Shown one piece after another: positions 1-61,990 of a stretch of 61,990 bases of DNA. The stretch spans positions 1 to 61,990 of IMG/VR virus record IMGVR_UViG_3300037475_000049; one strand, given 5' to 3'. Under the pieces are notes generated by a model. It saw only the letters and a list, made by a program, of their open reading frames with translations, was not told where the DNA came from and did not search any database. Positions within the stretch are counted from its first letter, which is position 1, and the number at the start of each line of letters is the position of its first letter. The stretch comes from a virus. Taxonomy: Duplodnaviria > Caudoviricetes. Made by a program: the position numbers and the translations under genes.

Positions 1-127
1 TTGCCAGTCAGGAGGCGGCGTTTTGCGGTATTTGCGCGGTTCTGCGTAGTACGGAGTGAAGCAATAGCGCCAGCGCTCCTTTTCCTGCTTGCGAACACTC
101 TCTGTGAACTGATGCCACCAGTTTCCA
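1..127. repeat. 127-bp terminal direct repeat (left copy); circular-assembly overlap
   Basis: 1-127 identical to 61864-61990; the terminase reading frame continues across the join. Confidence 0.95.
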
Positions 128-927
128 CGGCCATTGGCGCGGGATTCGAGGATCAGAAGCGTGTTTACGTTCTGCGGGAAGGTGGGGAAAAAGTCGATTT
201 CGAGAGCGCCGGGGTTGGCATACTCAGAAAGCTCCGTGCAATGCCCAAAATCGAACTGCGAACCTTGACCGAGAGAGCCTTTTTTCGCGTCGATCATGTA
301 TCCGATCTTGGATTTGGTAGAAAACGAGAGATGCGCGTTCTTTTCCTGGTAAACGAGTGCTGGCTTCAGGAACCACGGCAGATTGTCATAGGCCAAGAGA
401 TCGCGTTCATAGACTTCCTGGATTTTTTGGTCATCGACGGAAACGCCGATGCAGCGGGAGTGCTGAATGAGCGTGGCGCGGTGCATCTGGAGACCGCGTG
501 AGAGCGCCGTGTACCAGACCTGACGGGCTTTATGGGCCGCGATCATGATGCCGTCTACTGTTTCGCCGCGTGCTTGCCTGTCGTACTGCTCCGCTTGGAT
601 CTTGCCGATGAGATCCAGCAGGATTAGCTGCGATGCCCCGAGCTTTAGCTTGCCGATGCCGCCGCCAACAACGCCGTCCATCGCTATCGTACAGTAGCGT
701 TCGGCCCAATATCTAAAATCCAACTGGCACATGATCTGTTCATTGACGACGAATGCCGATTCTTCCTTGGTAAGCGGCCTGCGGAGCGGTTGGCCTTCAG
801 CAAACCACAGCGGTTGGATGAGTTCAGTGAACTCCTCAGATCGTGCGTGGTCGTGGCGAACGAGAGTAAGCCCGGTTTTGGCTTCGATAGCTTCGATGTT
901 GGCTTGGATGACGGATTCAGCGTACAT
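1..927 (-). CDS. terL: Terminase large subunit, ATPase part (5' portion; continues at 61863..61570, 406 aa total)
   Basis: Manual translation from ATG 927: MYAESVIQ...HKARQVWYT (Walker A-like)...FDFGHCTE (Walker B-like)...LILESRANGRGNWWH; missed by the ORF track because it crosses the contig end. Confidence 0.88.
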   Translation of the reverse strand, partial: MYAESVIQANIEAIEAKTGLTLVRHDHARSEEFTELIQPLWFAEGQPLRRPLTKEESAFVVNEQIMCQLDFRYWAERYCTIAMDGVVGGGIGKLKLGASQLILLDLIGKIQAEQYDRQARGETVDGIMIAAHKARQVWYTALSRGLQMHRATLIQHSRCIGVSVDDQKIQEVYERDLLAYDNLPWFLKPALVYQEKNAHLSFSTKSKIGYMIDAKKGSLGQGSQFDFGHCTELSEYANPGALEIDFFPTFPQNVNTLLILESRANGRGNWWHQFTESVRKQEKERWRYCFTPYYAEPRKYRKTPPPDWQ

Positions 928-1159
928 CGTCAGCGGGGAGTGATTTGTATATTTCCAGAGTCAGCCATTCATGGAACGCTTGTCGGAAGCGCCCATAGTA
1001 CAACTCGCTCCATCTTTCTTCTGCGAATGGCGGGAAGAAAGTAAAGGCATCCGCTGGACCTTCCAACTTCCACCGAAGCATAGCATCAAAGAATTTATCT
1101 TCACCGATGTTGTTAACCACATCCAGGTAGGTGATAGTTTTGGACTCCAAAAGCATCAT
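917..1159 (-). CDS. Hypothetical protein
   Basis: 80 aa ORF overlapping neighbours at both ends. Confidence 0.6.
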   Translation of the reverse strand: MMLLESKTITYLDVVNNIGEDKFFDAMLRWKLEGPADAFTFFPPFAEERWSELYYGRFRQAFHEWLTLEIYKSLPADDVR

Positions 1160-1401
1160 TCCTCCACTGGCCTCTCTGCCTTCCCCATATTCTCCAGGTA
1201 CTCGCGCTTGAAATCTTCCTCTTCATCGGTGTAGAACACCTGCGGTTCTTCGCCTGCCGTGTCGGGCTTCTGTGCCTTCATGCGGATGCCGTAAGCCGCT
1301 TCCACGATAACCTCAAGGCAGTCCGCGATGCGTGACAGATCGCGCTGGATGCCCTTAAGGGCGGTAGCGGTGGGCTTCATGCGAGCTACCGAGATATTCA
1401 T
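1156..1401 (-). CDS. Hypothetical protein
   Basis: 81 aa, ATGA-coupled to neighbours. Confidence 0.6.
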   Translation of the reverse strand: MNISVARMKPTATALKGIQRDLSRIADCLEVIVEAAYGIRMKAQKPDTAGEEPQVFYTDEEEDFKREYLENMGKAERPVEE

Positions 1402-1589
1402 TTCTTGATCTTCAATACAACTCGCTGGGATTTCCCGGTGGTGAGATCGAAAGCGAACAGGATAAAACCACCATCCGACTCCATGAAACGATTCGCTGGA
1501 TGGATTGCTTCTTTGATGGCACTAAGACTGGCAGCGTCGATCTCTGCCGTTACAGGCTTCACTGATTCGATCTCCCATGGCTCAGCCAT
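1398..1589 (-). CDS. Hypothetical protein
   Basis: 63 aa in coupled operon. Confidence 0.5.
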   Translation of the reverse strand: MAEPWEIESVKPVTAEIDAASLSAIKEAIHPANRFMESDGGFILFAFDLTTGKSQRVVLKIKK

Positions 1590-1830
1590 TTTCCACTACC
1601 TTCCCCCTCCAGTGCGGCGCAATGAACTTGTGGAAAAACTTGCCCTTGGACTTCGCCGCCAGCAACCCTGCGTAAACCAGCGGTGAGCAGCGCCCATGGT
1701 AGGTCTTGCCATTCTGGAACGTAACCTTGAGCGTAGTGCCTTCGTGCTCGACTTCCCTGAGATGGGAAGACTTGACCTTCACTTCGCAGGTTCCAGCAAA
1801 TAGACGATACAAGCGCCGACGAAAGCGCAC
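1582..1830 (-). CDS. KTSC-domain protein (true start probably near 1782)
   Basis: VKSSHL..V......LKVTFQNGKTY......VYAGLLAAKSKGKFFHKFI fits the KTSC pattern. Confidence 0.75.
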   Translation of the reverse strand: MRFRRRLYRLFAGTCEVKVKSSHLREVEHEGTTLKVTFQNGKTYHGRCSPLVYAGLLAAKSKGKFFHKFIAPHWRGKVVENG

Positions 1831-1876
1831 GCGATCCCAAATCCTAATAGCATAAAAGTTCCCTCCGTTCTCTCTG

Positions 1877-2515
1877 TCACTTTTGTACTAACAACTTCTG
1901 CGTCATGGCAATGGTCGCCTCAATCGAGCTAGGCTGGCCGAAGTTCTGTTGGATCGCCACACTCGGCCCTTTCTTGCCCGTCATCTCCAGCGACTCGAAG
2001 ACCAGTTCACGTGCCAACTTGTCCCCGGGGACGCGCACTTCCTTCTCGCCTTTGCAGACAGGGCAGCGGCGGGTAGGGGGTGGCGCATCCTCTCGCTTCT
2101 CCGCACTCAGGTCCTCGATTACGCCGTAGCCGTCGCAGCGGGGGCAGGAAGCCATCTTAGACTTGGCGTCGATAGCCACGTCCTCAAATACCTGCGGGAT
2201 GTGCTGCGACATCCGCATGACGCCAGCAATGCGCTGATAGTTGGAATAGAGATCCTGAAGCTGGTTCAGCGTCACTTCGGCCTTCATGCAAGCTGAAAGA
2301 AACTTGAGCGGTCGCGGCTGGAGCAGGTAGCCGAGCAGCGCCTTCATCTGGGCGTTGTCGGACCATTTGAGGGCGTTCAAAACTTCGTCCTTGCCAGCGG
2401 CTTCGAGGAACTCCTCGACGGGGACGGGGAGGCGTTCTTTAGGCACTAATCGGCACCCTCCCGGCATTCCCATGAGGAGTCTATGTACTGATTGACCGCC
2501 CAGTTGCAAACCCAC
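1877..2515 (-). CDS. Zn-finger protein, candidate terminase small subunit (start uncertain)
   Basis: CPRCDGYG...CPVCKG DnaJ-type Cys motifs; located upstream of terL in the same operon. Confidence 0.45.
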   Translation of the reverse strand: MGLQLGGQSVHRLLMGMPGGCRLVPKERLPVPVEEFLEAAGKDEVLNALKWSDNAQMKALLGYLLQPRPLKFLSACMKAEVTLNQLQDLYSNYQRIAGVMRMSQHIPQVFEDVAIDAKSKMASCPRCDGYGVIEDLSAEKREDAPPPTRRCPVCKGEKEVRVPGDKLARELVFESLEMTGKKGPSVAIQQNFGQPSSIEATIAMTQKLLVQK

Positions 2516-2546
2516 TCATCAAGAGCGCGAATATAATTTCCAACGC

Positions 2547-2858
2547 TCACAGTACATCCCTCCCCTGAATCACGGACTCATGGCGTTCCAAGGGAAGTAC
2601 CTTGACACTAGTCGCATCCATGGAGATCCAGGTGTCGCCGTTGAGCGCCCCGGTTTCCTCGATCAGCGCCAGTACGTCAGCCCTCATTTCCTTCTTGTTG
2701 AATTGCGCCATAGCGCCCATTGCCCGCAGATCGGACAGTTTCAATTGCACGCCCTGTTCCTCCAGAAAGACTTTAGCGGCGGTATCGACACACATTTCCT
2801 CAGAGGCTCTGAGCCCCCGTGACAGTAAGAATTGAATGGCATAGGTTTCGATGTTCAT
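2547..2858 (-). CDS. Hypothetical protein
   Basis: 103 aa ORF, ATG start. Confidence 0.55.
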   Translation of the reverse strand: MNIETYAIQFLLSRGLRASEEMCVDTAAKVFLEEQGVQLKLSDLRAMGAMAQFNKKEMRADVLALIEETGALNGDTWISMDATSVKVLPLERHESVIQGRDVL

Positions 2859-2888
2859 AATGCGCCCTGATGCAAGCCAAATTCCAAT

Positions 2889-3239
2889 TCACTTAGCCAC
2901 CATAGTAACGCCTTCTATTAGCTTTATGGCTTTAGCCAAGCACTCATGGCAAATAGAGGCTGTTGCGCTCTCATAGTCTGGTTCTTGCCCTAGCCTTACT
3001 ACCTCTCCTACTTCAGAACCACAGGCATCGCAAGTTACCCTCGTCCACGAGGTATTTCCTATAATTGCCTCGACCTCTTCAGGACTGGCTTGTTCAGGGT
3101 CTAGCTCCTTGAGTTTGGCAAGGATTGTCTGCTTATCCGCTCCGTAGAGCTTCACGTATACATCTTCGGGACGGTATTGCGCTTCCCAGCGCTTTACTAC
3201 GCTACGGATCAACGTGCGAGTTGTGATTAGCTCAATCAT
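2889..3239 (-). CDS. Hypothetical protein with two CxxC motifs
   Basis: CDAC...CHEC; first full gene after the attenuator. Confidence 0.65.
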   Translation of the reverse strand: MIELITTRTLIRSVVKRWEAQYRPEDVYVKLYGADKQTILAKLKELDPEQASPEEVEAIIGNTSWTRVTCDACGSEVGEVVRLGQEPDYESATASICHECLAKAIKLIEGVTMVAK

Positions 3240-3307
3240 GCAAAAAAGGGGCGGCGAGGAAATGGCATCGCGCCGCCCTGGTCACAAATCGGAGGATCGT
3301 CAGACAC
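3236..3307 (-). CDS. Putative 23-aa leader peptide MSDDPPICDQGGAMPFPRRPFFA
   Basis: GTG 6 nt after a -10 box; runs through the terminator hairpin; its stop overlaps the ATG of 2889..3239 (ATGA). Confidence 0.45.
   Translation of the reverse strand: MSDDPPICDQGGAMPFPRRPFFA
3242..3279 (-). terminator. Intrinsic terminator / attenuator
   Basis: Minus strand GGGCGGCG...CGCCGCCC followed by CTTTTTT. Confidence 0.75.
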
Positions 3308-3313
3308 GAAGAT

Positions 3314-3342
3314 AGCTTATGCTAAGGGGTTAGCAAAGGCAA
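3314..3342 (-). promoter_or_regulatory. Sigma70-type promoter with palindromic operator in spacer
   Basis: TTGCCT-17-TAAGCT; TGCTAA-N4-TTAGCA palindrome at 3320-3335. Confidence 0.6.
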
Positions 3343-3370
3343 GAAGAAAATCTAAAATAGCCGAAAGATA

Positions 3371-3407
3371 ATTCGCCCCGGCACTCGGAGGAGATACCGG
3401 GGCGAAT
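3371..3407. repeat. 11-bp perfect inverted repeat between divergent promoters
   Basis: ATTCGCCCCGG...CCGGGGCGAAT. Confidence 0.8.
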
Positions 3408-3440
3408 GCCATAGTTAGTGGCGAGCATTGTGAAGTGCTG

Positions 3441-3470
3441 TTGACAAGATATCCCGAATCATGGCACGAT
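3441..3470 (+). promoter_or_regulatory. Sigma70-type promoter
   Basis: TTGACA-18-(TG)CACGAT; GTG start 7 nt downstream at 3478. Confidence 0.45.
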
Positions 3471-3733
3471 TGCAACCGTGAAGTGCATAACCCTCTCACA
3501 ATGGTTCAAAGAAGCCCCGATGGGGAAGCTGGAGAAGTTCTGCGCGGCTTATGACAGGCTGTGGAGGAAAGTGTGACAGTCGAAGTATTCACCGAAATGC
3601 TTTCTGCGGAACATGAAGAGGCCGTTCTCGCCGAGCGGGAGCGCTGCGCCAAGATCGCGGAGCGCCACGTATGGGCTTTGGATGGTCCCGGCGAAGGCCC
3701 TGCTAAGATTGCCGCAGCGATCAGGAGGGGTGA

Positions 3734-3946
3734 GTGACTAGACGCTGCTATAAATGCGGCGCGGAGATTACGATTTACCGTGGCTCCCAATACACCAGAT
3801 ACCACGAGCATACAAAGACTTGCAAAGGACTGGTCATTTCAAGGGTCGGGCAGCAAGAGGAGGCATGTAACTGTGCCCTCTGGGGACAGCGCCCACGGGC
3901 AGAACATGCGCAAGATTGCCCAGCGAGGACTTACCATGAAGCCTAA
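3734..3946 (+). CDS. Small Cys/His-rich hypothetical protein
   Basis: 70 aa, AGGAGG upstream. Confidence 0.45.
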   Translation: MTRRCYKCGAEITIYRGSQYTRYHEHTKTCKGLVISRVGQQEEACNCALWGQRPRAEHAQDCPARTYHEA

Positions 3947-4854
3947 GTTCTGCTACCAGCCTGACGTGTTGGAGCGTTCGCAGAAGCGAGCGGCAAAGAC
4001 GCTCTCCCGTTCTAACCGGGATCGAGCGCTGGCAGCGCGGTACGGGTTCTACGTCCCGAAGCGGAAGAAGGCGGAGGCTGGGAAGTAGTGCGGCGCTTCG
4101 TTCCGAAGTTCCATGGTGGTCCCGAAGTAAAACTACCAAGATCCAAGGATAAGAGTGGCCTTCGGCAATCCGAAAAACTCAAGCATGGCCCGGTTCTCCA
4201 GGTCGTAAAAGACGGCCAAATCATTCTCAACAAAAGATTCCGCAGAGCGTTGAAAAACGCCACGGTAACAGCATTAAGCCCAAAGCCTAGCGTGAGCGCC
4301 AGCGCAACACCGCAAAAGCTTCTTGGCCGGGGAGGCGTCCCCGCTAAAACAGAACCACCCACCCGCGAGAATCGGCTGAGCGAAGGCGCAAGTCCTGCGT
4401 ATTGGGATACTGCGCCCTCCAGACCCACCGAGGAGCGGACACCTGGGCGCGACCGTGGCTTACACTAAGCGACGACGGTAGCTGGGGAACGTGTAGTCTC
4501 TATGCCAGTGGGGAAACCTACGGATGGGGCTATAAGTGTGTCTTTTCCTTGCTGCCGCAGGCGCTTCTAACTCTCCCAAATGCCAAGGCTCCTCAGTTTT
4601 TATTTTTTAGAAAAACGTGGCAAGTCAAACCCGCCAACGCCGGGTGGCCTACCCACCCTCGTGACAATGATCCAGCCTAATCAATCGCACCTGGAGCGCT
4701 GTGATCGCAGCAAAGGCAGCTATAACACACTGCGATGGAAGCACTAAAGTAGCAGGCTTGGTTGCGTTACGCTCGCAAGTGATTGATAACAATAGCTACT
4801 TCCGATAATAGCTAGTATGTAAACTAATGGACTATGTGGTTGACAATACGGGAG

Positions 4855-5157
4855 TTAGCTGCGCTTGTAGCCTGCGCCTGCACGAAAACCTTGCTCCCAT
4901 ATGGCACGCGCTAGCTTGTTACGCTCCACGCGATCCATGCTAAGCATCGGGTTGTCGGGATGCCACCGACGCATCACGCGAAGGGTGGCTGGGAGTGATC
5001 TAGCCCAAGCTGGGAGTTGAGCACGTAGAGCGGCGCTTTTGAGGCCGCCGCGACGTGAAATCTCCCTAAAGTCTGGCCGAGTATGCACGAGGGGTGCTGG
5101 GCGCACCCACTTATTATGAGCTACTGGATACTGAAGCGGTGTTGAAGCGGTGCTCAC
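4855..5157 (-). CDS. Basic hypothetical protein
   Basis: 100 aa; extended -10 TGCTATACT 7 nt upstream of GTG. Confidence 0.55.
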   Translation of the reverse strand: MSTASTPLQYPVAHNKWVRPAPLVHTRPDFREISRRGGLKSAALRAQLPAWARSLPATLRVMRRWHPDNPMLSMDRVERNKLARAIWEQGFRAGAGYKRS

Positions 5158-5231
5158 GGAGAGAAGTATAGCACTCTAGTGTGTTAGTGGAATAGTGGCA
5201 CGTGAAACCACAACATGTGGGATTGCAACAC

Positions 5232-5245
5232 CACTACATCTTGTG
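5232..5245. promoter_or_regulatory. Single NrdR-box-like operator next to the -35 of promoter TTGTTA-17-TATCAT (5248-5276)
   Basis: CACTACATCTTGTG matches CACWANATNTWGTG. Confidence 0.5.
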
Positions 5246-5424
5246 GCTTGTTATTCATCATCATCAGCATTATCATCAACCATGCTCGAAACGACAAACG
5301 CAAGCGAAACGCTCTGCGAACGCTGTAAACAGCAAGAGGCAGAGTCAACCTATCGTGGCCAAGCCCTTTGTCCCAACTGTTATCAACGGACATGCGTTGA
5401 TTACAACGTGGATCTTGATTAGTC

Positions 5425-5691
5425 ATGGAGGCAAGGCAAATGACACTGGAAGCGTTGAAAACGTTGATGGAAAGTGGTGAGTTTCACCATGCCACATATC
5501 GCTGCATGAATAGCCTCTGGGAAGGCTTATGGATTTATCGGCGCTGTGAGACTGGCTTTCGTGGCTTTGAGCCAGCGGGATGTTTCTATAAGGCATCGCC
5601 TGATCTAGACGCAGCGTATGCGGTGGTAGCTGGTACTGGCTGCGGCTGTAGTTCCCAGCTAGGCCAGTACCTCCGCAGGGGGACAGCCTAA
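5425..5691 (+). CDS. Hypothetical early protein
   Basis: 88 aa in a run of small + strand ORFs. Confidence 0.55.
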   Translation: MEARQMTLEALKTLMESGEFHHATYRCMNSLWEGLWIYRRCETGFRGFEPAGCFYKASPDLDAAYAVVAGTGCGCSSQLGQYLRRGTA

Positions 5692-5707
5692 CCACCGAGG
5701 AGAGCAA

Positions 5708-5899
5708 ATGACAGCGACAAAACGTAAAGATAGGCCGAAGTGCATAGGGCGAACAAAGGGTGATTTTCGCGGCAGTTATCCATGCGCGTTGTATGCGATG
5801 GAAGGGTCGGATTATTGCCGCTACCACGATTGGAAGATGCTAGACAAAAAAGAAGAAGCTCGATTGGCGAAGGCTAAGCAGGAGGTGCAGCATGTCTAG
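5708..5899 (+). CDS. Small CCCH Zn-finger-like protein
   Basis: KCIGRTK...PC...A..GSDYCRYH; GAGGAG RBS. Confidence 0.55.
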   Translation: MTATKRKDRPKCIGRTKGDFRGSYPCALYAMEGSDYCRYHDWKMLDKKEEARLAKAKQEVQHV

Positions 5900-6095
5900 G
5901 GCTATAGTGATAACCGTTAATCAAGCCAAAGCGCTGATCGCGCTGAAGGCTGTCGGATGCGCCTCCGCTACTGATTTTGATCGGAACACCTTGGAGCAAT
6001 GCGTTCGACATGGATGGGTAACCAAGAATCAGAACGGCCATGCTGTAACCTACGCCATTAACGTATCCGGGTTGGCGATTCTGAGGTCGCTTTAG
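5892..6095 (+). CDS. Hypothetical protein, possibly winged helix
   Basis: 67 aa, GGAGG RBS. Confidence 0.5.
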   Translation: MSRAIVITVNQAKALIALKAVGCASATDFDRNTLEQCVRHGWVTKNQNGHAVTYAINVSGLAILRSL

Positions 6096-6099
6096 GCTT

Positions 6100-6297
6100 A
6101 TGACCACCACAACCTCCGCACCCCTCCGCTGCCTCCGCTGCGGCCACCAGTGGCAGCGCCGCAAAGCGGGCGAAGCTCGCGTCCAAGCGTGTCCGAATTG
6201 CAATAGCCGCAAGTGGGATGCTTGCGCACGCAAAGATTGCCCTGGCGTACTAATTTGCGATGAAGAGAAATGCCCACTGAGCGGAGTGTCTATATGA
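6100..6297 (+). CDS. Zn-ribbon protein
   Basis: CLRCGHQW...CPNCNSRKW. Confidence 0.6.
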   Translation: MTTTTSAPLRCLRCGHQWQRRKAGEARVQACPNCNSRKWDACARKDCPGVLICDEEKCPLSGVSI

Positions 6298-6530
6298 CAA
6301 AATATGCCGGATGGAGAACGATGACAGCGGCGCAAAGGAGTAATGCCAAGCGCGACCGCGTTTGGGAGGAATACAAGCGTCTGGAGCGCGAAAAGTATAT
6401 GATATGCCCACGATGCGAACTGAAATGCGAGGTTGGGGACCATAAACTCTTACAGAGTTGCATCCGCGCCCTCAAGGGAGAAGTTATCCGCTTAAGACAG
6501 CAAATGAAAGAAAACAAGGAGAATGTATGA
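6294..6530 (+). CDS. Hypothetical protein
   Basis: ATGA-coupled; CPRC motif. Confidence 0.5.
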   Translation: MTKYAGWRTMTAAQRSNAKRDRVWEEYKRLEREKYMICPRCELKCEVGDHKLLQSCIRALKGEVIRLRQQMKENKENV

Positions 6531-6712
6531 AACGCTTTAGTGATCTTGCGCAAGGCTTCGAGTGGATGAAGCAGAACGCCATTGGTGATTGCACGTTTAT
6601 GACTTATCACGGCCCTGCGTTCCATCGCGTGTTCGTTTACATCGCCTCTGGCCGCTCCATTGAGTTCTCGGTTCGGCGTGATTTTGCAGTCCTTGATGGG
6701 CGAAATGTATGA
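6527..6712 (+). CDS. Hypothetical protein
   Basis: ATGA-coupled, AGGAG RBS. Confidence 0.45.
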   Translation: MKRFSDLAQGFEWMKQNAIGDCTFMTYHGPAFHRVFVYIASGRSIEFSVRRDFAVLDGRNV

Positions 6713-6903
6713 GGATCATGTGCTACTTGCTCTATAACGGCTTGGGTACTAAAGATCCAGACCCAAAGTGCCCCGTCTGTAGCGAAAAGCTCCGCTTCTC
6801 TGAATGCCTGCCTGTTCGTATCGGGACCGATTATGAGATGGTTTCGTATTGCTGGTGCCCAGTATGTTTCGCAACTGAAAACGCGAGGGCCTTAACTCAA
6901 TGA
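6709..6903 (+). CDS. Small Zn-finger protein
   Basis: CPVC...CPVC. Confidence 0.5.
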   Translation: MRIMCYLLYNGLGTKDPDPKCPVCSEKLRFSECLPVRIGTDYEMVSYCWCPVCFATENARALTQ

Positions 6904-6981
6904 ACAACTCCCGCTTCACTGCCCTCATTCTCGCCGCTGCCATCGGCGCTATGATTAGCTTACTTCTGTCTAAATAACAAC

Positions 6982-7197
6982 ATGGGAGGAATTGTGAAAG
7001 TAACTAATGAAGTTAACTGGAAACCAATCAGCACCGCGCCAGAAGGTGTTGTAGTGCGAACGAAGATTGACGACTCAGACGGCGCCCGCAATGATCAGAA
7101 CCTCAAGCGATTTAATGTTCTCTGGTACTTCCCTGATGGCTCGATGTATGTCTATTACACGCCGACCCATTGGGCTGACTTACATGAGGGCGCGTGA
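6982..7197 (+). CDS. DUF551-like small phage protein
   Basis: WKPISTAP...YYTPTHW. Confidence 0.6.
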   Translation: MGGIVKVTNEVNWKPISTAPEGVVVRTKIDDSDGARNDQNLKRFNVLWYFPDGSMYVYYTPTHWADLHEGA

Positions 7198-7297
7198 ACA
7201 CCCTCATTTGGGCGCTTCTCTTCGCCCTCTGGATATGCTGCGCCGCGCTCCTGGAGCCACTAGCCAATTGGTGGTGGAAACGCAGGGGGCGGAAACT

Positions 7298-7597
7298 GTG
7301 AGTAAGCATACCCCGGGACCATGGCGATTAGTGAATACTTCGAGCGGTAACCCCATTCTAATCTATGCGGAAAATGGCAAGTATTTAGCCCTTTCGCATC
7401 ATGGAGGAAATGTAGGATGGAAGCCAATTACGGACCTCGATGAAGCTAAGGCCAATGCTAGATTGATGGCCGCAGCACCGGAATTGCTGGAGGCCTTGAA
7501 AGCGTTTCTCGAAGACACGCTAGCGCCCGTAAACACGCTTGCTATGATGCGAGCCGAAGCGATTATTGCGAAAGCAGAAGGAGCCGAGAAACTGTGA
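7298..7597 (+). CDS. Phage protein of the HTPGPW...ANARLIAAAPELL family
   Basis: KHTPGPW...ANARLMAAAPELLEAL. Confidence 0.7.
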   Translation: MSKHTPGPWRLVNTSSGNPILIYAENGKYLALSHHGGNVGWKPITDLDEAKANARLMAAAPELLEALKAFLEDTLAPVNTLAMMRAEAIIAKAEGAEKL

Positions 7598-8244
7598 GAA
7601 TCGCGTTATACGCAATCGCCCCCCTGTGGCTGGTAGTTGGCGGCTTCGCATGGTCGCTGCTTCGCTGTGGATCGCGGAAACCACCAAGAAACGAGTTTTA
7701 AATTGCTACAAGCTAGCCCACTCGTGGATTGGTTCAACTAGCACAAATACAAAAGACAACACTGCTTCTCTGGGATCTTAGTAACCACTGATCCCAGTGC
7801 GCTCCACTCCGCGTCCCGTTACTAAAGAACTAGCTATCCGCAAGTGCTGGCTTCCCCCATCCCACTTAGGAGTTGCCTCAAGCTCTTTGGCCTGCGTCTG
7901 CACCGCAGGCGGCCCCGCTCAAGCTGAATCAGCCCTGGGTTCCCTGCGTGCTTCTAGTCCAACTGAGGAGCGCGTTTCGCTTGGTCCACTTGCCTTCTGT
8001 CCTGGGGACGCTCCACCGGGGGAAGGATCTCCATACCCCGGCCCTATCTGCAATTTGGCCAGTGATCATGGTTATCCTCGTTTGATTTAAGAGTGCGTAT
8101 TGTTGAGAGGTTCCCATTGACAAAATGGGGCTGGGTCAATGGTTCCAGCCCCGATCCGTAGCTAATATCCCCTGGCCAGGGGAACTACAATCAGCTACGG
8201 TTATGCTACTACTTCAGACACTCCATTTGCAACCGTGATTCATT

Positions 8245-8637
8245 TTATTTTGGAGATTCAAGCCAGCCCATCTCAGTCACACACTTCTTGCAATTCGTTA
8301 GCTTGCGAGCCTGCGCCGGGTCCATGATCGGGCTCGTATACTTTGAAGTGACTGGGATCTTCTTCCCGCAAACCGTGAGGCCGCCACGCGCCCGCAAATG
8401 GTTAATCAGCACCATTTCGGCTTTGCCTTCGATGTAACGCTTCACGGTCTTTCCCCACAGGCTAGCGACTGCTCCCTCTTCGAGTAGCCGAGCCTTGCGA
8501 AACTCAATCGATTCCCTGTTAGCAACGTCCTGAATACAAAGGCACTCTAACCCTTCGTACGGTTTATCGCATCGCTTACACACGACAACGCCAGATCCTT
8601 CGGGGAACGGAAACGTCTCGCCAAATTCAAATGCCAT
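8245..8637 (-). CDS. Cys-rich hypothetical protein
   Basis: 130 aa; GGAG RBS; last gene of leftward operon. Confidence 0.55.
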   Translation of the reverse strand: MAFEFGETFPFPEGSGVVVCKRCDKPYEGLECLCIQDVANRESIEFRKARLLEEGAVASLWGKTVKRYIEGKAEMVLINHLRARGGLTVCGKKIPVTSKYTSPIMDPAQARKLTNCKKCVTEMGWLESPK

Positions 8638-8923
8638 TCTTCAACTCCTTCTCATATGCTGCCAATAAATACGCCGTCGCGCTGCCGTAGCCACCTCTGG
8701 GCTCCCGACGCATCTGAATGCGAAAGTATACACTCGCAAACACTCTCCCCGCGTTCTGTGACGTTGCCTGATTCCGGACGGCTCTATCTATCGCCCAGCC
8801 TAGAACGTCGTCAGGTAGATTGCGTAAACCACCCGCAAGAGCCCCTCTAATAAACCCTTCCTTGTAGGCTAAACAGGCGGGATTCGGAAAGTCTGGATCA
8901 AAAACCTCTTGGGGTGTGGTCAC
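8627..8923 (-). CDS. Hypothetical protein
   Basis: 98 aa, GTGA-coupled to rusA. Confidence 0.5.
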   Translation of the reverse strand: MTTPQEVFDPDFPNPACLAYKEGFIRGALAGGLRNLPDDVLGWAIDRAVRNQATSQNAGRVFASVYFRIQMRREPRGGYGSATAYLLAAYEKELKNGI

Positions 8924-9291
8924 GCTTCCGTGATCTCAACTTCCACCCTTGGGTTATCCGCATCCTTAAACAGCCGCGATCCATCCCAGGAAACGATTAA
9001 ACGGTCGTTCTCCACGATCCCGCCCTTCTCCAGTGTGTCCGCCAAGGCCTGATAGAAGCCCGCAGCGTCACCGACAAGGGCTTCACGGTAGAACAAGGCT
9101 TTGACGTTACACGGAACGATCCAGCAACTGAAGGTTCTATTGGTCGCCCTTTCAGAGCGCCACTTCGCCAACTGCAACTGCGCCATGCGGTCCCAGGCGG
9201 AATACGCTGCGCTGGGCATGGAGTGGCCTTGCTTAGTGCGAAAGCCGTGATTTTTCTTCGTGCGGGGCGCTCCGTATAGAACTAACTTCAC
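8920..9291 (-). CDS. rusA: RusA-family Holliday junction resolvase
   Basis: G.P..KKN N-terminus; D....Q.L.D.L...GI.ENDR.I.......D.DNPRVEVEI. Confidence 0.75.
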   Translation of the reverse strand: MKLVLYGAPRTKKNHGFRTKQGHSMPSAAYSAWDRMAQLQLAKWRSERATNRTFSCWIVPCNVKALFYREALVGDAAGFYQALADTLEKGGIVENDRLIVSWDGSRLFKDADNPRVEVEITEA

Positions 9292-9539
9292 TCTGCCTCC
9301 GGTGCCGGGTTGCGCGTCGGCGGCAGCAGGCGCATTAGATGTTCTTTCAAGCAGTCATTCCCGCAAAGATCATGAACCTCGTAATACTTAGACTCTTCAG
9401 GCATCGTGTGAGCCCCAATGAATCCAAGCTCTATCCAAATCCCGTGTTCGGCGTACTTCTGCACGCCAATCTGGTGCCAATGGTTCGTTTCGCCCTTGAT
9501 CTTGCCGCAGCAATCGCACTTCGTGCCGGAGAAGTTCAC
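9288..9539 (-). CDS. Zn-binding hypothetical protein
   Basis: CDCCG...HDLCGNDC. Confidence 0.6.
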   Translation of the reverse strand: MNFSGTKCDCCGKIKGETNHWHQIGVQKYAEHGIWIELGFIGAHTMPEESKYYEVHDLCGNDCLKEHLMRLLPPTRNPAPEAE

Positions 9540-9727
9540 AACTTCTCCTTCGGCAGCTTCCCCACGAGACGCCCGCGATCCTCTTGCTGTGCCCTAGCGC
9601 GTCCTGCTTTCGCCTTGCGCTTATGGCTGGGCGATTCGGCAGGGATGAAGGCGCGGCGCACATCGTCTATGTTGTAGTGACCCGGATCGTAGGCCCTCGG
9701 TTCTTCGAGCGTGAGCTTGGGTTTCAT
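9536..9727 (-). CDS. Hypothetical basic protein
   Basis: 63 aa, coupled both sides. Confidence 0.5.
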   Translation of the reverse strand: MKPKLTLEEPRAYDPGHYNIDDVRRAFIPAESPSHKRKAKAGRARAQQEDRGRLVGKLPKEKL

Positions 9728-9891
9728 GCTCCAATCCTCCGCAATGCTCTGTAGATGTAATCTGTGCTGACGGCATGGATGAGCGCAATCTGCTCTACCG
9801 TGTGGCCGCGCTCACGCAAGCGGTAAGCGTCCGCGCCAATGTATAGTAAACGCTCCGTGAGCCACGCGCGGGTGCGGGGGAGTTCGCTCAT
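9724..9891 (-). CDS. Small HTH protein (55 aa, not in ORF track)
   Basis: MSELPRT...AYRLRERGHTVEQIALIHAVSTDYIYRALRR; ATGA overlaps at both ends. Confidence 0.65.
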   Translation of the reverse strand: MSELPRTRAWLTERLLYIGADAYRLRERGHTVEQIALIHAVSTDYIYRALRRIGA

Positions 9892-10049
9892 GCGGCATGC
9901 CTTTTCTTAGGAGCTGGCGGCGCGGGATGCTTCATTCCAAGGTACTCGGCGACCGCACGCTCCACTACGGTTCGCACCTTCATCCCCATGGAGTCTGCGT
10001 ATTTTACGACGGCTTTGTGGAGCGCGTCCGGCAACGCTGTAGTCTTCAT
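9888..10049 (-). CDS. Ribbon-helix-helix (Arc/CopG-like) regulator (53 aa, not in ORF track)
   Basis: MKTTALPDALHKAVVKYADSMGMKVRTVVERAVAEYL. Confidence 0.7.
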   Translation of the reverse strand: MKTTALPDALHKAVVKYADSMGMKVRTVVERAVAEYLGMKHPAPPAPKKRHAA

Positions 10050-10056
10050 GCTTTAA

Positions 10057-10125
10057 AGGGTACAATGGAAGTGATGTTACTGTCAACAGAATTGTGTTGA
10101 CTTGTACTTTTCCTAGCCTTATACT
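10057..10125. promoter_or_regulatory. Divergent sigma70 promoter pair
   Basis: + strand TTGACT(10097)-17-TATACT(10120); - strand TTGACA(10086)-18-TACCCT(10062). Confidence 0.75.
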
Positions 10126-10131
10126 TAATCC

Positions 10132-10305
10132 GTGCCTAATATCACTGAAACCGAAGAAGGTCGCGCCATGCTTGAGCGCGTCCAGCGGCAGACGGAGTTT
10201 CTGCAATCGCGGGAGCCACAGCACGTCCTCAGCCGCTACGGGGAGCTGCCGAAATTCCCAGTGAAGTTGGTACTGCCGACCGTGCCAAGCAAGGAGCAGA
10301 AATGA
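10132..10305 (+). CDS. Hypothetical protein (57 aa, leaderless)
   Basis: GTG 6 nt after the -10; ATGA overlap with next gene. Confidence 0.5.
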   Translation: MPNITETEEGRAMLERVQRQTEFLQSREPQHVLSRYGELPKFPVKLVLPTVPSKEQK

Positions 10306-10520
10306 AAGCCACACCTGAGCAGCAATTATGGTTCTTGGCGCGCGATGTCCTCCCAGCGATCAAAGCCATCGTTGACGGATACGACTATAACCCAGGAGAT
10401 TCTGACTTGGACAACGAACAACCGATCCATGTCCGGATGACATTGGGGGATTATCGTCGCGCCTTTAGGCTACATCCACATATAGAGACAACAGCGCTGA
10501 TGGCGCTGGAGGAAAAATGA
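10302..10520 (+). CDS. Hypothetical protein
   Basis: 72 aa, AGGAG RBS. Confidence 0.55.
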   Translation: MKATPEQQLWFLARDVLPAIKAIVDGYDYNPGDSDLDNEQPIHVRMTLGDYRRAFRLHPHIETTALMALEEK

Positions 10521-11782
10521 GCACCGATGTGGTGGTGATTCCGCACGCCACACTTATGCCCGTCATGAGCATTCAGCAGGCCGCTGAACGCCATAACATG
10601 CTGGTCGAGTACACCAAGTCCTTAATGGTGAAAGATCAGGACTTTGGCGTTATCCCCGGAGTCAGCAAGCCGTGTCTCTACAAGGCTGGCGCGGAGAAGT
10701 TGCTTTCGCTGTTCGGTTTTAGTCCGTCATTCTCACTGATCGAGCGTACCGAGGATTGGACCGGCAAGGATCACGGCGGGGAGCCCTTCTTCTATTACTT
10801 CTACAAGTGCCAACTACTACGCGGCGGGGAGATCCTCGGTGAAGGCGATGGCTCCTGTAACTCATGGGAGAAGAAGTACCGCTATCGCAACGGGGATCGT
10901 AAGTGTCCGCAATGTGGGAAGCCCACTATCATCGTAGGGAAACAGGAATATGGTGGCGGATTCATTTGCTTCGCTAAGAAAGGCGGGTGCGGCGCTAAGT
11001 TTGGATCAAAGGATGTAGCTATCACGGGGCAGGATACTGGACAGGTTCCCAACCCTGACATCGCGGAGCAAGTCAACACGCTTCAAAAGATGGCGCAGAA
11101 GCGGGCGTTGGTGGCGGCGGTGCTGATAGCTTGTAATGCGTCCGCGTTCTATACGCAGGATGTAGAGGACATGCAGACCATAGACGTAACGCCAACCGAG
11201 ACGCGAGATGAAGTTGTGGAGCGAAGATTAGCGGAAGAAAAAGCTAAAGCTATTCGCGACACTAACAACGATCCAACGGTTGCGGCTGTGGTGAATGATC
11301 CAAGTTATGAGGAACGTCATCGAAATATGATCCTCGAAGCCAATGCGGTGCTGGATGATGTTAACAAGGTTCTGCTGACAGAACATCCACCGGATGCGCC
11401 GACTAAACCCACCCGTAAGCGCGGCGCTATCAGCTTCACGGCACTCAAGCAATGGGGGGAGATTAAGAAAGAAATCCTTGCGCTCTCCGGCACCACGGAC
11501 CTGTACTACAAGGCGCTGTCTACTGGCGGCTACCAACACGCCGATGAGATCAAGACGCAGGAGGACGCCGCGAAGATCTGGAAGGCGCTGAAGGAGATCA
11601 CGGCAGAACTACGGCCAAAACAGCAGGTGCGCACTCTCGAAGAGGAATTGCGCAGCCACGAGAAGCAGCCTAAATTCATGGATGTGCTGGGGGCTCATGG
11701 ATTCGAGAGCGTGGGGGATGTTATTGAACGCGCGAATGGCACTCAGTTAGGATTGCTGCTTTCAGAACTGAGACAGGGATGA
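10517..11782 (+). CDS. Putative ssDNA-annealing/recombination protein with Zn-ribbon insert
   Basis: DFGVIPG..KPCLYKAGAEKL...GSCNSWEKKY...NTLQKMAQKRALVAA...FYTQDVED, a widespread phage family; function inferred. Confidence 0.6.
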   Translation: MSTDVVVIPHATLMPVMSIQQAAERHNMLVEYTKSLMVKDQDFGVIPGVSKPCLYKAGAEKLLSLFGFSPSFSLIERTEDWTGKDHGGEPFFYYFYKCQLLRGGEILGEGDGSCNSWEKKYRYRNGDRKCPQCGKPTIIVGKQEYGGGFICFAKKGGCGAKFGSKDVAITGQDTGQVPNPDIAEQVNTLQKMAQKRALVAAVLIACNASAFYTQDVEDMQTIDVTPTETRDEVVERRLAEEKAKAIRDTNNDPTVAAVVNDPSYEERHRNMILEANAVLDDVNKVLLTEHPPDAPTKPTRKRGAISFTALKQWGEIKKEILALSGTTDLYYKALSTGGYQHADEIKTQEDAAKIWKALKEITAELRPKQQVRTLEEELRSHEKQPKFMDVLGAHGFESVGDVIERANGTQLGLLLSELRQG

Positions 11783-11812
11783 CCATGCGCTCTGCGCTAG
11801 GAGAGGAACACT

Positions 11813-12268
11813 ATGAGCAACGCTGAAAAAGCTGAATCGAATGCCCGGCCGCTGACCATGAGCGCGGAGCGATTGCAGCAGATACGCGAGCGGTGGATTC
11901 CGAATGGCCCACAGGTGCTCATTGACCTGATGGCAGAATTGGACGCTCGCGAGTTGGCCCACGCCGAGACGCGGGAGCAGTTGAATGGTGCGCTCGAAAA
12001 CGCAGATGATATCGCGGTGAAGTTGGGCGTCGAGTGCGATGACATGACCGACGCGCAGGTATGGCACGCGAGCGTTCAAGCGATCAAGGCATTAAGGGAG
12101 CAGTTGGCGCAAGCGCAGAAGGATACAGAGCACGTGATGCGCTGTCGCGAACTTCAGTGTGGCATTTGCGGACGGATCGAAAAGGATGCCGCTCTCCGCG
12201 CCAAACAAGAGCCCCCGCCGGCGAAATGTGAACTGTGCGATTGCGAGGTATGTGAATGCGGATGGTAA
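11813..12268 (+). CDS. Hypothetical coiled-coil protein with Cys-rich tail
   Basis: 151 aa, GAGGA RBS. Confidence 0.55.
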   Translation: MSNAEKAESNARPLTMSAERLQQIRERWIPNGPQVLIDLMAELDARELAHAETREQLNGALENADDIAVKLGVECDDMTDAQVWHASVQAIKALREQLAQAQKDTEHVMRCRELQCGICGRIEKDAALRAKQEPPPAKCELCDCEVCECGW

Positions 12269-12332
12269 TTTTTGCGTCGCGTCCCGCAGAGTCTCCGTCT
12301 TCGGACACCGCTGGTTTTCAGGGGAGACGCCA

Positions 12333-12524
12333 GTGAGCGTTGCGCGTTATGAAGTCGTTCATTGGTTCACTACACCGAAGCGTCTGCGCGAATTGGCCGA
12401 CGAGATGGAGGCGTTCTGGAGGACCTGCCAGCCGGGTCAAGACAAGACTGTCGCGGTCGAATGGAGCCGCGATACGGCGCTGCACATCTTAGTGGATCAG
12501 GACAATATCGGAGCAAAGTCATGA
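12333..12524 (+). CDS. Hypothetical protein
   Basis: GGAG RBS then GTG. Confidence 0.45.
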   Translation: MSVARYEVVHWFTTPKRLRELADEMEAFWRTCQPGQDKTVAVEWSRDTALHILVDQDNIGAKS

Positions 12525-12600
12525 CGCCAATCGAGTTCATTGGGGCTATGGCTGTTCTTCTGTTTGTGATTGCCGCGATTGGCGCGTGCAACGGCACTTT

Positions 12601-13701
12601 ATGACGGTTCGTCTACTACAGATCGACGGCAAGATACCGAACATCGCCCTGATGCGACTAGCGGCCCACCACCGCGCGTTGGGTGACGATGTAGTCTACC
12701 ATCACGCCGATTCACTGGCTGGCGTGCACCCGTTCCAATTCGGTAGCGAGGACAAGATTTACGCGAGCGCCATTTTCTCGCGATCCAAGCCGATCATAGA
12801 CGAATTACTTTGGGGCAGGCCGGATGCCATCGTGGGCGGAACTGGCGTCGATGTGCCGCCGCTGGTAATGAGTAGCTTGGAAAAGCTGGGCGTCTCCACG
12901 TTGGAACAAGACTATTCCATCTATCCGAAATATCGGCGTTCGATTGGATTCACGCAGCGCGGCTGCCGCCTTAAATGCTCTTTCTGCGTGGTGCCTCAAA
13001 AAGAAGGCAAGGTTAAGGAAACAGCTACCATCGCGGACATCTGGCGCGGCGATCCGTGGCCCCGTGAAGTGATCTTGCTCGACAACGATTTCTTCGGTCA
13101 ACCGCACTGGCGGGAACGCATTCAGGAAATCCGCGATGGGAATTTCAAGGTCAGTTTCAATCAAGGAATCAATGCCCGCTGCCTCACGGAAGAAACGGCT
13201 GAAGCTATCGCTTCCGTCCGCTACTACGACGATGATTTCACCCGGCGCTGCATCTATACCGCGTGGGACAGTCGCGCCGATGAGGAGCGCCTGTTCGCCG
13301 GGTTGAATCGGCTAGTGAAGTACGGCGTGAAACCGGATCACATCACGGTCTACATGCTATGCGGATATTGGCCCGGTGAAACGCAGGCGGATCGCGAGTA
13401 TCGCCGCAAGAGGCTGAGGGACTTCGGCGCTCGCCCGTTCCCGATGGTGTACGGAGAAAAGACGCCAGAACTCGCCGGGTTCCAGCGCTGGGTGATACGC
13501 AGGGCCGACGTGGGCAAAAACGCCTGCTCATGGGAAGAATTCGCGGCGGCTAACTACAGGCCCGAAAACGTAGGAATGCGAATGAATCTCACCCCAGCGC
13601 CCTTACCTGTCCGAGAAGTGGATGAACAAAATATGAGTTTGCGTCCCGCAGAAGTTGGGGCTTCGGACGCCATTTCTTTGCAGGGGAGAAAGCCTGAATG
13701 A
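12601..13701 (+). CDS. Radical SAM enzyme
   Basis: TQRGCRLKCSFC (CxxxCxxC), LLDNDFF, FNQGINAR; N-terminal IDGKIPNIALM domain. Confidence 0.88.
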   Translation: MTVRLLQIDGKIPNIALMRLAAHHRALGDDVVYHHADSLAGVHPFQFGSEDKIYASAIFSRSKPIIDELLWGRPDAIVGGTGVDVPPLVMSSLEKLGVSTLEQDYSIYPKYRRSIGFTQRGCRLKCSFCVVPQKEGKVKETATIADIWRGDPWPREVILLDNDFFGQPHWRERIQEIRDGNFKVSFNQGINARCLTEETAEAIASVRYYDDDFTRRCIYTAWDSRADEERLFAGLNRLVKYGVKPDHITVYMLCGYWPGETQADREYRRKRLRDFGARPFPMVYGEKTPELAGFQRWVIRRADVGKNACSWEEFAAANYRPENVGMRMNLTPAPLPVREVDEQNMSLRPAEVGASDAISLQGRKPE

Positions 13702-13916
13702 ATAAGGCGCAACTCTTGAGGTCGCGCAGTTGGAAGCCGGATGGAAAGGGTATGTGGTCGAAGCGTGGCTGGGAACTACCGACAGATTCCGCCTTCGCCC
13801 TGGAGGAGATCATGGAACGCGAGAAGGGCGCGATTACCCCGCGAAACGAAGTGTCGAATACCCAGGCGAGTAGGCTTCGCCGCCTCATTGAAAATCCAGT
13901 TTGGGGGCTGCAATGA
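13698..13916 (+). CDS. Hypothetical protein
   Basis: ATGA-coupled. Confidence 0.45.
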   Translation: MNKAQLLRSRSWKPDGKGMWSKRGWELPTDSAFALEEIMEREKGAITPRNEVSNTQASRLRRLIENPVWGLQ

Positions 13917-14296
13917 GCGCCCATACTCGCGGACCGTGGATAGTCGATGCCGAATTAGACGTGTGCGCCGAGGGCGGAGAACTCATTGCTAGCTGTTTTC
14001 CGATGATGTCGGACTATCACGCGAGGGAGGGCAACGCGCGCCTGATCGCCGCCGCGCCGGAACTGCTGGCGGCATTGAAGTGGGCCATGCGGGGAATCCC
14101 AAAGTACGCGCGGCGCATCAAGGGCCAGAACGAAGGGTACTGCGACGGATGGGATGCCGCGCATGCTGCAATCGCGAAGGCAGAAGAATTGGAACCTGAA
14201 AGCACAAACTCCTCCGCAGCCCCACAGCCCGAGCCGTTGGCTTCCAGCGGGGATGAGGGTGCTGATGCCTTGCCGTTCCCGGGGGGGCGCGAATGA
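13913..14296 (+). CDS. Phage HTPGPW/ANARLIAAAPE family protein (paralog of 7298..7597)
   Basis: HTRGPW...GNARLIAAAPELLAAL. Confidence 0.7.
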   Translation: MSAHTRGPWIVDAELDVCAEGGELIASCFPMMSDYHAREGNARLIAAAPELLAALKWAMRGIPKYARRIKGQNEGYCDGWDAAHAAIAKAEELEPESTNSSAAPQPEPLASSGDEGADALPFPGGRE

Positions 14297-14297
14297 C

Positions 14298-14480
14298 TCA
14301 GCAGACGTGTTTGCGCTTCGTCGCCCTCTCGACCGTCATGGCCCCACAGGGGCAACGTAGCGCGGCCCTGGGCCGTCCTGGGCCTGCGCCGTGGGTCACC
14401 CGTTTAGCCGAGGCTTGGCGGGCGGCGTCTGCTCGAATTAGCGCCGCCCTGATGGGCTTACCGCAATGGGGGCATTTCAC
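14298..14480 (-). CDS. Small Zn/AT-hook-like basic protein
   Basis: KCPHCG...GPGRPR...RCPCG. Confidence 0.55.
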   Translation of the reverse strand: MKCPHCGKPIRAALIRADAARQASAKRVTHGAGPGRPRAALRCPCGAMTVERATKRKHVC

Positions 14481-14481
14481 C

Positions 14482-14775
14482 CTACAGTACCTCGGCCTTC
14501 CATGTGCCGCAGTCAAACGCAACGACCCGAACGCGCCAGCGACGAATGGCTTCTGGCAGGGTGTGATACCAGAAGCCGAATCCAGTTCGCGGGCATTGTG
14601 CCCACACCCCGTTATTCCCGCTAACGAACTGGATTGCACCGAACGGCGTGCCAGCATCCGAATACTTCGGAAGGGCATTGAGCCGCTCCATGATCTCGAA
14701 CTCGACCGGACGCGCCTCAGCGTCAATCTGACGCGACAGAGCAGCGCTCCCCCGGCTATATGCGGCGTGACCCAT
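14482..14775 (-). CDS. Hypothetical protein (antisense cassette)
   Basis: 97 aa, GGAGG RBS. Confidence 0.6.
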   Translation of the reverse strand: MGHAAYSRGSAALSRQIDAEARPVEFEIMERLNALPKYSDAGTPFGAIQFVSGNNGVWAQCPRTGFGFWYHTLPEAIRRWRVRVVAFDCGTWKAEVL

Positions 14776-15030
14776 CTACGACGCCTCCACGAGGGCATCA
14801 GCGGAGACCGCTATGTTAAAGCGGCGTCCACGAGTGTCCACCAGCATCGCGAACTCGGATCGAGTGCACAGCTTAATAATCCGCTGATCGGGACGGCGAG
14901 CGGACTTGGCAGCGTTCAGGGTATGGAACGCGGCAGAATCGACCCAGCGATAGGGCTTGCCGCTGTGGGCGACAATGGCCTCCGGGTTGTTGTACCGGGT
15001 TTGGGTTCTGTATTTGTCTGCGTTGTTCAT
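14776..15030 (-). CDS. Hypothetical protein (antisense cassette, leaderless)
   Basis: ATG 6 nt after TATGAT. Confidence 0.6.
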   Translation of the reverse strand: MNNADKYRTQTRYNNPEAIVAHSGKPYRWVDSAAFHTLNAAKSARRPDQRIIKLCTRSEFAMLVDTRGRRFNIAVSADALVEAS

Positions 15031-15036
15031 GCTCTT

Positions 15037-15065
15037 ATCATAAAACACCTGCTGTTTATTGTCAA
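15037..15065 (-). promoter_or_regulatory. Near-consensus sigma70 promoter
   Basis: TTGACA-17-TATGAT. Confidence 0.85.
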
Positions 15066-15367
15066 GAATATTTTAAAAATAAGTGGTGTAGTCCCTGCAA
15101 ACGGCGCGGTGTGCGTGCCGCAAATCCAGCCGGACGGCGAAGATATTGCGGATGCGAGTGGGTTCGAGGGAGGAAAGAAGTGAAAGTCGGAATATCAGTC
15201 CAGTGTGCTATGTGCCACAGAACCAAGCAGCCTCACGGTCGCTCCGCTCCGATAGGTACGCCCTTCTGAGGGCTACCGGCAAGACCCGCAAGCGGGATGC
15301 CTATGGCCGGGAGAAACCGAGGAGGATTTTGGATTCATGATCTGCGGGAATGCCACCAAGGAAGTGA

Positions 15368-15835
15368 ATGAGACGCTGTAATATTCCAGAGCCAGAAAAG
15401 TGTGGTGGTCTGGTCTTTCGTGAGGATACTTGTCGGCGGCAGCACGGGCACGCGGGGCTGCATTGGTCTGCCAATAGAGCATGGGGGCAGCGGGACATCC
15501 AGTCCTGGCCACGTCAACGCTTAAGCCAACGGCCTGCCCCTGAAAACGACAAACCCACAGCACTTTCAACTTCGCCGGACGGCGAACAAAAGGGTGCTGA
15601 CAAGGCGCAGGAGAGGGGCGTTGTGAATAGCAAGCCAGTAACGCATGTCTATGTATCGCGTCCCAACCACTTTGGAGGCACAACTCACACGACGCTCTGC
15701 GGTAGAATGGCGGACCCGTCGCGAACAGCCAACACGAGCCCAACCGTGAATTGCAAGTTGTGCCTAAAGAAATCGCAGCCTCCGGCAGAATCGGCGGCTC
15801 GGACTACCAGAGGGAAGGAGGAAGGACAGTGCTGA
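15368..15835 (+). CDS. Hypothetical Cys/His protein
   Basis: 155 aa ORF. Confidence 0.4.
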   Translation: MRRCNIPEPEKCGGLVFREDTCRRQHGHAGLHWSANRAWGQRDIQSWPRQRLSQRPAPENDKPTALSTSPDGEQKGADKAQERGVVNSKPVTHVYVSRPNHFGGTTHTTLCGRMADPSRTANTSPTVNCKLCLKKSQPPAESAARTTRGKEEGQC

Positions 15836-16157
15836 TTGTGATGTCATTGAGCGCGGTATGTTTTGTTGGCGGAATGCTGCTGATGAAGCACTCTTTCGCG
15901 CTGGGCCTTATGTGTTGTGTCATCGGTATGCTTATTGGTCTAGTGGGGGCCAGCCACGCATGACGCTAAGCCAAAGGAGGAGCGGGAATGACTGAGAGTG
16001 CGAAAAATATGCTTTTACCACTAGCGTTTTGGTTCTGGAGTATTGCGGTGGTTTGCACCATTGCCTCCAGATACAACATCACTTCTAGATTGGACAGAAC
16101 GATGATGATAGCCCCAACAGTGGCGTTTTACTTATTGTGTTTGTGGTTGGTGCGCAA

Positions 16158-16898
16158 ATGAACGACAACTCAAAGTCACCAGCAAGCTCGCCGCAGGCTG
16201 GGCAGCAAGTGAAAGCTATTTTTTGCACGATTTGCGGGATAGTACATGGCCTGGAGACGCCATGCGGTGGGACGCCAACATTTTCTCTATCAATCGATAC
16301 GGAAAGGTTGAATTGGCTCGATGGCGGTAGCTGGTGGGATTTTTGTCGTTCCGCAAATCCGCAAGAGCCAGAGAAAACCTTTCATCTGGATATTGGCGAA
16401 GGTGAACACTGCGAAACCTACTCAGCGAAATCGGCCCGCGAAGCCATCGACGCCGCACGTGGGAAGACGCAGCAAGCCCCCGCTGGACAGACTGCGCAGC
16501 ACGCATGGCAGCGCGAACCACGAATTGGAGAAGGTATTGCGGAGAAGCTGAATCGTGGCGAAGATCCAACCGGACAGACTGCGCCAACTGAGAGTGAGCC
16601 GTTGACTATGAGCGCAAAAGATTTGGGTGTCTACAGGCGCATCGTCGGCAATATTGGATATGAAGGGCAGAAGGCTTTGCTTGAGGAATTGGACGCTCGA
16701 GAATTTAAACTGGCCGAGACACGTGAGATCGCGGGGGATCTGACGGCGGCACTGGAGCGCACTACGTTCGCCTTGCGACAAGCAATCCAGAGAGCCGAGC
16801 GCTCTAGCGGCGGGGATTGCCCGGAAAATTGGCTCGATGCAGAGGTTCTAGGGAGATCCGCACTCGCCAAGGCCAAGGCCGCTGATCTAATCAAATGA
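16158..16898 (+). CDS. Mosaic hypothetical protein
   Basis: DTERLNWL motif; segment paralogous to 11813..12268. Confidence 0.55.
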
Positions 16899-17428
16899 GC
16901 GGAATAAGGATCGACCTCACTGGCAAGCGGTTTGGGAAGTTGACCGCCCTAAATGTGAGCCATCGCAACGAACGCGGAGAAATCTATTGGCTGTGTGTCT
17001 GTGACTGCGGCAATGAAACTAAAGTCCGAGCCGACCACTTACGCAAGGGTGCAACGACATCTTGCAAGTGTGTAATGCGGGATTGGATGGACAATGGGGA
17101 CCGCCGAATTCACGGCGGAAGCTACACGCCGGAACACCGCGTCTGGAAGAATATGCGAGAACGTTGCTCTAATCCGCACAATATAGGTTGGAGAAACTAC
17201 GGCGGTCGCGGCATTCAGGTCTGTGAACGCTGGAATAGTTTCGAGAACTTTTTAGCTGACATGGGTCCGCGCCCTGCTGGGCTGACCATCGAACGCATAA
17301 ACAACGACGGCAATTACGAGCCGGGTAACTGCCGCTGGGCTACGGTCAAGGAGCAGGCAAATAACAGGCGTCGTCACGGCAGACACCCCGCCAAGGCCGC
17401 TGGCATCTCACCGGAGCCGACTAAATGA
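16895..17428 (+). CDS. HNH homing endonuclease
   Basis: [10 protein letters not shown]...WLCVCDCG...[23 protein letters not shown]...[20 protein letters not shown]. Confidence 0.9.
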
Positions 17429-17607
17429 CCGAAGCTGAAGAACTCCGCGCCAAGCTAGAACTCCTGCAATCGAGGTATGACAACCTACTCCGCGACTACA
17501 AAGAGAGTTTGCGCCAGAACGCGCTACTGATGGATGCGTGGCGAGAAGCTAAAGGATTGAATCCCACAGAGGAGCATTCTCATCCGCAATCGAGCACCAG
17601 TTTTTGA
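17425..17607 (+). CDS. Small coiled-coil protein
   Basis: ATGA-coupled. Confidence 0.4.
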
Positions 17608-17884
17608 CATTGGCGATATAGGTCGCGGTGTCATTATGATCGCTAGGGGGAGCCCACGCTGAAATTAACTGCGTTAAACTCTGCCCCATAGCGATCCGCA
17701 AAGCCACGACGTGTGCAACCCCAGCCACTCCAGCCTCACGCGACGGTGGCACCCAGAATCCATTAGTGACAGTAGGATGCGACATCCACGGTGCTCCGCG
17801 AAGGTTGCCGGGGTTAAGCGCTACGATTGGAGCACCTTCTTGCCGAATAATCGCATTCGTAATGCGCTGGATAAGATCACCCAT
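17549..17884 (-). CDS. Lysozyme-like muralytic protein, endolysin candidate
   Basis: IIRQEG....LNPGNLR...[21 protein letters not shown]. Confidence 0.65.
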   Translation of the reverse strand: MGDLIQRITNAIIRQEGAPIVALNPGNLRGAPWMSHPTVTNGFWVPPSREAGVAGVAHVVALRIAMGQSLTQLISAWAPPSDHNDTATYIANVKNWCSIADENAPLWDSIL

Positions 17885-18077
17885 TTGGATGGGTCGCTTC
17901 ATCCGCCGCAATCGTCGCAAGCGTAGCGGAGTCCGTCTGATGGATCGCAGTCACGAGGGCCACAATCATATCGGGAGTCAGCGCGGGGTGCGCCTTAAAT
18001 AAGCTCGCAATGTCCTTTATGAGAGGCAAGGCTAGCGGCTCAAGCGTAAGAATGAGTTGCAGTATTTGTGGGGTCAT
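17877..18077 (-). CDS. Small hydrophobic protein (lysis module)
   Basis: 66 aa, coupled. Confidence 0.55.
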   Translation of the reverse strand: MTPQILQLILTLEPLALPLIKDIASLFKAHPALTPDMIVALVTAIHQTDSATLATIAADEATHPNG

Positions 18078-18505
18078 TGGGACACCGCCGTTTGAATCTG
18101 TTGAACGATTGCCATGATCGCCGCAAAGTCAGCCTGGATAGTTGGATCAAGTCCGCTTACAGTCGGAGTCTTAAACCCCGTTAGCGTGAGGTAGATCTTG
18201 GCTTTCTGGACGCTCCACGTATCTGCGCTTCCCAGTTCCGTCGCGATGCTTTCATTGAGTGTAATGGCAGATTTTGCCCAGTTCCGAATAAGCAGGTTGG
18301 TATCCGGCGTAATCTTGCCTTGATCGCGCAAGGCAATGGAGGCGTTCACGGCTCCGCTGATTGCATCCGCTAATGTCTTGCTGATGTTGAGAACTTGAGT
18401 TTGCGGGCTATTCGGCGGCGCTGGGGTGGTCGCCGTGGTTGGGTTGCCGCACCCCACAAATGCGACTGGCAGCGAGAGCACGAGGGCGAGCGAGATAGTC
18501 TTCAT
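18074..18505 (-). CDS. Lipoprotein, spanin-like candidate
   Basis: MKTISLALVLSLPVAFVGC lipobox; helical body. Confidence 0.65.
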   Translation of the reverse strand: MKTISLALVLSLPVAFVGCGNPTTATTPAPPNSPQTQVLNISKTLADAISGAVNASIALRDQGKITPDTNLLIRNWAKSAITLNESIATELGSADTWSVQKAKIYLTLTGFKTPTVSGLDPTIQADFAAIMAIVQQIQTAVSQ

Positions 18506-18909
18506 TATTTCACGGGCTCTGTCATCTTCACCCAAGCGTCCCACAGGCTTGTTACGCCGTCGCCGGAGTTTATCTGCTGCATGAGGCTGATTTGCAACTT
18601 GCCGTACTTCATCCCCAGCGAGAACGGATCAATGCCCTCCGCCAATGTCGGATACCACTGTGAACGGTTTAGCGCTTCCCACACGTAATTGTCCATAATT
18701 GCCTGCGCTGTTCTGGCCGATAGGAACGTGTTGTAGTTAGGATTCAGGTATCCCTCTATATTGCTCATCGTTGAGTACAACTCAGACTGCAAGTAGCACT
18801 CGATAGTGAGAGCCTTAGTGGTGAGTGCTGGAGGCCAACCCTTGATGCTGGTGTCCGCATATACCTGCGGTTCAGGGAGCGGGTAGTACGGCTTCTGGAG
18901 GAAATCCAT
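18505..18909 (-). CDS. Hypothetical protein
   Basis: 134 aa; TATAAT 8 nt upstream. Confidence 0.6.
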   Translation of the reverse strand: MDFLQKPYYPLPEPQVYADTSIKGWPPALTTKALTIECYLQSELYSTMSNIEGYLNPNYNTFLSARTAQAIMDNYVWEALNRSQWYPTLAEGIDPFSLGMKYGKLQISLMQQINSGDGVTSLWDAWVKMTEPVK

Positions 18910-18921
18910 ATGGCGAGATTA

Positions 18922-18935
18922 TACTATATCTTGTG
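18922..18935. promoter_or_regulatory. Single NrdR-box-like site over back-to-back -10 boxes
   Basis: TACTATATCTTGTG; TATACT (+, 18920-25) and TATAAT (-, 18918-23). Confidence 0.45.
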
Positions 18936-19577
18936 CCTATTGGTTATGCTAATTTCATACTCGCTTGTTTGATATTGGCTTTTAAGGGACTGCTGTTACC
19001 GCGCGCTCTCCCTATGCTAGCCTTCCTTTGCTACCTCGCAGCGTCCTGCGTAACCACCTCCGCTTACCTTCTGGGCTGGGAGAGCATACAGGCCGCATGG
19101 ATGCCCACTGTGGCTGTTCTAGGCGTTGCTGCCGCCGTTGAATGCACGCGCTGGGTTCTAGGACTACAGTCCGATGAAGAGAAGTCGGCGGTGAGTAAGT
19201 GGGGTATGCTGCTGGGAATGGTGATCGTGGCTGCCGCAATGGTGAATCGCCCCATCGCTTATCCAAAGTACCCCACGCTTGTCTACGAAATACGGCTGTA
19301 CTCGATGCTGTTCACTATCGGGTATCTGGCCGCGTTGCTGGGTTACTGCTTCGCCGTCAGCGTTGGCGTTTCGCGTTACGTTTGGCACGCTTCTATTCTC
19401 CTTGTGCGACTGGCGACGATGGTGACTCTGCTGCTAGTGCCGCACGAGAACTGGTTCGCGGCAGACTTAATTGGCGGCTCTATCAATCTACTGACGCTGT
19501 GCGGGTGGCTCTGGCTGCTGCCCCGCCGCCGCACTGCGGTTCAATTGCTCCCCAAGGGTGTCGGCAATCTCCAGTAG
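18933..19577 (+). CDS. Multi-pass membrane protein
   Basis: About 7 hydrophobic segments; antisense to the surrounding operon. Confidence 0.7.
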   Translation: MPIGYANFILACLILAFKGLLLPRALPMLAFLCYLAASCVTTSAYLLGWESIQAAWMPTVAVLGVAAAVECTRWVLGLQSDEEKSAVSKWGMLLGMVIVAAAMVNRPIAYPKYPTLVYEIRLYSMLFTIGYLAALLGYCFAVSVGVSRYVWHASILLVRLATMVTLLLVPHENWFAADLIGGSINLLTLCGWLWLLPRRRTAVQLLPKGVGNLQ

Positions 19578-19865
19578 CTTGTCCCTCGTCTCGCGGCGTA
19601 TCGTGCGGATGTCCGATTCTACCCGCTGAAATCGGCGATGCGAGTCTCCACGGTCGATGTCTACGGTTGAGGCTAGTTCGTTGAGTTGTTCGACGGCTTG
19701 ATTCATCACGCGGCGAAGCTCCTTGTTCTGGTTCTCCACCCGTATGATGCGGTCAGTATGGTTAATGCTACGCGCCTTGGAAAATAACTTATACAGTCCC
19801 GCAAAGGATACGCTTCCTCCGATCCATTTTGCGACTGCAATCCACGCCGATTGATCGTCTGCCAT
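19488..19865 (-). CDS. N-terminal TM plus coiled-coil protein (lysis region)
   Basis: WIAVAKWIGGSVSFAGLY then heptads; AAGGAG RBS. Confidence 0.55.
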   Translation of the reverse strand: MADDQSAWIAVAKWIGGSVSFAGLYKLFSKARSINHTDRIIRVENQNKELRRVMNQAVEQLNELASTVDIDRGDSHRRFQRVESDIRTIRRETRDKLLEIADTLGEQLNRSAAAGQQPEPPAQRQ

Positions 19866-20109
19866 CTGGACACAATTACTCCTTACGGCGCATCACTTCC
19901 ACGAAGCCGAATGTCCCGCACATCGTACAAGGTCTTAACTCGCATTGACATGCGGGACAAGGGATCATGACTACTCTTGTGCGTTTCCCGGTTTGTCGGG
20001 TTTAACTGGCTGCGGTGGTTTGGGCGCTTGAACGGGATGATCCTTCTTGGGCTTCGGTTGAGTGGGTGCGTTTCCGCCCCCGCTGGGAGGGCCGCTAGGC
20101 GCTGTCATG

Positions 20110-20607
20110 TTAGTCTCCTTTCGCTACTAAGATCGGTTGTGGTGGTGCTATTGGTTTGCCGCCAGCATCCATTGCGGGAGGCGTAACGGGGACGACTTCG
20201 GCGGGCTCTTTGTAAATCAAGCGATACAAACCCTCCTGTCCCATCTTCTGTCCACAGAAACGAATCACGCTGTCCCATAGGACATGAACTGAGGGTATGG
20301 CAAAGGTTCCATTCCATCCATGCTGGGCATCACCACTAGTCACGCTTATCTGGACCGCAAGTGCCGCAAAAAGAGCGCACAGCGTCGATACGACGCGCGT
20401 AGCTGTCTCAGTATTGGCGTTCAGATAGGGAAACAATTTGCTGCGTTTGAGAACCTGTAGTCCCCAGACGGTGATGGCAACCAAACCCGCTTGATGTGAT
20501 ATTGCCGATACGGTGTCGTTAATGCCTGGGTCCGTTACCGGGATGGCATTCGCCACTTGCTGAGCGGTCGTCTGCAACAACATCAGCATCATACGAGCTA
20601 CCTCCAA
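20110..20607 (-). CDS. Membrane protein, holin candidate
   Basis: 2-3 TM segments in the lysis region. Confidence 0.5.
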   Translation of the reverse strand: MEVARMMLMLLQTTAQQVANAIPVTDPGINDTVSAISHQAGLVAITVWGLQVLKRSKLFPYLNANTETATRVVSTLCALFAALAVQISVTSGDAQHGWNGTFAIPSVHVLWDSVIRFCGQKMGQEGLYRLIYKEPAEVVPVTPPAMDAGGKPIAPPQPILVAKGD

Positions 20608-20670
20608 CGGGGCGGTTTAATTACCGCCCATTGTTGGAAAGTATACTACAATTCAACGAATTAGCTAGCG

Positions 20671-20955
20671 CTAAGCTACAGGAGGAGTCGGAGGAACTGG
20701 AACAGGAACGGGATCAGTGGTGCTGCTAGCCATAGCCGTCAGCGAAGCGGCCAGTGGCGCGAGGTTGCCAGCTTCCGTGGTAGCACGGGCAGCTAGAGCC
20801 TGCGCCTGCTCTAGCGTGGTGGCGCTGGCGATTTGGCCAAGCAGATTGGTGATGCGCGACTGAATGCCGGTCTGCGCGGTAGCAATAGCCGTGGTAGCCG
20901 AATCGACTTGATCGAAGGCGGCGGAAATAGTGTTGAGATCGTCTTGTAATGCCAT
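20671..20955 (-). CDS. Ala/Thr-rich coiled-coil protein
   Basis: 94 aa, GGAG RBS. Confidence 0.6.
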   Translation of the reverse strand: MALQDDLNTISAAFDQVDSATTAIATAQTGIQSRITNLLGQIASATTLEQAQALAARATTEAGNLAPLAASLTAMASSTTDPVPVPVPPTPPVA

Positions 20956-20958
20956 GTT

Positions 20959-21171
20959 TTATTCTCCCGGTGTTGGTTTGGTTAGTTGCTGTAACGAGGC
21001 TACCACGGTAGTTAAATGCGCCGAGATTGCCTTGGATCGAAGTGCGAGCGCGTGCAGCGTGTTGTTTGCCTGAAGGTCCAGATAGATCGCAGTCACAAGA
21101 TCCATCAGGCGCGGATCAAGTGAAATTTGGACTTGCGTGATCGGTGGTCCGTACTGATCGTTGTGACCCAT
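20959..21171 (-). CDS. Hypothetical protein
   Basis: 70 aa in operon. Confidence 0.5.
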   Translation of the reverse strand: MGHNDQYGPPITQVQISLDPRLMDLVTAIYLDLQANNTLHALALRSKAISAHLTTVVASLQQLTKPTPGE

Positions 21172-21180
21172 CGGTTTAGT

Positions 21181-21378
21181 TTACCTTAGATGGAAGTCAC
21201 CGATGCCTCCACTGAAGAAGGAGCTAACGGCAACGAGAAGGATTATGAGGAGGACAACCCCGCAGATCCAGTAAGCAGCCCGGATGCCGCTAAAAAACGT
21301 GTCGCATACATACTTCATCCCGCCTGCTAGAATCGCAAATATCACGATTGCAATCAGCACGTAGATTAGGGTTTGCAT
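21181..21378 (-). CDS. Small 2-TM membrane protein, holin candidate
   Basis: Two hydrophobic helices; GGAGG RBS. Confidence 0.6.
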   Translation of the reverse strand: MQTLIYVLIAIVIFAILAGGMKYVCDTFFSGIRAAYWICGVVLLIILLVAVSSFFSGGIGDFHLR

Positions 21379-21422
21379 AATCCCTCCTAGGATATAGAGT
21401 TAATAAGCACGTAGAGCACCAA

Positions 21423-21794
21423 TCACGTTTTCCTCGTCACAAAGTATAGAACCAGATTCACGACCATCCCGGCCAGCATTACGCCGCCCATCGCCATGTA
21501 GGTCATCCGCTCCAATGCCCGCGTACGCGAGTCGTATTTCTCGTCGAGGGCCTTGTGCGCTGAATTGTATTCTTCGCGGGATACGGCGTTCGATGTAATG
21601 TCAGTAAGCGAGGACCGGAACTCATTCATCCCCTCCAGCCTGCGATCCATTGACGCGAGAGCCCTGTCTAGGTTCTTCTCCGCCGTTTCCCGCGCAAGAG
21701 CTAACGCCTTGTCCTCCAGATTATGGACGATGGCATGGGCCGCAAATAGATCCTCGACATGCTGCCGAAGGACCTGGATATCGTCCGGCGACAT
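21423..21794 (-). CDS. Coiled-coil protein with C-terminal TM
   Basis: RRLEGMNEFR...C-terminal hydrophobic helix; GAGG RBS. Confidence 0.6.
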   Translation of the reverse strand: MSPDDIQVLRQHVEDLFAAHAIVHNLEDKALALARETAEKNLDRALASMDRRLEGMNEFRSSLTDITSNAVSREEYNSAHKALDEKYDSRTRALERMTYMAMGGVMLAGMVVNLVLYFVTRKT

Positions 21795-21800
21795 ACGTCC

Positions 21801-22112
21801 TCAAAGGGTCCCGCTCTGTGCGTTGGACGTTCCGCCCGTAGGCGTCCCCACCAGTTGCCAGTCCACCTTGCCTGCCGTGGCGCTGGGCTTGATCGTCCAA
21901 GTGAATGCGCCGTCTGTGGAGTTAAACTGACCCTCCATGGTCTGCCCTGCCTTCTGTACCTGGATCTGCTGATTAACGCCGCCTGAGTAGGCCGCAACTT
22001 CATTGACCCATGGCGCTCCGAGTTTCAGCCAGATATAGACGTGGCTCCCTCCGATGGTCATAGCCACAGTAGCGGGGCTGGGTTGCGAGAAGATTGCGTT
22101 TACGTTGCTCAT
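21801..22112 (-). CDS. Small beta-rich protein
   Basis: ATGA-coupled to 22109..25369. Confidence 0.55.
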   Translation of the reverse strand: MSNVNAIFSQPSPATVAMTIGGSHVYIWLKLGAPWVNEVAAYSGGVNQQIQVQKAGQTMEGQFNSTDGAFTWTIKPSATAGKVDWQLVGTPTGGTSNAQSGTL

Positions 22113-25100
22113 GGCCCAGTCACACAAGCCCCGCCTAATGCGGCATTCACTACCCTCTGCACGCTCGTAGTCCCGCATCCATCAGAGGCGATGTCGTTCG
22201 TACAGGCGATGATACGGAGCGCCATATTAGTTTGCAGTTGGATGTCAGTTACAGTTGGTGGAATTAGATTGGTCTTCGGGGAGCATGTCAACGTAGAAGC
22301 ACTGCCCAGCACCGCATCAAGCAGAGAGAAGTTTACGCCAGGGTCGGTATGGTCGCTTGCCGCATTACGCCATGGACCGCTGCCCGTTAAGGCAAAGCCA
22401 TGATAATCCGCGCTCACCGTGGAGTAACTAGCAAATGGGGCTCCCGCGTAATTCGTCCCTTGAGTGGTGTCGTAAAAGGTGGGCAGTACGATTGATCCGT
22501 AGCGGCTCGTGATCGTCGCATCGCTCACGCCTTGGCCGCCATTGATGGCCCCAGAATTGATGATGGCGTTATTTATTGCGGTCCATGTCGGCCCGGTGCT
22601 TACATCTGCGGTTAGGCAAAGAGAGCCGTCCACGAAACCAGCCGAGTCAGGGCACTGATTAGTCCAGCGGTATTGATCGAACTCCGTGATGTTGTCTTTA
22701 ATCACCAGATTTGTGAAATTGTAGGGCAATCCGCTTGCTAACCGCATATTGATGCCTGCGCCCAAGAGATGGTTGTGAAGAACCTGGAGAGAATCAGTCC
22801 CGCCGCCAGAGAGCCCGCAACCCGTATACCCAGCAAGCTCGAATACTGTCCCGCCGCTCGCGATGGAGGCCGCCGCACCAGGAACGAAGAACAGATTGTT
22901 CTGAATCAATACACGCTTCAGATAGCCAGGGCACGGCCCCGCGAAGCTCTGCGCGGAAATGATGACAAACTCCCCGGCGATGTTCTTGAAAACGTTATTT
23001 GTTAAACTCACATCACTCGAAATGCACCATGGGCAATCGCCGTTCTGATCAGTCACATTGATGTTGAAAGCGAAGTTCTGGCCGTTGTTCCATGTGTTGA
23101 TGCAGACGTTACCGTTAATGTTCCAGCGCTGCCCATACTTATCCTCAATACAGTTCTTGCTGGAGCGGGTAACCCCGTCATAACTGGGATCGCTAGGATT
23201 CCAGGAGGGAGGCTTGTATAGGAAGTTCTTAGTGATCGTGATATCGGTTGGCACGATGCCCCAGAGTGCTTTTGCCGCTCCAGCAATCGGCGGGGCGTGG
23301 ATCGCTCCAAACGTCAGCGCTCCCGCCGTATTTCCCGTGATCACGGTAGAATCGGTAGGCAGATAGGCGGGAGCGCCGCTTGATGTCTTAAACATCACCA
23401 CTGTCCCAATGGCAGGAGTTGAAACTGAACCGCTATTGCCATCGACACAACTGCTCACGGTTGCGGCAGTAGTAGTGGGCGCGGGACTTGCCGCAATGGT
23501 ACAGCTATAGCCCGGAGTCGCGCCCGTACCGCCAAAGAGAATGATTTCCGTGGATGCCGACAAGAAGTTGTTCTGAATCAGATACCCTGCGGTGCCCGCC
23601 GTCCCCAAAAGAGCCTGTGCATCGCCGCTGCTTTGATAGATCTGGCTGATGTAGTTATTGACGATGGAGATGTTAGAGCCGCCCATGAGGACGCCCCGGC
23701 TCATCTGGATGCTCGCGCTCGCAGGGACGCCATGGATGTAGTTGCGGTCGAGCATTAGGTGATCGGGAAGCTGGCTCGCTACCGTTTCCGAGAGCGTGGC
23801 CATATAGATCAGAGAGCCCTGCGAAACGCTAGCCGTGACTTCGATGCAGCCGAGATAGTTGTACTTCCCAGGCGTCGTTCCATCCGTGAATTGGATCGGC
23901 GGTGCTCCGTTGGTGCTATTGATCGTCGCGTAATTAGTGAGAGACGGCGTGGCGAAAGGGGGAACGCTCGCAGAATTTACCGACGCAGTAGTTACATAGG
24001 TTGGAATCGGAACGGTGCCCGCGTTGCACCCAGCAGCCTCGATCAAAATCCAATTCGGCGCTGAGCACTGTTTATTGAAAACGAAGTTGCCAGTCTTGGT
24101 GATCCCCGCATCCAGCACTAGATCAGAACCGCACGCGGCTGCGTTGTACGTGGCTTGTAAGTCCGTTCCGCTATGAATCGGGATCACGCTTCCTGTAGGC
24201 GTTGGGCGCACAGCAGTGGGTACGGATTGGGGCGCGGTAGGGTTTGTGGGCGAAGCTCCAGTTGGACAAGCCGCCGCCGCAGTAGCCGCCGCCGTGTTCC
24301 CCGTATTCGTCCCCGGAGCCATGCCGCCCGTCTCTAGCAGGATTACATTCTGCGGAGGCGTCTGGTTGTTCATATCGCACCAGAAATTGTTTACCGTCTG
24401 CCATGTGTTGTCGCTGAACCCGATCAACTGCGCTTCGCCCCAATGTCCCGCCCGATTGTTCGATATGATAAACGCTGTGCCCATGGCCTCGATAGCGTCC
24501 GATTGATTAGAGGGTGCTCCCAAGTTCGGCCCTAGGAGGACGTTGCTGTCAATTAGGTGTCCCGTACCGCCCACCGCCACGGAGATACCCGCCTGCCCGT
24601 TGATCCCCGCTTGCGGAGTATCTATCGTATTCCCGCTGACCGTGACATTGTTGACGCTGAAATTACCCTGCACCTCGATGTTGTAGCGTGCGCTCCTATG
24701 GATCGTGTTCCCCGTGATGGTCACATTGGCGTCCGCCTGGTTCGCCGTGACATGGATCGCTTGCGTGGTCTGGGTGAAGGTGTTGTTGCTGATCGTGATT
24801 CCGGAAGGATCGAAGAACCACACCGCGCCGCATACTTCACTCCAGCCGTTGACATGGCGCGAGTCATAGATGTCCGTGAAGGAGTTTCCGCTGATGGTTG
24901 AGTCCGTCATTCCGGTCTGCGCATGGATCGCATCGGCCCCGTAGTCGGTGGCCGACCTCATGTGCTGAAAGACATTTCCCGTGATGGTGATGTTGGTAGC
25001 GGAAGTTGCCGTACTGCTGGCGCTTGATAGTATGCCGCCCCCGATGCCGCCGCCGTCAATGGTCAGGTTTTGGATGGTGATATTGGTAGCCGCATTGGCT

Positions 25101-25369
25101 GGAAGTTGAATGAATTGGGTAGTGACGGCACCGTTAAGTAAGCCACCGCCTGTCCCCAGATAAGTGCGATTGGAGAGAAAAGTGATGACGCTATTGACCT
25201 TGGTTGTTCCGGTCCAGACGATTGTATCTCCGCTAGAGGAGCCGTTAATCGCGGCCTGGACGGCTGCTGCGTCGTTAGTTGACCCATTACACGTGGCGGT
25301 CGAGCAGATGTTGACTGTAGCGGCCTGAAGCATAGAGGCCGCCGCGAGAACGATGAGAAATGGCTTCAT
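22109..25369 (-). CDS. Sec-signal tandem beta-helix (pectate-lyase-like) depolymerase/adhesin with C-terminal dockerin-like module
   Basis: MKPFLIVLAAASMLQA signal; NDAAAVQAAIN; many ITITGN/ISNN repeats; Pro/Thr linker; C-terminal DIQLQTNMAL...VQRVVNAALGGAC. Confidence 0.75.
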   Translation of the reverse strand: MKPFLIVLAAASMLQAATVNICSTATCNGSTNDAAAVQAAINGSSSGDTIVWTGTTKVNSVITFLSNRTYLGTGGGLLNGAVTTQFIQLPANAATNITIQNLTIDGGGIGGGILSSASSTATSATNITITGNVFQHMRSATDYGADAIHAQTGMTDSTISGNSFTDIYDSRHVNGWSEVCGAVWFFDPSGITISNNTFTQTTQAIHVTANQADANVTITGNTIHRSARYNIEVQGNFSVNNVTVSGNTIDTPQAGINGQAGISVAVGGTGHLIDSNVLLGPNLGAPSNQSDAIEAMGTAFIISNNRAGHWGEAQLIGFSDNTWQTVNNFWCDMNNQTPPQNVILLETGGMAPGTNTGNTAAATAAAACPTGASPTNPTAPQSVPTAVRPTPTGSVIPIHSGTDLQATYNAAACGSDLVLDAGITKTGNFVFNKQCSAPNWILIEAAGCNAGTVPIPTYVTTASVNSASVPPFATPSLTNYATINSTNGAPPIQFTDGTTPGKYNYLGCIEVTASVSQGSLIYMATLSETVASQLPDHLMLDRNYIHGVPASASIQMSRGVLMGGSNISIVNNYISQIYQSSGDAQALLGTAGTAGYLIQNNFLSASTEIILFGGTGATPGYSCTIAASPAPTTTAATVSSCVDGNSGSVSTPAIGTVVMFKTSSGAPAYLPTDSTVITGNTAGALTFGAIHAPPIAGAAKALWGIVPTDITITKNFLYKPPSWNPSDPSYDGVTRSSKNCIEDKYGQRWNINGNVCINTWNNGQNFAFNINVTDQNGDCPWCISSDVSLTNNVFKNIAGEFVIISAQSFAGPCPGYLKRVLIQNNLFFVPGAAASIASGGTVFELAGYTGCGLSGGGTDSLQVLHNHLLGAGINMRLASGLPYNFTNLVIKDNITEFDQYRWTNQCPDSAGFVDGSLCLTADVSTGPTWTAINNAIINSGAINGGQGVSDATITSRYGSIVLPTFYDTTQGTNYAGAPFASYSTVSADYHGFALTGSGPWRNAASDHTDPGVNFSLLDAVLGSASTLTCSPKTNLIPPTVTDIQLQTNMALRIIACTNDIASDGCGTTSVQRVVNAALGGACVTGP

Positions 25370-25384
25370 CTTTAGGTGCCTTGC

Positions 25385-26488
25385 TCAACACGCATAAACA
25401 TTCCAATGGACAATCCAAACCGTCATCCCTGCTGCGAAATTGAAAAGTCCAAATCCAACATCGGCGGGGGTAAAATCCTGTGTTCTGGTTTCCGTAGAAA
25501 CCTGCTTAAAGGTAATCCCGTTAAAGGATAGAGAAAAGGTGCGAGTGGTAGAGCGGTCATCCCTAAATCGAGACCAAATGAGTGGACCAACCGGGAATGT
25601 GTTATATGCGTTATTGTTGGACGAAAAACTAGTCGAATTGGAGTAGTGCTTTTCCTGCCCATTAAATGCACTGCTATTCTCATATCCGTATGCCCACGCA
25701 GCAAAAGCATTGGAGGTTAGAAGTCCTGCGTTTACTGTGACTCCAGCCCCACCGTTCCCTACCTGAACATCACTTATCCAAGCCGCATCTGCGCAATACG
25801 CCCCTGATCCTGGGATTGCTAGGGCTATAAGCTGTGGCGCATGGCTACTTCCAGCGCTCGGGGTGGTCCATATAATTCCTCCATGCGTGGTTGTTAAGGT
25901 CGAATTTCCTGTTGCGATCTGTGTGAAATTACCTAGGACTGGTGGCGTTACTTGATAACCGAAAATAGTAGCCTGCCATGCAGAGCCGGTTGAGACATAA
26001 ACATACGGAAACCAGTCGCTGCAATTTAGAACGGTCCCCGCTGCTGGTACGGCGGGAAGAGATGCACACGTACTATACTGCCCCCCTCCACCGCCTCCGC
26101 CACCAAGGACAATTGCCTCATAGTTCGTCCCATCCGATGTCACGGTCCAACCAGTCGGAGCAGTAGCCGATCCTGCTATACCCGTCAGATTCGATGCCGC
26201 TCCGTTGATATTCTGGCCGCTACGCGCCAGCGTTACTACGCCCGTCCCGTAATTCAGAATCGTCACGCACTGCCCAGCCGGAGGTTGTGAGCCAGAGGCG
26301 ACGAGCGTAATCGTGAACGTACCGGAGGCGACAGGAATGAACCCACAAGGGCTGTTGAAGTCCGACGCGAGAACCTGATAGGTCGATGTCTGCGCATTCA
26401 CAGAGCCACTGAACGAACGCCGTCCATTCACCGTAGTCTGTGAAAAAGCAGTGGCCGCAAGCAACAAAACAAGAGGTATACTTTTCAT
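25385..26488 (-). CDS. Sec-signal fibre-like protein with lectin-like C-terminus
   Basis: MKSIPLVLLLAATAFSQ; VNAQTSTYQVLASD fibre motif; poly-Gly linker. Confidence 0.6.
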   Translation of the reverse strand: MKSIPLVLLLAATAFSQTTVNGRRSFSGSVNAQTSTYQVLASDFNSPCGFIPVASGTFTITLVASGSQPPAGQCVTILNYGTGVVTLARSGQNINGAASNLTGIAGSATAPTGWTVTSDGTNYEAIVLGGGGGGGGQYSTCASLPAVPAAGTVLNCSDWFPYVYVSTGSAWQATIFGYQVTPPVLGNFTQIATGNSTLTTTHGGIIWTTPSAGSSHAPQLIALAIPGSGAYCADAAWISDVQVGNGGAGVTVNAGLLTSNAFAAWAYGYENSSAFNGQEKHYSNSTSFSSNNNAYNTFPVGPLIWSRFRDDRSTTRTFSLSFNGITFKQVSTETRTQDFTPADVGFGLFNFAAGMTVWIVHWNVYAC

Positions 26489-27625
26489 TTAGTTTTCCGC
26501 TCCCAGGGCGGCAAAGGCTGTCGGATTGGACTGATTATTGTACTCCGTCCTTAGCCAATCCGCAGATCGGACAGTACCGGAGACACGGTGTTCATCCAGG
26601 TTCCCGGTCATGCTGCCTGCGTTCAGAGAAGTTCCAAACCGCATACCGGGGCTTGAGGCGTTTCCGCTGTAGTCAATCGTGGCCCCAGCCCCAGCTACCA
26701 TCCCATCCTGAACGCCATTTACGTAAGTAATAAATCCGGTGGCGTTTGAATAAGTGAGTGCGAGATGATACCAAGTACCCGTTACTAGGGTCTGTGTTCC
26801 GAGAGTCGTGAGTCCCGTAGGGCCTGTGATGAGGATGATTGCAGTGACGTGACCCGCGCTATTGACGCTAAGATCATACCCGCCGCCAAGTCCGACCACT
26901 CGACTATTGTCCCAAGCGCCTATTGTATTAAAGCTATTGGACAAATTCGTAAAGTTTGCCCAGCCTTCGTAGGTGAGCGCGGAAGCCGGATTCAAATTAG
27001 ACCCGGTACAGCAACTTGCAAGAGAGAATGTCGCGCTAGCCCCACCATCGACCTCTCCAGTAATGGCTACGGTCGCATTCGTCGTATTGCCGCTGGCCGT
27101 CGAGTCGGCATTCTGGATAGCAGAGCCGTTGGGCCAATGCCATACCGCCCCGGTATTGGCATCATAGGTATTAGCCACTGTCATCTGCTGCGTCGAGAGA
27201 GAAGGTTCCCCGTAGCAGACATAATATAGGCTGTCTGCCGTATGAGAGACGGTCCCCGCGTTAAACCAGAAGAGTGCCGCACCCGTAGTGGCTGAATAAG
27301 CCTCAAACTCCCACCCCGCCACCCGCGTAGTGCAGGCGGAATCGCTCGTGATCACCGCATCCGCTGGGATCGTCAGGCCATACCCTCCCGATTGGGTCAC
27401 GGTATGCTGAATACTCCCGCCATTGGCAACCGTTGCCGAGATCGTTCCGCTCACGAGTACGGGGAAATTTGTTTGATCGGTATTCGGCACTAGCGTGTGG
27501 TCAATCGTAATTTGCCGGAAGTGCTGAAACCCGTTATGTGATCCGTTGAAATTCCCCGGCCCAGGGAATGGTAATGACTGGCCCCACAGAACCGGCGATA
27601 GGAGTAGAGCGGCGAGGAGTCTCAA
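26489..27625 (-). CDS. Sec-signal DUF2341 plus LamG/ConA-like lectin protein
   Basis: MRLLAALLLSPVLWGQ; RQITIDHT..PNTDQTNFPVLVS; WYHLALTY....YVNG...GNLDE.RVS...RSADW..TEYNNQ. Confidence 0.8.
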   Translation of the reverse strand: MRLLAALLLSPVLWGQSLPFPGPGNFNGSHNGFQHFRQITIDHTLVPNTDQTNFPVLVSGTISATVANGGSIQHTVTQSGGYGLTIPADAVITSDSACTTRVAGWEFEAYSATTGAALFWFNAGTVSHTADSLYYVCYGEPSLSTQQMTVANTYDANTGAVWHWPNGSAIQNADSTASGNTTNATVAITGEVDGGASATFSLASCCTGSNLNPASALTYEGWANFTNLSNSFNTIGAWDNSRVVGLGGGYDLSVNSAGHVTAIILITGPTGLTTLGTQTLVTGTWYHLALTYSNATGFITYVNGVQDGMVAGAGATIDYSGNASSPGMRFGTSLNAGSMTGNLDEHRVSGTVRSADWLRTEYNNQSNPTAFAALGAEN

Positions 27626-29559
27626 CGGACTACCCTCCAGTTGATCGTGATAGCCCCTGGAGTTATCGAGGACAGAGTGTTATTACACACCTTGAAGTTC
27701 ACGGTGTTCGCGGTGGGATAAGGAATGATTGTCAGCATTCCAGTAGTCAGCGGGACATAGCCCGTTACTGCGGTAGGATCTCCATTGAAGCTGGCAATGA
27801 TTGCGTCGGTGGTAAGCGCTCCCGTAGCCGTATCGGTCTGAGCCGCCGAACAGGTAGCGCTTCCTATGGCATTTGTTGCAAGCGCCTTCGCCCCGCTAGC
27901 GATGAGCCGCGCCCCGCAAAGAGAGGCCCATGTTGCTGTCGTGGTTACCGCTACGTTTGTATTCGGAGCAAGCGCGCTATAGCCACATCCCCCGCTGACC
28001 ACGGTATCGTTCACGTTGTAATTTGCGGTCGAGTTCCAGGTGCCCTTGAAGTTCATCAAGGTCACTGGAAGCGTCAATTGCCCAGTACCGGACTGCAAAG
28101 AGCAAGCGTCGAGATAGAAGCCAATGCTTGAACTACCGCCATTGCCGGTGATCTGACCCTTGAGCGTCGTTACCAAGTTCGATCCGGCCCCGAACAGACT
28201 GATTGGGATTACTATTTGCTGATAGGAGGTGGAATTGCTGCTTAGGAAATTGAAGGCGTTATCTTTAACTACTACCTGAGAACCAACCTGCGTAGAACCA
28301 TTCAGCCAGAACAGCGAAAGAGTGCGTAGGCCGTTAACGCCATTCCCGCTACTAGTAGGCCACTGCGCCTTGGAGCGTATATAACAGACCAATGAGTTCA
28401 GCGTGGAAAGATCGGTAGTCCCCGCAGCAGGCTTAACTAGGGTGAAATTGTTCCCCAAGACTGCCGTAGTCGCCTCAATATCTTTCGTTCCGCGATAGGG
28501 GTTATTGGTCGATGCACAGTTGAGGTTTGCCGAGGTCGCGCAGGTCCATTCTGTATTTTCGTCGTAGATCGTAGTGCTGGCGATTCCACCCGGGGTGCTG
28601 CTTCCAGCCGGGACCAAGACGACATTTAAGGGAAGTTCTGTCGAATAGTCCACAGCGGGTTGCGCAGGAGTCACGGCAGGGGTTCCGGTGAGAAAGTTCG
28701 CTATCCCGGTGTTGTCCACGTAGATTACATCAATACGTGGGTTGGTCATATCGGCAGTAGTGAGTGTCAGGCTCGTAAGCGCACTCGAATATTGCGTGCC
28801 TCCGATCTGATAGGTTCCCGCCCCGACTTGGAATGTTAGGCCAGAAATGTACTCAATCCCAAGCCCAGTAAGCGGCTGATTTGGAAGCGACCCCGGAGTT
28901 CCGCCACCTGGGGGCCCAGTCGGGCCAGTGGGCCCTGCGGCCCCAGCCCCAGAAAGCACCACACATGAACCACTTTGGGAGTTTTGAAATGTCACCGTGT
29001 AACTATTCGTGGTGGTTGCCTTCTCTGTATTCGTTTCAATCCTCTGTGGCGGGCTCGCGTTGTCATAACATTGAACCTCCACATTGACGGTTCCTAGATT
29101 GTGGGTTAGCGCAACGCTAGTCTGCGAAGAGAATGATTGACTATAGGCCGAAGTTGCTGACGCCGTTGGAGCGGTCCATGTATTCGTAGCGGTACATTCG
29201 TAAATGTTCTGACCCGCCGTTGCATCGGTGGCAAAGTAAATATCACCCACCGTGCACGTAGCTGGAAGGCCAGATATTAACCCTGTCCGCACCCCCTGTA
29301 CGCTGTTATTGGCGCAGGTTCCGGTGACGTTTCCACCAAGGGAAGCGCAAGTCCCTCCTGTCCCTGTTCCCATAGGGGACCATGTATTCGTGGCGGAACA
29401 AAAGAAAGGAGTTTTGCTGGTCGTGTTGTAGTAGATATCGCCGGTAGCTGTCGAACAAGCGACTGGGGCTGAAGGAAAGTATCCTATATGCCGTGCGGTG
29501 GACGTGAACTGCCCAAACGCTGACGTTGCTAAAAAACACAGCAATAGCAGGTACAGCAT
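27622..29559 (-). CDS. Sec-signal fibre-like modular protein
   Basis: GGAGG RBS then MLYLLLLCFLATSAFGQ; repeated P.TC..GDIYF.T...C.ATNTW modules; THNLGT; NPRIDVI; FKGTWNSTANY. Confidence 0.7.
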   Translation of the reverse strand: MLYLLLLCFLATSAFGQFTSTARHIGYFPSAPVACSTATGDIYYNTTSKTPFFCSATNTWSPMGTGTGGTCASLGGNVTGTCANNSVQGVRTGLISGLPATCTVGDIYFATDATAGQNIYECTATNTWTAPTASATSAYSQSFSSQTSVALTHNLGTVNVEVQCYDNASPPQRIETNTEKATTTNSYTVTFQNSQSGSCVVLSGAGAAGPTGPTGPPGGGTPGSLPNQPLTGLGIEYISGLTFQVGAGTYQIGGTQYSSALTSLTLTTADMTNPRIDVIYVDNTGIANFLTGTPAVTPAQPAVDYSTELPLNVVLVPAGSSTPGGIASTTIYDENTEWTCATSANLNCASTNNPYRGTKDIEATTAVLGNNFTLVKPAAGTTDLSTLNSLVCYIRSKAQWPTSSGNGVNGLRTLSLFWLNGSTQVGSQVVVKDNAFNFLSSNSTSYQQIVIPISLFGAGSNLVTTLKGQITGNGGSSSIGFYLDACSLQSGTGQLTLPVTLMNFKGTWNSTANYNVNDTVVSGGCGYSALAPNTNVAVTTTATWASLCGARLIASGAKALATNAIGSATCSAAQTDTATGALTTDAIIASFNGDPTAVTGYVPLTTGMLTIIPYPTANTVNFKVCNNTLSSITPGAITINWRVVR

Positions 29560-29571
29560 GATGCCTCCAAA

Positions 29572-29622
29572 CACAACATATAGTGTTACGGACATCTTAA
29601 CCCACAAGATGTTGTGTTGCAA
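29572..29622 (-). promoter_or_regulatory. Promoter of the fibre/lysis operon with tandem NrdR-like boxes
   Basis: TTGCAA-17-TAAGAT; boxes CACAACATATAGTG (29572) and CACAAGATGTTGTG (29603), 31 bp apart. Confidence 0.75.
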
Positions 29623-29642
29623 TGAATGCTTTCAGAAACTAC

Positions 29643-29671
29643 TTGCTAAACGTCTAGGATACCGCTAGACT
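29643..29671 (+). promoter_or_regulatory. Promoter of the glycosyltransferase operon
   Basis: TTGCTA-17-TAGACT. Confidence 0.6.
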
Positions 29672-29676
29672 GTTTT

Positions 29677-29829
29677 TTGGTATCCCGACCCAAAAACTGG
29701 ACCGCAGTGCAGATGGGACGCATCGGCGGCAAGAAGCGCATGGCTAAGATGACCAAAGAGCAGCGCACGGAGCTTGCGCGGGCTGCGGCTAGAGCGCGTT
29801 GGGATAAGAAGAAACAGGAGAACCAGTGA
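29677..29829 (+). CDS. Small basic putative nucleic-acid-binding protein (not in ORF track)
   Basis: KNWTAVQMGRIGGKKRMAKMTKEQRTELARAAARARW. Confidence 0.7.
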   Translation: MVSRPKNWTAVQMGRIGGKKRMAKMTKEQRTELARAAARARWDKKKQENQ

Positions 29830-29945
29830 CTTGGCTTGATTGGATGGCGCTGGGAGCCTTATTCCTGGCTGTCGTGCTGGAGATGCGTTGGTTCAACCGT
29901 GATTTGTGGCCGAAGTGGTGGAATATTTTTGACTGGAGACTATGA
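29826..29945 (+). CDS. 39-aa Trp-rich membrane peptide
   Basis: GTGA and ATGA overlaps on both sides. Confidence 0.45.
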   Translation: MTWLDWMALGALFLAVVLEMRWFNRDLWPKWWNIFDWRL

Positions 29946-31093
29946 GCCAAACCCCGATCCTTTTCCTTTCCGATAGTCCAGATATCCAGACCGGACTTGC
30001 GAGGATTACCCGCGATCTCGCCTGCATGACCGCTTCCCTGCCAGAGTTCCGAGTGGCAACGCTGGGGCGGGGCGGCTACGGCTCCGCCAAATTGCCATTT
30101 GCGCAATACAACTTCCCGGAAGCGCATCAGTGGGGCGAAGACCACCTAGAGCGCGCCTGGAAAGAGTTCTCGCGCGGCAAGATGGGGATCATCATGACCA
30201 TCTGGGACCCTAGCCGCCTCCTGTGGTTCTCGCAACCCTCTCAAGCCATGGGCGACGGGCTCTACAAGTTCCTCACGGGTGGTACGTTCCTCAAGTATGG
30301 CTATTTCCCCGTCGATGGCACGGGCATCAGCGATAAACTAACCCGAATGAGCGCGGCCACGATCCAAGGCTACAATCGCGTCCTAGCCTACACTGCATGG
30401 GGTGCTGGCGTGATCGAGCGCACCATCGGGAGGCCCGTGGACTGGATTCCGCACGGCTTTGACGGCGAGAAGTTCCAGCCCCGCGACAAGAAAGCCTCTC
30501 GGATGATGATGGGGGTGGCTGATGATGAAATCCTGATAGGGATGAACGCCACCAACCAAGCCCGCAAGGACTGGGGAATCGCATTCGCAGCGATTGCGGC
30601 GCTCCAGACGAAGCGCAAGGTTAAGTTCTGGATACATACGGACGTTCTGGAGCGGCACTGGTCGCTGAACGCGCTTGCTGCTGACTTTGGCGTGTCGCCT
30701 ACGGTTACGCTGTGCGGGACCAAGACGGATGTTGAGTTGTCGTACCATTACGCAGCGTGCAATCTAACAATCCTGCCATCAAGCGAAGGCTACGGATTCC
30801 CGCTGGTCGAGTCGATGGCCTGCGGAGTGCCGGTGATTCACGGCAGTTACGGCGGTGGGGCTGAACTAATCCCCCGTGAATCGTGGTTGGTCGCGCCGAC
30901 ATCGTTCCATCTGGAGACGCCACAAAATGTGCTTCGGCCCGTGTGGGAACCGAACGATTGGGTTGCGGCGATTGAACGAGTACTAGAGGAGAAGCCGAGC
31001 GCGGAGGAGTGCAGGGCTGCTACGGATCACCTGCAATGGTGCAATCTGTTCCCTTCAGCTTGGAAACGCTGGTTCCTTGAGGGTTTGGGATGA
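29942..31093 (+). CDS. GT-B (GT4-like) glycosyltransferase
   Basis: SDSPDIQTGLAR; NQARKDW; SEGYGFPLVESMACGVPVI. Confidence 0.9.
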   Translation: MSQTPILFLSDSPDIQTGLARITRDLACMTASLPEFRVATLGRGGYGSAKLPFAQYNFPEAHQWGEDHLERAWKEFSRGKMGIIMTIWDPSRLLWFSQPSQAMGDGLYKFLTGGTFLKYGYFPVDGTGISDKLTRMSAATIQGYNRVLAYTAWGAGVIERTIGRPVDWIPHGFDGEKFQPRDKKASRMMMGVADDEILIGMNATNQARKDWGIAFAAIAALQTKRKVKFWIHTDVLERHWSLNALAADFGVSPTVTLCGTKTDVELSYHYAACNLTILPSSEGYGFPLVESMACGVPVIHGSYGGGAELIPRESWLVAPTSFHLETPQNVLRPVWEPNDWVAAIERVLEEKPSAEECRAATDHLQWCNLFPSAWKRWFLEGLG

Positions 31094-31728
31094 TCCCTTT
31101 CATCTGCGTAGCGGAACCTAACAATGAAGATATTGGGCCAGTGCGCCAGTACCACACGTACTACGCAACTCATGCTTGCGATCCAATAGCCGTGTTTATG
31201 CACAACGATGTGGATATTTTTGAGCCTTGGGAAGATCGCGTAATGGCGGAGTTCGATGACCCCAAGGTAGGAATAGTAGGGTTCGGTGGAGCAGTGGGTA
31301 TCGGTACTGCGGAGATTTATAAGCGACCATATGACATCTGGCAACTTCAGAGAATCGGGTACCGCTCGAATCAACGGGACTGGCATATTCATGGGACTCA
31401 TGAAACAGGAGCATGCAATGTGGCAGTTGTCGATGGCTTCTTTATCGCTGCGCGTAAAGATTTTCTGTTTCAAATCAAGGGATGGTCTTGGTTCCCATTT
31501 CAGTTTCACTGCTACGACACCGCTATCTGCTTGATGGCAGCACGCCATGGGTGGAAGGTTCGCATGGTTGGAATTGACTGCACCCATCGCGGCGGCAGCG
31601 CGTCTATAACGCCTGAGTACAAGGCGCGTTGCGAGAAGGCGGGAACTACTATTGAGCGCGAGCATTCAGAGCCTCACAAATGGCTTTATTCTGAGTTCAA
31701 AGATTGCTTGCCGCTGAGGGTTGCATGA
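31090..31728 (+). CDS. GT-A (GT2-like) glycosyltransferase
   Basis: FMHNDV; VGIVGFGG; VAVVDGFFI; FHCYDTAIC. Confidence 0.8.
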   Translation: MIPFICVAEPNNEDIGPVRQYHTYYATHACDPIAVFMHNDVDIFEPWEDRVMAEFDDPKVGIVGFGGAVGIGTAEIYKRPYDIWQLQRIGYRSNQRDWHIHGTHETGACNVAVVDGFFIAARKDFLFQIKGWSWFPFQFHCYDTAICLMAARHGWKVRMVGIDCTHRGGSASITPEYKARCEKAGTTIEREHSEPHKWLYSEFKDCLPLRVA

Positions 31729-32225
31729 ATCGTTACAACCTTTGCAGTGGTCAGCGACCATTCTCAGCGCCCTTTATCAATGTGGATTCGCAAGCCAAAT
31801 GGAACCCGGATGTGGTGGCCGACTGCTCGCACATGCCGATGTTCGAGGATGCCAGCGCGGACATGATCGTAATCCATCACGGATTAGAACACTTCGGCTG
31901 CGGTGAGGCGGACGCGATGCTGAAGGAGTGCTACCGGATACTGGCACCTGACGGCTCCTTGATCGTGTGCGTGCCGCACATGCGAGCACTCGCGCAGCGT
32001 TGGCTAGCGCGGCAGATGGATGACCAAATCTATTTCACTAACCTGTACGGGGCTTATATGGGCGAAGAGGCGGATCGGCATCGCTGGGGATTCTCTGAAG
32101 TGTCGCTGTTCGAGACGCTGGCCGTATGTCCCTGGATGCGGATCAGAAAGTTCGACTGGCGCGAGATACCTGGGGCTGACATCGCTAAAGATTTTTGGAT
32201 TCTAGGAATGGAAGCCATTAAATGA
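31725..32225 (+). CDS. Class I SAM methyltransferase
   Basis: NLCSG...INVD...HHGLEH...ECYRILAPDG.L..CVP. Confidence 0.8.
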   Translation: MNRYNLCSGQRPFSAPFINVDSQAKWNPDVVADCSHMPMFEDASADMIVIHHGLEHFGCGEADAMLKECYRILAPDGSLIVCVPHMRALAQRWLARQMDDQIYFTNLYGAYMGEEADRHRWGFSEVSLFETLAVCPWMRIRKFDWREIPGADIAKDFWILGMEAIK

Positions 32226-32437
32226 AGCAGATCAAGGTAGTGGTCGATGGAGTTGCGCCGATCCTCATCACAGCCAATGCGGGATGTTTTCTGAGAGTGG
32301 ACAGCGAATCGTCAAACTATTTCAAGGTAACGGCCTACAAGACCTCGAAGGTGCTCGGCGTCAGTTGGCGAGTTTCCAAAAAAGTAGTCGCTGGATTCGC
32401 AATCAATAAATTGGTTCTGTGGACGGAGGTAACGTGA
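32222..32437 (+). CDS. Hypothetical protein
   Basis: 71 aa, coupled both sides. Confidence 0.5.
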   Translation: MKQIKVVVDGVAPILITANAGCFLRVDSESSNYFKVTAYKTSKVLGVSWRVSKKVVAGFAINKLVLWTEVT

Positions 32438-33150
32438 CGCCTGTTCTCATCCCTATCATCAATGGCCGTGAGTTGACCCGCAACTGCATCAATAGCGTGC
32501 TCGCACAAGACGTGCCCTGCGAAGCGTTCGTGCTCGACAATGGCGCGACTGATGGCAGCGGCGAGATGCTCCGCGCATGGGCCGATGATCGCATCCACTA
32601 CATCGCAGCACGCAAGCCGAGCGTTGCGGCGTCATGGAACTTTGGGTTGAAGTGGCTATTCGCACAAGGGCATGCCGCCGTTCTTGTTTTAAATAATGAT
32701 ACCGAGTTACGCCCCGATACTGTGCGCTGGCTGATGGCTGATGGTGGTCCTTTCGTCACGGCGGTCGGCGCGGTGGAAAAAGAGAAGATAGAGCCTCCGT
32801 ACATTCCTCCTGATCCTTCAAAGAAGCGTGACCACCCGGATCACAGTTGCTTTTTGATTAGAAAATCCTGCTATGAAGCTATTGGCGGATTCGATGAGGA
32901 ATATGAAGGAGGCTACGTAGAAGACGCGGAGTGGCACCTATCAATGTATCGCGCTGGAATACCCGCTGTCTGTCTGGAGCTTCCATTCTGGCATCTTGGA
33001 GCAGGGACTATCAAAAACTCTGATCCTGAAATGATGCGCGAGATACAGTTGAGGGCGGATCATAACCGATCTAGGTTCAAAGAGCGTCACGGTGCGGAAG
33101 TTGGCTCTCCTGAATATTACGCCTTGTTCGGTCACGGAGCGCCAGAATGA
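32434..33150 (+). CDS. GT2 glycosyltransferase
   Basis: VLIP..N...DNGATDG...SWNFG...LNNDT...GGFDE...YVEDAE. Confidence 0.9.
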   Translation: MTPVLIPIINGRELTRNCINSVLAQDVPCEAFVLDNGATDGSGEMLRAWADDRIHYIAARKPSVAASWNFGLKWLFAQGHAAVLVLNNDTELRPDTVRWLMADGGPFVTAVGAVEKEKIEPPYIPPDPSKKRDHPDHSCFLIRKSCYEAIGGFDEEYEGGYVEDAEWHLSMYRAGIPAVCLELPFWHLGAGTIKNSDPEMMREIQLRADHNRSRFKERHGAEVGSPEYYALFGHGAPE

Positions 33151-33854
33151 CAAACATCGTTTTGATAACCAACGGTTCCCGTCCCCGCTTGCTAGCTCAA
33201 ACATTACGGACGCTGTACGTCAACACACCAGCGGACCAGTATACGCTGACGATGGTCACGGATGGGCACATAGAATTTCCCTTTGAGCAAGATTGGGGAG
33301 AGCGCATTTCAGTGATTGGGATGCGACCCCCATGCAATATCCTGGGACGCCTAAAGAACTTAGGAATTTATTGGTCCAATAAGCAGTTCGGTCGCGGTGA
33401 GTGGCTTTGTGTTTTGGATGACGATTTAGCGTTCTGGCCGGGATGGTTGGAGAAGATGGCGTATGCACTAGAGTGCAGGAATGAAGTTCGCATCCTAGGC
33501 GGCGTGAGGCATCCCTATCATGGAATAAATGAGATCCTTTCGGCTGATAATTTTAAGCGTGATGTAAAACCAAATGACCTTGTACAGACGATAGAATCCA
33601 CTGACGCCGTTGCTGGCTATTGCCACTTCATGCGCTGGAAGACGTGGGATCGCTTCGGCCCGTATGACGCTCACGCCAAGGGAACAGGGCAGAGCGAGGA
33701 CTTTGCTATCTGTCGCAAGATTGTGGACGCTGGCGGTAAGGTGGGCTATATCCACCCTCCGGTTATGGCGCATTGTGGCGTCACTGATTCGCTTGGCCGT
33801 CCAGCAATCGGCATGGAAAAGATCCAACGCAAACTAGGCGTGCTCTATGAATAG
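33147..33854 (+). CDS. GT2-like glycosyltransferase
   Basis: LDDDL DxD motif; GWLEK; SEDFAIC. Confidence 0.8.
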   Translation: MTNIVLITNGSRPRLLAQTLRTLYVNTPADQYTLTMVTDGHIEFPFEQDWGERISVIGMRPPCNILGRLKNLGIYWSNKQFGRGEWLCVLDDDLAFWPGWLEKMAYALECRNEVRILGGVRHPYHGINEILSADNFKRDVKPNDLVQTIESTDAVAGYCHFMRWKTWDRFGPYDAHAKGTGQSEDFAICRKIVDAGGKVGYIHPPVMAHCGVTDSLGRPAIGMEKIQRKLGVLYE

Positions 33855-34494
33855 GGGCTCGCCAGAGTACATCGAAGCCGTCCAGCGCGTGAAGATCGAC
33901 TACTTTACGGAACACCTTGGGCTGGATATAAAAGGCATTCTGCACGTCGGCACCAACGACGGTTATGAGATGCAGTTCTACCGCAGTATGGGGATTGAGC
34001 ACTTAGCGGGGGTTGATCCGCTGCCTTCGGCAATTGGACTATTCCGGGAACATTATCCGGACATACCTCTATTTGAATACGCACTCTCCGATGTTCCTGG
34101 TAGGGCAATGCTAAACGTGGTCACTCCTGGAGATGGTCAGGGGTCGAGTCTATTGGTTGAGTGTCGGCCTAACCCGGACTACAATTACAATTCTCAGGTA
34201 GAGGTGGAAGTCAGGCGCGGAGATTCGCTGCCTATTGCTTGGGAGAATTTTGACTGTATGGTTGTGGACGTGCAGGGATTAGAGCTTCCAGTTTTAGTGG
34301 GATTTGGAGACGCCCTTCGTGGATTTCGGATGCTCAATATCGAGTGTTCAATTGAGCCCGTATATGAAGGCGGAGCGAGAGCAGCGGACGTGGATAGTTA
34401 TCTAGCCTCAATGGGATTTGTTCGTAAATCTGATTTTGAAATCCATAATGATGTGTTTTGGGTGAGAGAGGACGTGCAATGCCTGAACCATTAG
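33847..34494 (+). CDS. FkbM-family methyltransferase
   Basis: ILHVGTNDG; SSLL; VDVQGLELPVL.G; YEG. Confidence 0.85.
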   Translation: MNRGSPEYIEAVQRVKIDYFTEHLGLDIKGILHVGTNDGYEMQFYRSMGIEHLAGVDPLPSAIGLFREHYPDIPLFEYALSDVPGRAMLNVVTPGDGQGSSLLVECRPNPDYNYNSQVEVEVRRGDSLPIAWENFDCMVVDVQGLELPVLVGFGDALRGFRMLNIECSIEPVYEGGARAADVDSYLASMGFVRKSDFEIHNDVFWVREDVQCLNH

Positions 34495-35171
34495 TCTTCA
34501 CGGCCAACTACACATGGCCCGACGTGGACTGGTCGCTACTCAAGCGCTCCGCAGAGCGCGTGGGCATTGACATTCAAACCTACGGCGATGGTAAAGGATG
34601 GCCCGGTTACGGCGTCGGCAAGCTAGTTGGCCCATTGGAGTTCTTGCGGGGGCGAACAGAAGAGGTGGTGCTGTATACGGATTCGCAAGACTCCTTCCTC
34701 GTGCATGACGCAAAGACGATCCTGAATGGATGGATGCGCTGCGGTGCTCCGCAAGTACTGCTGCAAGCAGAAAAGAACTGCTACCCAGAACCGACATGGG
34801 AACCTGAATATCCGCGTAATGATTCATCATGGCGCTACATCTGCGCTGGCGGCTGGATGGGCACTCGTACTGGCATCATAGCCGCCTTAGAAGAGATCAT
34901 TAGCGGGGGTCAATTCAAAGAGAACTCCCATTGCGATCAGCGGTGCTGGACGGACTGGTATCTTCGTCATCCTAGCGGGAAACTGCGGGCGACTCTCGAT
35001 ACTAATTGTGAAGTTTTCCAGAGTTTCTTTACGGAGACAGAAGTTGCGAACGATGGGCGCAATCTGATTACCGGAACACGCCCTAGTATTTTCCATTTCA
35101 ACGGGCGCACGCATGGGGAACGCGAATGGTACAAGAGGATAACCGGCGATGAACCTCCAAACGTTAGCTGA
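34479..35171 (+). CDS. PLOD/procollagen-GT-like GT-A glycosyltransferase
   Basis: LYTDSQD; AEKNCYP; YICAGGWMG; CDQ; LDTNCEVFQS; HFNG. Confidence 0.75.
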   Translation: MPEPLVFTANYTWPDVDWSLLKRSAERVGIDIQTYGDGKGWPGYGVGKLVGPLEFLRGRTEEVVLYTDSQDSFLVHDAKTILNGWMRCGAPQVLLQAEKNCYPEPTWEPEYPRNDSSWRYICAGGWMGTRTGIIAALEEIISGGQFKENSHCDQRCWTDWYLRHPSGKLRATLDTNCEVFQSFFTETEVANDGRNLITGTRPSIFHFNGRTHGEREWYKRITGDEPPNVS

Positions 35172-35784
35172 GCATACTGTCGATGTAGACTTGCTACCGG
35201 AAGCGCCCATAGTCTTCGACATCGGATGCCGCTGGTTCTCTTTCTCCGCTGAGATTAAGCGTCTTAGGCCCAACGCTCGCGTAGTTTGCTTCGATCCCGA
35301 CCCGCTTGTAGCGCTGGACCCAAAGGGCGGCGAGTTCGAGTTCCAACAGAAGGGAATCGTTGGGAGGCCAGCCATTCCCCACGATGGAACGGCTAGGCTT
35401 TATCGATACCTGGATGGCGTGTCTGATTTCATAGACGGCCTAGCCTGCGAGCACTACTTCAGGGACCATGCAATCTACCAAGGGGATTTTGTAGACGTTT
35501 CGGTAACCACAATCGAGGACGCTATGCGGGATGCCGGGGTCAATCACTTGGATGTAGTTAAGCTCGACTGCGAATGCTCTGAATTTTCCATTCTCGGCAA
35601 TTGGCCTGGGCCAATAGCTACTCAAATTAGCGTGGAGTTCCATGACTGGGCGGATCGGTCTAAGTGGTCTAAGCAATACTTTGATGCCCTGTTCTCTGGG
35701 CCCCTCAAAGACTACAGGATCGTACAGCACGAGGAACACGGCAGCTATTCGTATATGGATTCGCTGTTAGTGCTGAGGGATTAG
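35149..35784 (+). CDS. FkbM-like methyltransferase
   Basis: VFDIGC; FDP; VVKLDCECSE; QISVEFH. Confidence 0.8.
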   Translation: MNLQTLAEHTVDVDLLPEAPIVFDIGCRWFSFSAEIKRLRPNARVVCFDPDPLVALDPKGGEFEFQQKGIVGRPAIPHDGTARLYRYLDGVSDFIDGLACEHYFRDHAIYQGDFVDVSVTTIEDAMRDAGVNHLDVVKLDCECSEFSILGNWPGPIATQISVEFHDWADRSKWSKQYFDALFSGPLKDYRIVQHEEHGSYSYMDSLLVLRD

Positions 35785-35786
35785 CT

Positions 35787-36410
35787 ATGTATGATCTGAG
35801 CGTGTACAACGATCACTTTTTCAGCAACAATCAAGCCGAAGGGCTGCGCCATGCCGAGTGGTTCATGCCGTTACTGGAGGGTTTGTTCCACTTCAAATCT
35901 CTGGTGGATGTTGGCTGCGGGACGGGACACTTTGTGAAGTGGTGTTTGGATCACGGTATAAGTGCAATTGGAATGGAGGGAGCGGACGCGGCAATTGCGC
36001 ACTCTCTCATCCCTAACGATGTGTGGCATCTAGATTTACGGACTTCATGGCCGGGGGCGGCATCCAAGCAGTTCGACCTAACACTTTGCATCGAAGTAGC
36101 CGAACACATCGAAGAGGAATATGTGAACATCTTCGTGGATACGCTGTGTTCGCTTTCCGATACCATCGTGATGACTGCTGCGTCTCCGGGACAAGGTGGC
36201 GAACACCACGTAAACGAGCAACCGCAGGAGTATTGGCAAAGCCTGATGGCGCTACGCGGGTTTGGCTTTGACTTCGCCAAGACGACGGCGCTGAAGGAAG
36301 GTGTGATGGCCGCGCGGGCTAACGGCTTCCACGTTGCTACGTGGCTACCGGGGAATCTGCAATGTTACCGCAAGGCTACTGCGGCGGGGGCGGCGGAGCC
36401 ACAGGCGTAG
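35787..36410 (+). CDS. Class I SAM methyltransferase
   Basis: VDVGCGTG; CIEVAEH; TAASPGQGGEHHVNEQ. Confidence 0.9.
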   Translation: MYDLSVYNDHFFSNNQAEGLRHAEWFMPLLEGLFHFKSLVDVGCGTGHFVKWCLDHGISAIGMEGADAAIAHSLIPNDVWHLDLRTSWPGAASKQFDLTLCIEVAEHIEEEYVNIFVDTLCSLSDTIVMTAASPGQGGEHHVNEQPQEYWQSLMALRGFGFDFAKTTALKEGVMAARANGFHVATWLPGNLQCYRKATAAGAAEPQA

Positions 36411-37587
36411 CCTTCATCTGCTGCATCGCAGCCACCACTTCATCGCGGGCTTGCTCGAACGTGCGGTGGTAGTTGCGTCCAGTAGAAGGCTCATACGGCT
36501 TCCCATTGGCATTCTTGACGTTGCGGACATGAGCATTGAACTCCGCTTCTGGCATCTGCGCGACGGCATCCGGCGTCATCCCTTTGTCTGTGAAGTATTG
36601 CCCAATCTCCAGGTTCTTGCGCGTTGTGTTGGCGCGGAGCATGTTCACTAGGTTCGTTTCGCGATCCAGCGGGGCTGTTTTACCTAGCGGTTGCGAGATC
36701 GCTGGCGCTGGCGCTGCCTCTGGCATACCGGGCGGCGGCGTGATTGCTGGGGGAGCGGCGGTCGTCGGTACTGGCTTGGGCGTGGGCGGCTTGCCAGATA
36801 GATTATTGTGAGCGTTGATCGCAGCCTGTTGATACTTAGCTGGAGCATTAGAGAACTTCTTATACGATCCTCCCGTAAGCCCAGCCACGATTTCATCTAA
36901 TGACGGAGCAGTAGATGCCGCCGCAGCAGAAGCCGCTGGCGGCGGAGGAGGTGGGACATCCATTACTCCCGGAACCGTCCCCGATGAACCTAGAAACACC
37001 TTTGACGGAGGCGGTCCTTCTATGGGAGTGACAGGTATCTTGGCCGCTGGAGCGGTGGTTCCTAGGTCCGTAGTCAGCACGGGACGCTCTACCCCTGGTC
37101 CATGGCCGAATTTAGAACCTACCCCAATTCCAGCAGCACTAGCGATAGCGCGCGATATGGTAGGCGGAACACCAACGGCACGCAGCCCCTTTTCTACCGC
37201 CCATTCCGTACCGATACCTCCGCCTACACTCGCGGCTCTCCGTAAGAATCCAGGCGCTCCAGCCGCCATGCCCGTAGCCGTAGCGGGTACGCTTGCGCCT
37301 ATCATGGATTCGGCAGATGGCACGTAGTCGGAAGCTCCAGCAAGGAAATCGGCAACCTTGCCAGCGGTTGTATCATGACCTACGGTATCAGCGAACGATT
37401 TATGGGGACCGGTGCTGGGCATTCCCCACGGAGCTAGCTGTAAACCGGGAGGGGTATACTTGTCTGGGTTGGCATGGAGCGGGTTAGGCACTCCAGGGCC
37501 TTTAGATGACGATACTAGAGTTACTTGTGACGGATCGACTGTGATTGCGCTGACCTGCGAAGGATCAACGACCAGAGTATCTGGCAT
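36376..37587 (-). CDS. Putative DNA-ejection/internal virion protein
   Basis: Pro/Ala/Gly-rich with hydrophobic helices; last of three ejection-like genes. Confidence 0.5.
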   Translation of the reverse strand: MPDTLVVDPSQVSAITVDPSQVTLVSSSKGPGVPNPLHANPDKYTPPGLQLAPWGMPSTGPHKSFADTVGHDTTAGKVADFLAGASDYVPSAESMIGASVPATATGMAAGAPGFLRRAASVGGGIGTEWAVEKGLRAVGVPPTISRAIASAAGIGVGSKFGHGPGVERPVLTTDLGTTAPAAKIPVTPIEGPPPSKVFLGSSGTVPGVMDVPPPPPPAASAAAASTAPSLDEIVAGLTGGSYKKFSNAPAKYQQAAINAHNNLSGKPPTPKPVPTTAAPPAITPPPGMPEAAPAPAISQPLGKTAPLDRETNLVNMLRANTTRKNLEIGQYFTDKGMTPDAVAQMPEAEFNAHVRNVKNANGKPYEPSTGRNYHRTFEQARDEVVAAMQQMKATPVAPPPPPQ

Positions 37588-39546
37588 CTAGGGCTCCAGA
37601 ACTAACTTCCCATCTTTGATGTCCGTGATTTTGTGCTGACGGCCTTGGTACATGACAGAATCGCCAACCTTATAGGCTGATGCACTAGACGGAGGAGGCG
37701 AGACGTTACCCACCACTCCGCTCTTGCGCTCATCTTGCAGGACAGTGTTGCGCGTGTCCGTGAGCACATCACGCATGGCTTTCAACTTGTCCTTGATAAG
37801 TGGAATCTGATCGGGCATCAACCCACCGGCACGATCCAGATTGGGAACATGCTCAAATGCGCGCTGAATGATGGGATAGGCGCGGGAATTGTTCCCTTTC
37901 ATCGCCGCTGCTGCGCTGCGCAAGCCTTCAAAACTGAGCTTGGTAAACAGCTCATCGTTGGCCGTATGGAAGCCCATCTTATACTTCAGGTAGTCTGTCC
38001 GTAGGCTAGGATCACCCTTCATCTGGTTCAGGATGCGGTCAGCGTCGTCAATCTCACGGAACACGGCATCTACGGATTGAAGATTAGCCTGCCCTGCTGC
38101 GCTCAGTTGAACTGGAGAAGGCAGATTTTTATTAGCCGCGTAGGCTTGAACGGCAGTCAATTCCTTGCCTGTCGGCGCAGGTCCACCGCCTACCCAGTCC
38201 TGATATTTTCGCCCTATGAGGCTGTTATCGGGAATCCCCGGCCCTTTTGTCTCTTGTGCATTACCGCGAGTTACGGAACCTGCGCCCGCTGCACCAGTCC
38301 CCTTTATCCGAGTAGTGGTCTGCGGAAGTTGTCCCGGAATGCTGGTTGTCGATGTAGATGGAAGCATCGCTGGGTTTACTGCTCCAGGAATGTTAGCCCC
38401 AGACAATCCACCCGCTGCGTTCTGGAAGAACACGTTGCCAGCAGGCCCAGTCTCCTGATGCGGAGTGGCCATATTAGGGGCGACTATTCCTGGGATGGCT
38501 CCCGCAGGACCACGATTGTTAAATAACTCCCTGCCGCCCTGTGCGTTAGTTCCAACTCCCATCACAGGAGGAAGTCCTGGTGAATATTCCATCCCCAACG
38601 GACCTAGCCGCTGACGGCTATACCCGGTAGGGTCGAGCGGGACGCCATTGATGTTAGCTTCAGGATCAACTTTTAGGATTTCGCTATTAGGAACTGATCC
38701 CGCAATTGCCATGGGCCGCAACTCAGGTGTTATCTGTTTGGCCCCGATGCGAATCTCGCTGCGCTGACGCGGCGTTAGTTTATCCCAAGCACTCTGTCCC
38801 TTTTCGTCCTTGTCCGCTTTTAGGTCCGCTATGCGCTGGTCTATCTCAGCGCGAGTAGCCCTAGTCGCAAAAGCTAGTTCTCCTTCTTTAGCCTTCTCCA
38901 TTGCGGATTGTTGCGCTCCATATTGAGCGCCAAATTTAACAGCATCAATAGCTGCCTGTCTACGAGTAGGGTTGTACGCCAAAGCGTCAGCGCTCAATGG
39001 AGTTTTAGCTGCGGCGGCGGCTTGCGGAGGTGCTTCCATCCCCGGAGGAGGAGGTACTGACATCGACTCTGGCGGCGGGGCAATCGCGGACATCGCTTGG
39101 CTGGCAGGCTGCGAGGGAGCTACCATTTGCCCCATGACGGCGCTAGGCGGCCCTCCAGCGAACTGCCCATAGTTGTTGCCTCCAGCATCGGGCGGCGGCG
39201 GAACCTGCGGAGCCTGTGCGCTAGGGGGGCCCTGTGATGCTAGGCTTTGCGTAGGCGGTGCAGAAGGCGCAGGTTGGCGTCCCTTCGCCGCCTGATTCAT
39301 CTCCGTCCAGTTTTCGAGGTCGCCCTTGACGCGATCCATCATCTTCGGATTGCGGAAGTCACCCGGCTTCTTGCGTAGAAGATCAACGTAGTTCGCGAGG
39401 GCTTGTCGGTTTACTTCTGGATCAGCGTGCGAAGGATCAGTCAGCACGTTGCTATACATATCCAGAATGTTCTTCTGAGCATTCAGGTCAGCATTGTGCT
39501 GATCCTGAAGATGCCGACCGATTACGAAGCCAAGTAGGCCACCCAT
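37588..39546 (-). CDS. Putative DNA-ejection/internal virion protein
   Basis: 652 aa, Pro/Gln-rich then helical; position in operon. Confidence 0.55.
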   Translation of the reverse strand: MGGLLGFVIGRHLQDQHNADLNAQKNILDMYSNVLTDPSHADPEVNRQALANYVDLLRKKPGDFRNPKMMDRVKGDLENWTEMNQAAKGRQPAPSAPPTQSLASQGPPSAQAPQVPPPPDAGGNNYGQFAGGPPSAVMGQMVAPSQPASQAMSAIAPPPESMSVPPPPGMEAPPQAAAAAKTPLSADALAYNPTRRQAAIDAVKFGAQYGAQQSAMEKAKEGELAFATRATRAEIDQRIADLKADKDEKGQSAWDKLTPRQRSEIRIGAKQITPELRPMAIAGSVPNSEILKVDPEANINGVPLDPTGYSRQRLGPLGMEYSPGLPPVMGVGTNAQGGRELFNNRGPAGAIPGIVAPNMATPHQETGPAGNVFFQNAAGGLSGANIPGAVNPAMLPSTSTTSIPGQLPQTTTRIKGTGAAGAGSVTRGNAQETKGPGIPDNSLIGRKYQDWVGGGPAPTGKELTAVQAYAANKNLPSPVQLSAAGQANLQSVDAVFREIDDADRILNQMKGDPSLRTDYLKYKMGFHTANDELFTKLSFEGLRSAAAAMKGNNSRAYPIIQRAFEHVPNLDRAGGLMPDQIPLIKDKLKAMRDVLTDTRNTVLQDERKSGVVGNVSPPPSSASAYKVGDSVMYQGRQHKITDIKDGKLVLEP

Positions 39547-40217
39547 TATCCAAGCCCTGCCGTGAGGCCCTTGGTTAGATCCCCGGCCATATTGGAAGCG
39601 AGGTTTTTATTCTGCCCAGTCTCCTCTACATCCTGTCCGCGTCCACCAAGAAGATTATTGAGGGTCATTTGCAGTAGGTTACTGCCAATTCCCTGCTGTC
39701 CCATCCCGAAGTTCTGCTGCCCCATACCGAGTTGCCCTAGTTGCTGTGCAGCCTGTGGCCGCAGCGAAGCGATGATGTTCGCATTAGTCTGCGCTTGCTG
39801 GAATGGCAATTGACCCATCGCCGAAGCTCTCCCGCCGCCCATCGGAGCGAAGGTGTTCAATGCATTGCGTGAGTTCTGAAACTGCGCATTCGAGGCTTGT
39901 AGTTCAGGACTGAGCGCCTGCGCCATCTGTGCCTTGTTGCCAGAGAGGATGTCGCCCCAATAGCCCATAGACTGATTGACGCCGCCAGTCCCAGTGTTGA
40001 TATACCCCTGTGCATTGTTGAGGATATTCTGGCCCTGCTGCCCAGAGTAGTTTGTCAACGAACGGAGATACTGTTCGAGAGAGTTCTGTCCGCTGCCCGG
40101 AGTGACGCCCTGATAGGCAAGCTGTCCGGGAGCGACGGGTTGGCCGCCGTTCATATTAGTCGCGGCGGTGGGGTCGTTCTGCCCAGCGAACCAATTGTTA
40201 GGATTGAGGAATCCCAT
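39546..40217 (-). CDS. Putative pilot/ejection protein
   Basis: Gln/Gly/Asn-rich, typical of podovirus pilot proteins. Confidence 0.55.
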   Translation of the reverse strand: MGFLNPNNWFAGQNDPTAATNMNGGQPVAPGQLAYQGVTPGSGQNSLEQYLRSLTNYSGQQGQNILNNAQGYINTGTGGVNQSMGYWGDILSGNKAQMAQALSPELQASNAQFQNSRNALNTFAPMGGGRASAMGQLPFQQAQTNANIIASLRPQAAQQLGQLGMGQQNFGMGQQGIGSNLLQMTLNNLLGGRGQDVEETGQNKNLASNMAGDLTKGLTAGLG

Positions 40218-40566
40218 TCGTGACCTCCCTTACCCAGAAATCGCCTAGCCGCTTGAAACCGCCAATCTCTGCAACACGGGCCATTTTCTCTCCCTCTGTA
40301 AAGCAATAATAAGACAAACCTTGTTTCTCCGCTAGTGCCTGATCCATGGTATGCAAAAGGCTTAGCATATATACGCGCGGGTTTTCTATCACCAAAGGTT
40401 CCAGGTGCAAAGCCGTCTGCAAGAACAACACCGCTACGATCTGGCCGTTGAAATCCTCCGCGACCGCTGCCATGGAAACCTCTTGGCGCGGCACTGACTT
40501 GCCTTGGCGCTCCATGATGGGGCCTAGCTTGTACCACTCGGCAGGGGGAAGGATGCGATACGTCAT
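40198..40566 (-). CDS. GNAT-like small protein preceding the ejection genes
   Basis: AVAED..GQIVAV...LEP...GFKR; position. Confidence 0.45.
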   Translation of the reverse strand: MTYRILPPAEWYKLGPIMERQGKSVPRQEVSMAAVAEDFNGQIVAVLFLQTALHLEPLVIENPRVYMLSLLHTMDQALAEKQGLSYYCFTEGEKMARVAEIGGFKRLGDFWVREVTNGIPQS

Positions 40567-41111
40567 ATTCCCTGCCACAAGGCCGTGAGCGTTGAATTGA
40601 GAGGATCGACGGTAGAAGTGCCAGCGCCAGCCGCTTCTTTGCGGATGACGAGCGTACAAGTTTCATCTCCAGAGACAGCCGCCACTTGCCACGATTGGTG
40701 AATGATGACCTTGCCATCAGTAGCGGAGTTGACTACACCGTAATGCGATGTCTGCGTAGCTCGATTCACTTGCAATGCAAGCCGGAAATCAACAGTATCT
40801 CCCGCAATAGTCAATGCTACGGAAGCGGTCAGCGTCCACGTTCCCTGCCGATTGAGTTGCAGCGATACATTGAACCCATTGCCATCATCGGTATCGGTTG
40901 GCGGAACAGTCACAGGATCGCCAGTGCCCACAGAAACGAGCGAGGCAGGACCGTAGGCGTCTCGTAGCCCCTGCTGATTGTCGATGATCTGGCGCAGAGC
41001 GGTGTCTATCTGAAGGTTCCCAGTAGGGCCGGGGCGATACATGCGCGTCGGCTGGGGTGGTTTCGTCTGCCCTGCGCTCTTGCGGCCTGTCAACTTCTCG
41101 AATGGGCTCAT
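40563..41111 (-). CDS. Tail-associated protein
   Basis: Short helix then beta-sandwich; coupled in tail operon. Confidence 0.5.
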   Translation of the reverse strand: MSPFEKLTGRKSAGQTKPPQPTRMYRPGPTGNLQIDTALRQIIDNQQGLRDAYGPASLVSVGTGDPVTVPPTDTDDGNGFNVSLQLNRQGTWTLTASVALTIAGDTVDFRLALQVNRATQTSHYGVVNSATDGKVIIHQSWQVAAVSGDETCTLVIRKEAAGAGTSTVDPLNSTLTALWQGI

Positions 41112-42802
41112 GTGCCTTGCTGCTCCAAAGGTTCAGGATAGAGCACTAACGCCTGTGGTGGGGTGGCAGGGACAAGGATACAGAATGGCGGTGGCGGGAT
41201 CGGGTTGGATACCGTCAGCGGACAGGGAGCGGCAACAACCGCCACAGTCCCTAGTGAATCCGTAACCTGGATGGTATAGGTAACTGCACCTTCAGCATCC
41301 GGGGTGCCGCTAACCACGCCCGTAGAGGCGTCTATCGTCATCCAAGACGGGCCCGTAAGTAGAACAAAGGTATCCGGCGGCGTGTCGCCAGTCACTACAG
41401 GAGGATCGCTGGTATAGAACACGCCAACTGTGGCCGTGAGCGGAGCGACAGGACAAGCAATAGATATTGCAGGAGCCGAAGAAGCAACGGAGAAGTAGAA
41501 ATGCTTTAGTGCAAGATTTCGCTGAAACGATGTCCATTTTGTTGAATCTACTTGATAGTAAACGAGGGCATCATTTTCAGCCGAAGGCGAAAGCCCACTG
41601 GCTACTAGTGGAGTCGCGAGAGGCAGGAGGGTAGCAGGAGCCTGCCACGTAGCTCCATCATCGGTGCTGGCGGAATAAACTAAACTTCCTTCTGTTGGTC
41701 CATCGCCGCTTCCATTGTTTCCATAAGCTGTGGAAGAACACCAGATGAGAAATAGATTCCCGCCAATGTACATTGGGATGGCTGGAGCTTCTTGGGCTTC
41801 CGTGAAGCAATAGTTCTGCGTCGTGTTGTCATACTCAATTAAGTTCCATGTCGGGTCTGCTACATTGGCATCGCATACCGCGACAAAGTTAGTATTTGAT
41901 GGCCCCGGCCTACTAACGGGCAGACCTTGGCTCGTACTTCCACCGACGAACGGAATGACCAAACGCGGAGTGCTAGCACCATTCACATAGTACAAAGGCA
42001 ATCCGACTGGGCCATAGGTCAGATATAGATGGCAGTTTATGTTTAATGTGGTTGCTACCGTCTGGAAAGTCGCGGGAGTTCCACTATTGTCGCTGATATG
42101 ATGCAGCCAGAAGTTGTTGGGGGAAGGGGTGTTCTGATCCGCTCCGTCAGAACTAAGCACAAAAGCATCGCTTACTAAGCTGCCACGATTAGTAACAGAA
42201 AAACACCCATAGCTGCGGGAGTTTCCAGCTTGCCCAGACATAGCGGTAGGCCCGGTCCATGTAGATACTCCATCCCAGGAGAGCCATGCGCTACGGTTGT
42301 ACTTCTGTAGAGAAATTGTCTCTGAATCTGTCGGAATGCCAAAGAGAACGGTGCCATTGGATCGCACAGCAACGCCCGCTAGGGTCTTTAGCCAATTACT
42401 AGACGGAGACTCTACATCTGCACTGACTGAAATACCCGTGTCAATGCGAGCGCCCATCGTATCCGTGCTCATATCAAACGGATGCAGCCAATAGTGGCCG
42501 GGCGTGCGGTCCAGGTCGTTCGTGAATAGGTAAAGAGTATCATTCAGAACGAAAGGAACGTGAATCAACCCAACGAACCATGCGCTACTCACGCCGCCGT
42601 CGCCAAAAGTCGTCCAAGTTCCTATGGCATCGCGCTTACAGATGAAAAACGTGTTATTCCCGCTTACCGCTTGATCGTCTACGATCACAAAATAGTGATC
42701 GGTGCCATGCTTAAACGGGCCGAGTCGGATACAGCCTTGTTCTCCCGTCGCCCCAAATAGCGAACTTAGTTGTTCGGGAGTGCCGATAGTTAAAGTAGGC
42801 AT
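41108..42802 (-). CDS. Beta-propeller-like (Asp-box) plus Ig-like (He_PIG) virion protein
   Basis: SASTDDGATW Asp-box; PSWMTIDASTGVVSGTP...YTIQVTDS. Confidence 0.65.
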   Translation of the reverse strand: MPTLTIGTPEQLSSLFGATGEQGCIRLGPFKHGTDHYFVIVDDQAVSGNNTFFICKRDAIGTWTTFGDGGVSSAWFVGLIHVPFVLNDTLYLFTNDLDRTPGHYWLHPFDMSTDTMGARIDTGISVSADVESPSSNWLKTLAGVAVRSNGTVLFGIPTDSETISLQKYNRSAWLSWDGVSTWTGPTAMSGQAGNSRSYGCFSVTNRGSLVSDAFVLSSDGADQNTPSPNNFWLHHISDNSGTPATFQTVATTLNINCHLYLTYGPVGLPLYYVNGASTPRLVIPFVGGSTSQGLPVSRPGPSNTNFVAVCDANVADPTWNLIEYDNTTQNYCFTEAQEAPAIPMYIGGNLFLIWCSSTAYGNNGSGDGPTEGSLVYSASTDDGATWQAPATLLPLATPLVASGLSPSAENDALVYYQVDSTKWTSFQRNLALKHFYFSVASSAPAISIACPVAPLTATVGVFYTSDPPVVTGDTPPDTFVLLTGPSWMTIDASTGVVSGTPDAEGAVTYTIQVTDSLGTVAVVAAPCPLTVSNPIPPPPFCILVPATPPQALVLYPEPLEQQGT

Positions 42803-44109
42803 TACGTTCCCACCTGTTCCACTGGTTCATTCAGCAGCAATAGCGGCGGCGTATATCCCGGCACTGGCACGATCTCGCACATTGCAGGAGGCCCCGGAGG
42901 GGACGCACCCGTGACTGTGAAGGAGCAATTCGCCGGGGCCGTGTCCGCAGCGGCATCCGTCACGTTGGCTGTGTAGTTGAAAATGCCGTTGGTCGTCGGC
43001 GTCCCCGTGATCGCTCCCGTTGCAGAGTTGAGCGACAAGCCCGGAGGGATCGAGCCAGAGACGATGGAATAAGAGTAAGGCGCGGTCCCATTCGATGCGA
43101 TCAAGGAACCGGAGTATGCTATCCCAACCGTCGCCGTGCCCGTCAGGGGGCAAGCAAGCGCTAGCGCGCTAGGAGCGCCCGAACTGACCGTGATCCCGCA
43201 AGGCGCGGACGCAGAATTGCCGATGCTATCCACTACTCGCGCCGTATAGGAGAACGGCCCAGCTATGGTAGGAGTACCGCTAATAAGACCGGTGGAAGCG
43301 TTCAGACTTAAACCCGTAGGCAAAGCCCCTGCGCTGATCGAGAACGTGTACGGCGGCGTCCCGCTGCCCGCTACGAGGCTATGGGAGTAAGGCACTCCAT
43401 CCGTAGCCGCATTTCCTCCGATGGGGCAGGATAGGGTGGGGTTGGCTGGGAACACGCCACCAGATACAGGCATCAAGATGGGAGTGTTCGCCGTGAGCCC
43501 GTTTGCATCCGTAACACGCGCAATGAAAGGGTAGGACCCGCCGAGCGTTGGGATGCCGCTAATCACTCCGGTCGTCGGATTTAATGCCAATCCAGGCGGC
43601 AAAGTCCCGGAGAACATGGAGAAAAGATAAGGCGGCGTCCCCTGCGAAGCTAGGAGCGGGCTGCTGTAACTCACCCCTACTGCTGGACTCCCTATCACGA
43701 ATGTAAGCGACGGCGGAATTAGAACATTCCCGGCGACAACAGCGGTTGGGATCGTATTCGCAGAAGCGTCGCTGGCGATTACATTGATGAGAGTGATGGG
43801 GATCGTTCCGCTCGTAGGACTGGCTACTACCGTGAATGTGGGAACCAGCAGAAACCCGTCCGGGATGACGTTAACGTTTACTCCAGAGACAATGCAAAGG
43901 TCCCCGCTTCTGCTCAGCGTCTTCGATGCAGAAGTACCAGCCCCGCCAATCGTCGCCCCAGTTAGTGTAATATTTGCGCCGTAACTGAAGGTGCACTGAA
44001 CGGCAGTGGGTAACGCTCCGCCTGTCGAGGCCACGGACACCGTAAGTGTAACCATCCCTCCCGGAATAGTTACGAAGGAGGATACGGTGAGAGTGACAAG
44101 GGCAGCCAT
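42802..44109 (-). CDS. Cohesin-like domain plus three He_PIG Ig-like repeats
   Basis: 3x G.PPY.F....G.LP.GL.LN..TG.ISG.PT..G.Y....VTD; N-terminal ~130 aa beta-sandwich; no signal peptide. Confidence 0.75.
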   Translation of the reverse strand: MAALVTLTVSSFVTIPGGMVTLTVSVASTGGALPTAVQCTFSYGANITLTGATIGGAGTSASKTLSRSGDLCIVSGVNVNVIPDGFLLVPTFTVVASPTSGTIPITLINVIASDASANTIPTAVVAGNVLIPPSLTFVIGSPAVGVSYSSPLLASQGTPPYLFSMFSGTLPPGLALNPTTGVISGIPTLGGSYPFIARVTDANGLTANTPILMPVSGGVFPANPTLSCPIGGNAATDGVPYSHSLVAGSGTPPYTFSISAGALPTGLSLNASTGLISGTPTIAGPFSYTARVVDSIGNSASAPCGITVSSGAPSALALACPLTGTATVGIAYSGSLIASNGTAPYSYSIVSGSIPPGLSLNSATGAITGTPTTNGIFNYTANVTDAAADTAPANCSFTVTGASPPGPPAMCEIVPVPGYTPPLLLLNEPVEQVGT

Positions 44110-47055
44110 TTAAATGCGGGCACCGTTGATTCTGGTCAGGTCCCCAAAAGGCTGTTTGTAGAGATAGGGGCCTTGGCTGCCCCAAGGCTTCGTGCCCACG
44201 CTCATGTCCTTCTGCATAACTCGGAATCCAGCGGGGGACGTGGCGGAATACTTCACGGCCAATCCCTTCATCGGCTGCGTTACTAGATACACTTTCTGAT
44301 AGGCTCCCGCTGTTGATGCAAAAGTGTAGGAATAGGGAGACTGATTATTGCCATTCACAGTACAGGCCAGTGTCACCACATCGGTAGAAACGATTGGCAG
44401 ATATAAGTCCCTGTGATGGAACCATGAGTCATAATCAAACGTAGTCTCTTGCGTCGTCCATGTAGTCACCAGTTCTGGCGCAGGCTCGAAAATCCACTCG
44501 ATCCCCTCGATTCTCCAGAAATTAGCATCGGATGGAGCGAAGCGAACCAAGTGACTGATGAACGGCGTATTGAACGAGTACGCAATAGTCTGCTCTCCAT
44601 TGTGGATAACAGTGGAAGGAGTGAAAGCATGCGCCGTATTATTGTCATCCAGCACTAGAACATTTCGCACTACGTTCAGTGTGTCAGCGCGGAGTTTAAA
44701 CCCCTGAATGAACTTCGCGCCCATGTATCCGCAGTCTGTCTTGTCAGTAGCGCGGAGCGCAGTGAGTTCAGGCTTGGGAACCCAGGTAGGCGTCCAGGTA
44801 TAGAAGATCGGCTGGCCCGCAGAGCTAGTCCAGATGATGTAGAGCCCCATATTATAGGCATACTGACCGCGTCCGGAATTGATATCGCCCAATATCCGAT
44901 GTCGGCCCGTGAAGCTGGTACTGCCAGTTGCCAGAGAACTCAGCGATGAGAAGTTGTCAAATCCTACCCGGATGTCGATCTCGTTGCACTTGGAGTCAAG
45001 GTCAATCTCTACGTCGCCCCATAGTTTGCGGGGACGGGGATCTCCCGTGTCCTGCGAGCCCGTCCTGATATGGCCATCGATGGGATTGCCAAAATCGGTA
45101 TCGACGCCAAAAGTAGTCTCGCCATAGGTAGCAAGAAAGCCTGTCGTGACACCCAGCAGCATGCGAGTGCTGGAGATGCTAGGTGTTGTGGTATCTTCCA
45201 CCGTCTCGAAGTAGCGGCAGGTCACCTCTGGCGTATAGGTATCCCGTGAAATCCAGCCAACGAAGCGGCCACTGGGGACATCGAAATTGCCCACCATCGT
45301 CCGATAATGCCCGGATTGGTCGATGTAGTTGAAGTAGAGGAACCCATCGCCGTACTCCAGACGCATCTTGTCAGGCTGCTTGAAATCAGGGCGCGAAATC
45401 GGAGAGTCATCAATACCATCAATGAACGGGAAATGGGCTTCCCCGTCCTCCAGGCCGCTCGATTCATGCGGGAAGAATGGATACAGATCCTCATCCGTCA
45501 GCGACGTAGGAGATCCGCCAGCCGTCAAATAGATGCCGTCCTTGGCAATGAACGCCATGCCCCACGGGGTAACGCAAAGTCCCCAGCGGGCGAATAGTCC
45601 GCGAGAGTTAGGAATCTCCAAGGCGCTGAAGTCTGACACTTGCCCCAGCGTTGGATAGAGCGCGAACATGCGATTGGTTGAGAAAACGAACGGATTGCCG
45701 TTATAGAGCACGCCATTCATTAGCGGTTCAGACGCGCTGGTGATGTCGAGCACATTCGCACCGGGATGCGATTCAGGGTTATTCCCCTTCGTCCAATAGA
45801 TCGCTCCAGGGCGCAGCGCATCCCCGCAAGCGAACACGAAGATGCCCGTCAAGCCACCGCCGAAGGGTCCCCACATGCAGGGCAATGGCTGGTGCATGAT
45901 CTCCGGCGTGGTCATCACAAATTGACCGCCTGTGATCGCAGCAGGAGGATCTTCCAGTAACTCCACAGTAGTAGTAGAAGTGGGAGAAGCGTAAAACGTA
46001 TAATTAGTGCCGTTTATAGCGATCTGATTCCCTAGTGGGTAGAATGGATTGTCTCCGACCGCATCATAGGCTCTCAGCGTATCTCCCGCCGTAACCGTCA
46101 AAATTCCCCCTAGTCCCGGCCCAGGGGCAGTCACATTACAAGTTCCTACCTTGCTGGTATCGACACTCAGCCACGGTTGGTTATCGTTGAACTCCGCGAC
46201 AGGGTTAGATGCTATGTCCAGATCAGCGAAGATGTCTATGAGCGTGAATCCAGAGACGTTGCCGATGGTCCCAATATAGGTCCATACAGGCAGAGAACCG
46301 CCATAGCGGTAAACATCGAGCCACCGTACTTGTGGGTCAGGATGCGCCGAAGGAACGGTCACGGTGATACTGGAGGGCGGGGTGCCAGAGCCAGCAGCCG
46401 ATGACGGGGATAGCCCGTTAACGTCCCGGATAGGAGGTCCAAGGTTCGAGACTGCCCCCGTGTTCACCTGTGTATCACAACGCGCACGGAAACGGTAGAC
46501 GTAAGGCAGGTTCGTCGTCCCGATATCAGGACCGCCCGTTAGAGGCGCGTTGATCGTTGCGGTGGGCGCGAAGTTCGGAGGCGCTACGCCCATATGCCAG
46601 TTGGTATCCGCCGAAGAAACCTTGCGCGTTTTATTAAAGTCGCCAACAAAGGCCCATGGGCGCGGGCTAAAGTCCGATCCAGCCACCACAAAGGTCATCG
46701 GGTTCCCAGAATAGCCACTGTCGATGACGACGAAGAACCCCGGAGGCGTGGCAGCAGCAGCAAAGGTCAGGCTAGTGGAGATGCCCATCATGCGGCTGTG
46801 CGCCTGGAAAGAACCAGGGAAGGCTGTCGGATCAGGGATCGGGTCGTTCCAGGAGAAGATGGAATGGACGTTATTGACTACGGGCGCGTTGGTCGATTCC
46901 GGCTGGATTCCTTGGCGCGACTGAATCCTATTCGTCCCATAGCGACGTGTGTTGTAGAGCAAGCGGGCGCGCTTCTCCGGCAGGCGGTCAACCGGGGATG
47001 CCAGATTCATGCCTACAAAATCGAACAGGAACGAATTGCGTTGGAAATCTGCCAT
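44110..47055 (-). CDS. Tail nozzle/stabilisation protein (P22 gp10 / T7 gp12-like)
   Basis: 981 aa beta-rich; F.GMNL N-terminus; position after adaptors. Confidence 0.6.
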   Translation of the reverse strand: MADFQRNSFLFDFVGMNLASPVDRLPEKRARLLYNTRRYGTNRIQSRQGIQPESTNAPVVNNVHSIFSWNDPIPDPTAFPGSFQAHSRMMGISTSLTFAAAATPPGFFVVIDSGYSGNPMTFVVAGSDFSPRPWAFVGDFNKTRKVSSADTNWHMGVAPPNFAPTATINAPLTGGPDIGTTNLPYVYRFRARCDTQVNTGAVSNLGPPIRDVNGLSPSSAAGSGTPPSSITVTVPSAHPDPQVRWLDVYRYGGSLPVWTYIGTIGNVSGFTLIDIFADLDIASNPVAEFNDNQPWLSVDTSKVGTCNVTAPGPGLGGILTVTAGDTLRAYDAVGDNPFYPLGNQIAINGTNYTFYASPTSTTTVELLEDPPAAITGGQFVMTTPEIMHQPLPCMWGPFGGGLTGIFVFACGDALRPGAIYWTKGNNPESHPGANVLDITSASEPLMNGVLYNGNPFVFSTNRMFALYPTLGQVSDFSALEIPNSRGLFARWGLCVTPWGMAFIAKDGIYLTAGGSPTSLTDEDLYPFFPHESSGLEDGEAHFPFIDGIDDSPISRPDFKQPDKMRLEYGDGFLYFNYIDQSGHYRTMVGNFDVPSGRFVGWISRDTYTPEVTCRYFETVEDTTTPSISSTRMLLGVTTGFLATYGETTFGVDTDFGNPIDGHIRTGSQDTGDPRPRKLWGDVEIDLDSKCNEIDIRVGFDNFSSLSSLATGSTSFTGRHRILGDINSGRGQYAYNMGLYIIWTSSAGQPIFYTWTPTWVPKPELTALRATDKTDCGYMGAKFIQGFKLRADTLNVVRNVLVLDDNNTAHAFTPSTVIHNGEQTIAYSFNTPFISHLVRFAPSDANFWRIEGIEWIFEPAPELVTTWTTQETTFDYDSWFHHRDLYLPIVSTDVVTLACTVNGNNQSPYSYTFASTAGAYQKVYLVTQPMKGLAVKYSATSPAGFRVMQKDMSVGTKPWGSQGPYLYKQPFGDLTRINGARI

Positions 47056-48762
47056 TTAATAAGCCGTGGCGCTAAAGACAATCGTATCGCTGGTTGATGC
47101 GTTGCCCTTTATGGAACAGGTTGTGGTGCTTGTCGCGCTCTGGAATAAATCTATGCCTGTTGTAATATCACTCCCATGACAAGCCCACCCATTCGGTGCC
47201 GTATAACCAGTTGCCCCATTCATCGTGATTACAAAAGTGCATGGAGTAGCCCCAGTCCCGACTGTGAAACTGCCAGCAAATGATCCTCCCGTTATAGCTC
47301 CTGCTGATCCGCAGCCAGATACCGTGAATGTAGTCCCGGATGCTACCACGGCTGAAGGCTTAATCCCACGGCTCGTTACCGCAATGCCAGAATCAGTGAG
47401 CGTGCAGGTAGTTGAAGCTGTGGTGCAGGTAAGAAGGTCTGTGGTTGTGGGTACGGTTGCGAACCCCTTTATGGTGTTCGTGGTCGTCGCCCCACTTTGC
47501 CAGATCGTATGAGCATTGGCCGCAACGTTTGCCGTCTGGATCGTGCCCGCCACGCTGTTATCTGTACCGAGAGTCAATACCCCAGCCGATAGCGAGGCTC
47601 CGCTGTCAGTAAGGGTACAGATAATCCCAGACGATGTGCATGTGACGACATCGGTAGTGACAGGGACCACCGCGAAACCCTTGATGGTATTGCTAGTTGT
47701 AGCGGCGCTTTGCCAGTTGGTATGGGCATTGGCCGCAACGTTAGAAGCCACAAAACTGCCAGCAACGCTATTGTCCGTTCCCGAAACAAACGGCTCGGCG
47801 GTAGAAACAGTTGTGCCGTTGTCGGTGATGCTCGAATTTGTATAGCCCGTGGTGCCAACCCCCTTCGGCAGAACGTTAGCCGTCAGCGACGAAATCTGAG
47901 AGAAGATCGCGCAATTAAGCCCCGATGCCTGCCCGGAGTCAGCGACGTAGCTATAACCGTCCGTACACTTGGCGAAGCGGATGTTATTCGTTCCGTTGTG
48001 AACGATGATATCGCCCTTGGTGGTGAGCGGAGACAGGTTATTGAATCCCGTGGTCTGCGTTGATCCGTTCGTGCCGCCATTAGCGAGGGGGAGTACCCCG
48101 GTTACGCCCGTTGTGAGCGGCAAACCAGTAGCGCTGGTGAGAACGAGAGCCGTAGGCGTTCCGAGGGCCGGAGTTACCAGCGTCGGGGAAGTGCTATAGA
48201 CGATACCCCCCGTACCCGTGGCTCCAGTGCTCGTTACTCCCTCGAAAGTGGTATGCCCTGTAACTGCTAGAGTGCCAGCCAGAGACATATTACCCGCCGC
48301 ACTGAGGGTGGACGTGGCAGATGGCGTCTGGATGGTCGTAGTCCCGCCTCCCGTGACGATAGCGGTACTAGTTAAAGTTCCTGCGCCTACAACCGTTACG
48401 GTCCCCGCAGCAGTGGCGCTAGGTACGAAGAACTCAGTTACGAAGGGCGATGGGATGCCGCCGCCAGAGCGCGTTACCGCGTACTCTCCCGCTGCGGCGT
48501 AGAAGGTCCACTGCCCCGTGGTCGAACTCGCTGTGAAAGGGTTGCCTAAGACGGTTCCTGTGGAGTCCGAATAGATCGTGGCGATGCTACCCATCGTGTC
48601 GCGCACAGTGACAGTGCAGCCCTTGTAGGAACGCTGCGTAAACGTGGTGGACGATACGCCGTTAGTGACAGTGACTTGTCCCCCAAGTTCGCACCAGCCC
48701 GACACAGGCGCATAGGTTTGCGCGAAACACGGAATCGCCAGCAAAAACAGTAGTTTCTTCAT
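47056..48762 (-). CDS. Sec-signal tail-fibre-like protein
   Basis: MKKLLFLLAIPCFAQ; ATIYSD..G..L.NPFTA...G.W.FYAA head-binding-like domain; SPTLVTPALGTP, TGVLPLANGGT and LTTKGDI fibre motifs. Confidence 0.75.
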   Translation of the reverse strand: MKKLLFLLAIPCFAQTYAPVSGWCELGGQVTVTNGVSSTTFTQRSYKGCTVTVRDTMGSIATIYSDSTGTVLGNPFTASSTTGQWTFYAAAGEYAVTRSGGGIPSPFVTEFFVPSATAAGTVTVVGAGTLTSTAIVTGGGTTTIQTPSATSTLSAAGNMSLAGTLAVTGHTTFEGVTSTGATGTGGIVYSTSPTLVTPALGTPTALVLTSATGLPLTTGVTGVLPLANGGTNGSTQTTGFNNLSPLTTKGDIIVHNGTNNIRFAKCTDGYSYVADSGQASGLNCAIFSQISSLTANVLPKGVGTTGYTNSSITDNGTTVSTAEPFVSGTDNSVAGSFVASNVAANAHTNWQSAATTSNTIKGFAVVPVTTDVVTCTSSGIICTLTDSGASLSAGVLTLGTDNSVAGTIQTANVAANAHTIWQSGATTTNTIKGFATVPTTTDLLTCTTASTTCTLTDSGIAVTSRGIKPSAVVASGTTFTVSGCGSAGAITGGSFAGSFTVGTGATPCTFVITMNGATGYTAPNGWACHGSDITTGIDLFQSATSTTTCSIKGNASTSDTIVFSATAY

Positions 48763-50009
48763 CGAAGCGCCCCCAACTGCATTGGAATTTCCTTCTTCTG
48801 CCGCTGCCCCCGGTCCATCAGCGATTGGTGATTGGATGTCTGTGCGCGAGTACGATCCCGGTAGATTCCAGCCATTCGCATGAACCGCTCATGTTCCGCC
48901 ACGGTTGCCAAGAACTCCTCCCCGCCCTGCTTGAACGCCGCTATGTGCTGCGATTCGTCAATGATCGCGTCCTGAATATCGCGGCTGAGCACCAAGGCCG
49001 TCGAGGTCAGCGCGGGGACTGGCGTGTTCTGCACGATGTCCAGCGTCATCGAATAGACGCCATCAGGCGGCGGCGACAGCACCAGCATATTCATGCCTGC
49101 CATTGCCACGGAATCAGGTTGTCCCGGAGCGTTCTGCCATGTGGGGCTGAGTGTATCCAACTCATATAGCGTAGTAACCTGCAACGGAACGTTATTCAGC
49201 CGCGCATCGAGCACCGTAGGAGCTTCTTTGGCGATCTGAATACCTTCCTGCCAGCGCTTCTCGCAATACTGCGCCCTCAGTGGATCAGCCGCAGGCCCCG
49301 ACATCCCCAGCAAGTCAGCTAGAGCGCCCCACTTGACCACCCATGCGTAATCGTCCGGGATGCCCATGCTGACGCCTGTCGTTGGGTCTAGTGTTGCGCC
49401 AGCGCTCACTACGATCAGATTGAGAGTACCTGTGTCCTGCGGCGGCGCTGCAAGCTGGATCGTGAACGGCGGAACAACACTGACACTATAGACAGAAGGC
49501 GTGCCAGCAGTCCCCGGCCAGTTCTGCAAGAGCGTGTCCATCGCCCACTCATCTTCGCGCCAGAGCGGGTAGTAGTAGTTCCCCTGCGTCTGCCAAGCCA
49601 AACGGCGCACGTCGATCACGGAACTGCTGATAGCCACACGCCCAGCGAAGGGAGGCGCTACGTTCTGCGTGTAGTTTGTCAGCACCGCGCCCGTTTCCAC
49701 TAGGAACTGGTTGCGGCGGCGCTCCAGCGCGTTTACAACGTCATCTAGGGTGAACTGAGTGGTTCCAGTCCATGCGGTGTAGGTTGCAGGCTCCAGCAGA
49801 GAGTATTCGATAGACGCGACTAGCTGTTGGTCGGTGACGGTATAGCCGAGATCGGCGGCGGTGCCAACGGTCGATGAGAGGTCGTAGAATGCTTGGTTGG
49901 CTACGGTGTTGAAGGTGACGCGATTCCGCCAATAGCGTGCGCCTGCATTCCAGGTTCGCAACGCCTCAACCACATTTGCGTTGATCTCAGCCGTAGTCCA
50001 AAACGACAT
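48759..50009 (-). CDS. Head-tail adaptor-like protein (N-terminus apparently split off)
   Basis: FWTTAEIN..V.EALRTWN; IPDDY...VKWGALADLL; two-lobed adaptor pattern. Confidence 0.55.
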   Translation of the reverse strand: MSFWTTAEINANVVEALRTWNAGARYWRNRVTFNTVANQAFYDLSSTVGTAADLGYTVTDQQLVASIEYSLLEPATYTAWTGTTQFTLDDVVNALERRRNQFLVETGAVLTNYTQNVAPPFAGRVAISSSVIDVRRLAWQTQGNYYYPLWREDEWAMDTLLQNWPGTAGTPSVYSVSVVPPFTIQLAAPPQDTGTLNLIVVSAGATLDPTTGVSMGIPDDYAWVVKWGALADLLGMSGPAADPLRAQYCEKRWQEGIQIAKEAPTVLDARLNNVPLQVTTLYELDTLSPTWQNAPGQPDSVAMAGMNMLVLSPPPDGVYSMTLDIVQNTPVPALTSTALVLSRDIQDAIIDESQHIAAFKQGGEEFLATVAEHERFMRMAGIYRDRTRAQTSNHQSLMDRGQRQKKEIPMQLGALR

Positions 50010-50294
50010 TTACCACCAATCCGGTTCCAGAGCGATGTCAACGCAAGGGAGGCAAATATAAACTGTCCCAAATTTCCCCTCACATTTACCCGTTTCTTTA
50101 TAGACCCGCGTACCGGGAGGAATTTCATGCTGCCCTCCCGCCACAACGCCAAAGCATGTGTGTGCGCTTCGCGTAACTACCAGTGCCGTCTTGCGGCATT
50201 CGACTTCCGCAGGGAAATCGTCTCCCGCTCCCGGATCATAGGATAGATATTGAGCATCCGTATGGGATGGCGCTGCATCTTTCCGTTTTGGCAT
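50010..50294 (-). CDS. Zn-binding small protein inserted in the late operon
   Basis: HTC...H.I.PG..VY..G..EG.F..VYICLPC. Confidence 0.55.
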   Translation of the reverse strand: MPKRKDAAPSHTDAQYLSYDPGAGDDFPAEVECRKTALVVTRSAHTCFGVVAGGQHEIPPGTRVYKETGKCEGKFGTVYICLPCVDIALEPDWW

Positions 50295-50476
50295 TATGGG
50301 TCACTCAGTCTCGCTTGTGTCTGCGCCGTGAAGTAGTCAATCGTTGACGTGGTAGTAGGCGTAAACGATGGAGTTGGCTGCGTCACTGTCGCATTATCCG
50401 CCACCACGCCCAAACGACTTTGAGTCGCCGTTGTGAGCGTGGCAACGGTCATATCAGGCAGTACAGGAGGCGGCAA
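50294..50476 (-). CDS. 60-aa protein, possibly the detached N-terminus of the adaptor
   Basis: Ends TQARLSDP. Confidence 0.45.
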   Translation of the reverse strand: MPPPVLPDMTVATLTTATQSRLGVVADNATVTQPTPSFTPTTTSTIDYFTAQTQARLSDP

Positions 50477-50650
50477 CTAGTCACCTTCCGGCTTGTCGTA
50501 AAACTTCTCAGGAACAGCGTTGGGGCTCGGCGTGCGCGTCGGCAAATTGCCGCTGCCATTGCCATCTCCATCGTAACTACCAGAGCCACCCTTATAGCTC
50601 GAAGGGGGCTTCGGATAAGACTCGGCAGGGCCTTTCACGAAATCAGACAT
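50477..50650 (-). CDS. 57-aa Gly/Ser/Pro-rich protein (not in ORF track)
   Basis: AAGGAG RBS; MSDFVKGPAESYPKPP...KPEGD. Confidence 0.55.
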   Translation of the reverse strand: MSDFVKGPAESYPKPPSSYKGGSGSYDGDGNGSGNLPTRTPSPNAVPEKFYDKPEGD

Positions 50651-50740
50651 TATGGTTCTCCTTTATGCGCTAAAATAAGAAGGATCGCAGCGGGTGTCAG
50701 CCCGCCACGATCCAGACACAGCGCCTATAGAGGAGGCACC

Positions 50741-51241
50741 ATGCCGAAATACCATCGTAGAACAATTCCAGAAATCTCGAAGAGCCTTGCGGATCACTTT
50801 TGGAGCAAGGTTGATATACGCAGTCCTAGAGAATGCTGGATTTGGAAGACTGGCAAATTCCCAAGAGGATATGGGGCTTTCGCCATAGGATACAGCCAAT
50901 TCCCCGCATCTCGCATTGCATTTGTTCTCCAGTATGGAGCATGGGCTATTCCTGGGAATATATTTGTTCTTCATCGCTGCGATAATCCTCCTTGCTGCAA
51001 CCCAGATCACTTGTTTCTGGGGACTGTCAAGGAAAACGCCGAAGACTGCTTCAAGAAAGGAAGAAATGTTCGCGGGGTCAATCATCCGCTTGCTAAACTC
51101 TCTGAAGCGCAAGTAAGAGAAATCCGCACAGCCCTTGATGGCGGGGAATTTACTCAGGCATTTCTTGCCCAGCAGTACGGAGTGGACCCTGCGCTCATTG
51201 GTCGTATTTTCCATCGTCGTTCGTGGTCCCATGTCAAATAG
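50741..51241 (+). CDS. HNH endonuclease with C-terminal HTH
   Basis: AGGAGG RBS; FWSKV...CWIW...GYG.F...VLHRCDNPPCCNPDHLFLGT..EN; AKLSEAQVREIR. Confidence 0.9.
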   Translation: MPKYHRRTIPEISKSLADHFWSKVDIRSPRECWIWKTGKFPRGYGAFAIGYSQFPASRIAFVLQYGAWAIPGNIFVLHRCDNPPCCNPDHLFLGTVKENAEDCFKKGRNVRGVNHPLAKLSEAQVREIRTALDGGEFTQAFLAQQYGVDPALIGRIFHRRSWSHVK

Positions 51242-52448
51242 AATGGTCCTGTAAAAATTTGGCATCCCACCATGGAGAAAAGGCCATGTTGGTAGCATAG
51301 GAAACCATATTTTCCATCGTGTTGTCGTCGTTCTTCTCTAACTCACCGATCATCATTTCGCACTTCCGTTCAATGCGATCCGACAGATTCAGATCGTAGT
51401 ACGGGTTCGGCGCGTCCACGCTCGGGCCCGGCCACCGTGCGGCCATCGCAAGCGCCATGTCAAGCAGGACATCTTGGCGGATATAACGCGGGATGACAGC
51501 GCCCAATTCGTCAATGTCCTGACATACCGCCTCGTAGAGATACGGATAAACATAATTGGAAAGATTATGCGGCCACAGTTCAAAGCGCGGCACTCCTACG
51601 GTATTGACCACAAACGCCTGAATGATGAAAGTATCGCCGTTTATATACGTCCCCGCAGGAAAAAAAATTTGGACGCCATCAGACAAATCGAGCGGGTTGC
51701 TATCCGTAGTAACGCCTGTAGTGAATCCACCCGCGTCTTTCTCCCATTCAAAAGTAGCTGTGCCGCTGGGGCCACCCGAGGTGATGATGACCGTAAAAAT
51801 AGAATTGGCGGCTCCGGTGTAATTGGCGCTCCCAGCGATCAATGGAGCAGCCCCGGAGCCAATAATCTGTACTGGATTGCGAATCGTCCCAACTGCGTTC
51901 GTGGTGTAGTCGAGCGAAGCGACAACGTAAGCCTGCCCCGTATTCGCCCGCTGCGCATCCCAAGAGTTCAATTCCTGCTGCTGAGTGTTGAGCCTCAACT
52001 GCCAGGAATAGTTCGGGTCCCACAGACTGATGAACGAACGGAAATCATTCGGCGGCGTGACGTAAGCCTGATAAATCTGGTAACCGATCCCCGCTGTGGT
52101 CTGTCCACCATACGGCAGTTCTAATTGCAGCGAAGTGGCGGAATTAACAAGCGAGATGGTATAGATCGGGGTTGAAACGCTAACGCGGAACTGACGCCCC
52201 ACCATGGAAGAATCCCATGTTGTGCCAGAGCCTATGACGGTAGCGCTGTTCTGGGTGACAATGACAGTCCCGGTATTGTAGACGACCGGGAGAATGAACT
52301 GATTGTACTTAACGAGCCAAGACCATGTTCGACGCTCCGCTATGCGGCGGAAGGCATCGGAGGTCCAGCGCTGGCACAGGAGTGCCCCCGCAGATGGACA
52401 CTGCGAGAGCACTCTGTTCCAGACAGCCTGATAGGTGGTGGTCGCCAC
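51234..52448 (-). CDS. Head-completion/adaptor protein with beta inserts
   Basis: AFRRIAERRTWSWL; YNTGTV.VTQNS.TV.GSGTTW; position after capsid genes. Confidence 0.55.
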   Translation of the reverse strand: MATTTYQAVWNRVLSQCPSAGALLCQRWTSDAFRRIAERRTWSWLVKYNQFILPVVYNTGTVIVTQNSATVIGSGTTWDSSMVGRQFRVSVSTPIYTISLVNSATSLQLELPYGGQTTAGIGYQIYQAYVTPPNDFRSFISLWDPNYSWQLRLNTQQQELNSWDAQRANTGQAYVVASLDYTTNAVGTIRNPVQIIGSGAAPLIAGSANYTGAANSIFTVIITSGGPSGTATFEWEKDAGGFTTGVTTDSNPLDLSDGVQIFFPAGTYINGDTFIIQAFVVNTVGVPRFELWPHNLSNYVYPYLYEAVCQDIDELGAVIPRYIRQDVLLDMALAMAARWPGPSVDAPNPYYDLNLSDRIERKCEMMIGELEKNDDNTMENMVSYATNMAFSPWWDAKFLQDHSI

Positions 52449-52452
52449 GCAC

Positions 52453-52695
52453 CTAGTTACCCATGACGCATATCTGTGCTGCGGTAGCAGTCCCCGTGAA
52501 GGTAATCACATTCCCGCTGCTGCTCATATTGGTCAAGCCAGCGGGATTGCTGCTATCCACAAAGTAAATCTGCGTCATCCCAGGAACCGTCAAGGTATCT
52601 CCAGTCGTTACAACCGTTATGTTGTAAAACTGGACCTTGAAGTTCCCGGCAACTTTGGGGTCGATAGGCGGATTGTTTTGCGTTACGGCTGCCAT
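52453..52695 (-). CDS. Small virion protein
   Basis: AGGAG RBS; beta-rich. Confidence 0.55.
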   Translation of the reverse strand: MAAVTQNNPPIDPKVAGNFKVQFYNITVVTTGDTLTVPGMTQIYFVDSSNPAGLTNMSSSGNVITFTGTATAAQICVMGN

Positions 52696-52704
52696 TGATT
52701 CTCC

Positions 52705-53247
52705 TTATGGGATACCAGCGATGCTGAGATCCGCCGTACAGGTGCTACCTGATGTTGCAACGCGGCAGACGCCCAGAACTTGCGCTGGAGGAGCCGTATT
52801 GATCGCCACGCCAAGGGTTTGAGCCGCAGTCGTAGAAGTGTCGCAGACAAGCAACATACCAGCCGTTGCCGATCCCGCTTCCTTCACTGTAATCGCCCGT
52901 CCTTGCTGGAGAACGAAACAGTAATTGCCCGCCGTAACCGCATTGCGGAAAACGCCCGCCACGTTGTTACGGAAGGAACTCGCAGTTTGGCTTAGAAGCG
53001 CATTCGCCGAGTCATTGGTGACGATGTACTGCGAGCGGTCATGCCAGTAAGCCAATTGGTTCGCGGCCACGACTCCGGTAGCGGTGGAGGCCGTAGCGCC
53101 CGAATCCAACTGGACGAACTGATACTCGCGGTCATTGACATCGATGGATTGGCCGATCTGCCCATCGAAATAGGCAGAGGCCACATTCACGGTATCCGGG
53201 TTGCCGGAGATCACGTATTGAGTTTGTACACGATTTGCGTTTGGCAT
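52705..53247 (-). CDS. Capsid decoration/cement-like protein
   Basis: Directly after the MCP; GGAG RBS; YQFVQ.DS...AGNYCFVLQQG. Confidence 0.55.
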   Translation of the reverse strand: MPNANRVQTQYVISGNPDTVNVASAYFDGQIGQSIDVNDREYQFVQLDSGATASTATGVVAANQLAYWHDRSQYIVTNDSANALLSQTASSFRNNVAGVFRNAVTAGNYCFVLQQGRAITVKEAGSATAGMLLVCDTSTTAAQTLGVAINTAPPAQVLGVCRVATSGSTCTADLSIAGIP

Positions 53248-53265
53248 TGTAGTGGTCTCCTCTCC

Positions 53266-54372
53266 TTAGCCCGTGATTTGATACAACTGCTGGTGGTAAC
53301 GCGGAGCCCAAGTAACCGCGCCAGCAAAAAGCACCTGACCCGCGATCTTGGTATTGCCCTGCGCAGGCTTGAACCCAGTGAACCCAAAGCCATACTCCGG
53401 GTCATCGGAGATGTAGAAGTTCATGTAGGGCTTGTTGCCGTTAATCCAGAACAGCGTCTCGTTGTACGAGCCAGCAGCCGGATAGCCGCCTACCGGAGTC
53501 GGATAAGCAGTAAGCGCTCCACCCGACATGGTTTTGATGAACTGGACAGCTACCGGATCGGCGGTTCCGCTCGAACCGTAGAGGTAAGCACCAGGAGCGT
53601 AACGGGACTTGATGATCGTCGCGCTGTTGAACTTCAGGCCGTTGAAGCCAATCTTCGGGTCCTGAGTGTCATTGAAGCGCTGCTGGGTCTGGAACTTCTC
53701 CTTGATGAAGGAGTAGCCGAACTGAGTAGTACAGCCAAGATTCGGTTCTTTCGTCCCGAAGCTGGCCGCCCCGTAGGTGTTTTCGAGCGTGTTGTACTGG
53801 ATTGTACCGTTCACGTTCGTCGGCACCGAGTTCAGCGTGGTTCCTACCGAACCGCCACGGGTGATCGCCCCGTAAGTGGTATACGCCACGTTATTCCAAG
53901 AAACGGTGGACCCGTCATTCAGCGCTTCCGGGAGTCCATCAAAGTTCTTGGTGTAGTTGGCATTGAGCCCCGGCAGGTACATCGCGATTTCGAGGTAAGC
54001 GCCCATCGTCGCATACGCATTTTCCATGCGTGACTTGACGAGGGAGAAGATCATGTTCGGTCCCTTGTTGATGACCTGAACATCTTCCTTCGCCATCGTG
54101 ATGTTGACCTCGAAGAACTTGGGATTGAACTGCAATTCCTGTTCTACTTGAGGCTCAGTGATGTCAAATTCTTGACCTTTGGCGTAAGGGCCGCCGATCA
54201 GCCCGTTATACCAAAAGTTCTCGCCGATAAACCGCCCACCCGTATAGGTTTCCCGTGCGGTCGTCTTGGCATAAGCAGCCAAGGGACCTTCCTGGAAAAC
54301 CATGTCGATGAGCTTTGGAGTTTCGCGGACGAAGCGTTTAGTTGCGACTGTTATCTGGTCTAAATCAGCCAT
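53266..54372 (-). CDS. Major capsid protein
   Basis: 368 aa after scaffold; GGRFI.E; FDGL; YGAITR; QQRF...GFNGLKF. Confidence 0.8.
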   Translation of the reverse strand: MADLDQITVATKRFVRETPKLIDMVFQEGPLAAYAKTTARETYTGGRFIGENFWYNGLIGGPYAKGQEFDITEPQVEQELQFNPKFFEVNITMAKEDVQVINKGPNMIFSLVKSRMENAYATMGAYLEIAMYLPGLNANYTKNFDGLPEALNDGSTVSWNNVAYTTYGAITRGGSVGTTLNSVPTNVNGTIQYNTLENTYGAASFGTKEPNLGCTTQFGYSFIKEKFQTQQRFNDTQDPKIGFNGLKFNSATIIKSRYAPGAYLYGSSGTADPVAVQFIKTMSGGALTAYPTPVGGYPAAGSYNETLFWINGNKPYMNFYISDDPEYGFGFTGFKPAQGNTKIAGQVLFAGAVTWAPRYHQQLYQITG

Positions 54373-54411
54373 GATGTTGTCTCCAGACCCCAGCCGCTAG
54401 GACAGGGATCT

Positions 54412-55215
54412 TCAGCTTGCCTTCTCCTGATAGTTGTTGAACGCCTCCAAGAATGCTTCCTTGGAATTGCGGTCTTGCTGAAGTTCGGATACGGGTTGAT
54501 CGGGCTTCTCGGATCGGTCGAAGAATGGATGCGCTTCTTTGGGGCGCGTATTGATCGGCAACTGGTGCTTAGAAAGAGCATCGCGTGCTCCCTCTTCGCG
54601 GGCTGCCTTCAACTTCGCGTCAAACTCGGCGTTCCGCTGTTCGTCCACCTTGGGAGCTACGAACTCCTTGTAGGCTTGGCGCAACGGCAAACCGCTCTTG
54701 ATCGCATACGCCTCCAGGGCGTCCACGTCCACAGGCTCTTTAAACCTCTGGAAGTGATCCATGGTCACGTAAGCTATATCTTTCGACAGGTTTACGTAAG
54801 CCTGATCCTTCTGGGCGCTGTTCGCCTTCAGGATCTCCTCAACTTGGTCCTTGGTTAGCCCGGTGGCTTCGGCTGCACGCCGAACGTCCCCCGCGCCGTC
54901 GATAGCTCCGTAGGTTTGCTGGTACGCCTGCAACTGCTGGGTCAGCGTGCCGAATTGATCGAACGCTGGCTTGGCGGTCTTGGAATACCAATCACGAACC
55001 GAAGCGGCTTCCTGCTCCGCCTTGGTCGCACGCCCCTCCCATTCACCCTTCATTCGGTCGAGTGTCGAGTGGTGAGTCGGCGTTTCTACGAACCCATCTT
55101 TAAATGCTTTCGCAACAGTGTCATCGCCCAGAGCTTCGCTGATGGCTTTCATCTTCTCTTCAGAGACGCCAGCCTTCTTCGCTAACTCCTGCCAGTACTG
55201 TTTTAGGTCTGCCAT
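54412..55215 (-). CDS. Scaffolding protein
   Basis: Charged helical 267 aa directly upstream of the MCP. Confidence 0.65.
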   Translation of the reverse strand: MADLKQYWQELAKKAGVSEEKMKAISEALGDDTVAKAFKDGFVETPTHHSTLDRMKGEWEGRATKAEQEAASVRDWYSKTAKPAFDQFGTLTQQLQAYQQTYGAIDGAGDVRRAAEATGLTKDQVEEILKANSAQKDQAYVNLSKDIAYVTMDHFQRFKEPVDVDALEAYAIKSGLPLRQAYKEFVAPKVDEQRNAEFDAKLKAAREEGARDALSKHQLPINTRPKEAHPFFDRSEKPDQPVSELQQDRNSKEAFLEAFNNYQEKAS

Positions 55216-55279
55216 ATTTTTGTGCTCTCATTCCCCAGAACCCTGCCTTGATTGCCCAGGCTCCTAGAAAGTCGATCAA

Positions 55280-55672
55280 CTACATACCCGGTCCAGGCGG
55301 AGGTCCGCCGGGAGGGGGAGGGGGAGCCATTGGCATTCCACCACCACCCGGAGGGCCTGCTGCTGCCGGAACTTGCATCGGATTCCCGCCTGTCATAGCC
55401 TGCGGCACCGCCTGACGGACAAATGCCACCACCTGACCCAGCGGGTCTTGTAAAGCCGGAAACCCTTGAACGAGGAGTTGCGCCCCTTTTTCCATCAACT
55501 GCAACCCCTGGAGAGCCATGATCTGCGGATTGCCCGCGTCGGCTCCTAACCCCTTCGGCTGCTGATCCATTAACGTAGACTTTCGCCCCCCGCCGCCAGT
55601 AGGCAGAGGAGGCGGACCATCCAAACTCGTATGGCGGTCGTCCTGCGCAGGACCAGCAACTTCTAATGCCAA
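55280..55672 (-). CDS. Pro/Gly-rich head-region protein
   Basis: 130 aa between portal and scaffold. Confidence 0.55.
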   Translation of the reverse strand: MALEVAGPAQDDRHTSLDGPPPLPTGGGGRKSTLMDQQPKGLGADAGNPQIMALQGLQLMEKGAQLLVQGFPALQDPLGQVVAFVRQAVPQAMTGGNPMQVPAAAGPPGGGGMPMAPPPPPGGPPPGPGM

Positions 55673-55777
55673 CTTATTTCCCTTTGCACGCTACGGACTT
55701 GACTTGGGTGGCGGGGCCGACAACCATACCCTTTTTCGAGCCCTTACCCATAGACTTCATGCCGCCTGATTTCTTTT

Positions 55778-55990
55778 TCACGTTTTTGCTCCTGACATAG
55801 ATGGTTTTGGAATGGATGCGCCCGCTTTCCTCGCTTTGGAAAGAAGGATGGCAACTCTTTGCTTGGATGCTCGACCGGGGCCGTACTTCGCGGCGGTCTT
55901 GCCGAGGATGGCGGGAGGGTTCTTTTTGATTTCCGTCCCGACTTCGTTCAGGACACCTTCGTTGTCTTCGGTGGGGGCCATGCGTGCCAT
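55778..55990 (-). CDS. Small basic phage protein
   Basis: KQRVAILLSKARKAGA. Confidence 0.55.
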   Translation of the reverse strand: MARMAPTEDNEGVLNEVGTEIKKNPPAILGKTAAKYGPGRASKQRVAILLSKARKAGASIPKPSMSGAKT

Positions 55991-56166
55991 TACTTGTGCA
56001 TCCTTCCCAGCGTCTTCGCTAGATCCGCCCTGCGGCGCAACGTCGGATTCTTGCTTTTCTCAGCTTTTTCCAATTTGGCCTGTGGAATCTTCTTCCCTTG
56101 CGGAACTCCCAACTCCTTATGGAGCGCTCCCGGATGCTTAATAGCGCCCTTGATCCAATTCGCCAT
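55990..56166 (-). CDS. Small basic phage protein (NWIKGAIKHPGALH family)
   Basis: GGAGG RBS; MANWIKGAIKHPGALHKELGVPQGKKIP. Confidence 0.7.
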   Translation of the reverse strand: MANWIKGAIKHPGALHKELGVPQGKKIPQAKLEKAEKSKNPTLRRRADLAKTLGRMHK

Positions 56167-56178
56167 AAATCGAACCTC

Positions 56179-56230
56179 CACAAAATGTTGTGGTTATTAG
56201 AACGGTACACCACTACCAGTAGTGTGTCAA
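56179..56230 (-). promoter_or_regulatory. Promoter of the scaffold/capsid operon with tandem NrdR-like boxes
   Basis: TTGACA-17-TACCGT; boxes CACAAAATGTTGTG (56179) and CACTACCAGTAGTG (56211), 32 bp apart. Confidence 0.7.
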
Positions 56231-56358
56231 GAACAGGCGCACCTTATTCCACCAGCGGATAAGCAGAGGTTCTTGGATTATGGCTGGAGGTGGAATAGGC
56301 GCGGCGGCTCGGGGAGCCCGCTTGTAAAACATGTTGTGCGCCATCCGATACCGATTCA

Positions 56359-56646
56359 TCATCGGATGCCGTAGATAAACTGGAGCCCGTCCCCGCTATT
56401 GGCGGCATCCACCCACATTTCCCCTAGGTCGTACATGGCGATATCAGCCACAGGCCAAGTAACATAGGCGTCTCCCGGCAAAATGACGACGCCTCTGGTG
56501 GCACTAACGGTTTTGCCCCCTAGGTAGACGCCCCCTTGATTTGTGGCGAATGGCTGGAAGGTGATCCAATTCGCCATCGTTTGCACGGACGCAACTCTCT
56601 GCCGTGTGCCCGCCGCTGCTACTGTTACGTTCCCGTCGTAGACCAT
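56359..56646 (-). CDS. Small beta-rich virion protein
   Basis: GAGG RBS; TNQGGVYLGG..V...G. Confidence 0.6.
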   Translation of the reverse strand: MVYDGNVTVAAAGTRQRVASVQTMANWITFQPFATNQGGVYLGGKTVSATRGVVILPGDAYVTWPVADIAMYDLGEMWVDAANSGDGLQFIYGIR

Positions 56647-56656
56647 AATGCGCCTC

Positions 56657-56953
56657 TCAACAAATCAGCGTTATACGCAATTTTTGATTGTTCGTCCCCA
56701 GGAACCAAAACTCATCGGCATTGCTGATAACCGCCTGGAAAGCCCCGATGATAACAGAGGCGTCAAGCGTGGCTGTGTTTGGCGTGATCGTTCCTGCGTA
56801 GGAACTCGTTGTTAGCCCCGTCAGGCCGAAGTACGCGATAGCATTGCCGATGTCGCTCTCAATGCGCATGTAATAGAACGGCGTGCGCGTGGTCGTGCAT
56901 TGGACTGGCGTGCTGGTGCCAGCGAGGGTAATTGTTAACTGAATCAGTGCCAT
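56657..56953 (-). CDS. Small beta-rich virion protein
   Basis: Adjacent to portal; resembles 56359..56646. Confidence 0.55.
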   Translation of the reverse strand: MALIQLTITLAGTSTPVQCTTTRTPFYYMRIESDIGNAIAYFGLTGLTTSSYAGTITPNTATLDASVIIGAFQAVISNADEFWFLGTNNQKLRITLIC

Positions 56954-58864
56954 TTAGCTTGACTCCTTCATCACTAGCCGGGGCGCTTCTCCCCCTGATG
57001 CCTTGCGCCCAGCGCTTGAAATATTCATACCCAGGCCCATTTGCTGTTCTGCCTGAAGCCTCTCCGAGATAGTTCCGGCAGGCGCTTCCCCAACGTTCGG
57101 AATCCCCAATTTTTCCAATAAGGTCCAGTGGTCGAGAAGTCCAGCACGCGACAACTGCAAGTACATCATCTTCTCTTCCATCTCCGACGCCGATAGCAGA
57201 GATCCCGGAGCAATGTGGTACGTGAAACGTCGCAGGTATTCGCGGGACCGTTCATAGCGGGGCATGGGCCCGCGCAATAGCGCATCGGGAGAAACCACGC
57301 CGCGTTCGTCAAAATCTTCGTCGTGGACGAAATCGGGGATCATACTGCCCGGATCGAAGTCGAAATCCTCGAATGTGGCTCCATCGGGACCCAGAATTGT
57401 CAGACGCTTCGGAAGATCGTAGAACTGTGCGAAGTTGTAGGCCGTCATCATGCCGAACTCGCGCATAACGGCTTCTATGGCTCGCGAACGACCGCGAACG
57501 CTGGGGGACATCGCTTCCATCACCTTTTCGATAGTCCCTGCGCTCGGCATCTGATTCAGCCGCATCATCTGGCTGAGATCGCGGACGCCAGAGAGCATGT
57601 CCATCTCGTTCGAATCAAGCTCCAACGACTTGAAAATGGTGTCCGGAAGAGGATTCGGGTAGACAATCTGAATACCTTTGCCCATCATCGGGTTTTGCTG
57701 GAGCTTCAGGCCCGATTTGCGGGTGTCGATGCGGTCCATCGCCTGCCGGGACGTGCTGTTTTTGTCCGCGATGAGGTCAGGTCGAGCCATTTTCTCAGTC
57801 CAGTCGTCAATGACACGCAATTTCTTGTCATACGACTTCTGGAGCGGCAAAAGATCCCACAGAGGCGCTTTCCCTAGCCAAGTCCACGGCCAATCGTCCA
57901 AAGTCAGCTTACAAACAGGGAAAAGGCCATGCCAGTAGATGCTAGGACCGTCGTAGAGCACTGCATCGGAGGTAAAAACGATGCAGCGCTTGCGGGGATA
58001 GAGCAATTCACCCTTATGGACGATGTAGGACCAGTTGGTTTTGGGCTCTCCGCGCTCATTCGTTTCGCCCATGACGCGCGGGGTTGTGCCTTCGTGCCGC
58101 CGCGTGTCCGTAATGTACATTTCGTACAGGTCCACGGTGGGGATGCGCGGCAATTCTTTGGCTGGCTTGTCGTCGCCGAACAAACGGGCGCGGAAAGGGC
58201 TCGACATCGCCTCAAAAACGCGGCCAGCGCGGGTATTTTTTAAACCCGTGATCGCGGAACCGTCCCGATCCGCGTGAATACGGTTCTTTTTGCTAGGGTA
58301 GAGGCCGCGAACGTAGTTTACGCTGCGGGAGCGCCGGATGATGACGCCCATTGCCGTCTGGATGGTGGAATTATCGGCTGGACGGATAGGGATGACATCG
58401 CGGGGATCTTCGGCGGAAAGGTCCAAATCCTCCGTGTCTTCGTTGTAAAACGGGTGAATCCAGCCCGTGCCACCGACTAGATAGTATTTGATCCCCTCCG
58501 CAAAGCGCATGTCGATCTGGCGCTGGGTGTACCATGCGCTCGATAGCTTGCCGAAGATTTCCGCGTTCTTCTCAAAGCGCTTGTTGTAGGTTCGGAACTC
58601 CCAGAAGGGCTTAACGTCCGTCATTAACGCTGCAAGGTCGTTGGCGATCTTGCCGATGTGATTGGAGGTGGTGGTTGAGAGCGTAGAGGACCGCATTTCG
58701 CGGCCTTTGCCCATAATGGCGGCTATGCACTCATCAATGCGGTCGTAACCCTCTTGAGCCTTGAGAAACGCTGATCCTTCCTCCAGGGCTTCTGTAGCCC
58801 ATTCGAGGATGCGAAATTCGTTCGATTCGTCCGTAGTGGAAGGGATCGGCGGTTGATAGGCCAC
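56954..58864 (-). CDS. Portal protein
   Basis: 636 aa after terL; N.I; GTGWI..Y; DPRDV; LLPLQ..Y; MDMLSGV. Confidence 0.85.
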   Translation of the reverse strand: MAYQPPIPSTTDESNEFRILEWATEALEEGSAFLKAQEGYDRIDECIAAIMGKGREMRSSTLSTTTSNHIGKIANDLAALMTDVKPFWEFRTYNKRFEKNAEIFGKLSSAWYTQRQIDMRFAEGIKYYLVGGTGWIHPFYNEDTEDLDLSAEDPRDVIPIRPADNSTIQTAMGVIIRRSRSVNYVRGLYPSKKNRIHADRDGSAITGLKNTRAGRVFEAMSSPFRARLFGDDKPAKELPRIPTVDLYEMYITDTRRHEGTTPRVMGETNERGEPKTNWSYIVHKGELLYPRKRCIVFTSDAVLYDGPSIYWHGLFPVCKLTLDDWPWTWLGKAPLWDLLPLQKSYDKKLRVIDDWTEKMARPDLIADKNSTSRQAMDRIDTRKSGLKLQQNPMMGKGIQIVYPNPLPDTIFKSLELDSNEMDMLSGVRDLSQMMRLNQMPSAGTIEKVMEAMSPSVRGRSRAIEAVMREFGMMTAYNFAQFYDLPKRLTILGPDGATFEDFDFDPGSMIPDFVHDEDFDERGVVSPDALLRGPMPRYERSREYLRRFTYHIAPGSLLSASEMEEKMMYLQLSRAGLLDHWTLLEKLGIPNVGEAPAGTISERLQAEQQMGLGMNISSAGRKASGGEAPRLVMKESS

Positions 58865-59265
58865 TACTTATCCTCATGGCCGCGACCACTGCCACGGTCA
58901 AACCAAGCGCGTTCGCTGCGGGTGCCTGTGGCCTTCTCGATTTTCTCCAGTGAGCGGAGATTACGCGCCTCGAATCGCTCATAGCCCATACGGGCATAGC
59001 GTTCCGGGATCGGCACGTCATTACGCGCGGTGAATTTGATGTCACCGCTTCCCGGATGACGCCAAACCACCGCCGCCTCGGAGGGATGACAAGGGAGCCC
59101 GGTATCGGGAGCCTTCCCTCTAAGGTCAATGGCTTTTGTCTGGATTTCGGCGATATGGCCCCGGTCGAGGTCCCAATGGATCACCTTCTTTCCCAGTAAG
59201 TGACTGTTGGTCTGGGCATCGCCCACAATCTCAAACCCGCACTCGCATTGTGCAACGAATGGCAT
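58864..59265 (-). CDS. Hypothetical protein
   Basis: TAATG-coupled start at 59265. Confidence 0.5.
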   Translation of the reverse strand: MPFVAQCECGFEIVGDAQTNSHLLGKKVIHWDLDRGHIAEIQTKAIDLRGKAPDTGLPCHPSEAAVVWRHPGSGDIKFTARNDVPIPERYARMGYERFEARNLRSLEKIEKATGTRSERAWFDRGSGRGHEDK

Positions 59266-59507
59266 TAGCGAAGCCTCATATTGGACCAAGCCAAAACGTA
59301 TTCGTTGTCGAGGAATAGTTGACACAGGGCATCATAGGACCAGTTATCTGGCAGGGGCGTTGATTCCTGTCCCGTTAGAATGTATCTCGCAAGAGCGCTT
59401 TTCAGCCCATAAAGACTTCCAAAATGTTCGATTGCGTTATTTGAGCTTAACTGATTTTGAAACCACCAATTAAGAGCATCTTGTAGGCTTGGATTTGTAG
59501 AGGTCAT
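59265..59507 (-). CDS. Hypothetical protein
   Basis: Coupled both sides. Confidence 0.45.
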   Translation of the reverse strand: MTSTNPSLQDALNWWFQNQLSSNNAIEHFGSLYGLKSALARYILTGQESTPLPDNWSYDALCQLFLDNEYVLAWSNMRLR

Positions 59508-59914
59508 CGCATCCCCGCCGCCGCTTCCGCCCACTCATTGACGCAATCCGTGAGGTAAGTACCAAAGTCCCGGCTATGGTCGAAGTGCCTCGTACGCAAG
59601 CGTTCCAGAACTTCAGGCCGGATCGTCATGCTGATGCCGTTGACCTTCACAGTCAGGAAACGGCGGATGATTTCGAGCACTTCGCCGGGGCCGTTGATAT
59701 TGCGGCCCAGCATGGTTTCGAGGTTGCGGCGCTGTGTGTCGGTGAAGTAGAGCGGCTTCGTAGCGTTGTAATCGACGCACTCAGAGAGGCGATTCGCCAG
59801 CAGTTCTTCGAGTTCGACGCCGTAGGTTTCCGACTCTTCGCGGTACTTCTTGAGCACTGCGTCGGAGAGGTCCAAGCGCAGCAAGATACTGGGAGCGGGC
59901 GTAGTGGCTGCCAT
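59504..59914 (-). CDS. Hypothetical protein, possibly RHH-like repeats
   Basis: 136 aa; first gene after the NrdR-boxed promoter. Confidence 0.6.
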   Translation of the reverse strand: MAATTPAPSILLRLDLSDAVLKKYREESETYGVELEELLANRLSECVDYNATKPLYFTDTQRRNLETMLGRNINGPGEVLEIIRRFLTVKVNGISMTIRPEVLERLRTRHFDHSRDFGTYLTDCVNEWAEAAAGMR

Positions 59915-59922
59915 TAGAAGTC

Positions 59923-59992
59923 ATCTTAGACTGGAAATGGTGCAAACGCAAGATATAGTGCCAAGTGGAACATTTGACCACTATATGTTGTG
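59923..59992 (-). promoter_or_regulatory. Promoter of the portal operon with tandem NrdR-like boxes
   Basis: TTGCGT-17-TAAGAT; boxes CGCAAGATATAGTG (59947, overlaps -35) and CACTATATGTTGTG (59979), 32 bp apart. Confidence 0.75.
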
Positions 59993-59994
59993 TA

Positions 59995-60855
59995 TTAATC
60001 GGAGTCTAGGATTTGCGCGAATCGTTCTTCCCAAGCGTCGAACAGCCCTTCGGCGGTGATGTCCATCGCTTGCCAGTTGCGGGGACCGCCTTCGCTGACT
60101 TCGACCTTCATGGTGTCGATATCCTCCCACTGCCAGTCATGGGCGGCGTAAATCGCTAAAAGCAGCGCCACTACGCGGTCATCGTGCTTGCCGAACTTGG
60201 CGCGTGCAGTTTCCGTCCACATCCAGTCATCGGCTTGGCAATCCGCCATTTCTTCGATGGTGAATGACGAATTGATGCGGATCTTGCGCTGGATGATGTG
60301 CTTCATTCCGCGCGTCCAGAGATCGCGACGGCTGCGCTCGTTCGACACCCAGCCCACGGTGTTGCGCCCCCGCTCTGGCGTCAGTGTATTGGCATAGCGG
60401 ATGGGCGTGTAGAGGTTGGTATAGCCGTACTTCGTGACCATGCGGCGCTGCGTTGGTTCTCCAGGTCCAGGCCACACTTCGATGATGGCGAGCGCTTGGC
60501 CATCCTCGTTGTTACCCGCGTAGAGCCGTCCCATAGCGTTTGCCACGTCACCAAGGTCTTCGGCGTCGATGGGAGCCGCATATTCCGCTGCCTGTACGTC
60601 AGGATGGCCGCTACGCCCAGCCCGGATGATCTGGATCACGCCATTGTCGATTTTATTGTCATCGGTCTTCTTCAGCCGCCGATCCCAGCCCACGATGCCG
60701 CGTGATGGGTCTACCCCCATGAAATACGTGGCTCCGGGTTGCGGTGTCTCGAAGATCAGGACCGTGCCTAGCGGATCGCGGATGAGTTCGCGTGTTTCGC
60801 TAGCGTCGATCAGTTTAACGTCGCCGCAAAACGGGATGTTGTAGAGATCACTCAC
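59995..60855 (-). CDS. terL: Terminase large subunit, stand-alone RNase H-like nuclease part
   Basis: IFETPQPGATYFMGVDPSRG; IIEV; YTNLY; GW.SN..SR; HDDRVVA. Confidence 0.85.
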   Translation of the reverse strand: MSDLYNIPFCGDVKLIDASETRELIRDPLGTVLIFETPQPGATYFMGVDPSRGIVGWDRRLKKTDDNKIDNGVIQIIRAGRSGHPDVQAAEYAAPIDAEDLGDVANAMGRLYAGNNEDGQALAIIEVWPGPGEPTQRRMVTKYGYTNLYTPIRYANTLTPERGRNTVGWVSNERSRRDLWTRGMKHIIQRKIRINSSFTIEEMADCQADDWMWTETARAKFGKHDDRVVALLLAIYAAHDWQWEDIDTMKVEVSEGGPRNWQAMDITAEGLFDAWEERFAQILDSD

Positions 60856-61337
60856 GCCGCTTCAGTTCGGTTATGAAGTTTACAGAAAGGATGAAGGGCA
60901 ACGCGCATTTCTCCGAACTCTTCGTCATGGATCATCTTGTGCCCAATAATCTTAGCGGAGCAGGTGCATTTTTGATCTAGGAAACTTTCCATAAGGGACT
61001 TAGCGCCGTCTATCTTGACCTGTACCATTTGCTCTAATGGAGTTTCAGCAGCCCACCCATGCGCCATGCGATAAGCTACCCTCTTTATCGTCTCAACATT
61101 TGGCGCATTGAGTTCTATGGACTCTTGCAAAGAAATAGGGACATGGGCGAAGAAAAACTCTCCATCGTTACGCTGTCCCATTAGTTGCCCAATAAGCCTA
61201 AGTGAACTGGGGTCCCTCTGTAGCCCATACCATTCCAAGTGCGTATACCACCGCTCTGGAGAGATCTTTTTAGTTATCTCTGGCGCAAGGCAAGCCGCCA
61301 GAACAGTGCCTAGGAAATCGCGTCTCGAAAGTTCCAT
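60852..61337 (-). CDS. Protein with twin-arginine-like N-terminus
   Basis: MELSRRDFLGTVLAACLA. Confidence 0.6.
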   Translation of the reverse strand: MELSRRDFLGTVLAACLAPEITKKISPERWYTHLEWYGLQRDPSSLRLIGQLMGQRNDGEFFFAHVPISLQESIELNAPNVETIKRVAYRMAHGWAAETPLEQMVQVKIDGAKSLMESFLDQKCTCSAKIIGHKMIHDEEFGEMRVALHPFCKLHNRTEAA

Positions 61338-61423
61338 AGAATCCGCTCAAAGCATCGCCCGAAATCGGTCGGAGGCCCGATCCATCCCCTGTGCCCCAGA
61401 GGTGGGCGATGCTTTCAACGGAT

Positions 61424-61573
61424 TCACGCCTGCTTGCCTAAAACCCAAAATACGATCTTGTGAAGGTATCCAGTCCAAAAAAGGATCTGAATGATCCCTG
61501 CCAACAGTAGCAAGAAACAGAGAATTTTAACATTCCTATCAATCACCCTGATGTTATCGTCAACCTTGCTCAT
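61424..61573 (-). CDS. 49-aa membrane peptide (not in ORF track)
   Basis: MSKVDDNIRVIDRNVKILCFLLLLAGIIQILFW...; ATGA overlap with the terL ATPase stop. Confidence 0.5.
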   Translation of the reverse strand: MSKVDDNIRVIDRNVKILCFLLLLAGIIQILFWTGYLHKIVFWVLGKQA

Positions 61574-61863
61574 GCCGCGTCCTTCTCCCTCTCAAAATCA
61601 TAGAATAACGGCTGCTTAGCGCGATTGCGAAGCTCATCGAGCAATTCCGGGTCGAAAGCACTACGTTCGTTGTGCTGGAATGACTCCTCCGGGGTCGCGC
61701 AGTAATTCGAGAGGAAGAAGTTGAGCGAACCCGACTTGCGATACTCCTCCCGCATCGCTTCCCACCAGCAAAGTTGCTCTTTTGGCAGCATCACCTGTCG
61801 CCCGACGAACTCAGTGCTGGTTTCCCAGACCTTTTTGGCGTGCATAAGGCCGATTTCGCTGGG
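61570..61863 (-). CDS. terL: 3' end of the terminase ATPase gene (continuation of 927..1)
   Basis: EQLCWW...FLSNYCATPEESFQ...SAFD, in frame with 1..927 via the terminal overlap. Confidence 0.85.
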   Translation of the reverse strand, partial: PSEIGLMHAKKVWETSTEFVGRQVMLPKEQLCWWEAMREEYRKSGSLNFFLSNYCATPEESFQHNERSAFDPELLDELRNRAKQPLFYDFEREKDAA

Positions 61864-61990
61864 TTGCCAGTCAGGAGGCGGCGTTTTGCGGTATTTGCGC
61901 GGTTCTGCGTAGTACGGAGTGAAGCAATAGCGCCAGCGCTCCTTTTCCTGCTTGCGAACACTCTCTGTGAACTGATGCCACCAGTTTCCA
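61864..61990. repeat. 127-bp terminal direct repeat (right copy)
   Basis: Identical to 1-127. Confidence 0.95.

What the first reader, a model, noticed from the sequence alone, without database searches (positions are those of the whole stretch)
29572..59992. Late structural operons appear wired to the host dNTP sensor NrdR
Seen: three pairs of a 14-bp palindrome close to CACWANATNTWGTG at 29572/29603, 56179/56211 and 59947/59979, spaced 31, 32 and 32 bp. Each pair overlaps a sigma70-type promoter: fibre/lysis operon, scaffold-capsid-tail operon and portal operon. Single copies lie at 5232 and 18922. 29571-29586 reads ACACAACATATAGTGT. Established: the NrdR box consensus is acaCwAtATaTwGtgt, typically tandem about 31-32 bp apart, and NrdR represses when loaded with dATP/ATP. 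No nrd or nrdR gene is recognisable here. Inference: the phage borrows host NrdR as a late-gene timer, so that morphogenesis and lysis genes are derepressed when genome replication drains dNTPs. I know of no described phage late switch of this kind.
Basis: partly seen in the sequence, partly recalled or inferred. Interest (0 to 1): 0.88.

Follow-up and report, generated by a model that had tools for sequence, protein, structure and literature searches.

The report
NrdR operator pairs before phage virion operons
A complete 62-kb soil-type phage carries three textbook binding sites for the bacterial DNA-precursor sensor NrdR directly in front of its portal, head and tail-fibre gene blocks, which suggests, untested, that it ties virion production to the host's dNTP state.

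Summary
Three box pairs (29571/29602, 56178/56210, 59946/59978) exist, against 0.005 pairs per shuffled window. They meet the published NrdR operator rules: 16-bp boxes, linkers of 15/16/16 bp, and C4-A6-A8-T9-T11-G13 complete in 5 of 6 boxes. Each pair lies 11-31 nt before the first start codon of a minus-strand block: tail-fibre-like, head (scaffold, capsid, tail) and portal.

The phage has no nrdR, ATP-cone or RNR gene. Boxes and spacing are kept while the linker drifts in close kin and in one 57% relative at the same position. Most distant relatives lack them: 1 of 36 upstream and 1 of 40 downstream. They are therefore an add-on layer, not the family's basic late switch.

In IMG/VR, strict pairs follow NrdR's helical-phase rule (81, at least 119 and 84 loci in phase; 1 out of phase). 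They often precede portal or terminase genes and rarely RNR genes.

Sigma70 overlap, the lysis genes and the dNTP timer are unproven, and the host is unknown. This scan noted NrdR boxes in other phages before. I found no paper on it.

The parts
29571..29586 (.). Pair 1, gene-proximal NrdR-type box (ACACAACATATAGTGT). It ends 2 nt before the GGAGG and 11 nt before the ATG (29559) of the tail-fibre-like gene.
   Evidence: 6 of 6 conserved positions, AT fraction 0.875.
29602..29617 (.). Pair 1, distal box (CCACAAGATGTTGTGT), with a linker of 15 bp. On the minus strand it is flanked by TTGCAA upstream, and TAAGAT follows 3 nt downstream.
   Evidence: 6 of 6 conserved positions.
27622..29559 (-). 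First gene after pair 1 (645 aa, weak tail-fibre match). It is followed on the same strand by 26489-27625, 25385-26488 and 22109-25369, none of which has a known function.
   Evidence: phrog_5073 tail fiber, E 3e-5.
56178..56193 (.). Pair 2, gene-proximal box (CCACAAAATGTTGTGG). Its last GG is part of a GGAGG, and the ATG at 56166 lies 11 nt beyond the box.
   Evidence: 6 of 6 conserved positions.
56210..56225 (.). Pair 2, distal box (CCACTACCAGTAGTGT), the degenerate one, with a linker of 16 bp. C4, A6, T11 and G13 are kept but the middle dinucleotide is not AT. The AT fraction is 0.625, at the published lower limit. On the minus strand TTGACA abuts it.
53266..56166 (-). Start of the head block after pair 2: a small gene at 55990-56166, then 55778-55990, 55280-55672, a scaffold-position gene at 54412-55215 and the major head protein at 53266-54372. 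Tail genes follow on the same strand down to about 36376.
   Evidence: phrog_9953 major head protein, E 2e-16; tail-fibre and tail PHROGs for 51234-52448 and 42802-44109; synteny with G001.
59946..59961 (.). Pair 3, gene-proximal box (ACGCAAGATATAGTGC), 31 nt before the ATG at 59914.
   Evidence: 6 of 6 conserved positions.
59978..59993 (.). Pair 3, distal box (CCACTATATGTTGTGT), with a linker of 16 bp. It begins 1 nt after the stop codon of the upstream gene 59995-60855. Its TATAGT (minus strand) is the -10 of the only promoter-like site that the scan reports at any of the three pairs.
56954..59914 (-). Portal block after pair 3: 59504-59914 (136 aa), 58864-59325 (153 aa) and the portal gene 56954-58864.
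   Evidence: phrog_156 portal, E 5e-20.
5231..5246 (.). Single full-consensus box without an in-phase partner. A half-site lies at 5208-5223, only 7 bp away.
18921..18936 (.). Single box without a partner. It overlaps the -10 (TATAGT) of a promoter-like site that faces gene 18505-18909.

Best explanation
The three box pairs are genuine NrdR-type operators, and the phage has no NrdR of its own, so the NrdR of its unknown host would bind them. NrdR binds DNA as a tetramer when loaded with ATP plus dATP. Each operator sits at the head of a virion-gene block. One box fills the space just after a -35-like hexamer, and the other lies at or just after the likely transcript start, 11-31 nt before the first start codon. 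Bound NrdR would therefore block initiation, or read-through from upstream, into the portal, head-tail and tail-fibre blocks. Repression would lift when dATP falls, or when replicating phage genomes outnumber the repressor, so that virion genes come on after DNA replication is under way. Shown: the sites, their fit to the published operator rules, their placement, their selective conservation, and the absence of a phage nrdR or RNR gene. Inferred: binding by host NrdR, repression, and the timing logic. The boxes are absent from most relatives, so this is an added control layer in this lineage and not the family's basic late switch.
For: 1) Fit to the experimentally defined site. The published definition is two 16-bp boxes, a 15-16 bp linker whose length but not sequence matters, conserved C4, A6, A8, T9, T11 and G13, at least 63% AT between C4 and G13, a tolerant middle AT, and both boxes required (PMC13584703). 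In the window the linkers are 15/16/16, 5 of 6 boxes score 6/6 and the sixth 4/6 with C4, A6, T11 and G13 kept, and the AT fraction is 0.625-0.875. Two boxes differ from the paper's synthetic consensus box by a single base. 2) Chance: 3 pairs against 0.005 per shuffle. 3) Placement: all three pairs precede the first gene of a minus-strand virion block. 4) Footprint. Against the 97%-portal relative L001, the boxes of pair 3 are 29/32 identical and the linker 9/16. Across the window, L001, L316 and the 57% relative L365, which carries the pair at the orthologous position, 13/16 and 10/16 box columns are invariant against 4/16 linker columns. 5) No phage NrdR, ATP-cone or RNR gene. 6) Generality and spacing rule. 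This mirrors the measured phase dependence of NrdR (PMC12051234). Seven sites lie 12 nt before phage nrdD genes and serve as a positive control. Fifteen of the 226 nearest genes are portals of four Pfam families. 7) In a pneumococcal phage infection the host NrdR regulon is strongly up-regulated (PMC6755750), so NrdR-controlled promoters do open during lytic growth.
Against: Most relatives lack the boxes. These include the complete 58.6-kb relative G001, Tunturiibacter phage Tunturi_1, 35 of 36 metagenome relatives that hold at least 1150 bp upstream of the portal, and 39 of 40 that hold at least 800 bp downstream. These phages express the same genes without NrdR sites. The host is unknown, and about 23% of bacterial genomes lack NrdR according to PMC13584703. 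Promoters are not established: the consensus scan reports only one site at the three pairs, and promoter-like sites are not above chance. The supposed -10 in the linker of pair 3 is not conserved. One box (56210) is at the lower limit of the published tolerances. No binding or expression data exist. I did not test whether portal or terminase contexts in IMG/VR are enriched over random intergenic positions.
Confidence: 0.55

Rival explanations
1. Repressor decoy. The sites do bind host NrdR, but their main use is to soak it up. As the genome replicates, three operators per copy titrate NrdR away from the host's RNR promoters and raise dNTP supply for a phage that has no RNR of its own. This is not exclusive of the best explanation.
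For: The phage lacks any RNR gene and so depends on host dNTP synthesis. The sites are high-quality operators.
Against: A decoy needs no particular position. Here all three pairs sit 11-31 nt before the first start codon of an operon, next to -35-like hexamers. In other phages the pair often ends within 8 nt of a portal start. Three sites per genome is a small sponge before replication.
Confidence: 0.15
2. Sites of a phage-encoded regulator. An unrecognised phage DNA-binding protein, not host NrdR, binds these palindromes as a late activator or repressor. The likeness to NrdR boxes would be convergence or mimicry.
For: Most proteins of this phage match no family. Forty ORFs went to Pfam and 30 to PHROGs, partly the same ones, and most returned 0 families, so a regulator could be hidden. 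Distant relatives lack the boxes, as expected for a lineage-specific regulator and site pair.
Against: No HTH_3, sigma70 region 2, ATP-cone or NrdR-like frame is found in six frames. The same boxes with the same in-phase spacings occur in hundreds of unrelated viral contigs and before phage nrdD genes, which points to one universal host factor. Both the box and the linker rules match NrdR in detail.
Confidence: 0.1
3. The sites work at the RNA level or are neutral. The gene-proximal palindromes could act as small hairpins next to the ribosome-binding site, or the boxes could be remnants without present function.
For: The proximal boxes of pairs 1 and 2 abut or overlap GGAGG. Two single boxes without partners exist, as expected if boxes decay.
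Against: The distal boxes and the exact 15-16 bp linkers are conserved while the linker sequence drifts. An RNA hairpin or a neutral remnant does not explain this. The chance expectation is 0.005 pairs.
Confidence: 0.05

Closest known systems
NrdR operators of bacterial ribonucleotide reductase promoters (E. coli nrdAB, nrdHIEF, nrdDG; S. coelicolor nrdAB, nrdRJ), as characterised in PMC13584703, PMC12051234 and PMC9110341
   Same: Two partially palindromic 16-bp boxes, a 15-16 bp linker of free sequence, the same six conserved positions and an AT-rich core. The boxes overlap or follow promoter elements.
   Different: The genes controlled are phage portal, head, tail and tail-fibre genes, not RNR genes. 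The genome has no RNR or nrdR gene, so the repressor would have to come from the host.
Replication-coupled late transcription of phage T4 (sliding clamp gp45 with gp55/gp33) - recalled, not from a call
   Same: It has the logic proposed here: late virion genes come on only once DNA replication is running.
   Different: T4 uses its own proteins that load at replication forks. Here the coupling would go through a host small-molecule sensor (dATP/ATP on NrdR) and ordinary operator occlusion.
Phage-encoded late activators of packaging and lysis operons (RinA, ArpU, Ltr-type; PMC3753634 and PMC13123087, seen as search listings only)
   Same: They control the block that starts with terminase, portal and head genes.
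   Different: They are phage-encoded activators with lineage-specific sites. Here no phage regulator is recognisable, and the site is that of a universal host repressor.
Host stress repressor LexA controlling prophage genes (for example the coliphage 186 tum gene) - recalled, not from a call
   Same: A phage places the operator of a host global sensor before its own gene in order to read the cell's state.
   Different: The sensor is different (DNA damage against dNTP pool), and the targets are switch genes, not virion operons.

Membership tests
NrdR operator (tandem NrdR boxes) | Two 16-bp partially palindromic boxes, both required | tested here: met
   Three pairs. The rule comes from PMC13584703.
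NrdR operator (tandem NrdR boxes) | Conserved positions C4, A6, A8, T9, T11 and G13, with C4 and G13 critical | tested here: met
   5 of 6 paired boxes score 6/6. Box 56210 scores 4/6 with C4, A6, T11 and G13 kept, and the paper shows the middle AT is dispensable.
NrdR operator (tandem NrdR boxes) | Linker of 15-16 bp (14-17 or 24-27 tolerated; others about 100-fold weaker) | tested here: met
   Linkers are 15, 16 and 16.
NrdR operator (tandem NrdR boxes) | At least about 63% AT between C4 and G13 | tested here: met
   Values are 0.625-0.875. Box 56210 is at the limit (rule).
NrdR operator (tandem NrdR boxes) | Boxes conserved and linker sequence free among relatives | tested here: met
   Boxes 29/32 identical against linker 9/16. 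Invariant columns: 13/16 and 10/16 in the boxes against 4/16 in the linker. In pair 2 the linker is also fully conserved among close kin, which says nothing either way.
NrdR operator (tandem NrdR boxes) | Lies in the promoter region of an RNR operon (or nrdR) | tested here: not met
   There is no RNR or nrdR gene in the genome. The downstream genes are virion genes.
NrdR operator (tandem NrdR boxes) | Bound by NrdR loaded with ATP plus dATP, and released with ATP alone | not testable with these tools
   This needs EMSA or MST with purified NrdR.
NrdR operator (tandem NrdR boxes) | An NrdR protein is present in the cell | not testable with these tools
   The host is unknown: no prophage relative was found in 185,579 species genomes, and the only hit to the glycosyltransferase is 28% identical. 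NrdR occurs in 77% of bacterial genomes.
Sigma70-type promoter overlapped by the operator | -35 and -10 hexamers at 16-18 bp with at least 9 of 12 matches, conserved in relatives | tested here: inconclusive
   The scan reports only TAGACT-17-TATAGT at pair 3. Read by eye, pair 1 has TTGCAA-17-TAAGAT and pair 2 has TTGACA-17-TACCGT. Promoter-like sites are not above chance. The linker '-10' of pair 3 is not conserved.
Site of a phage-encoded late regulator | A DNA-binding regulator gene in the phage that co-occurs with the sites | tested here: inconclusive
   No HTH_3, sigma70_r2, ATP-cone or NrdR frame was found. Most ORFs match no family at all.

The most novel reading that the evidence does not exclude
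Host NrdR is a widely co-opted sensor. Unrelated tailed phages place canonical NrdR operators before portal, terminase and head genes, and temperate ones before antirepressor genes. Virion production, or induction, is then licensed by falling dATP or by titration of the repressor as phage DNA replicates. This phage, with three such operators on all its morphogenesis blocks and no regulator of its own in sight, would be a clear case of a replication-coupled late switch built entirely from a host metabolic repressor.
Probability: 0.35. Interest if true: 0.9.

Novelty: new variant of a known kind. Interest (0 to 1): 0.72.

Why it matters
NrdR is described as an RNR-specific repressor. If phages use it to gate virion genes, that would add a new input, the dNTP pool, to phage developmental timing. 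It would also give a simple host-borne way to couple late transcription to DNA replication, and it would extend the NrdR regulon beyond nucleotide synthesis. The idea is directly testable, because NrdR from E. coli or Streptomyces binds heterologous boxes in vitro. It also bears on plans to target NrdR with antibacterials, since changing NrdR activity could change phage yield in the many phages that carry these sites.

Tried and rejected
Near-identical and distant DNA searches of the cultured-phage collection found nothing for the window or for L041. The portal protein found only Tunturiibacter phages at 23.6% identity and a Microbacterium phage. Tunturi_1 has no pair, so no cultured model of this family emerged.

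Host search: the portal profile found no relative in the species genomes. The glycosyltransferase found one 28% match in a Planctomycetota MAG, which I do not take as a host clue.

Rfam and tRNA scans of the window were empty.

SpSL1, the phage of the NrdR-regulon paper, has no box pair. That paper therefore supports only derepression of host genes.

A loose six-position rule for pairs gave about 36 chance hits in the relatives and was dropped in favour of a matrix with a chance rate of 0.0.

One search missed L001-L007 because I mistyped the ids; they were scanned.

Sequencing runs: no RNA holder is listed, so nothing can be said about expression. The laid runs were DNA contigs only. One contig of X3 leaves the window after box 59946-59961 and, after 16 unlike letters, reads a further box-like CCACTATTGGTTG. 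I count this single contig as weak. Parts without cover are not interpreted.

I considered module-boundary recombination sequences and rejected them, because the three regions share only the 16-bp boxes. A phage RNA polymerase promoter was considered: PF00940 found nothing, but its control was silent, so that search is uninformative. I did not test enrichment of portal or terminase contexts against random intergenic positions. Supplementary files of the papers were not opened, and the box logos and site lists in them might bear on the degenerate box.


Full report
WHAT THE WINDOW IS. The window is a complete uncultured virus record of 61,990 bp with 127-bp direct terminal repeats. It has 52-59% G+C and no tRNA or Rfam match. 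Most ORFs match no family. The recognisable genes are a portal (56954-58864), a major head protein (53266-54372), tail and tail-fibre-like proteins (51234-52448, 42802-44109, 27622-29559) and an opposite-strand block of glycosyl- and methyltransferases (29942-36410). There are also a radical-SAM protein and a RusA resolvase. The nearest cultured phages are Tunturiibacter phages, with only 23.6% portal identity. No tyrosine integrase was found.

THE OBSERVATION. The 14-mer consensus with up to one mismatch occurs 7 times against 0.26 expected. The eighth copy (56210-56225) has two mismatches. Read as 16-bp boxes, the pairs are 29571/29602, 56178/56210 and 59946/59978, with linkers of 15, 16 and 16 bp. 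A matrix made from boxes of other phages finds exactly these three in-phase pairs, against 0.005 per shuffled window. The copies at 5231 and 18921 have no partner at any permitted linker.

FIT TO THE NrdR SITE. I read the abstract and the Results of PMC13584703. An NrdR site is two 16-bp boxes with a 15-16 bp linker whose length matters and whose sequence does not. Both boxes are required. C4, A6, A8, T9, T11 and G13 are conserved, and C4/G13 and A6/T11 are critical. The middle AT can be replaced if at least about 63% AT remains between C4 and G13. Passages of PMC12051234 add that four NrdR proteins bind linkers of 14-17 and 24-27 bp, and bind other lengths about 100-fold worse.

In the window, 5 of 6 paired boxes have all six positions. 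The sixth keeps C4, A6, T11 and G13 and has 62.5% AT. Two boxes differ by one base from the paper's synthetic consensus box. On sequence criteria the three pairs are therefore predicted to be functional NrdR sites, and the two single boxes are not.

WHERE THE PAIRS SIT. All three pairs precede minus-strand blocks.

Pair 1: TTGCAA, distal box, 3 nt, TAAGAT, proximal box, TT-GGAGG-CATC-ATG of the 645-aa tail-fibre-like gene.

Pair 2: TTGACA, distal box, 3 nt, TACCGT, proximal box whose end forms GGAGG, then 8 nt to the ATG of a 58-aa gene. That gene heads the scaffold, capsid and tail block.

Pair 3: the distal box starts 1 nt after the stop codon of gene 59995-60855. The proximal box lies 31 nt before the 136-aa gene that heads the portal block.

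In each case a box fills the spacer after a -35-like hexamer, and the other box would lie at or after the transcript start. This is a classic occlusion layout. The same layout is plainer in another phage, L018, which reads TTGACA, box, TATAGT before an SPP1-type portal.

The promoters are not established, however. The consensus scan flags only TAGACT-17-TATAGT at pair 3. Promoter-like sites are not above chance (2 against 9.0 expected, and 6 against 7.2). The linker of pair 3 has no conserved -10. A roadblock to read-through from the upstream packaging genes is an equally open mechanism. No lysis gene was recognised downstream of pair 1.

NO PHAGE NrdR AND NO RNR. Six-frame searches for ATP-cone, NrdR (TIGR00244), both class I/II RNR subunits and NrdD found nothing, while the controls rang. 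HTH_3 and sigma70 region 2 were not found either. This is weak evidence, because the phage's proteins are mostly beyond family recognition.

RELATIVES. Close kin keep the pairs. These are L001 (97% portal identity, both pairs 2 and 3), L293 (98%, pair 2) and L316 (99%, pair 3).

In pair 3 the boxes are 29/32 identical between the window and L001, while the linker is 9/16. L365 has 57% portal identity, and its flanking proteins are 49% and 37% identical to the window's. It carries a pair with a 15-bp linker at the orthologous place, between the homologues of 59995-60855 and 59504-59914, plus a third box 14 bp further on. Across these four sequences, 13/16 and 10/16 box columns are invariant against 4/16 linker columns.

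Against this, the complete 58.6-kb relative G001 has no box at all, and its equivalent junctions are short and box-free. Of 80 metagenome relatives, only 1 of the 36 that hold at least 1150 bp upstream of the portal has a pair there. Only 1 of the 40 that hold at least 800 bp downstream has one there. The operators are thus selectively maintained where they are present, but they are sporadic in the family. They are an added layer and not the family's basic late switch.

OTHER PHAGES. Only 1 locus has the out-of-phase linker 21. This is the phase rule measured for NrdR.

The 202 sites with linker 15 or 16 fall into 127 groups after dereplication. Of the 226 nearest genes, taken within 250 bp at 157 of the 202 sites, 15 are portals of four Pfam families. 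About 7 are large terminases, 2 are small terminases, 4 are antirepressors and 7 carry an ATP-cone (4 of those match NRDD). None is a class I/II RNR.

By clusters named from one representative each, 31 of 127 groups have a portal, large terminase or protease-capsid gene within 3.5 kb, transcribed away from the site. One group has nrdD. The nrdD cases are a positive control for the pattern. I did not test whether the packaging and head contexts exceed what random intergenic positions would give, so I claim recurrence in unrelated lineages and not enrichment.

LITERATURE. Searches for NrdR box with phage, NrdR with bacteriophage, with capsid and with prophage found no report of NrdR sites controlling phage virion genes. 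The broader search was uninformative. PMC6755750 (abstract and one figure legend seen) reports strong up-regulation of the host NrdR regulon during lytic infection by a pneumococcal phage. NrdR-controlled promoters therefore do open in infected cells. That phage itself has no pair. The statement that NrdR tetramers bind DNA with dATP plus ATP, and not with ATP alone, is taken from abstracts in the listing. Earlier notes of this scan report NrdR boxes in many other phages, including at head and packaging promoters. Those are unchecked AI notes. I re-derived the general point independently here.

VERDICT. The NrdR-operator reading is well supported on every sequence criterion that can be tested. 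The link to virion operons is real. The promoter overlap, the lysis label and the dNTP-drain timer are not shown, and most relatives manage without the boxes. I rate binding of the sites by host NrdR at about 0.75, gating of virion operons at about 0.55, and the general timer idea at about 0.35.

Noticed in passing
window 5208-5246: A full-consensus single box (5231-5246) has a half-site only 7 bp away (5208-5223). They lie inside or just after an 80-codon ORF and before gene 4855-5157. There is no in-phase partner, so NrdR binding is not predicted by the published rules.
   Followed up: partly
window 18921-18952: The single box overlaps the -10 of a promoter-like site (TTAGCA-18-TATAGT) that faces gene 18505-18909. 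The ATG is so close that the transcript would be almost leaderless.
   Followed up: partly
window 56324-56339: A third, weaker box (5 of 6 positions, no G13) lies 98 bp upstream of pair 2 in the same intergenic region.
   Followed up: no
L365 2676-2752: In this 57% relative the orthologous pair is followed by a third box after a 14-bp linker, directly before the start codon. PMC13584703 mentions a three-box arrangement for Thermotoga nrdJ.
   Followed up: partly
L374 3217-3263 (Streptococcus phage Javan536): A textbook pair (15-bp linker) lies in the lysogeny-switch region of a prophage of S. salivarius. It precedes an unannotated Cro/cI-like frame that is followed by the antirepressor gene. 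Antirepressors are also among the nearest genes in IMG/VR (4 of 226).
   Followed up: partly
IMG/VR loci L008-L290: Strict NrdR-type pairs in viral contigs follow the helical-phase rule (linkers 15, 16 and 26 common; linker 21 found once). They mostly lie away from RNR genes: portal, terminase, DNA ligase, antirepressor and many genes of unknown function.
   Followed up: partly
window 59248-59505: Contigs of three runs skip 258-269 bases here and carry 19-30 other letters instead. The spacer between the 136-aa and 153-aa genes of the portal block is thus an insertion/deletion polymorphism among close relatives.
   Followed up: no
window 29652-29679: A terminator-like hairpin with a T-run on the plus strand lies between pair 1 and the opposite-strand glycosyl/methyltransferase block. 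It is unclear which transcript it would stop.
   Followed up: no
window 1-927 and 61570-61990: A minus-strand gene runs across the record's ends through the 127-bp terminal repeat. Another first-reader note calls it the terminase ATPase part and calls 59995-60855 the nuclease part. PHROGs found nothing for 59995-60855.
   Followed up: no
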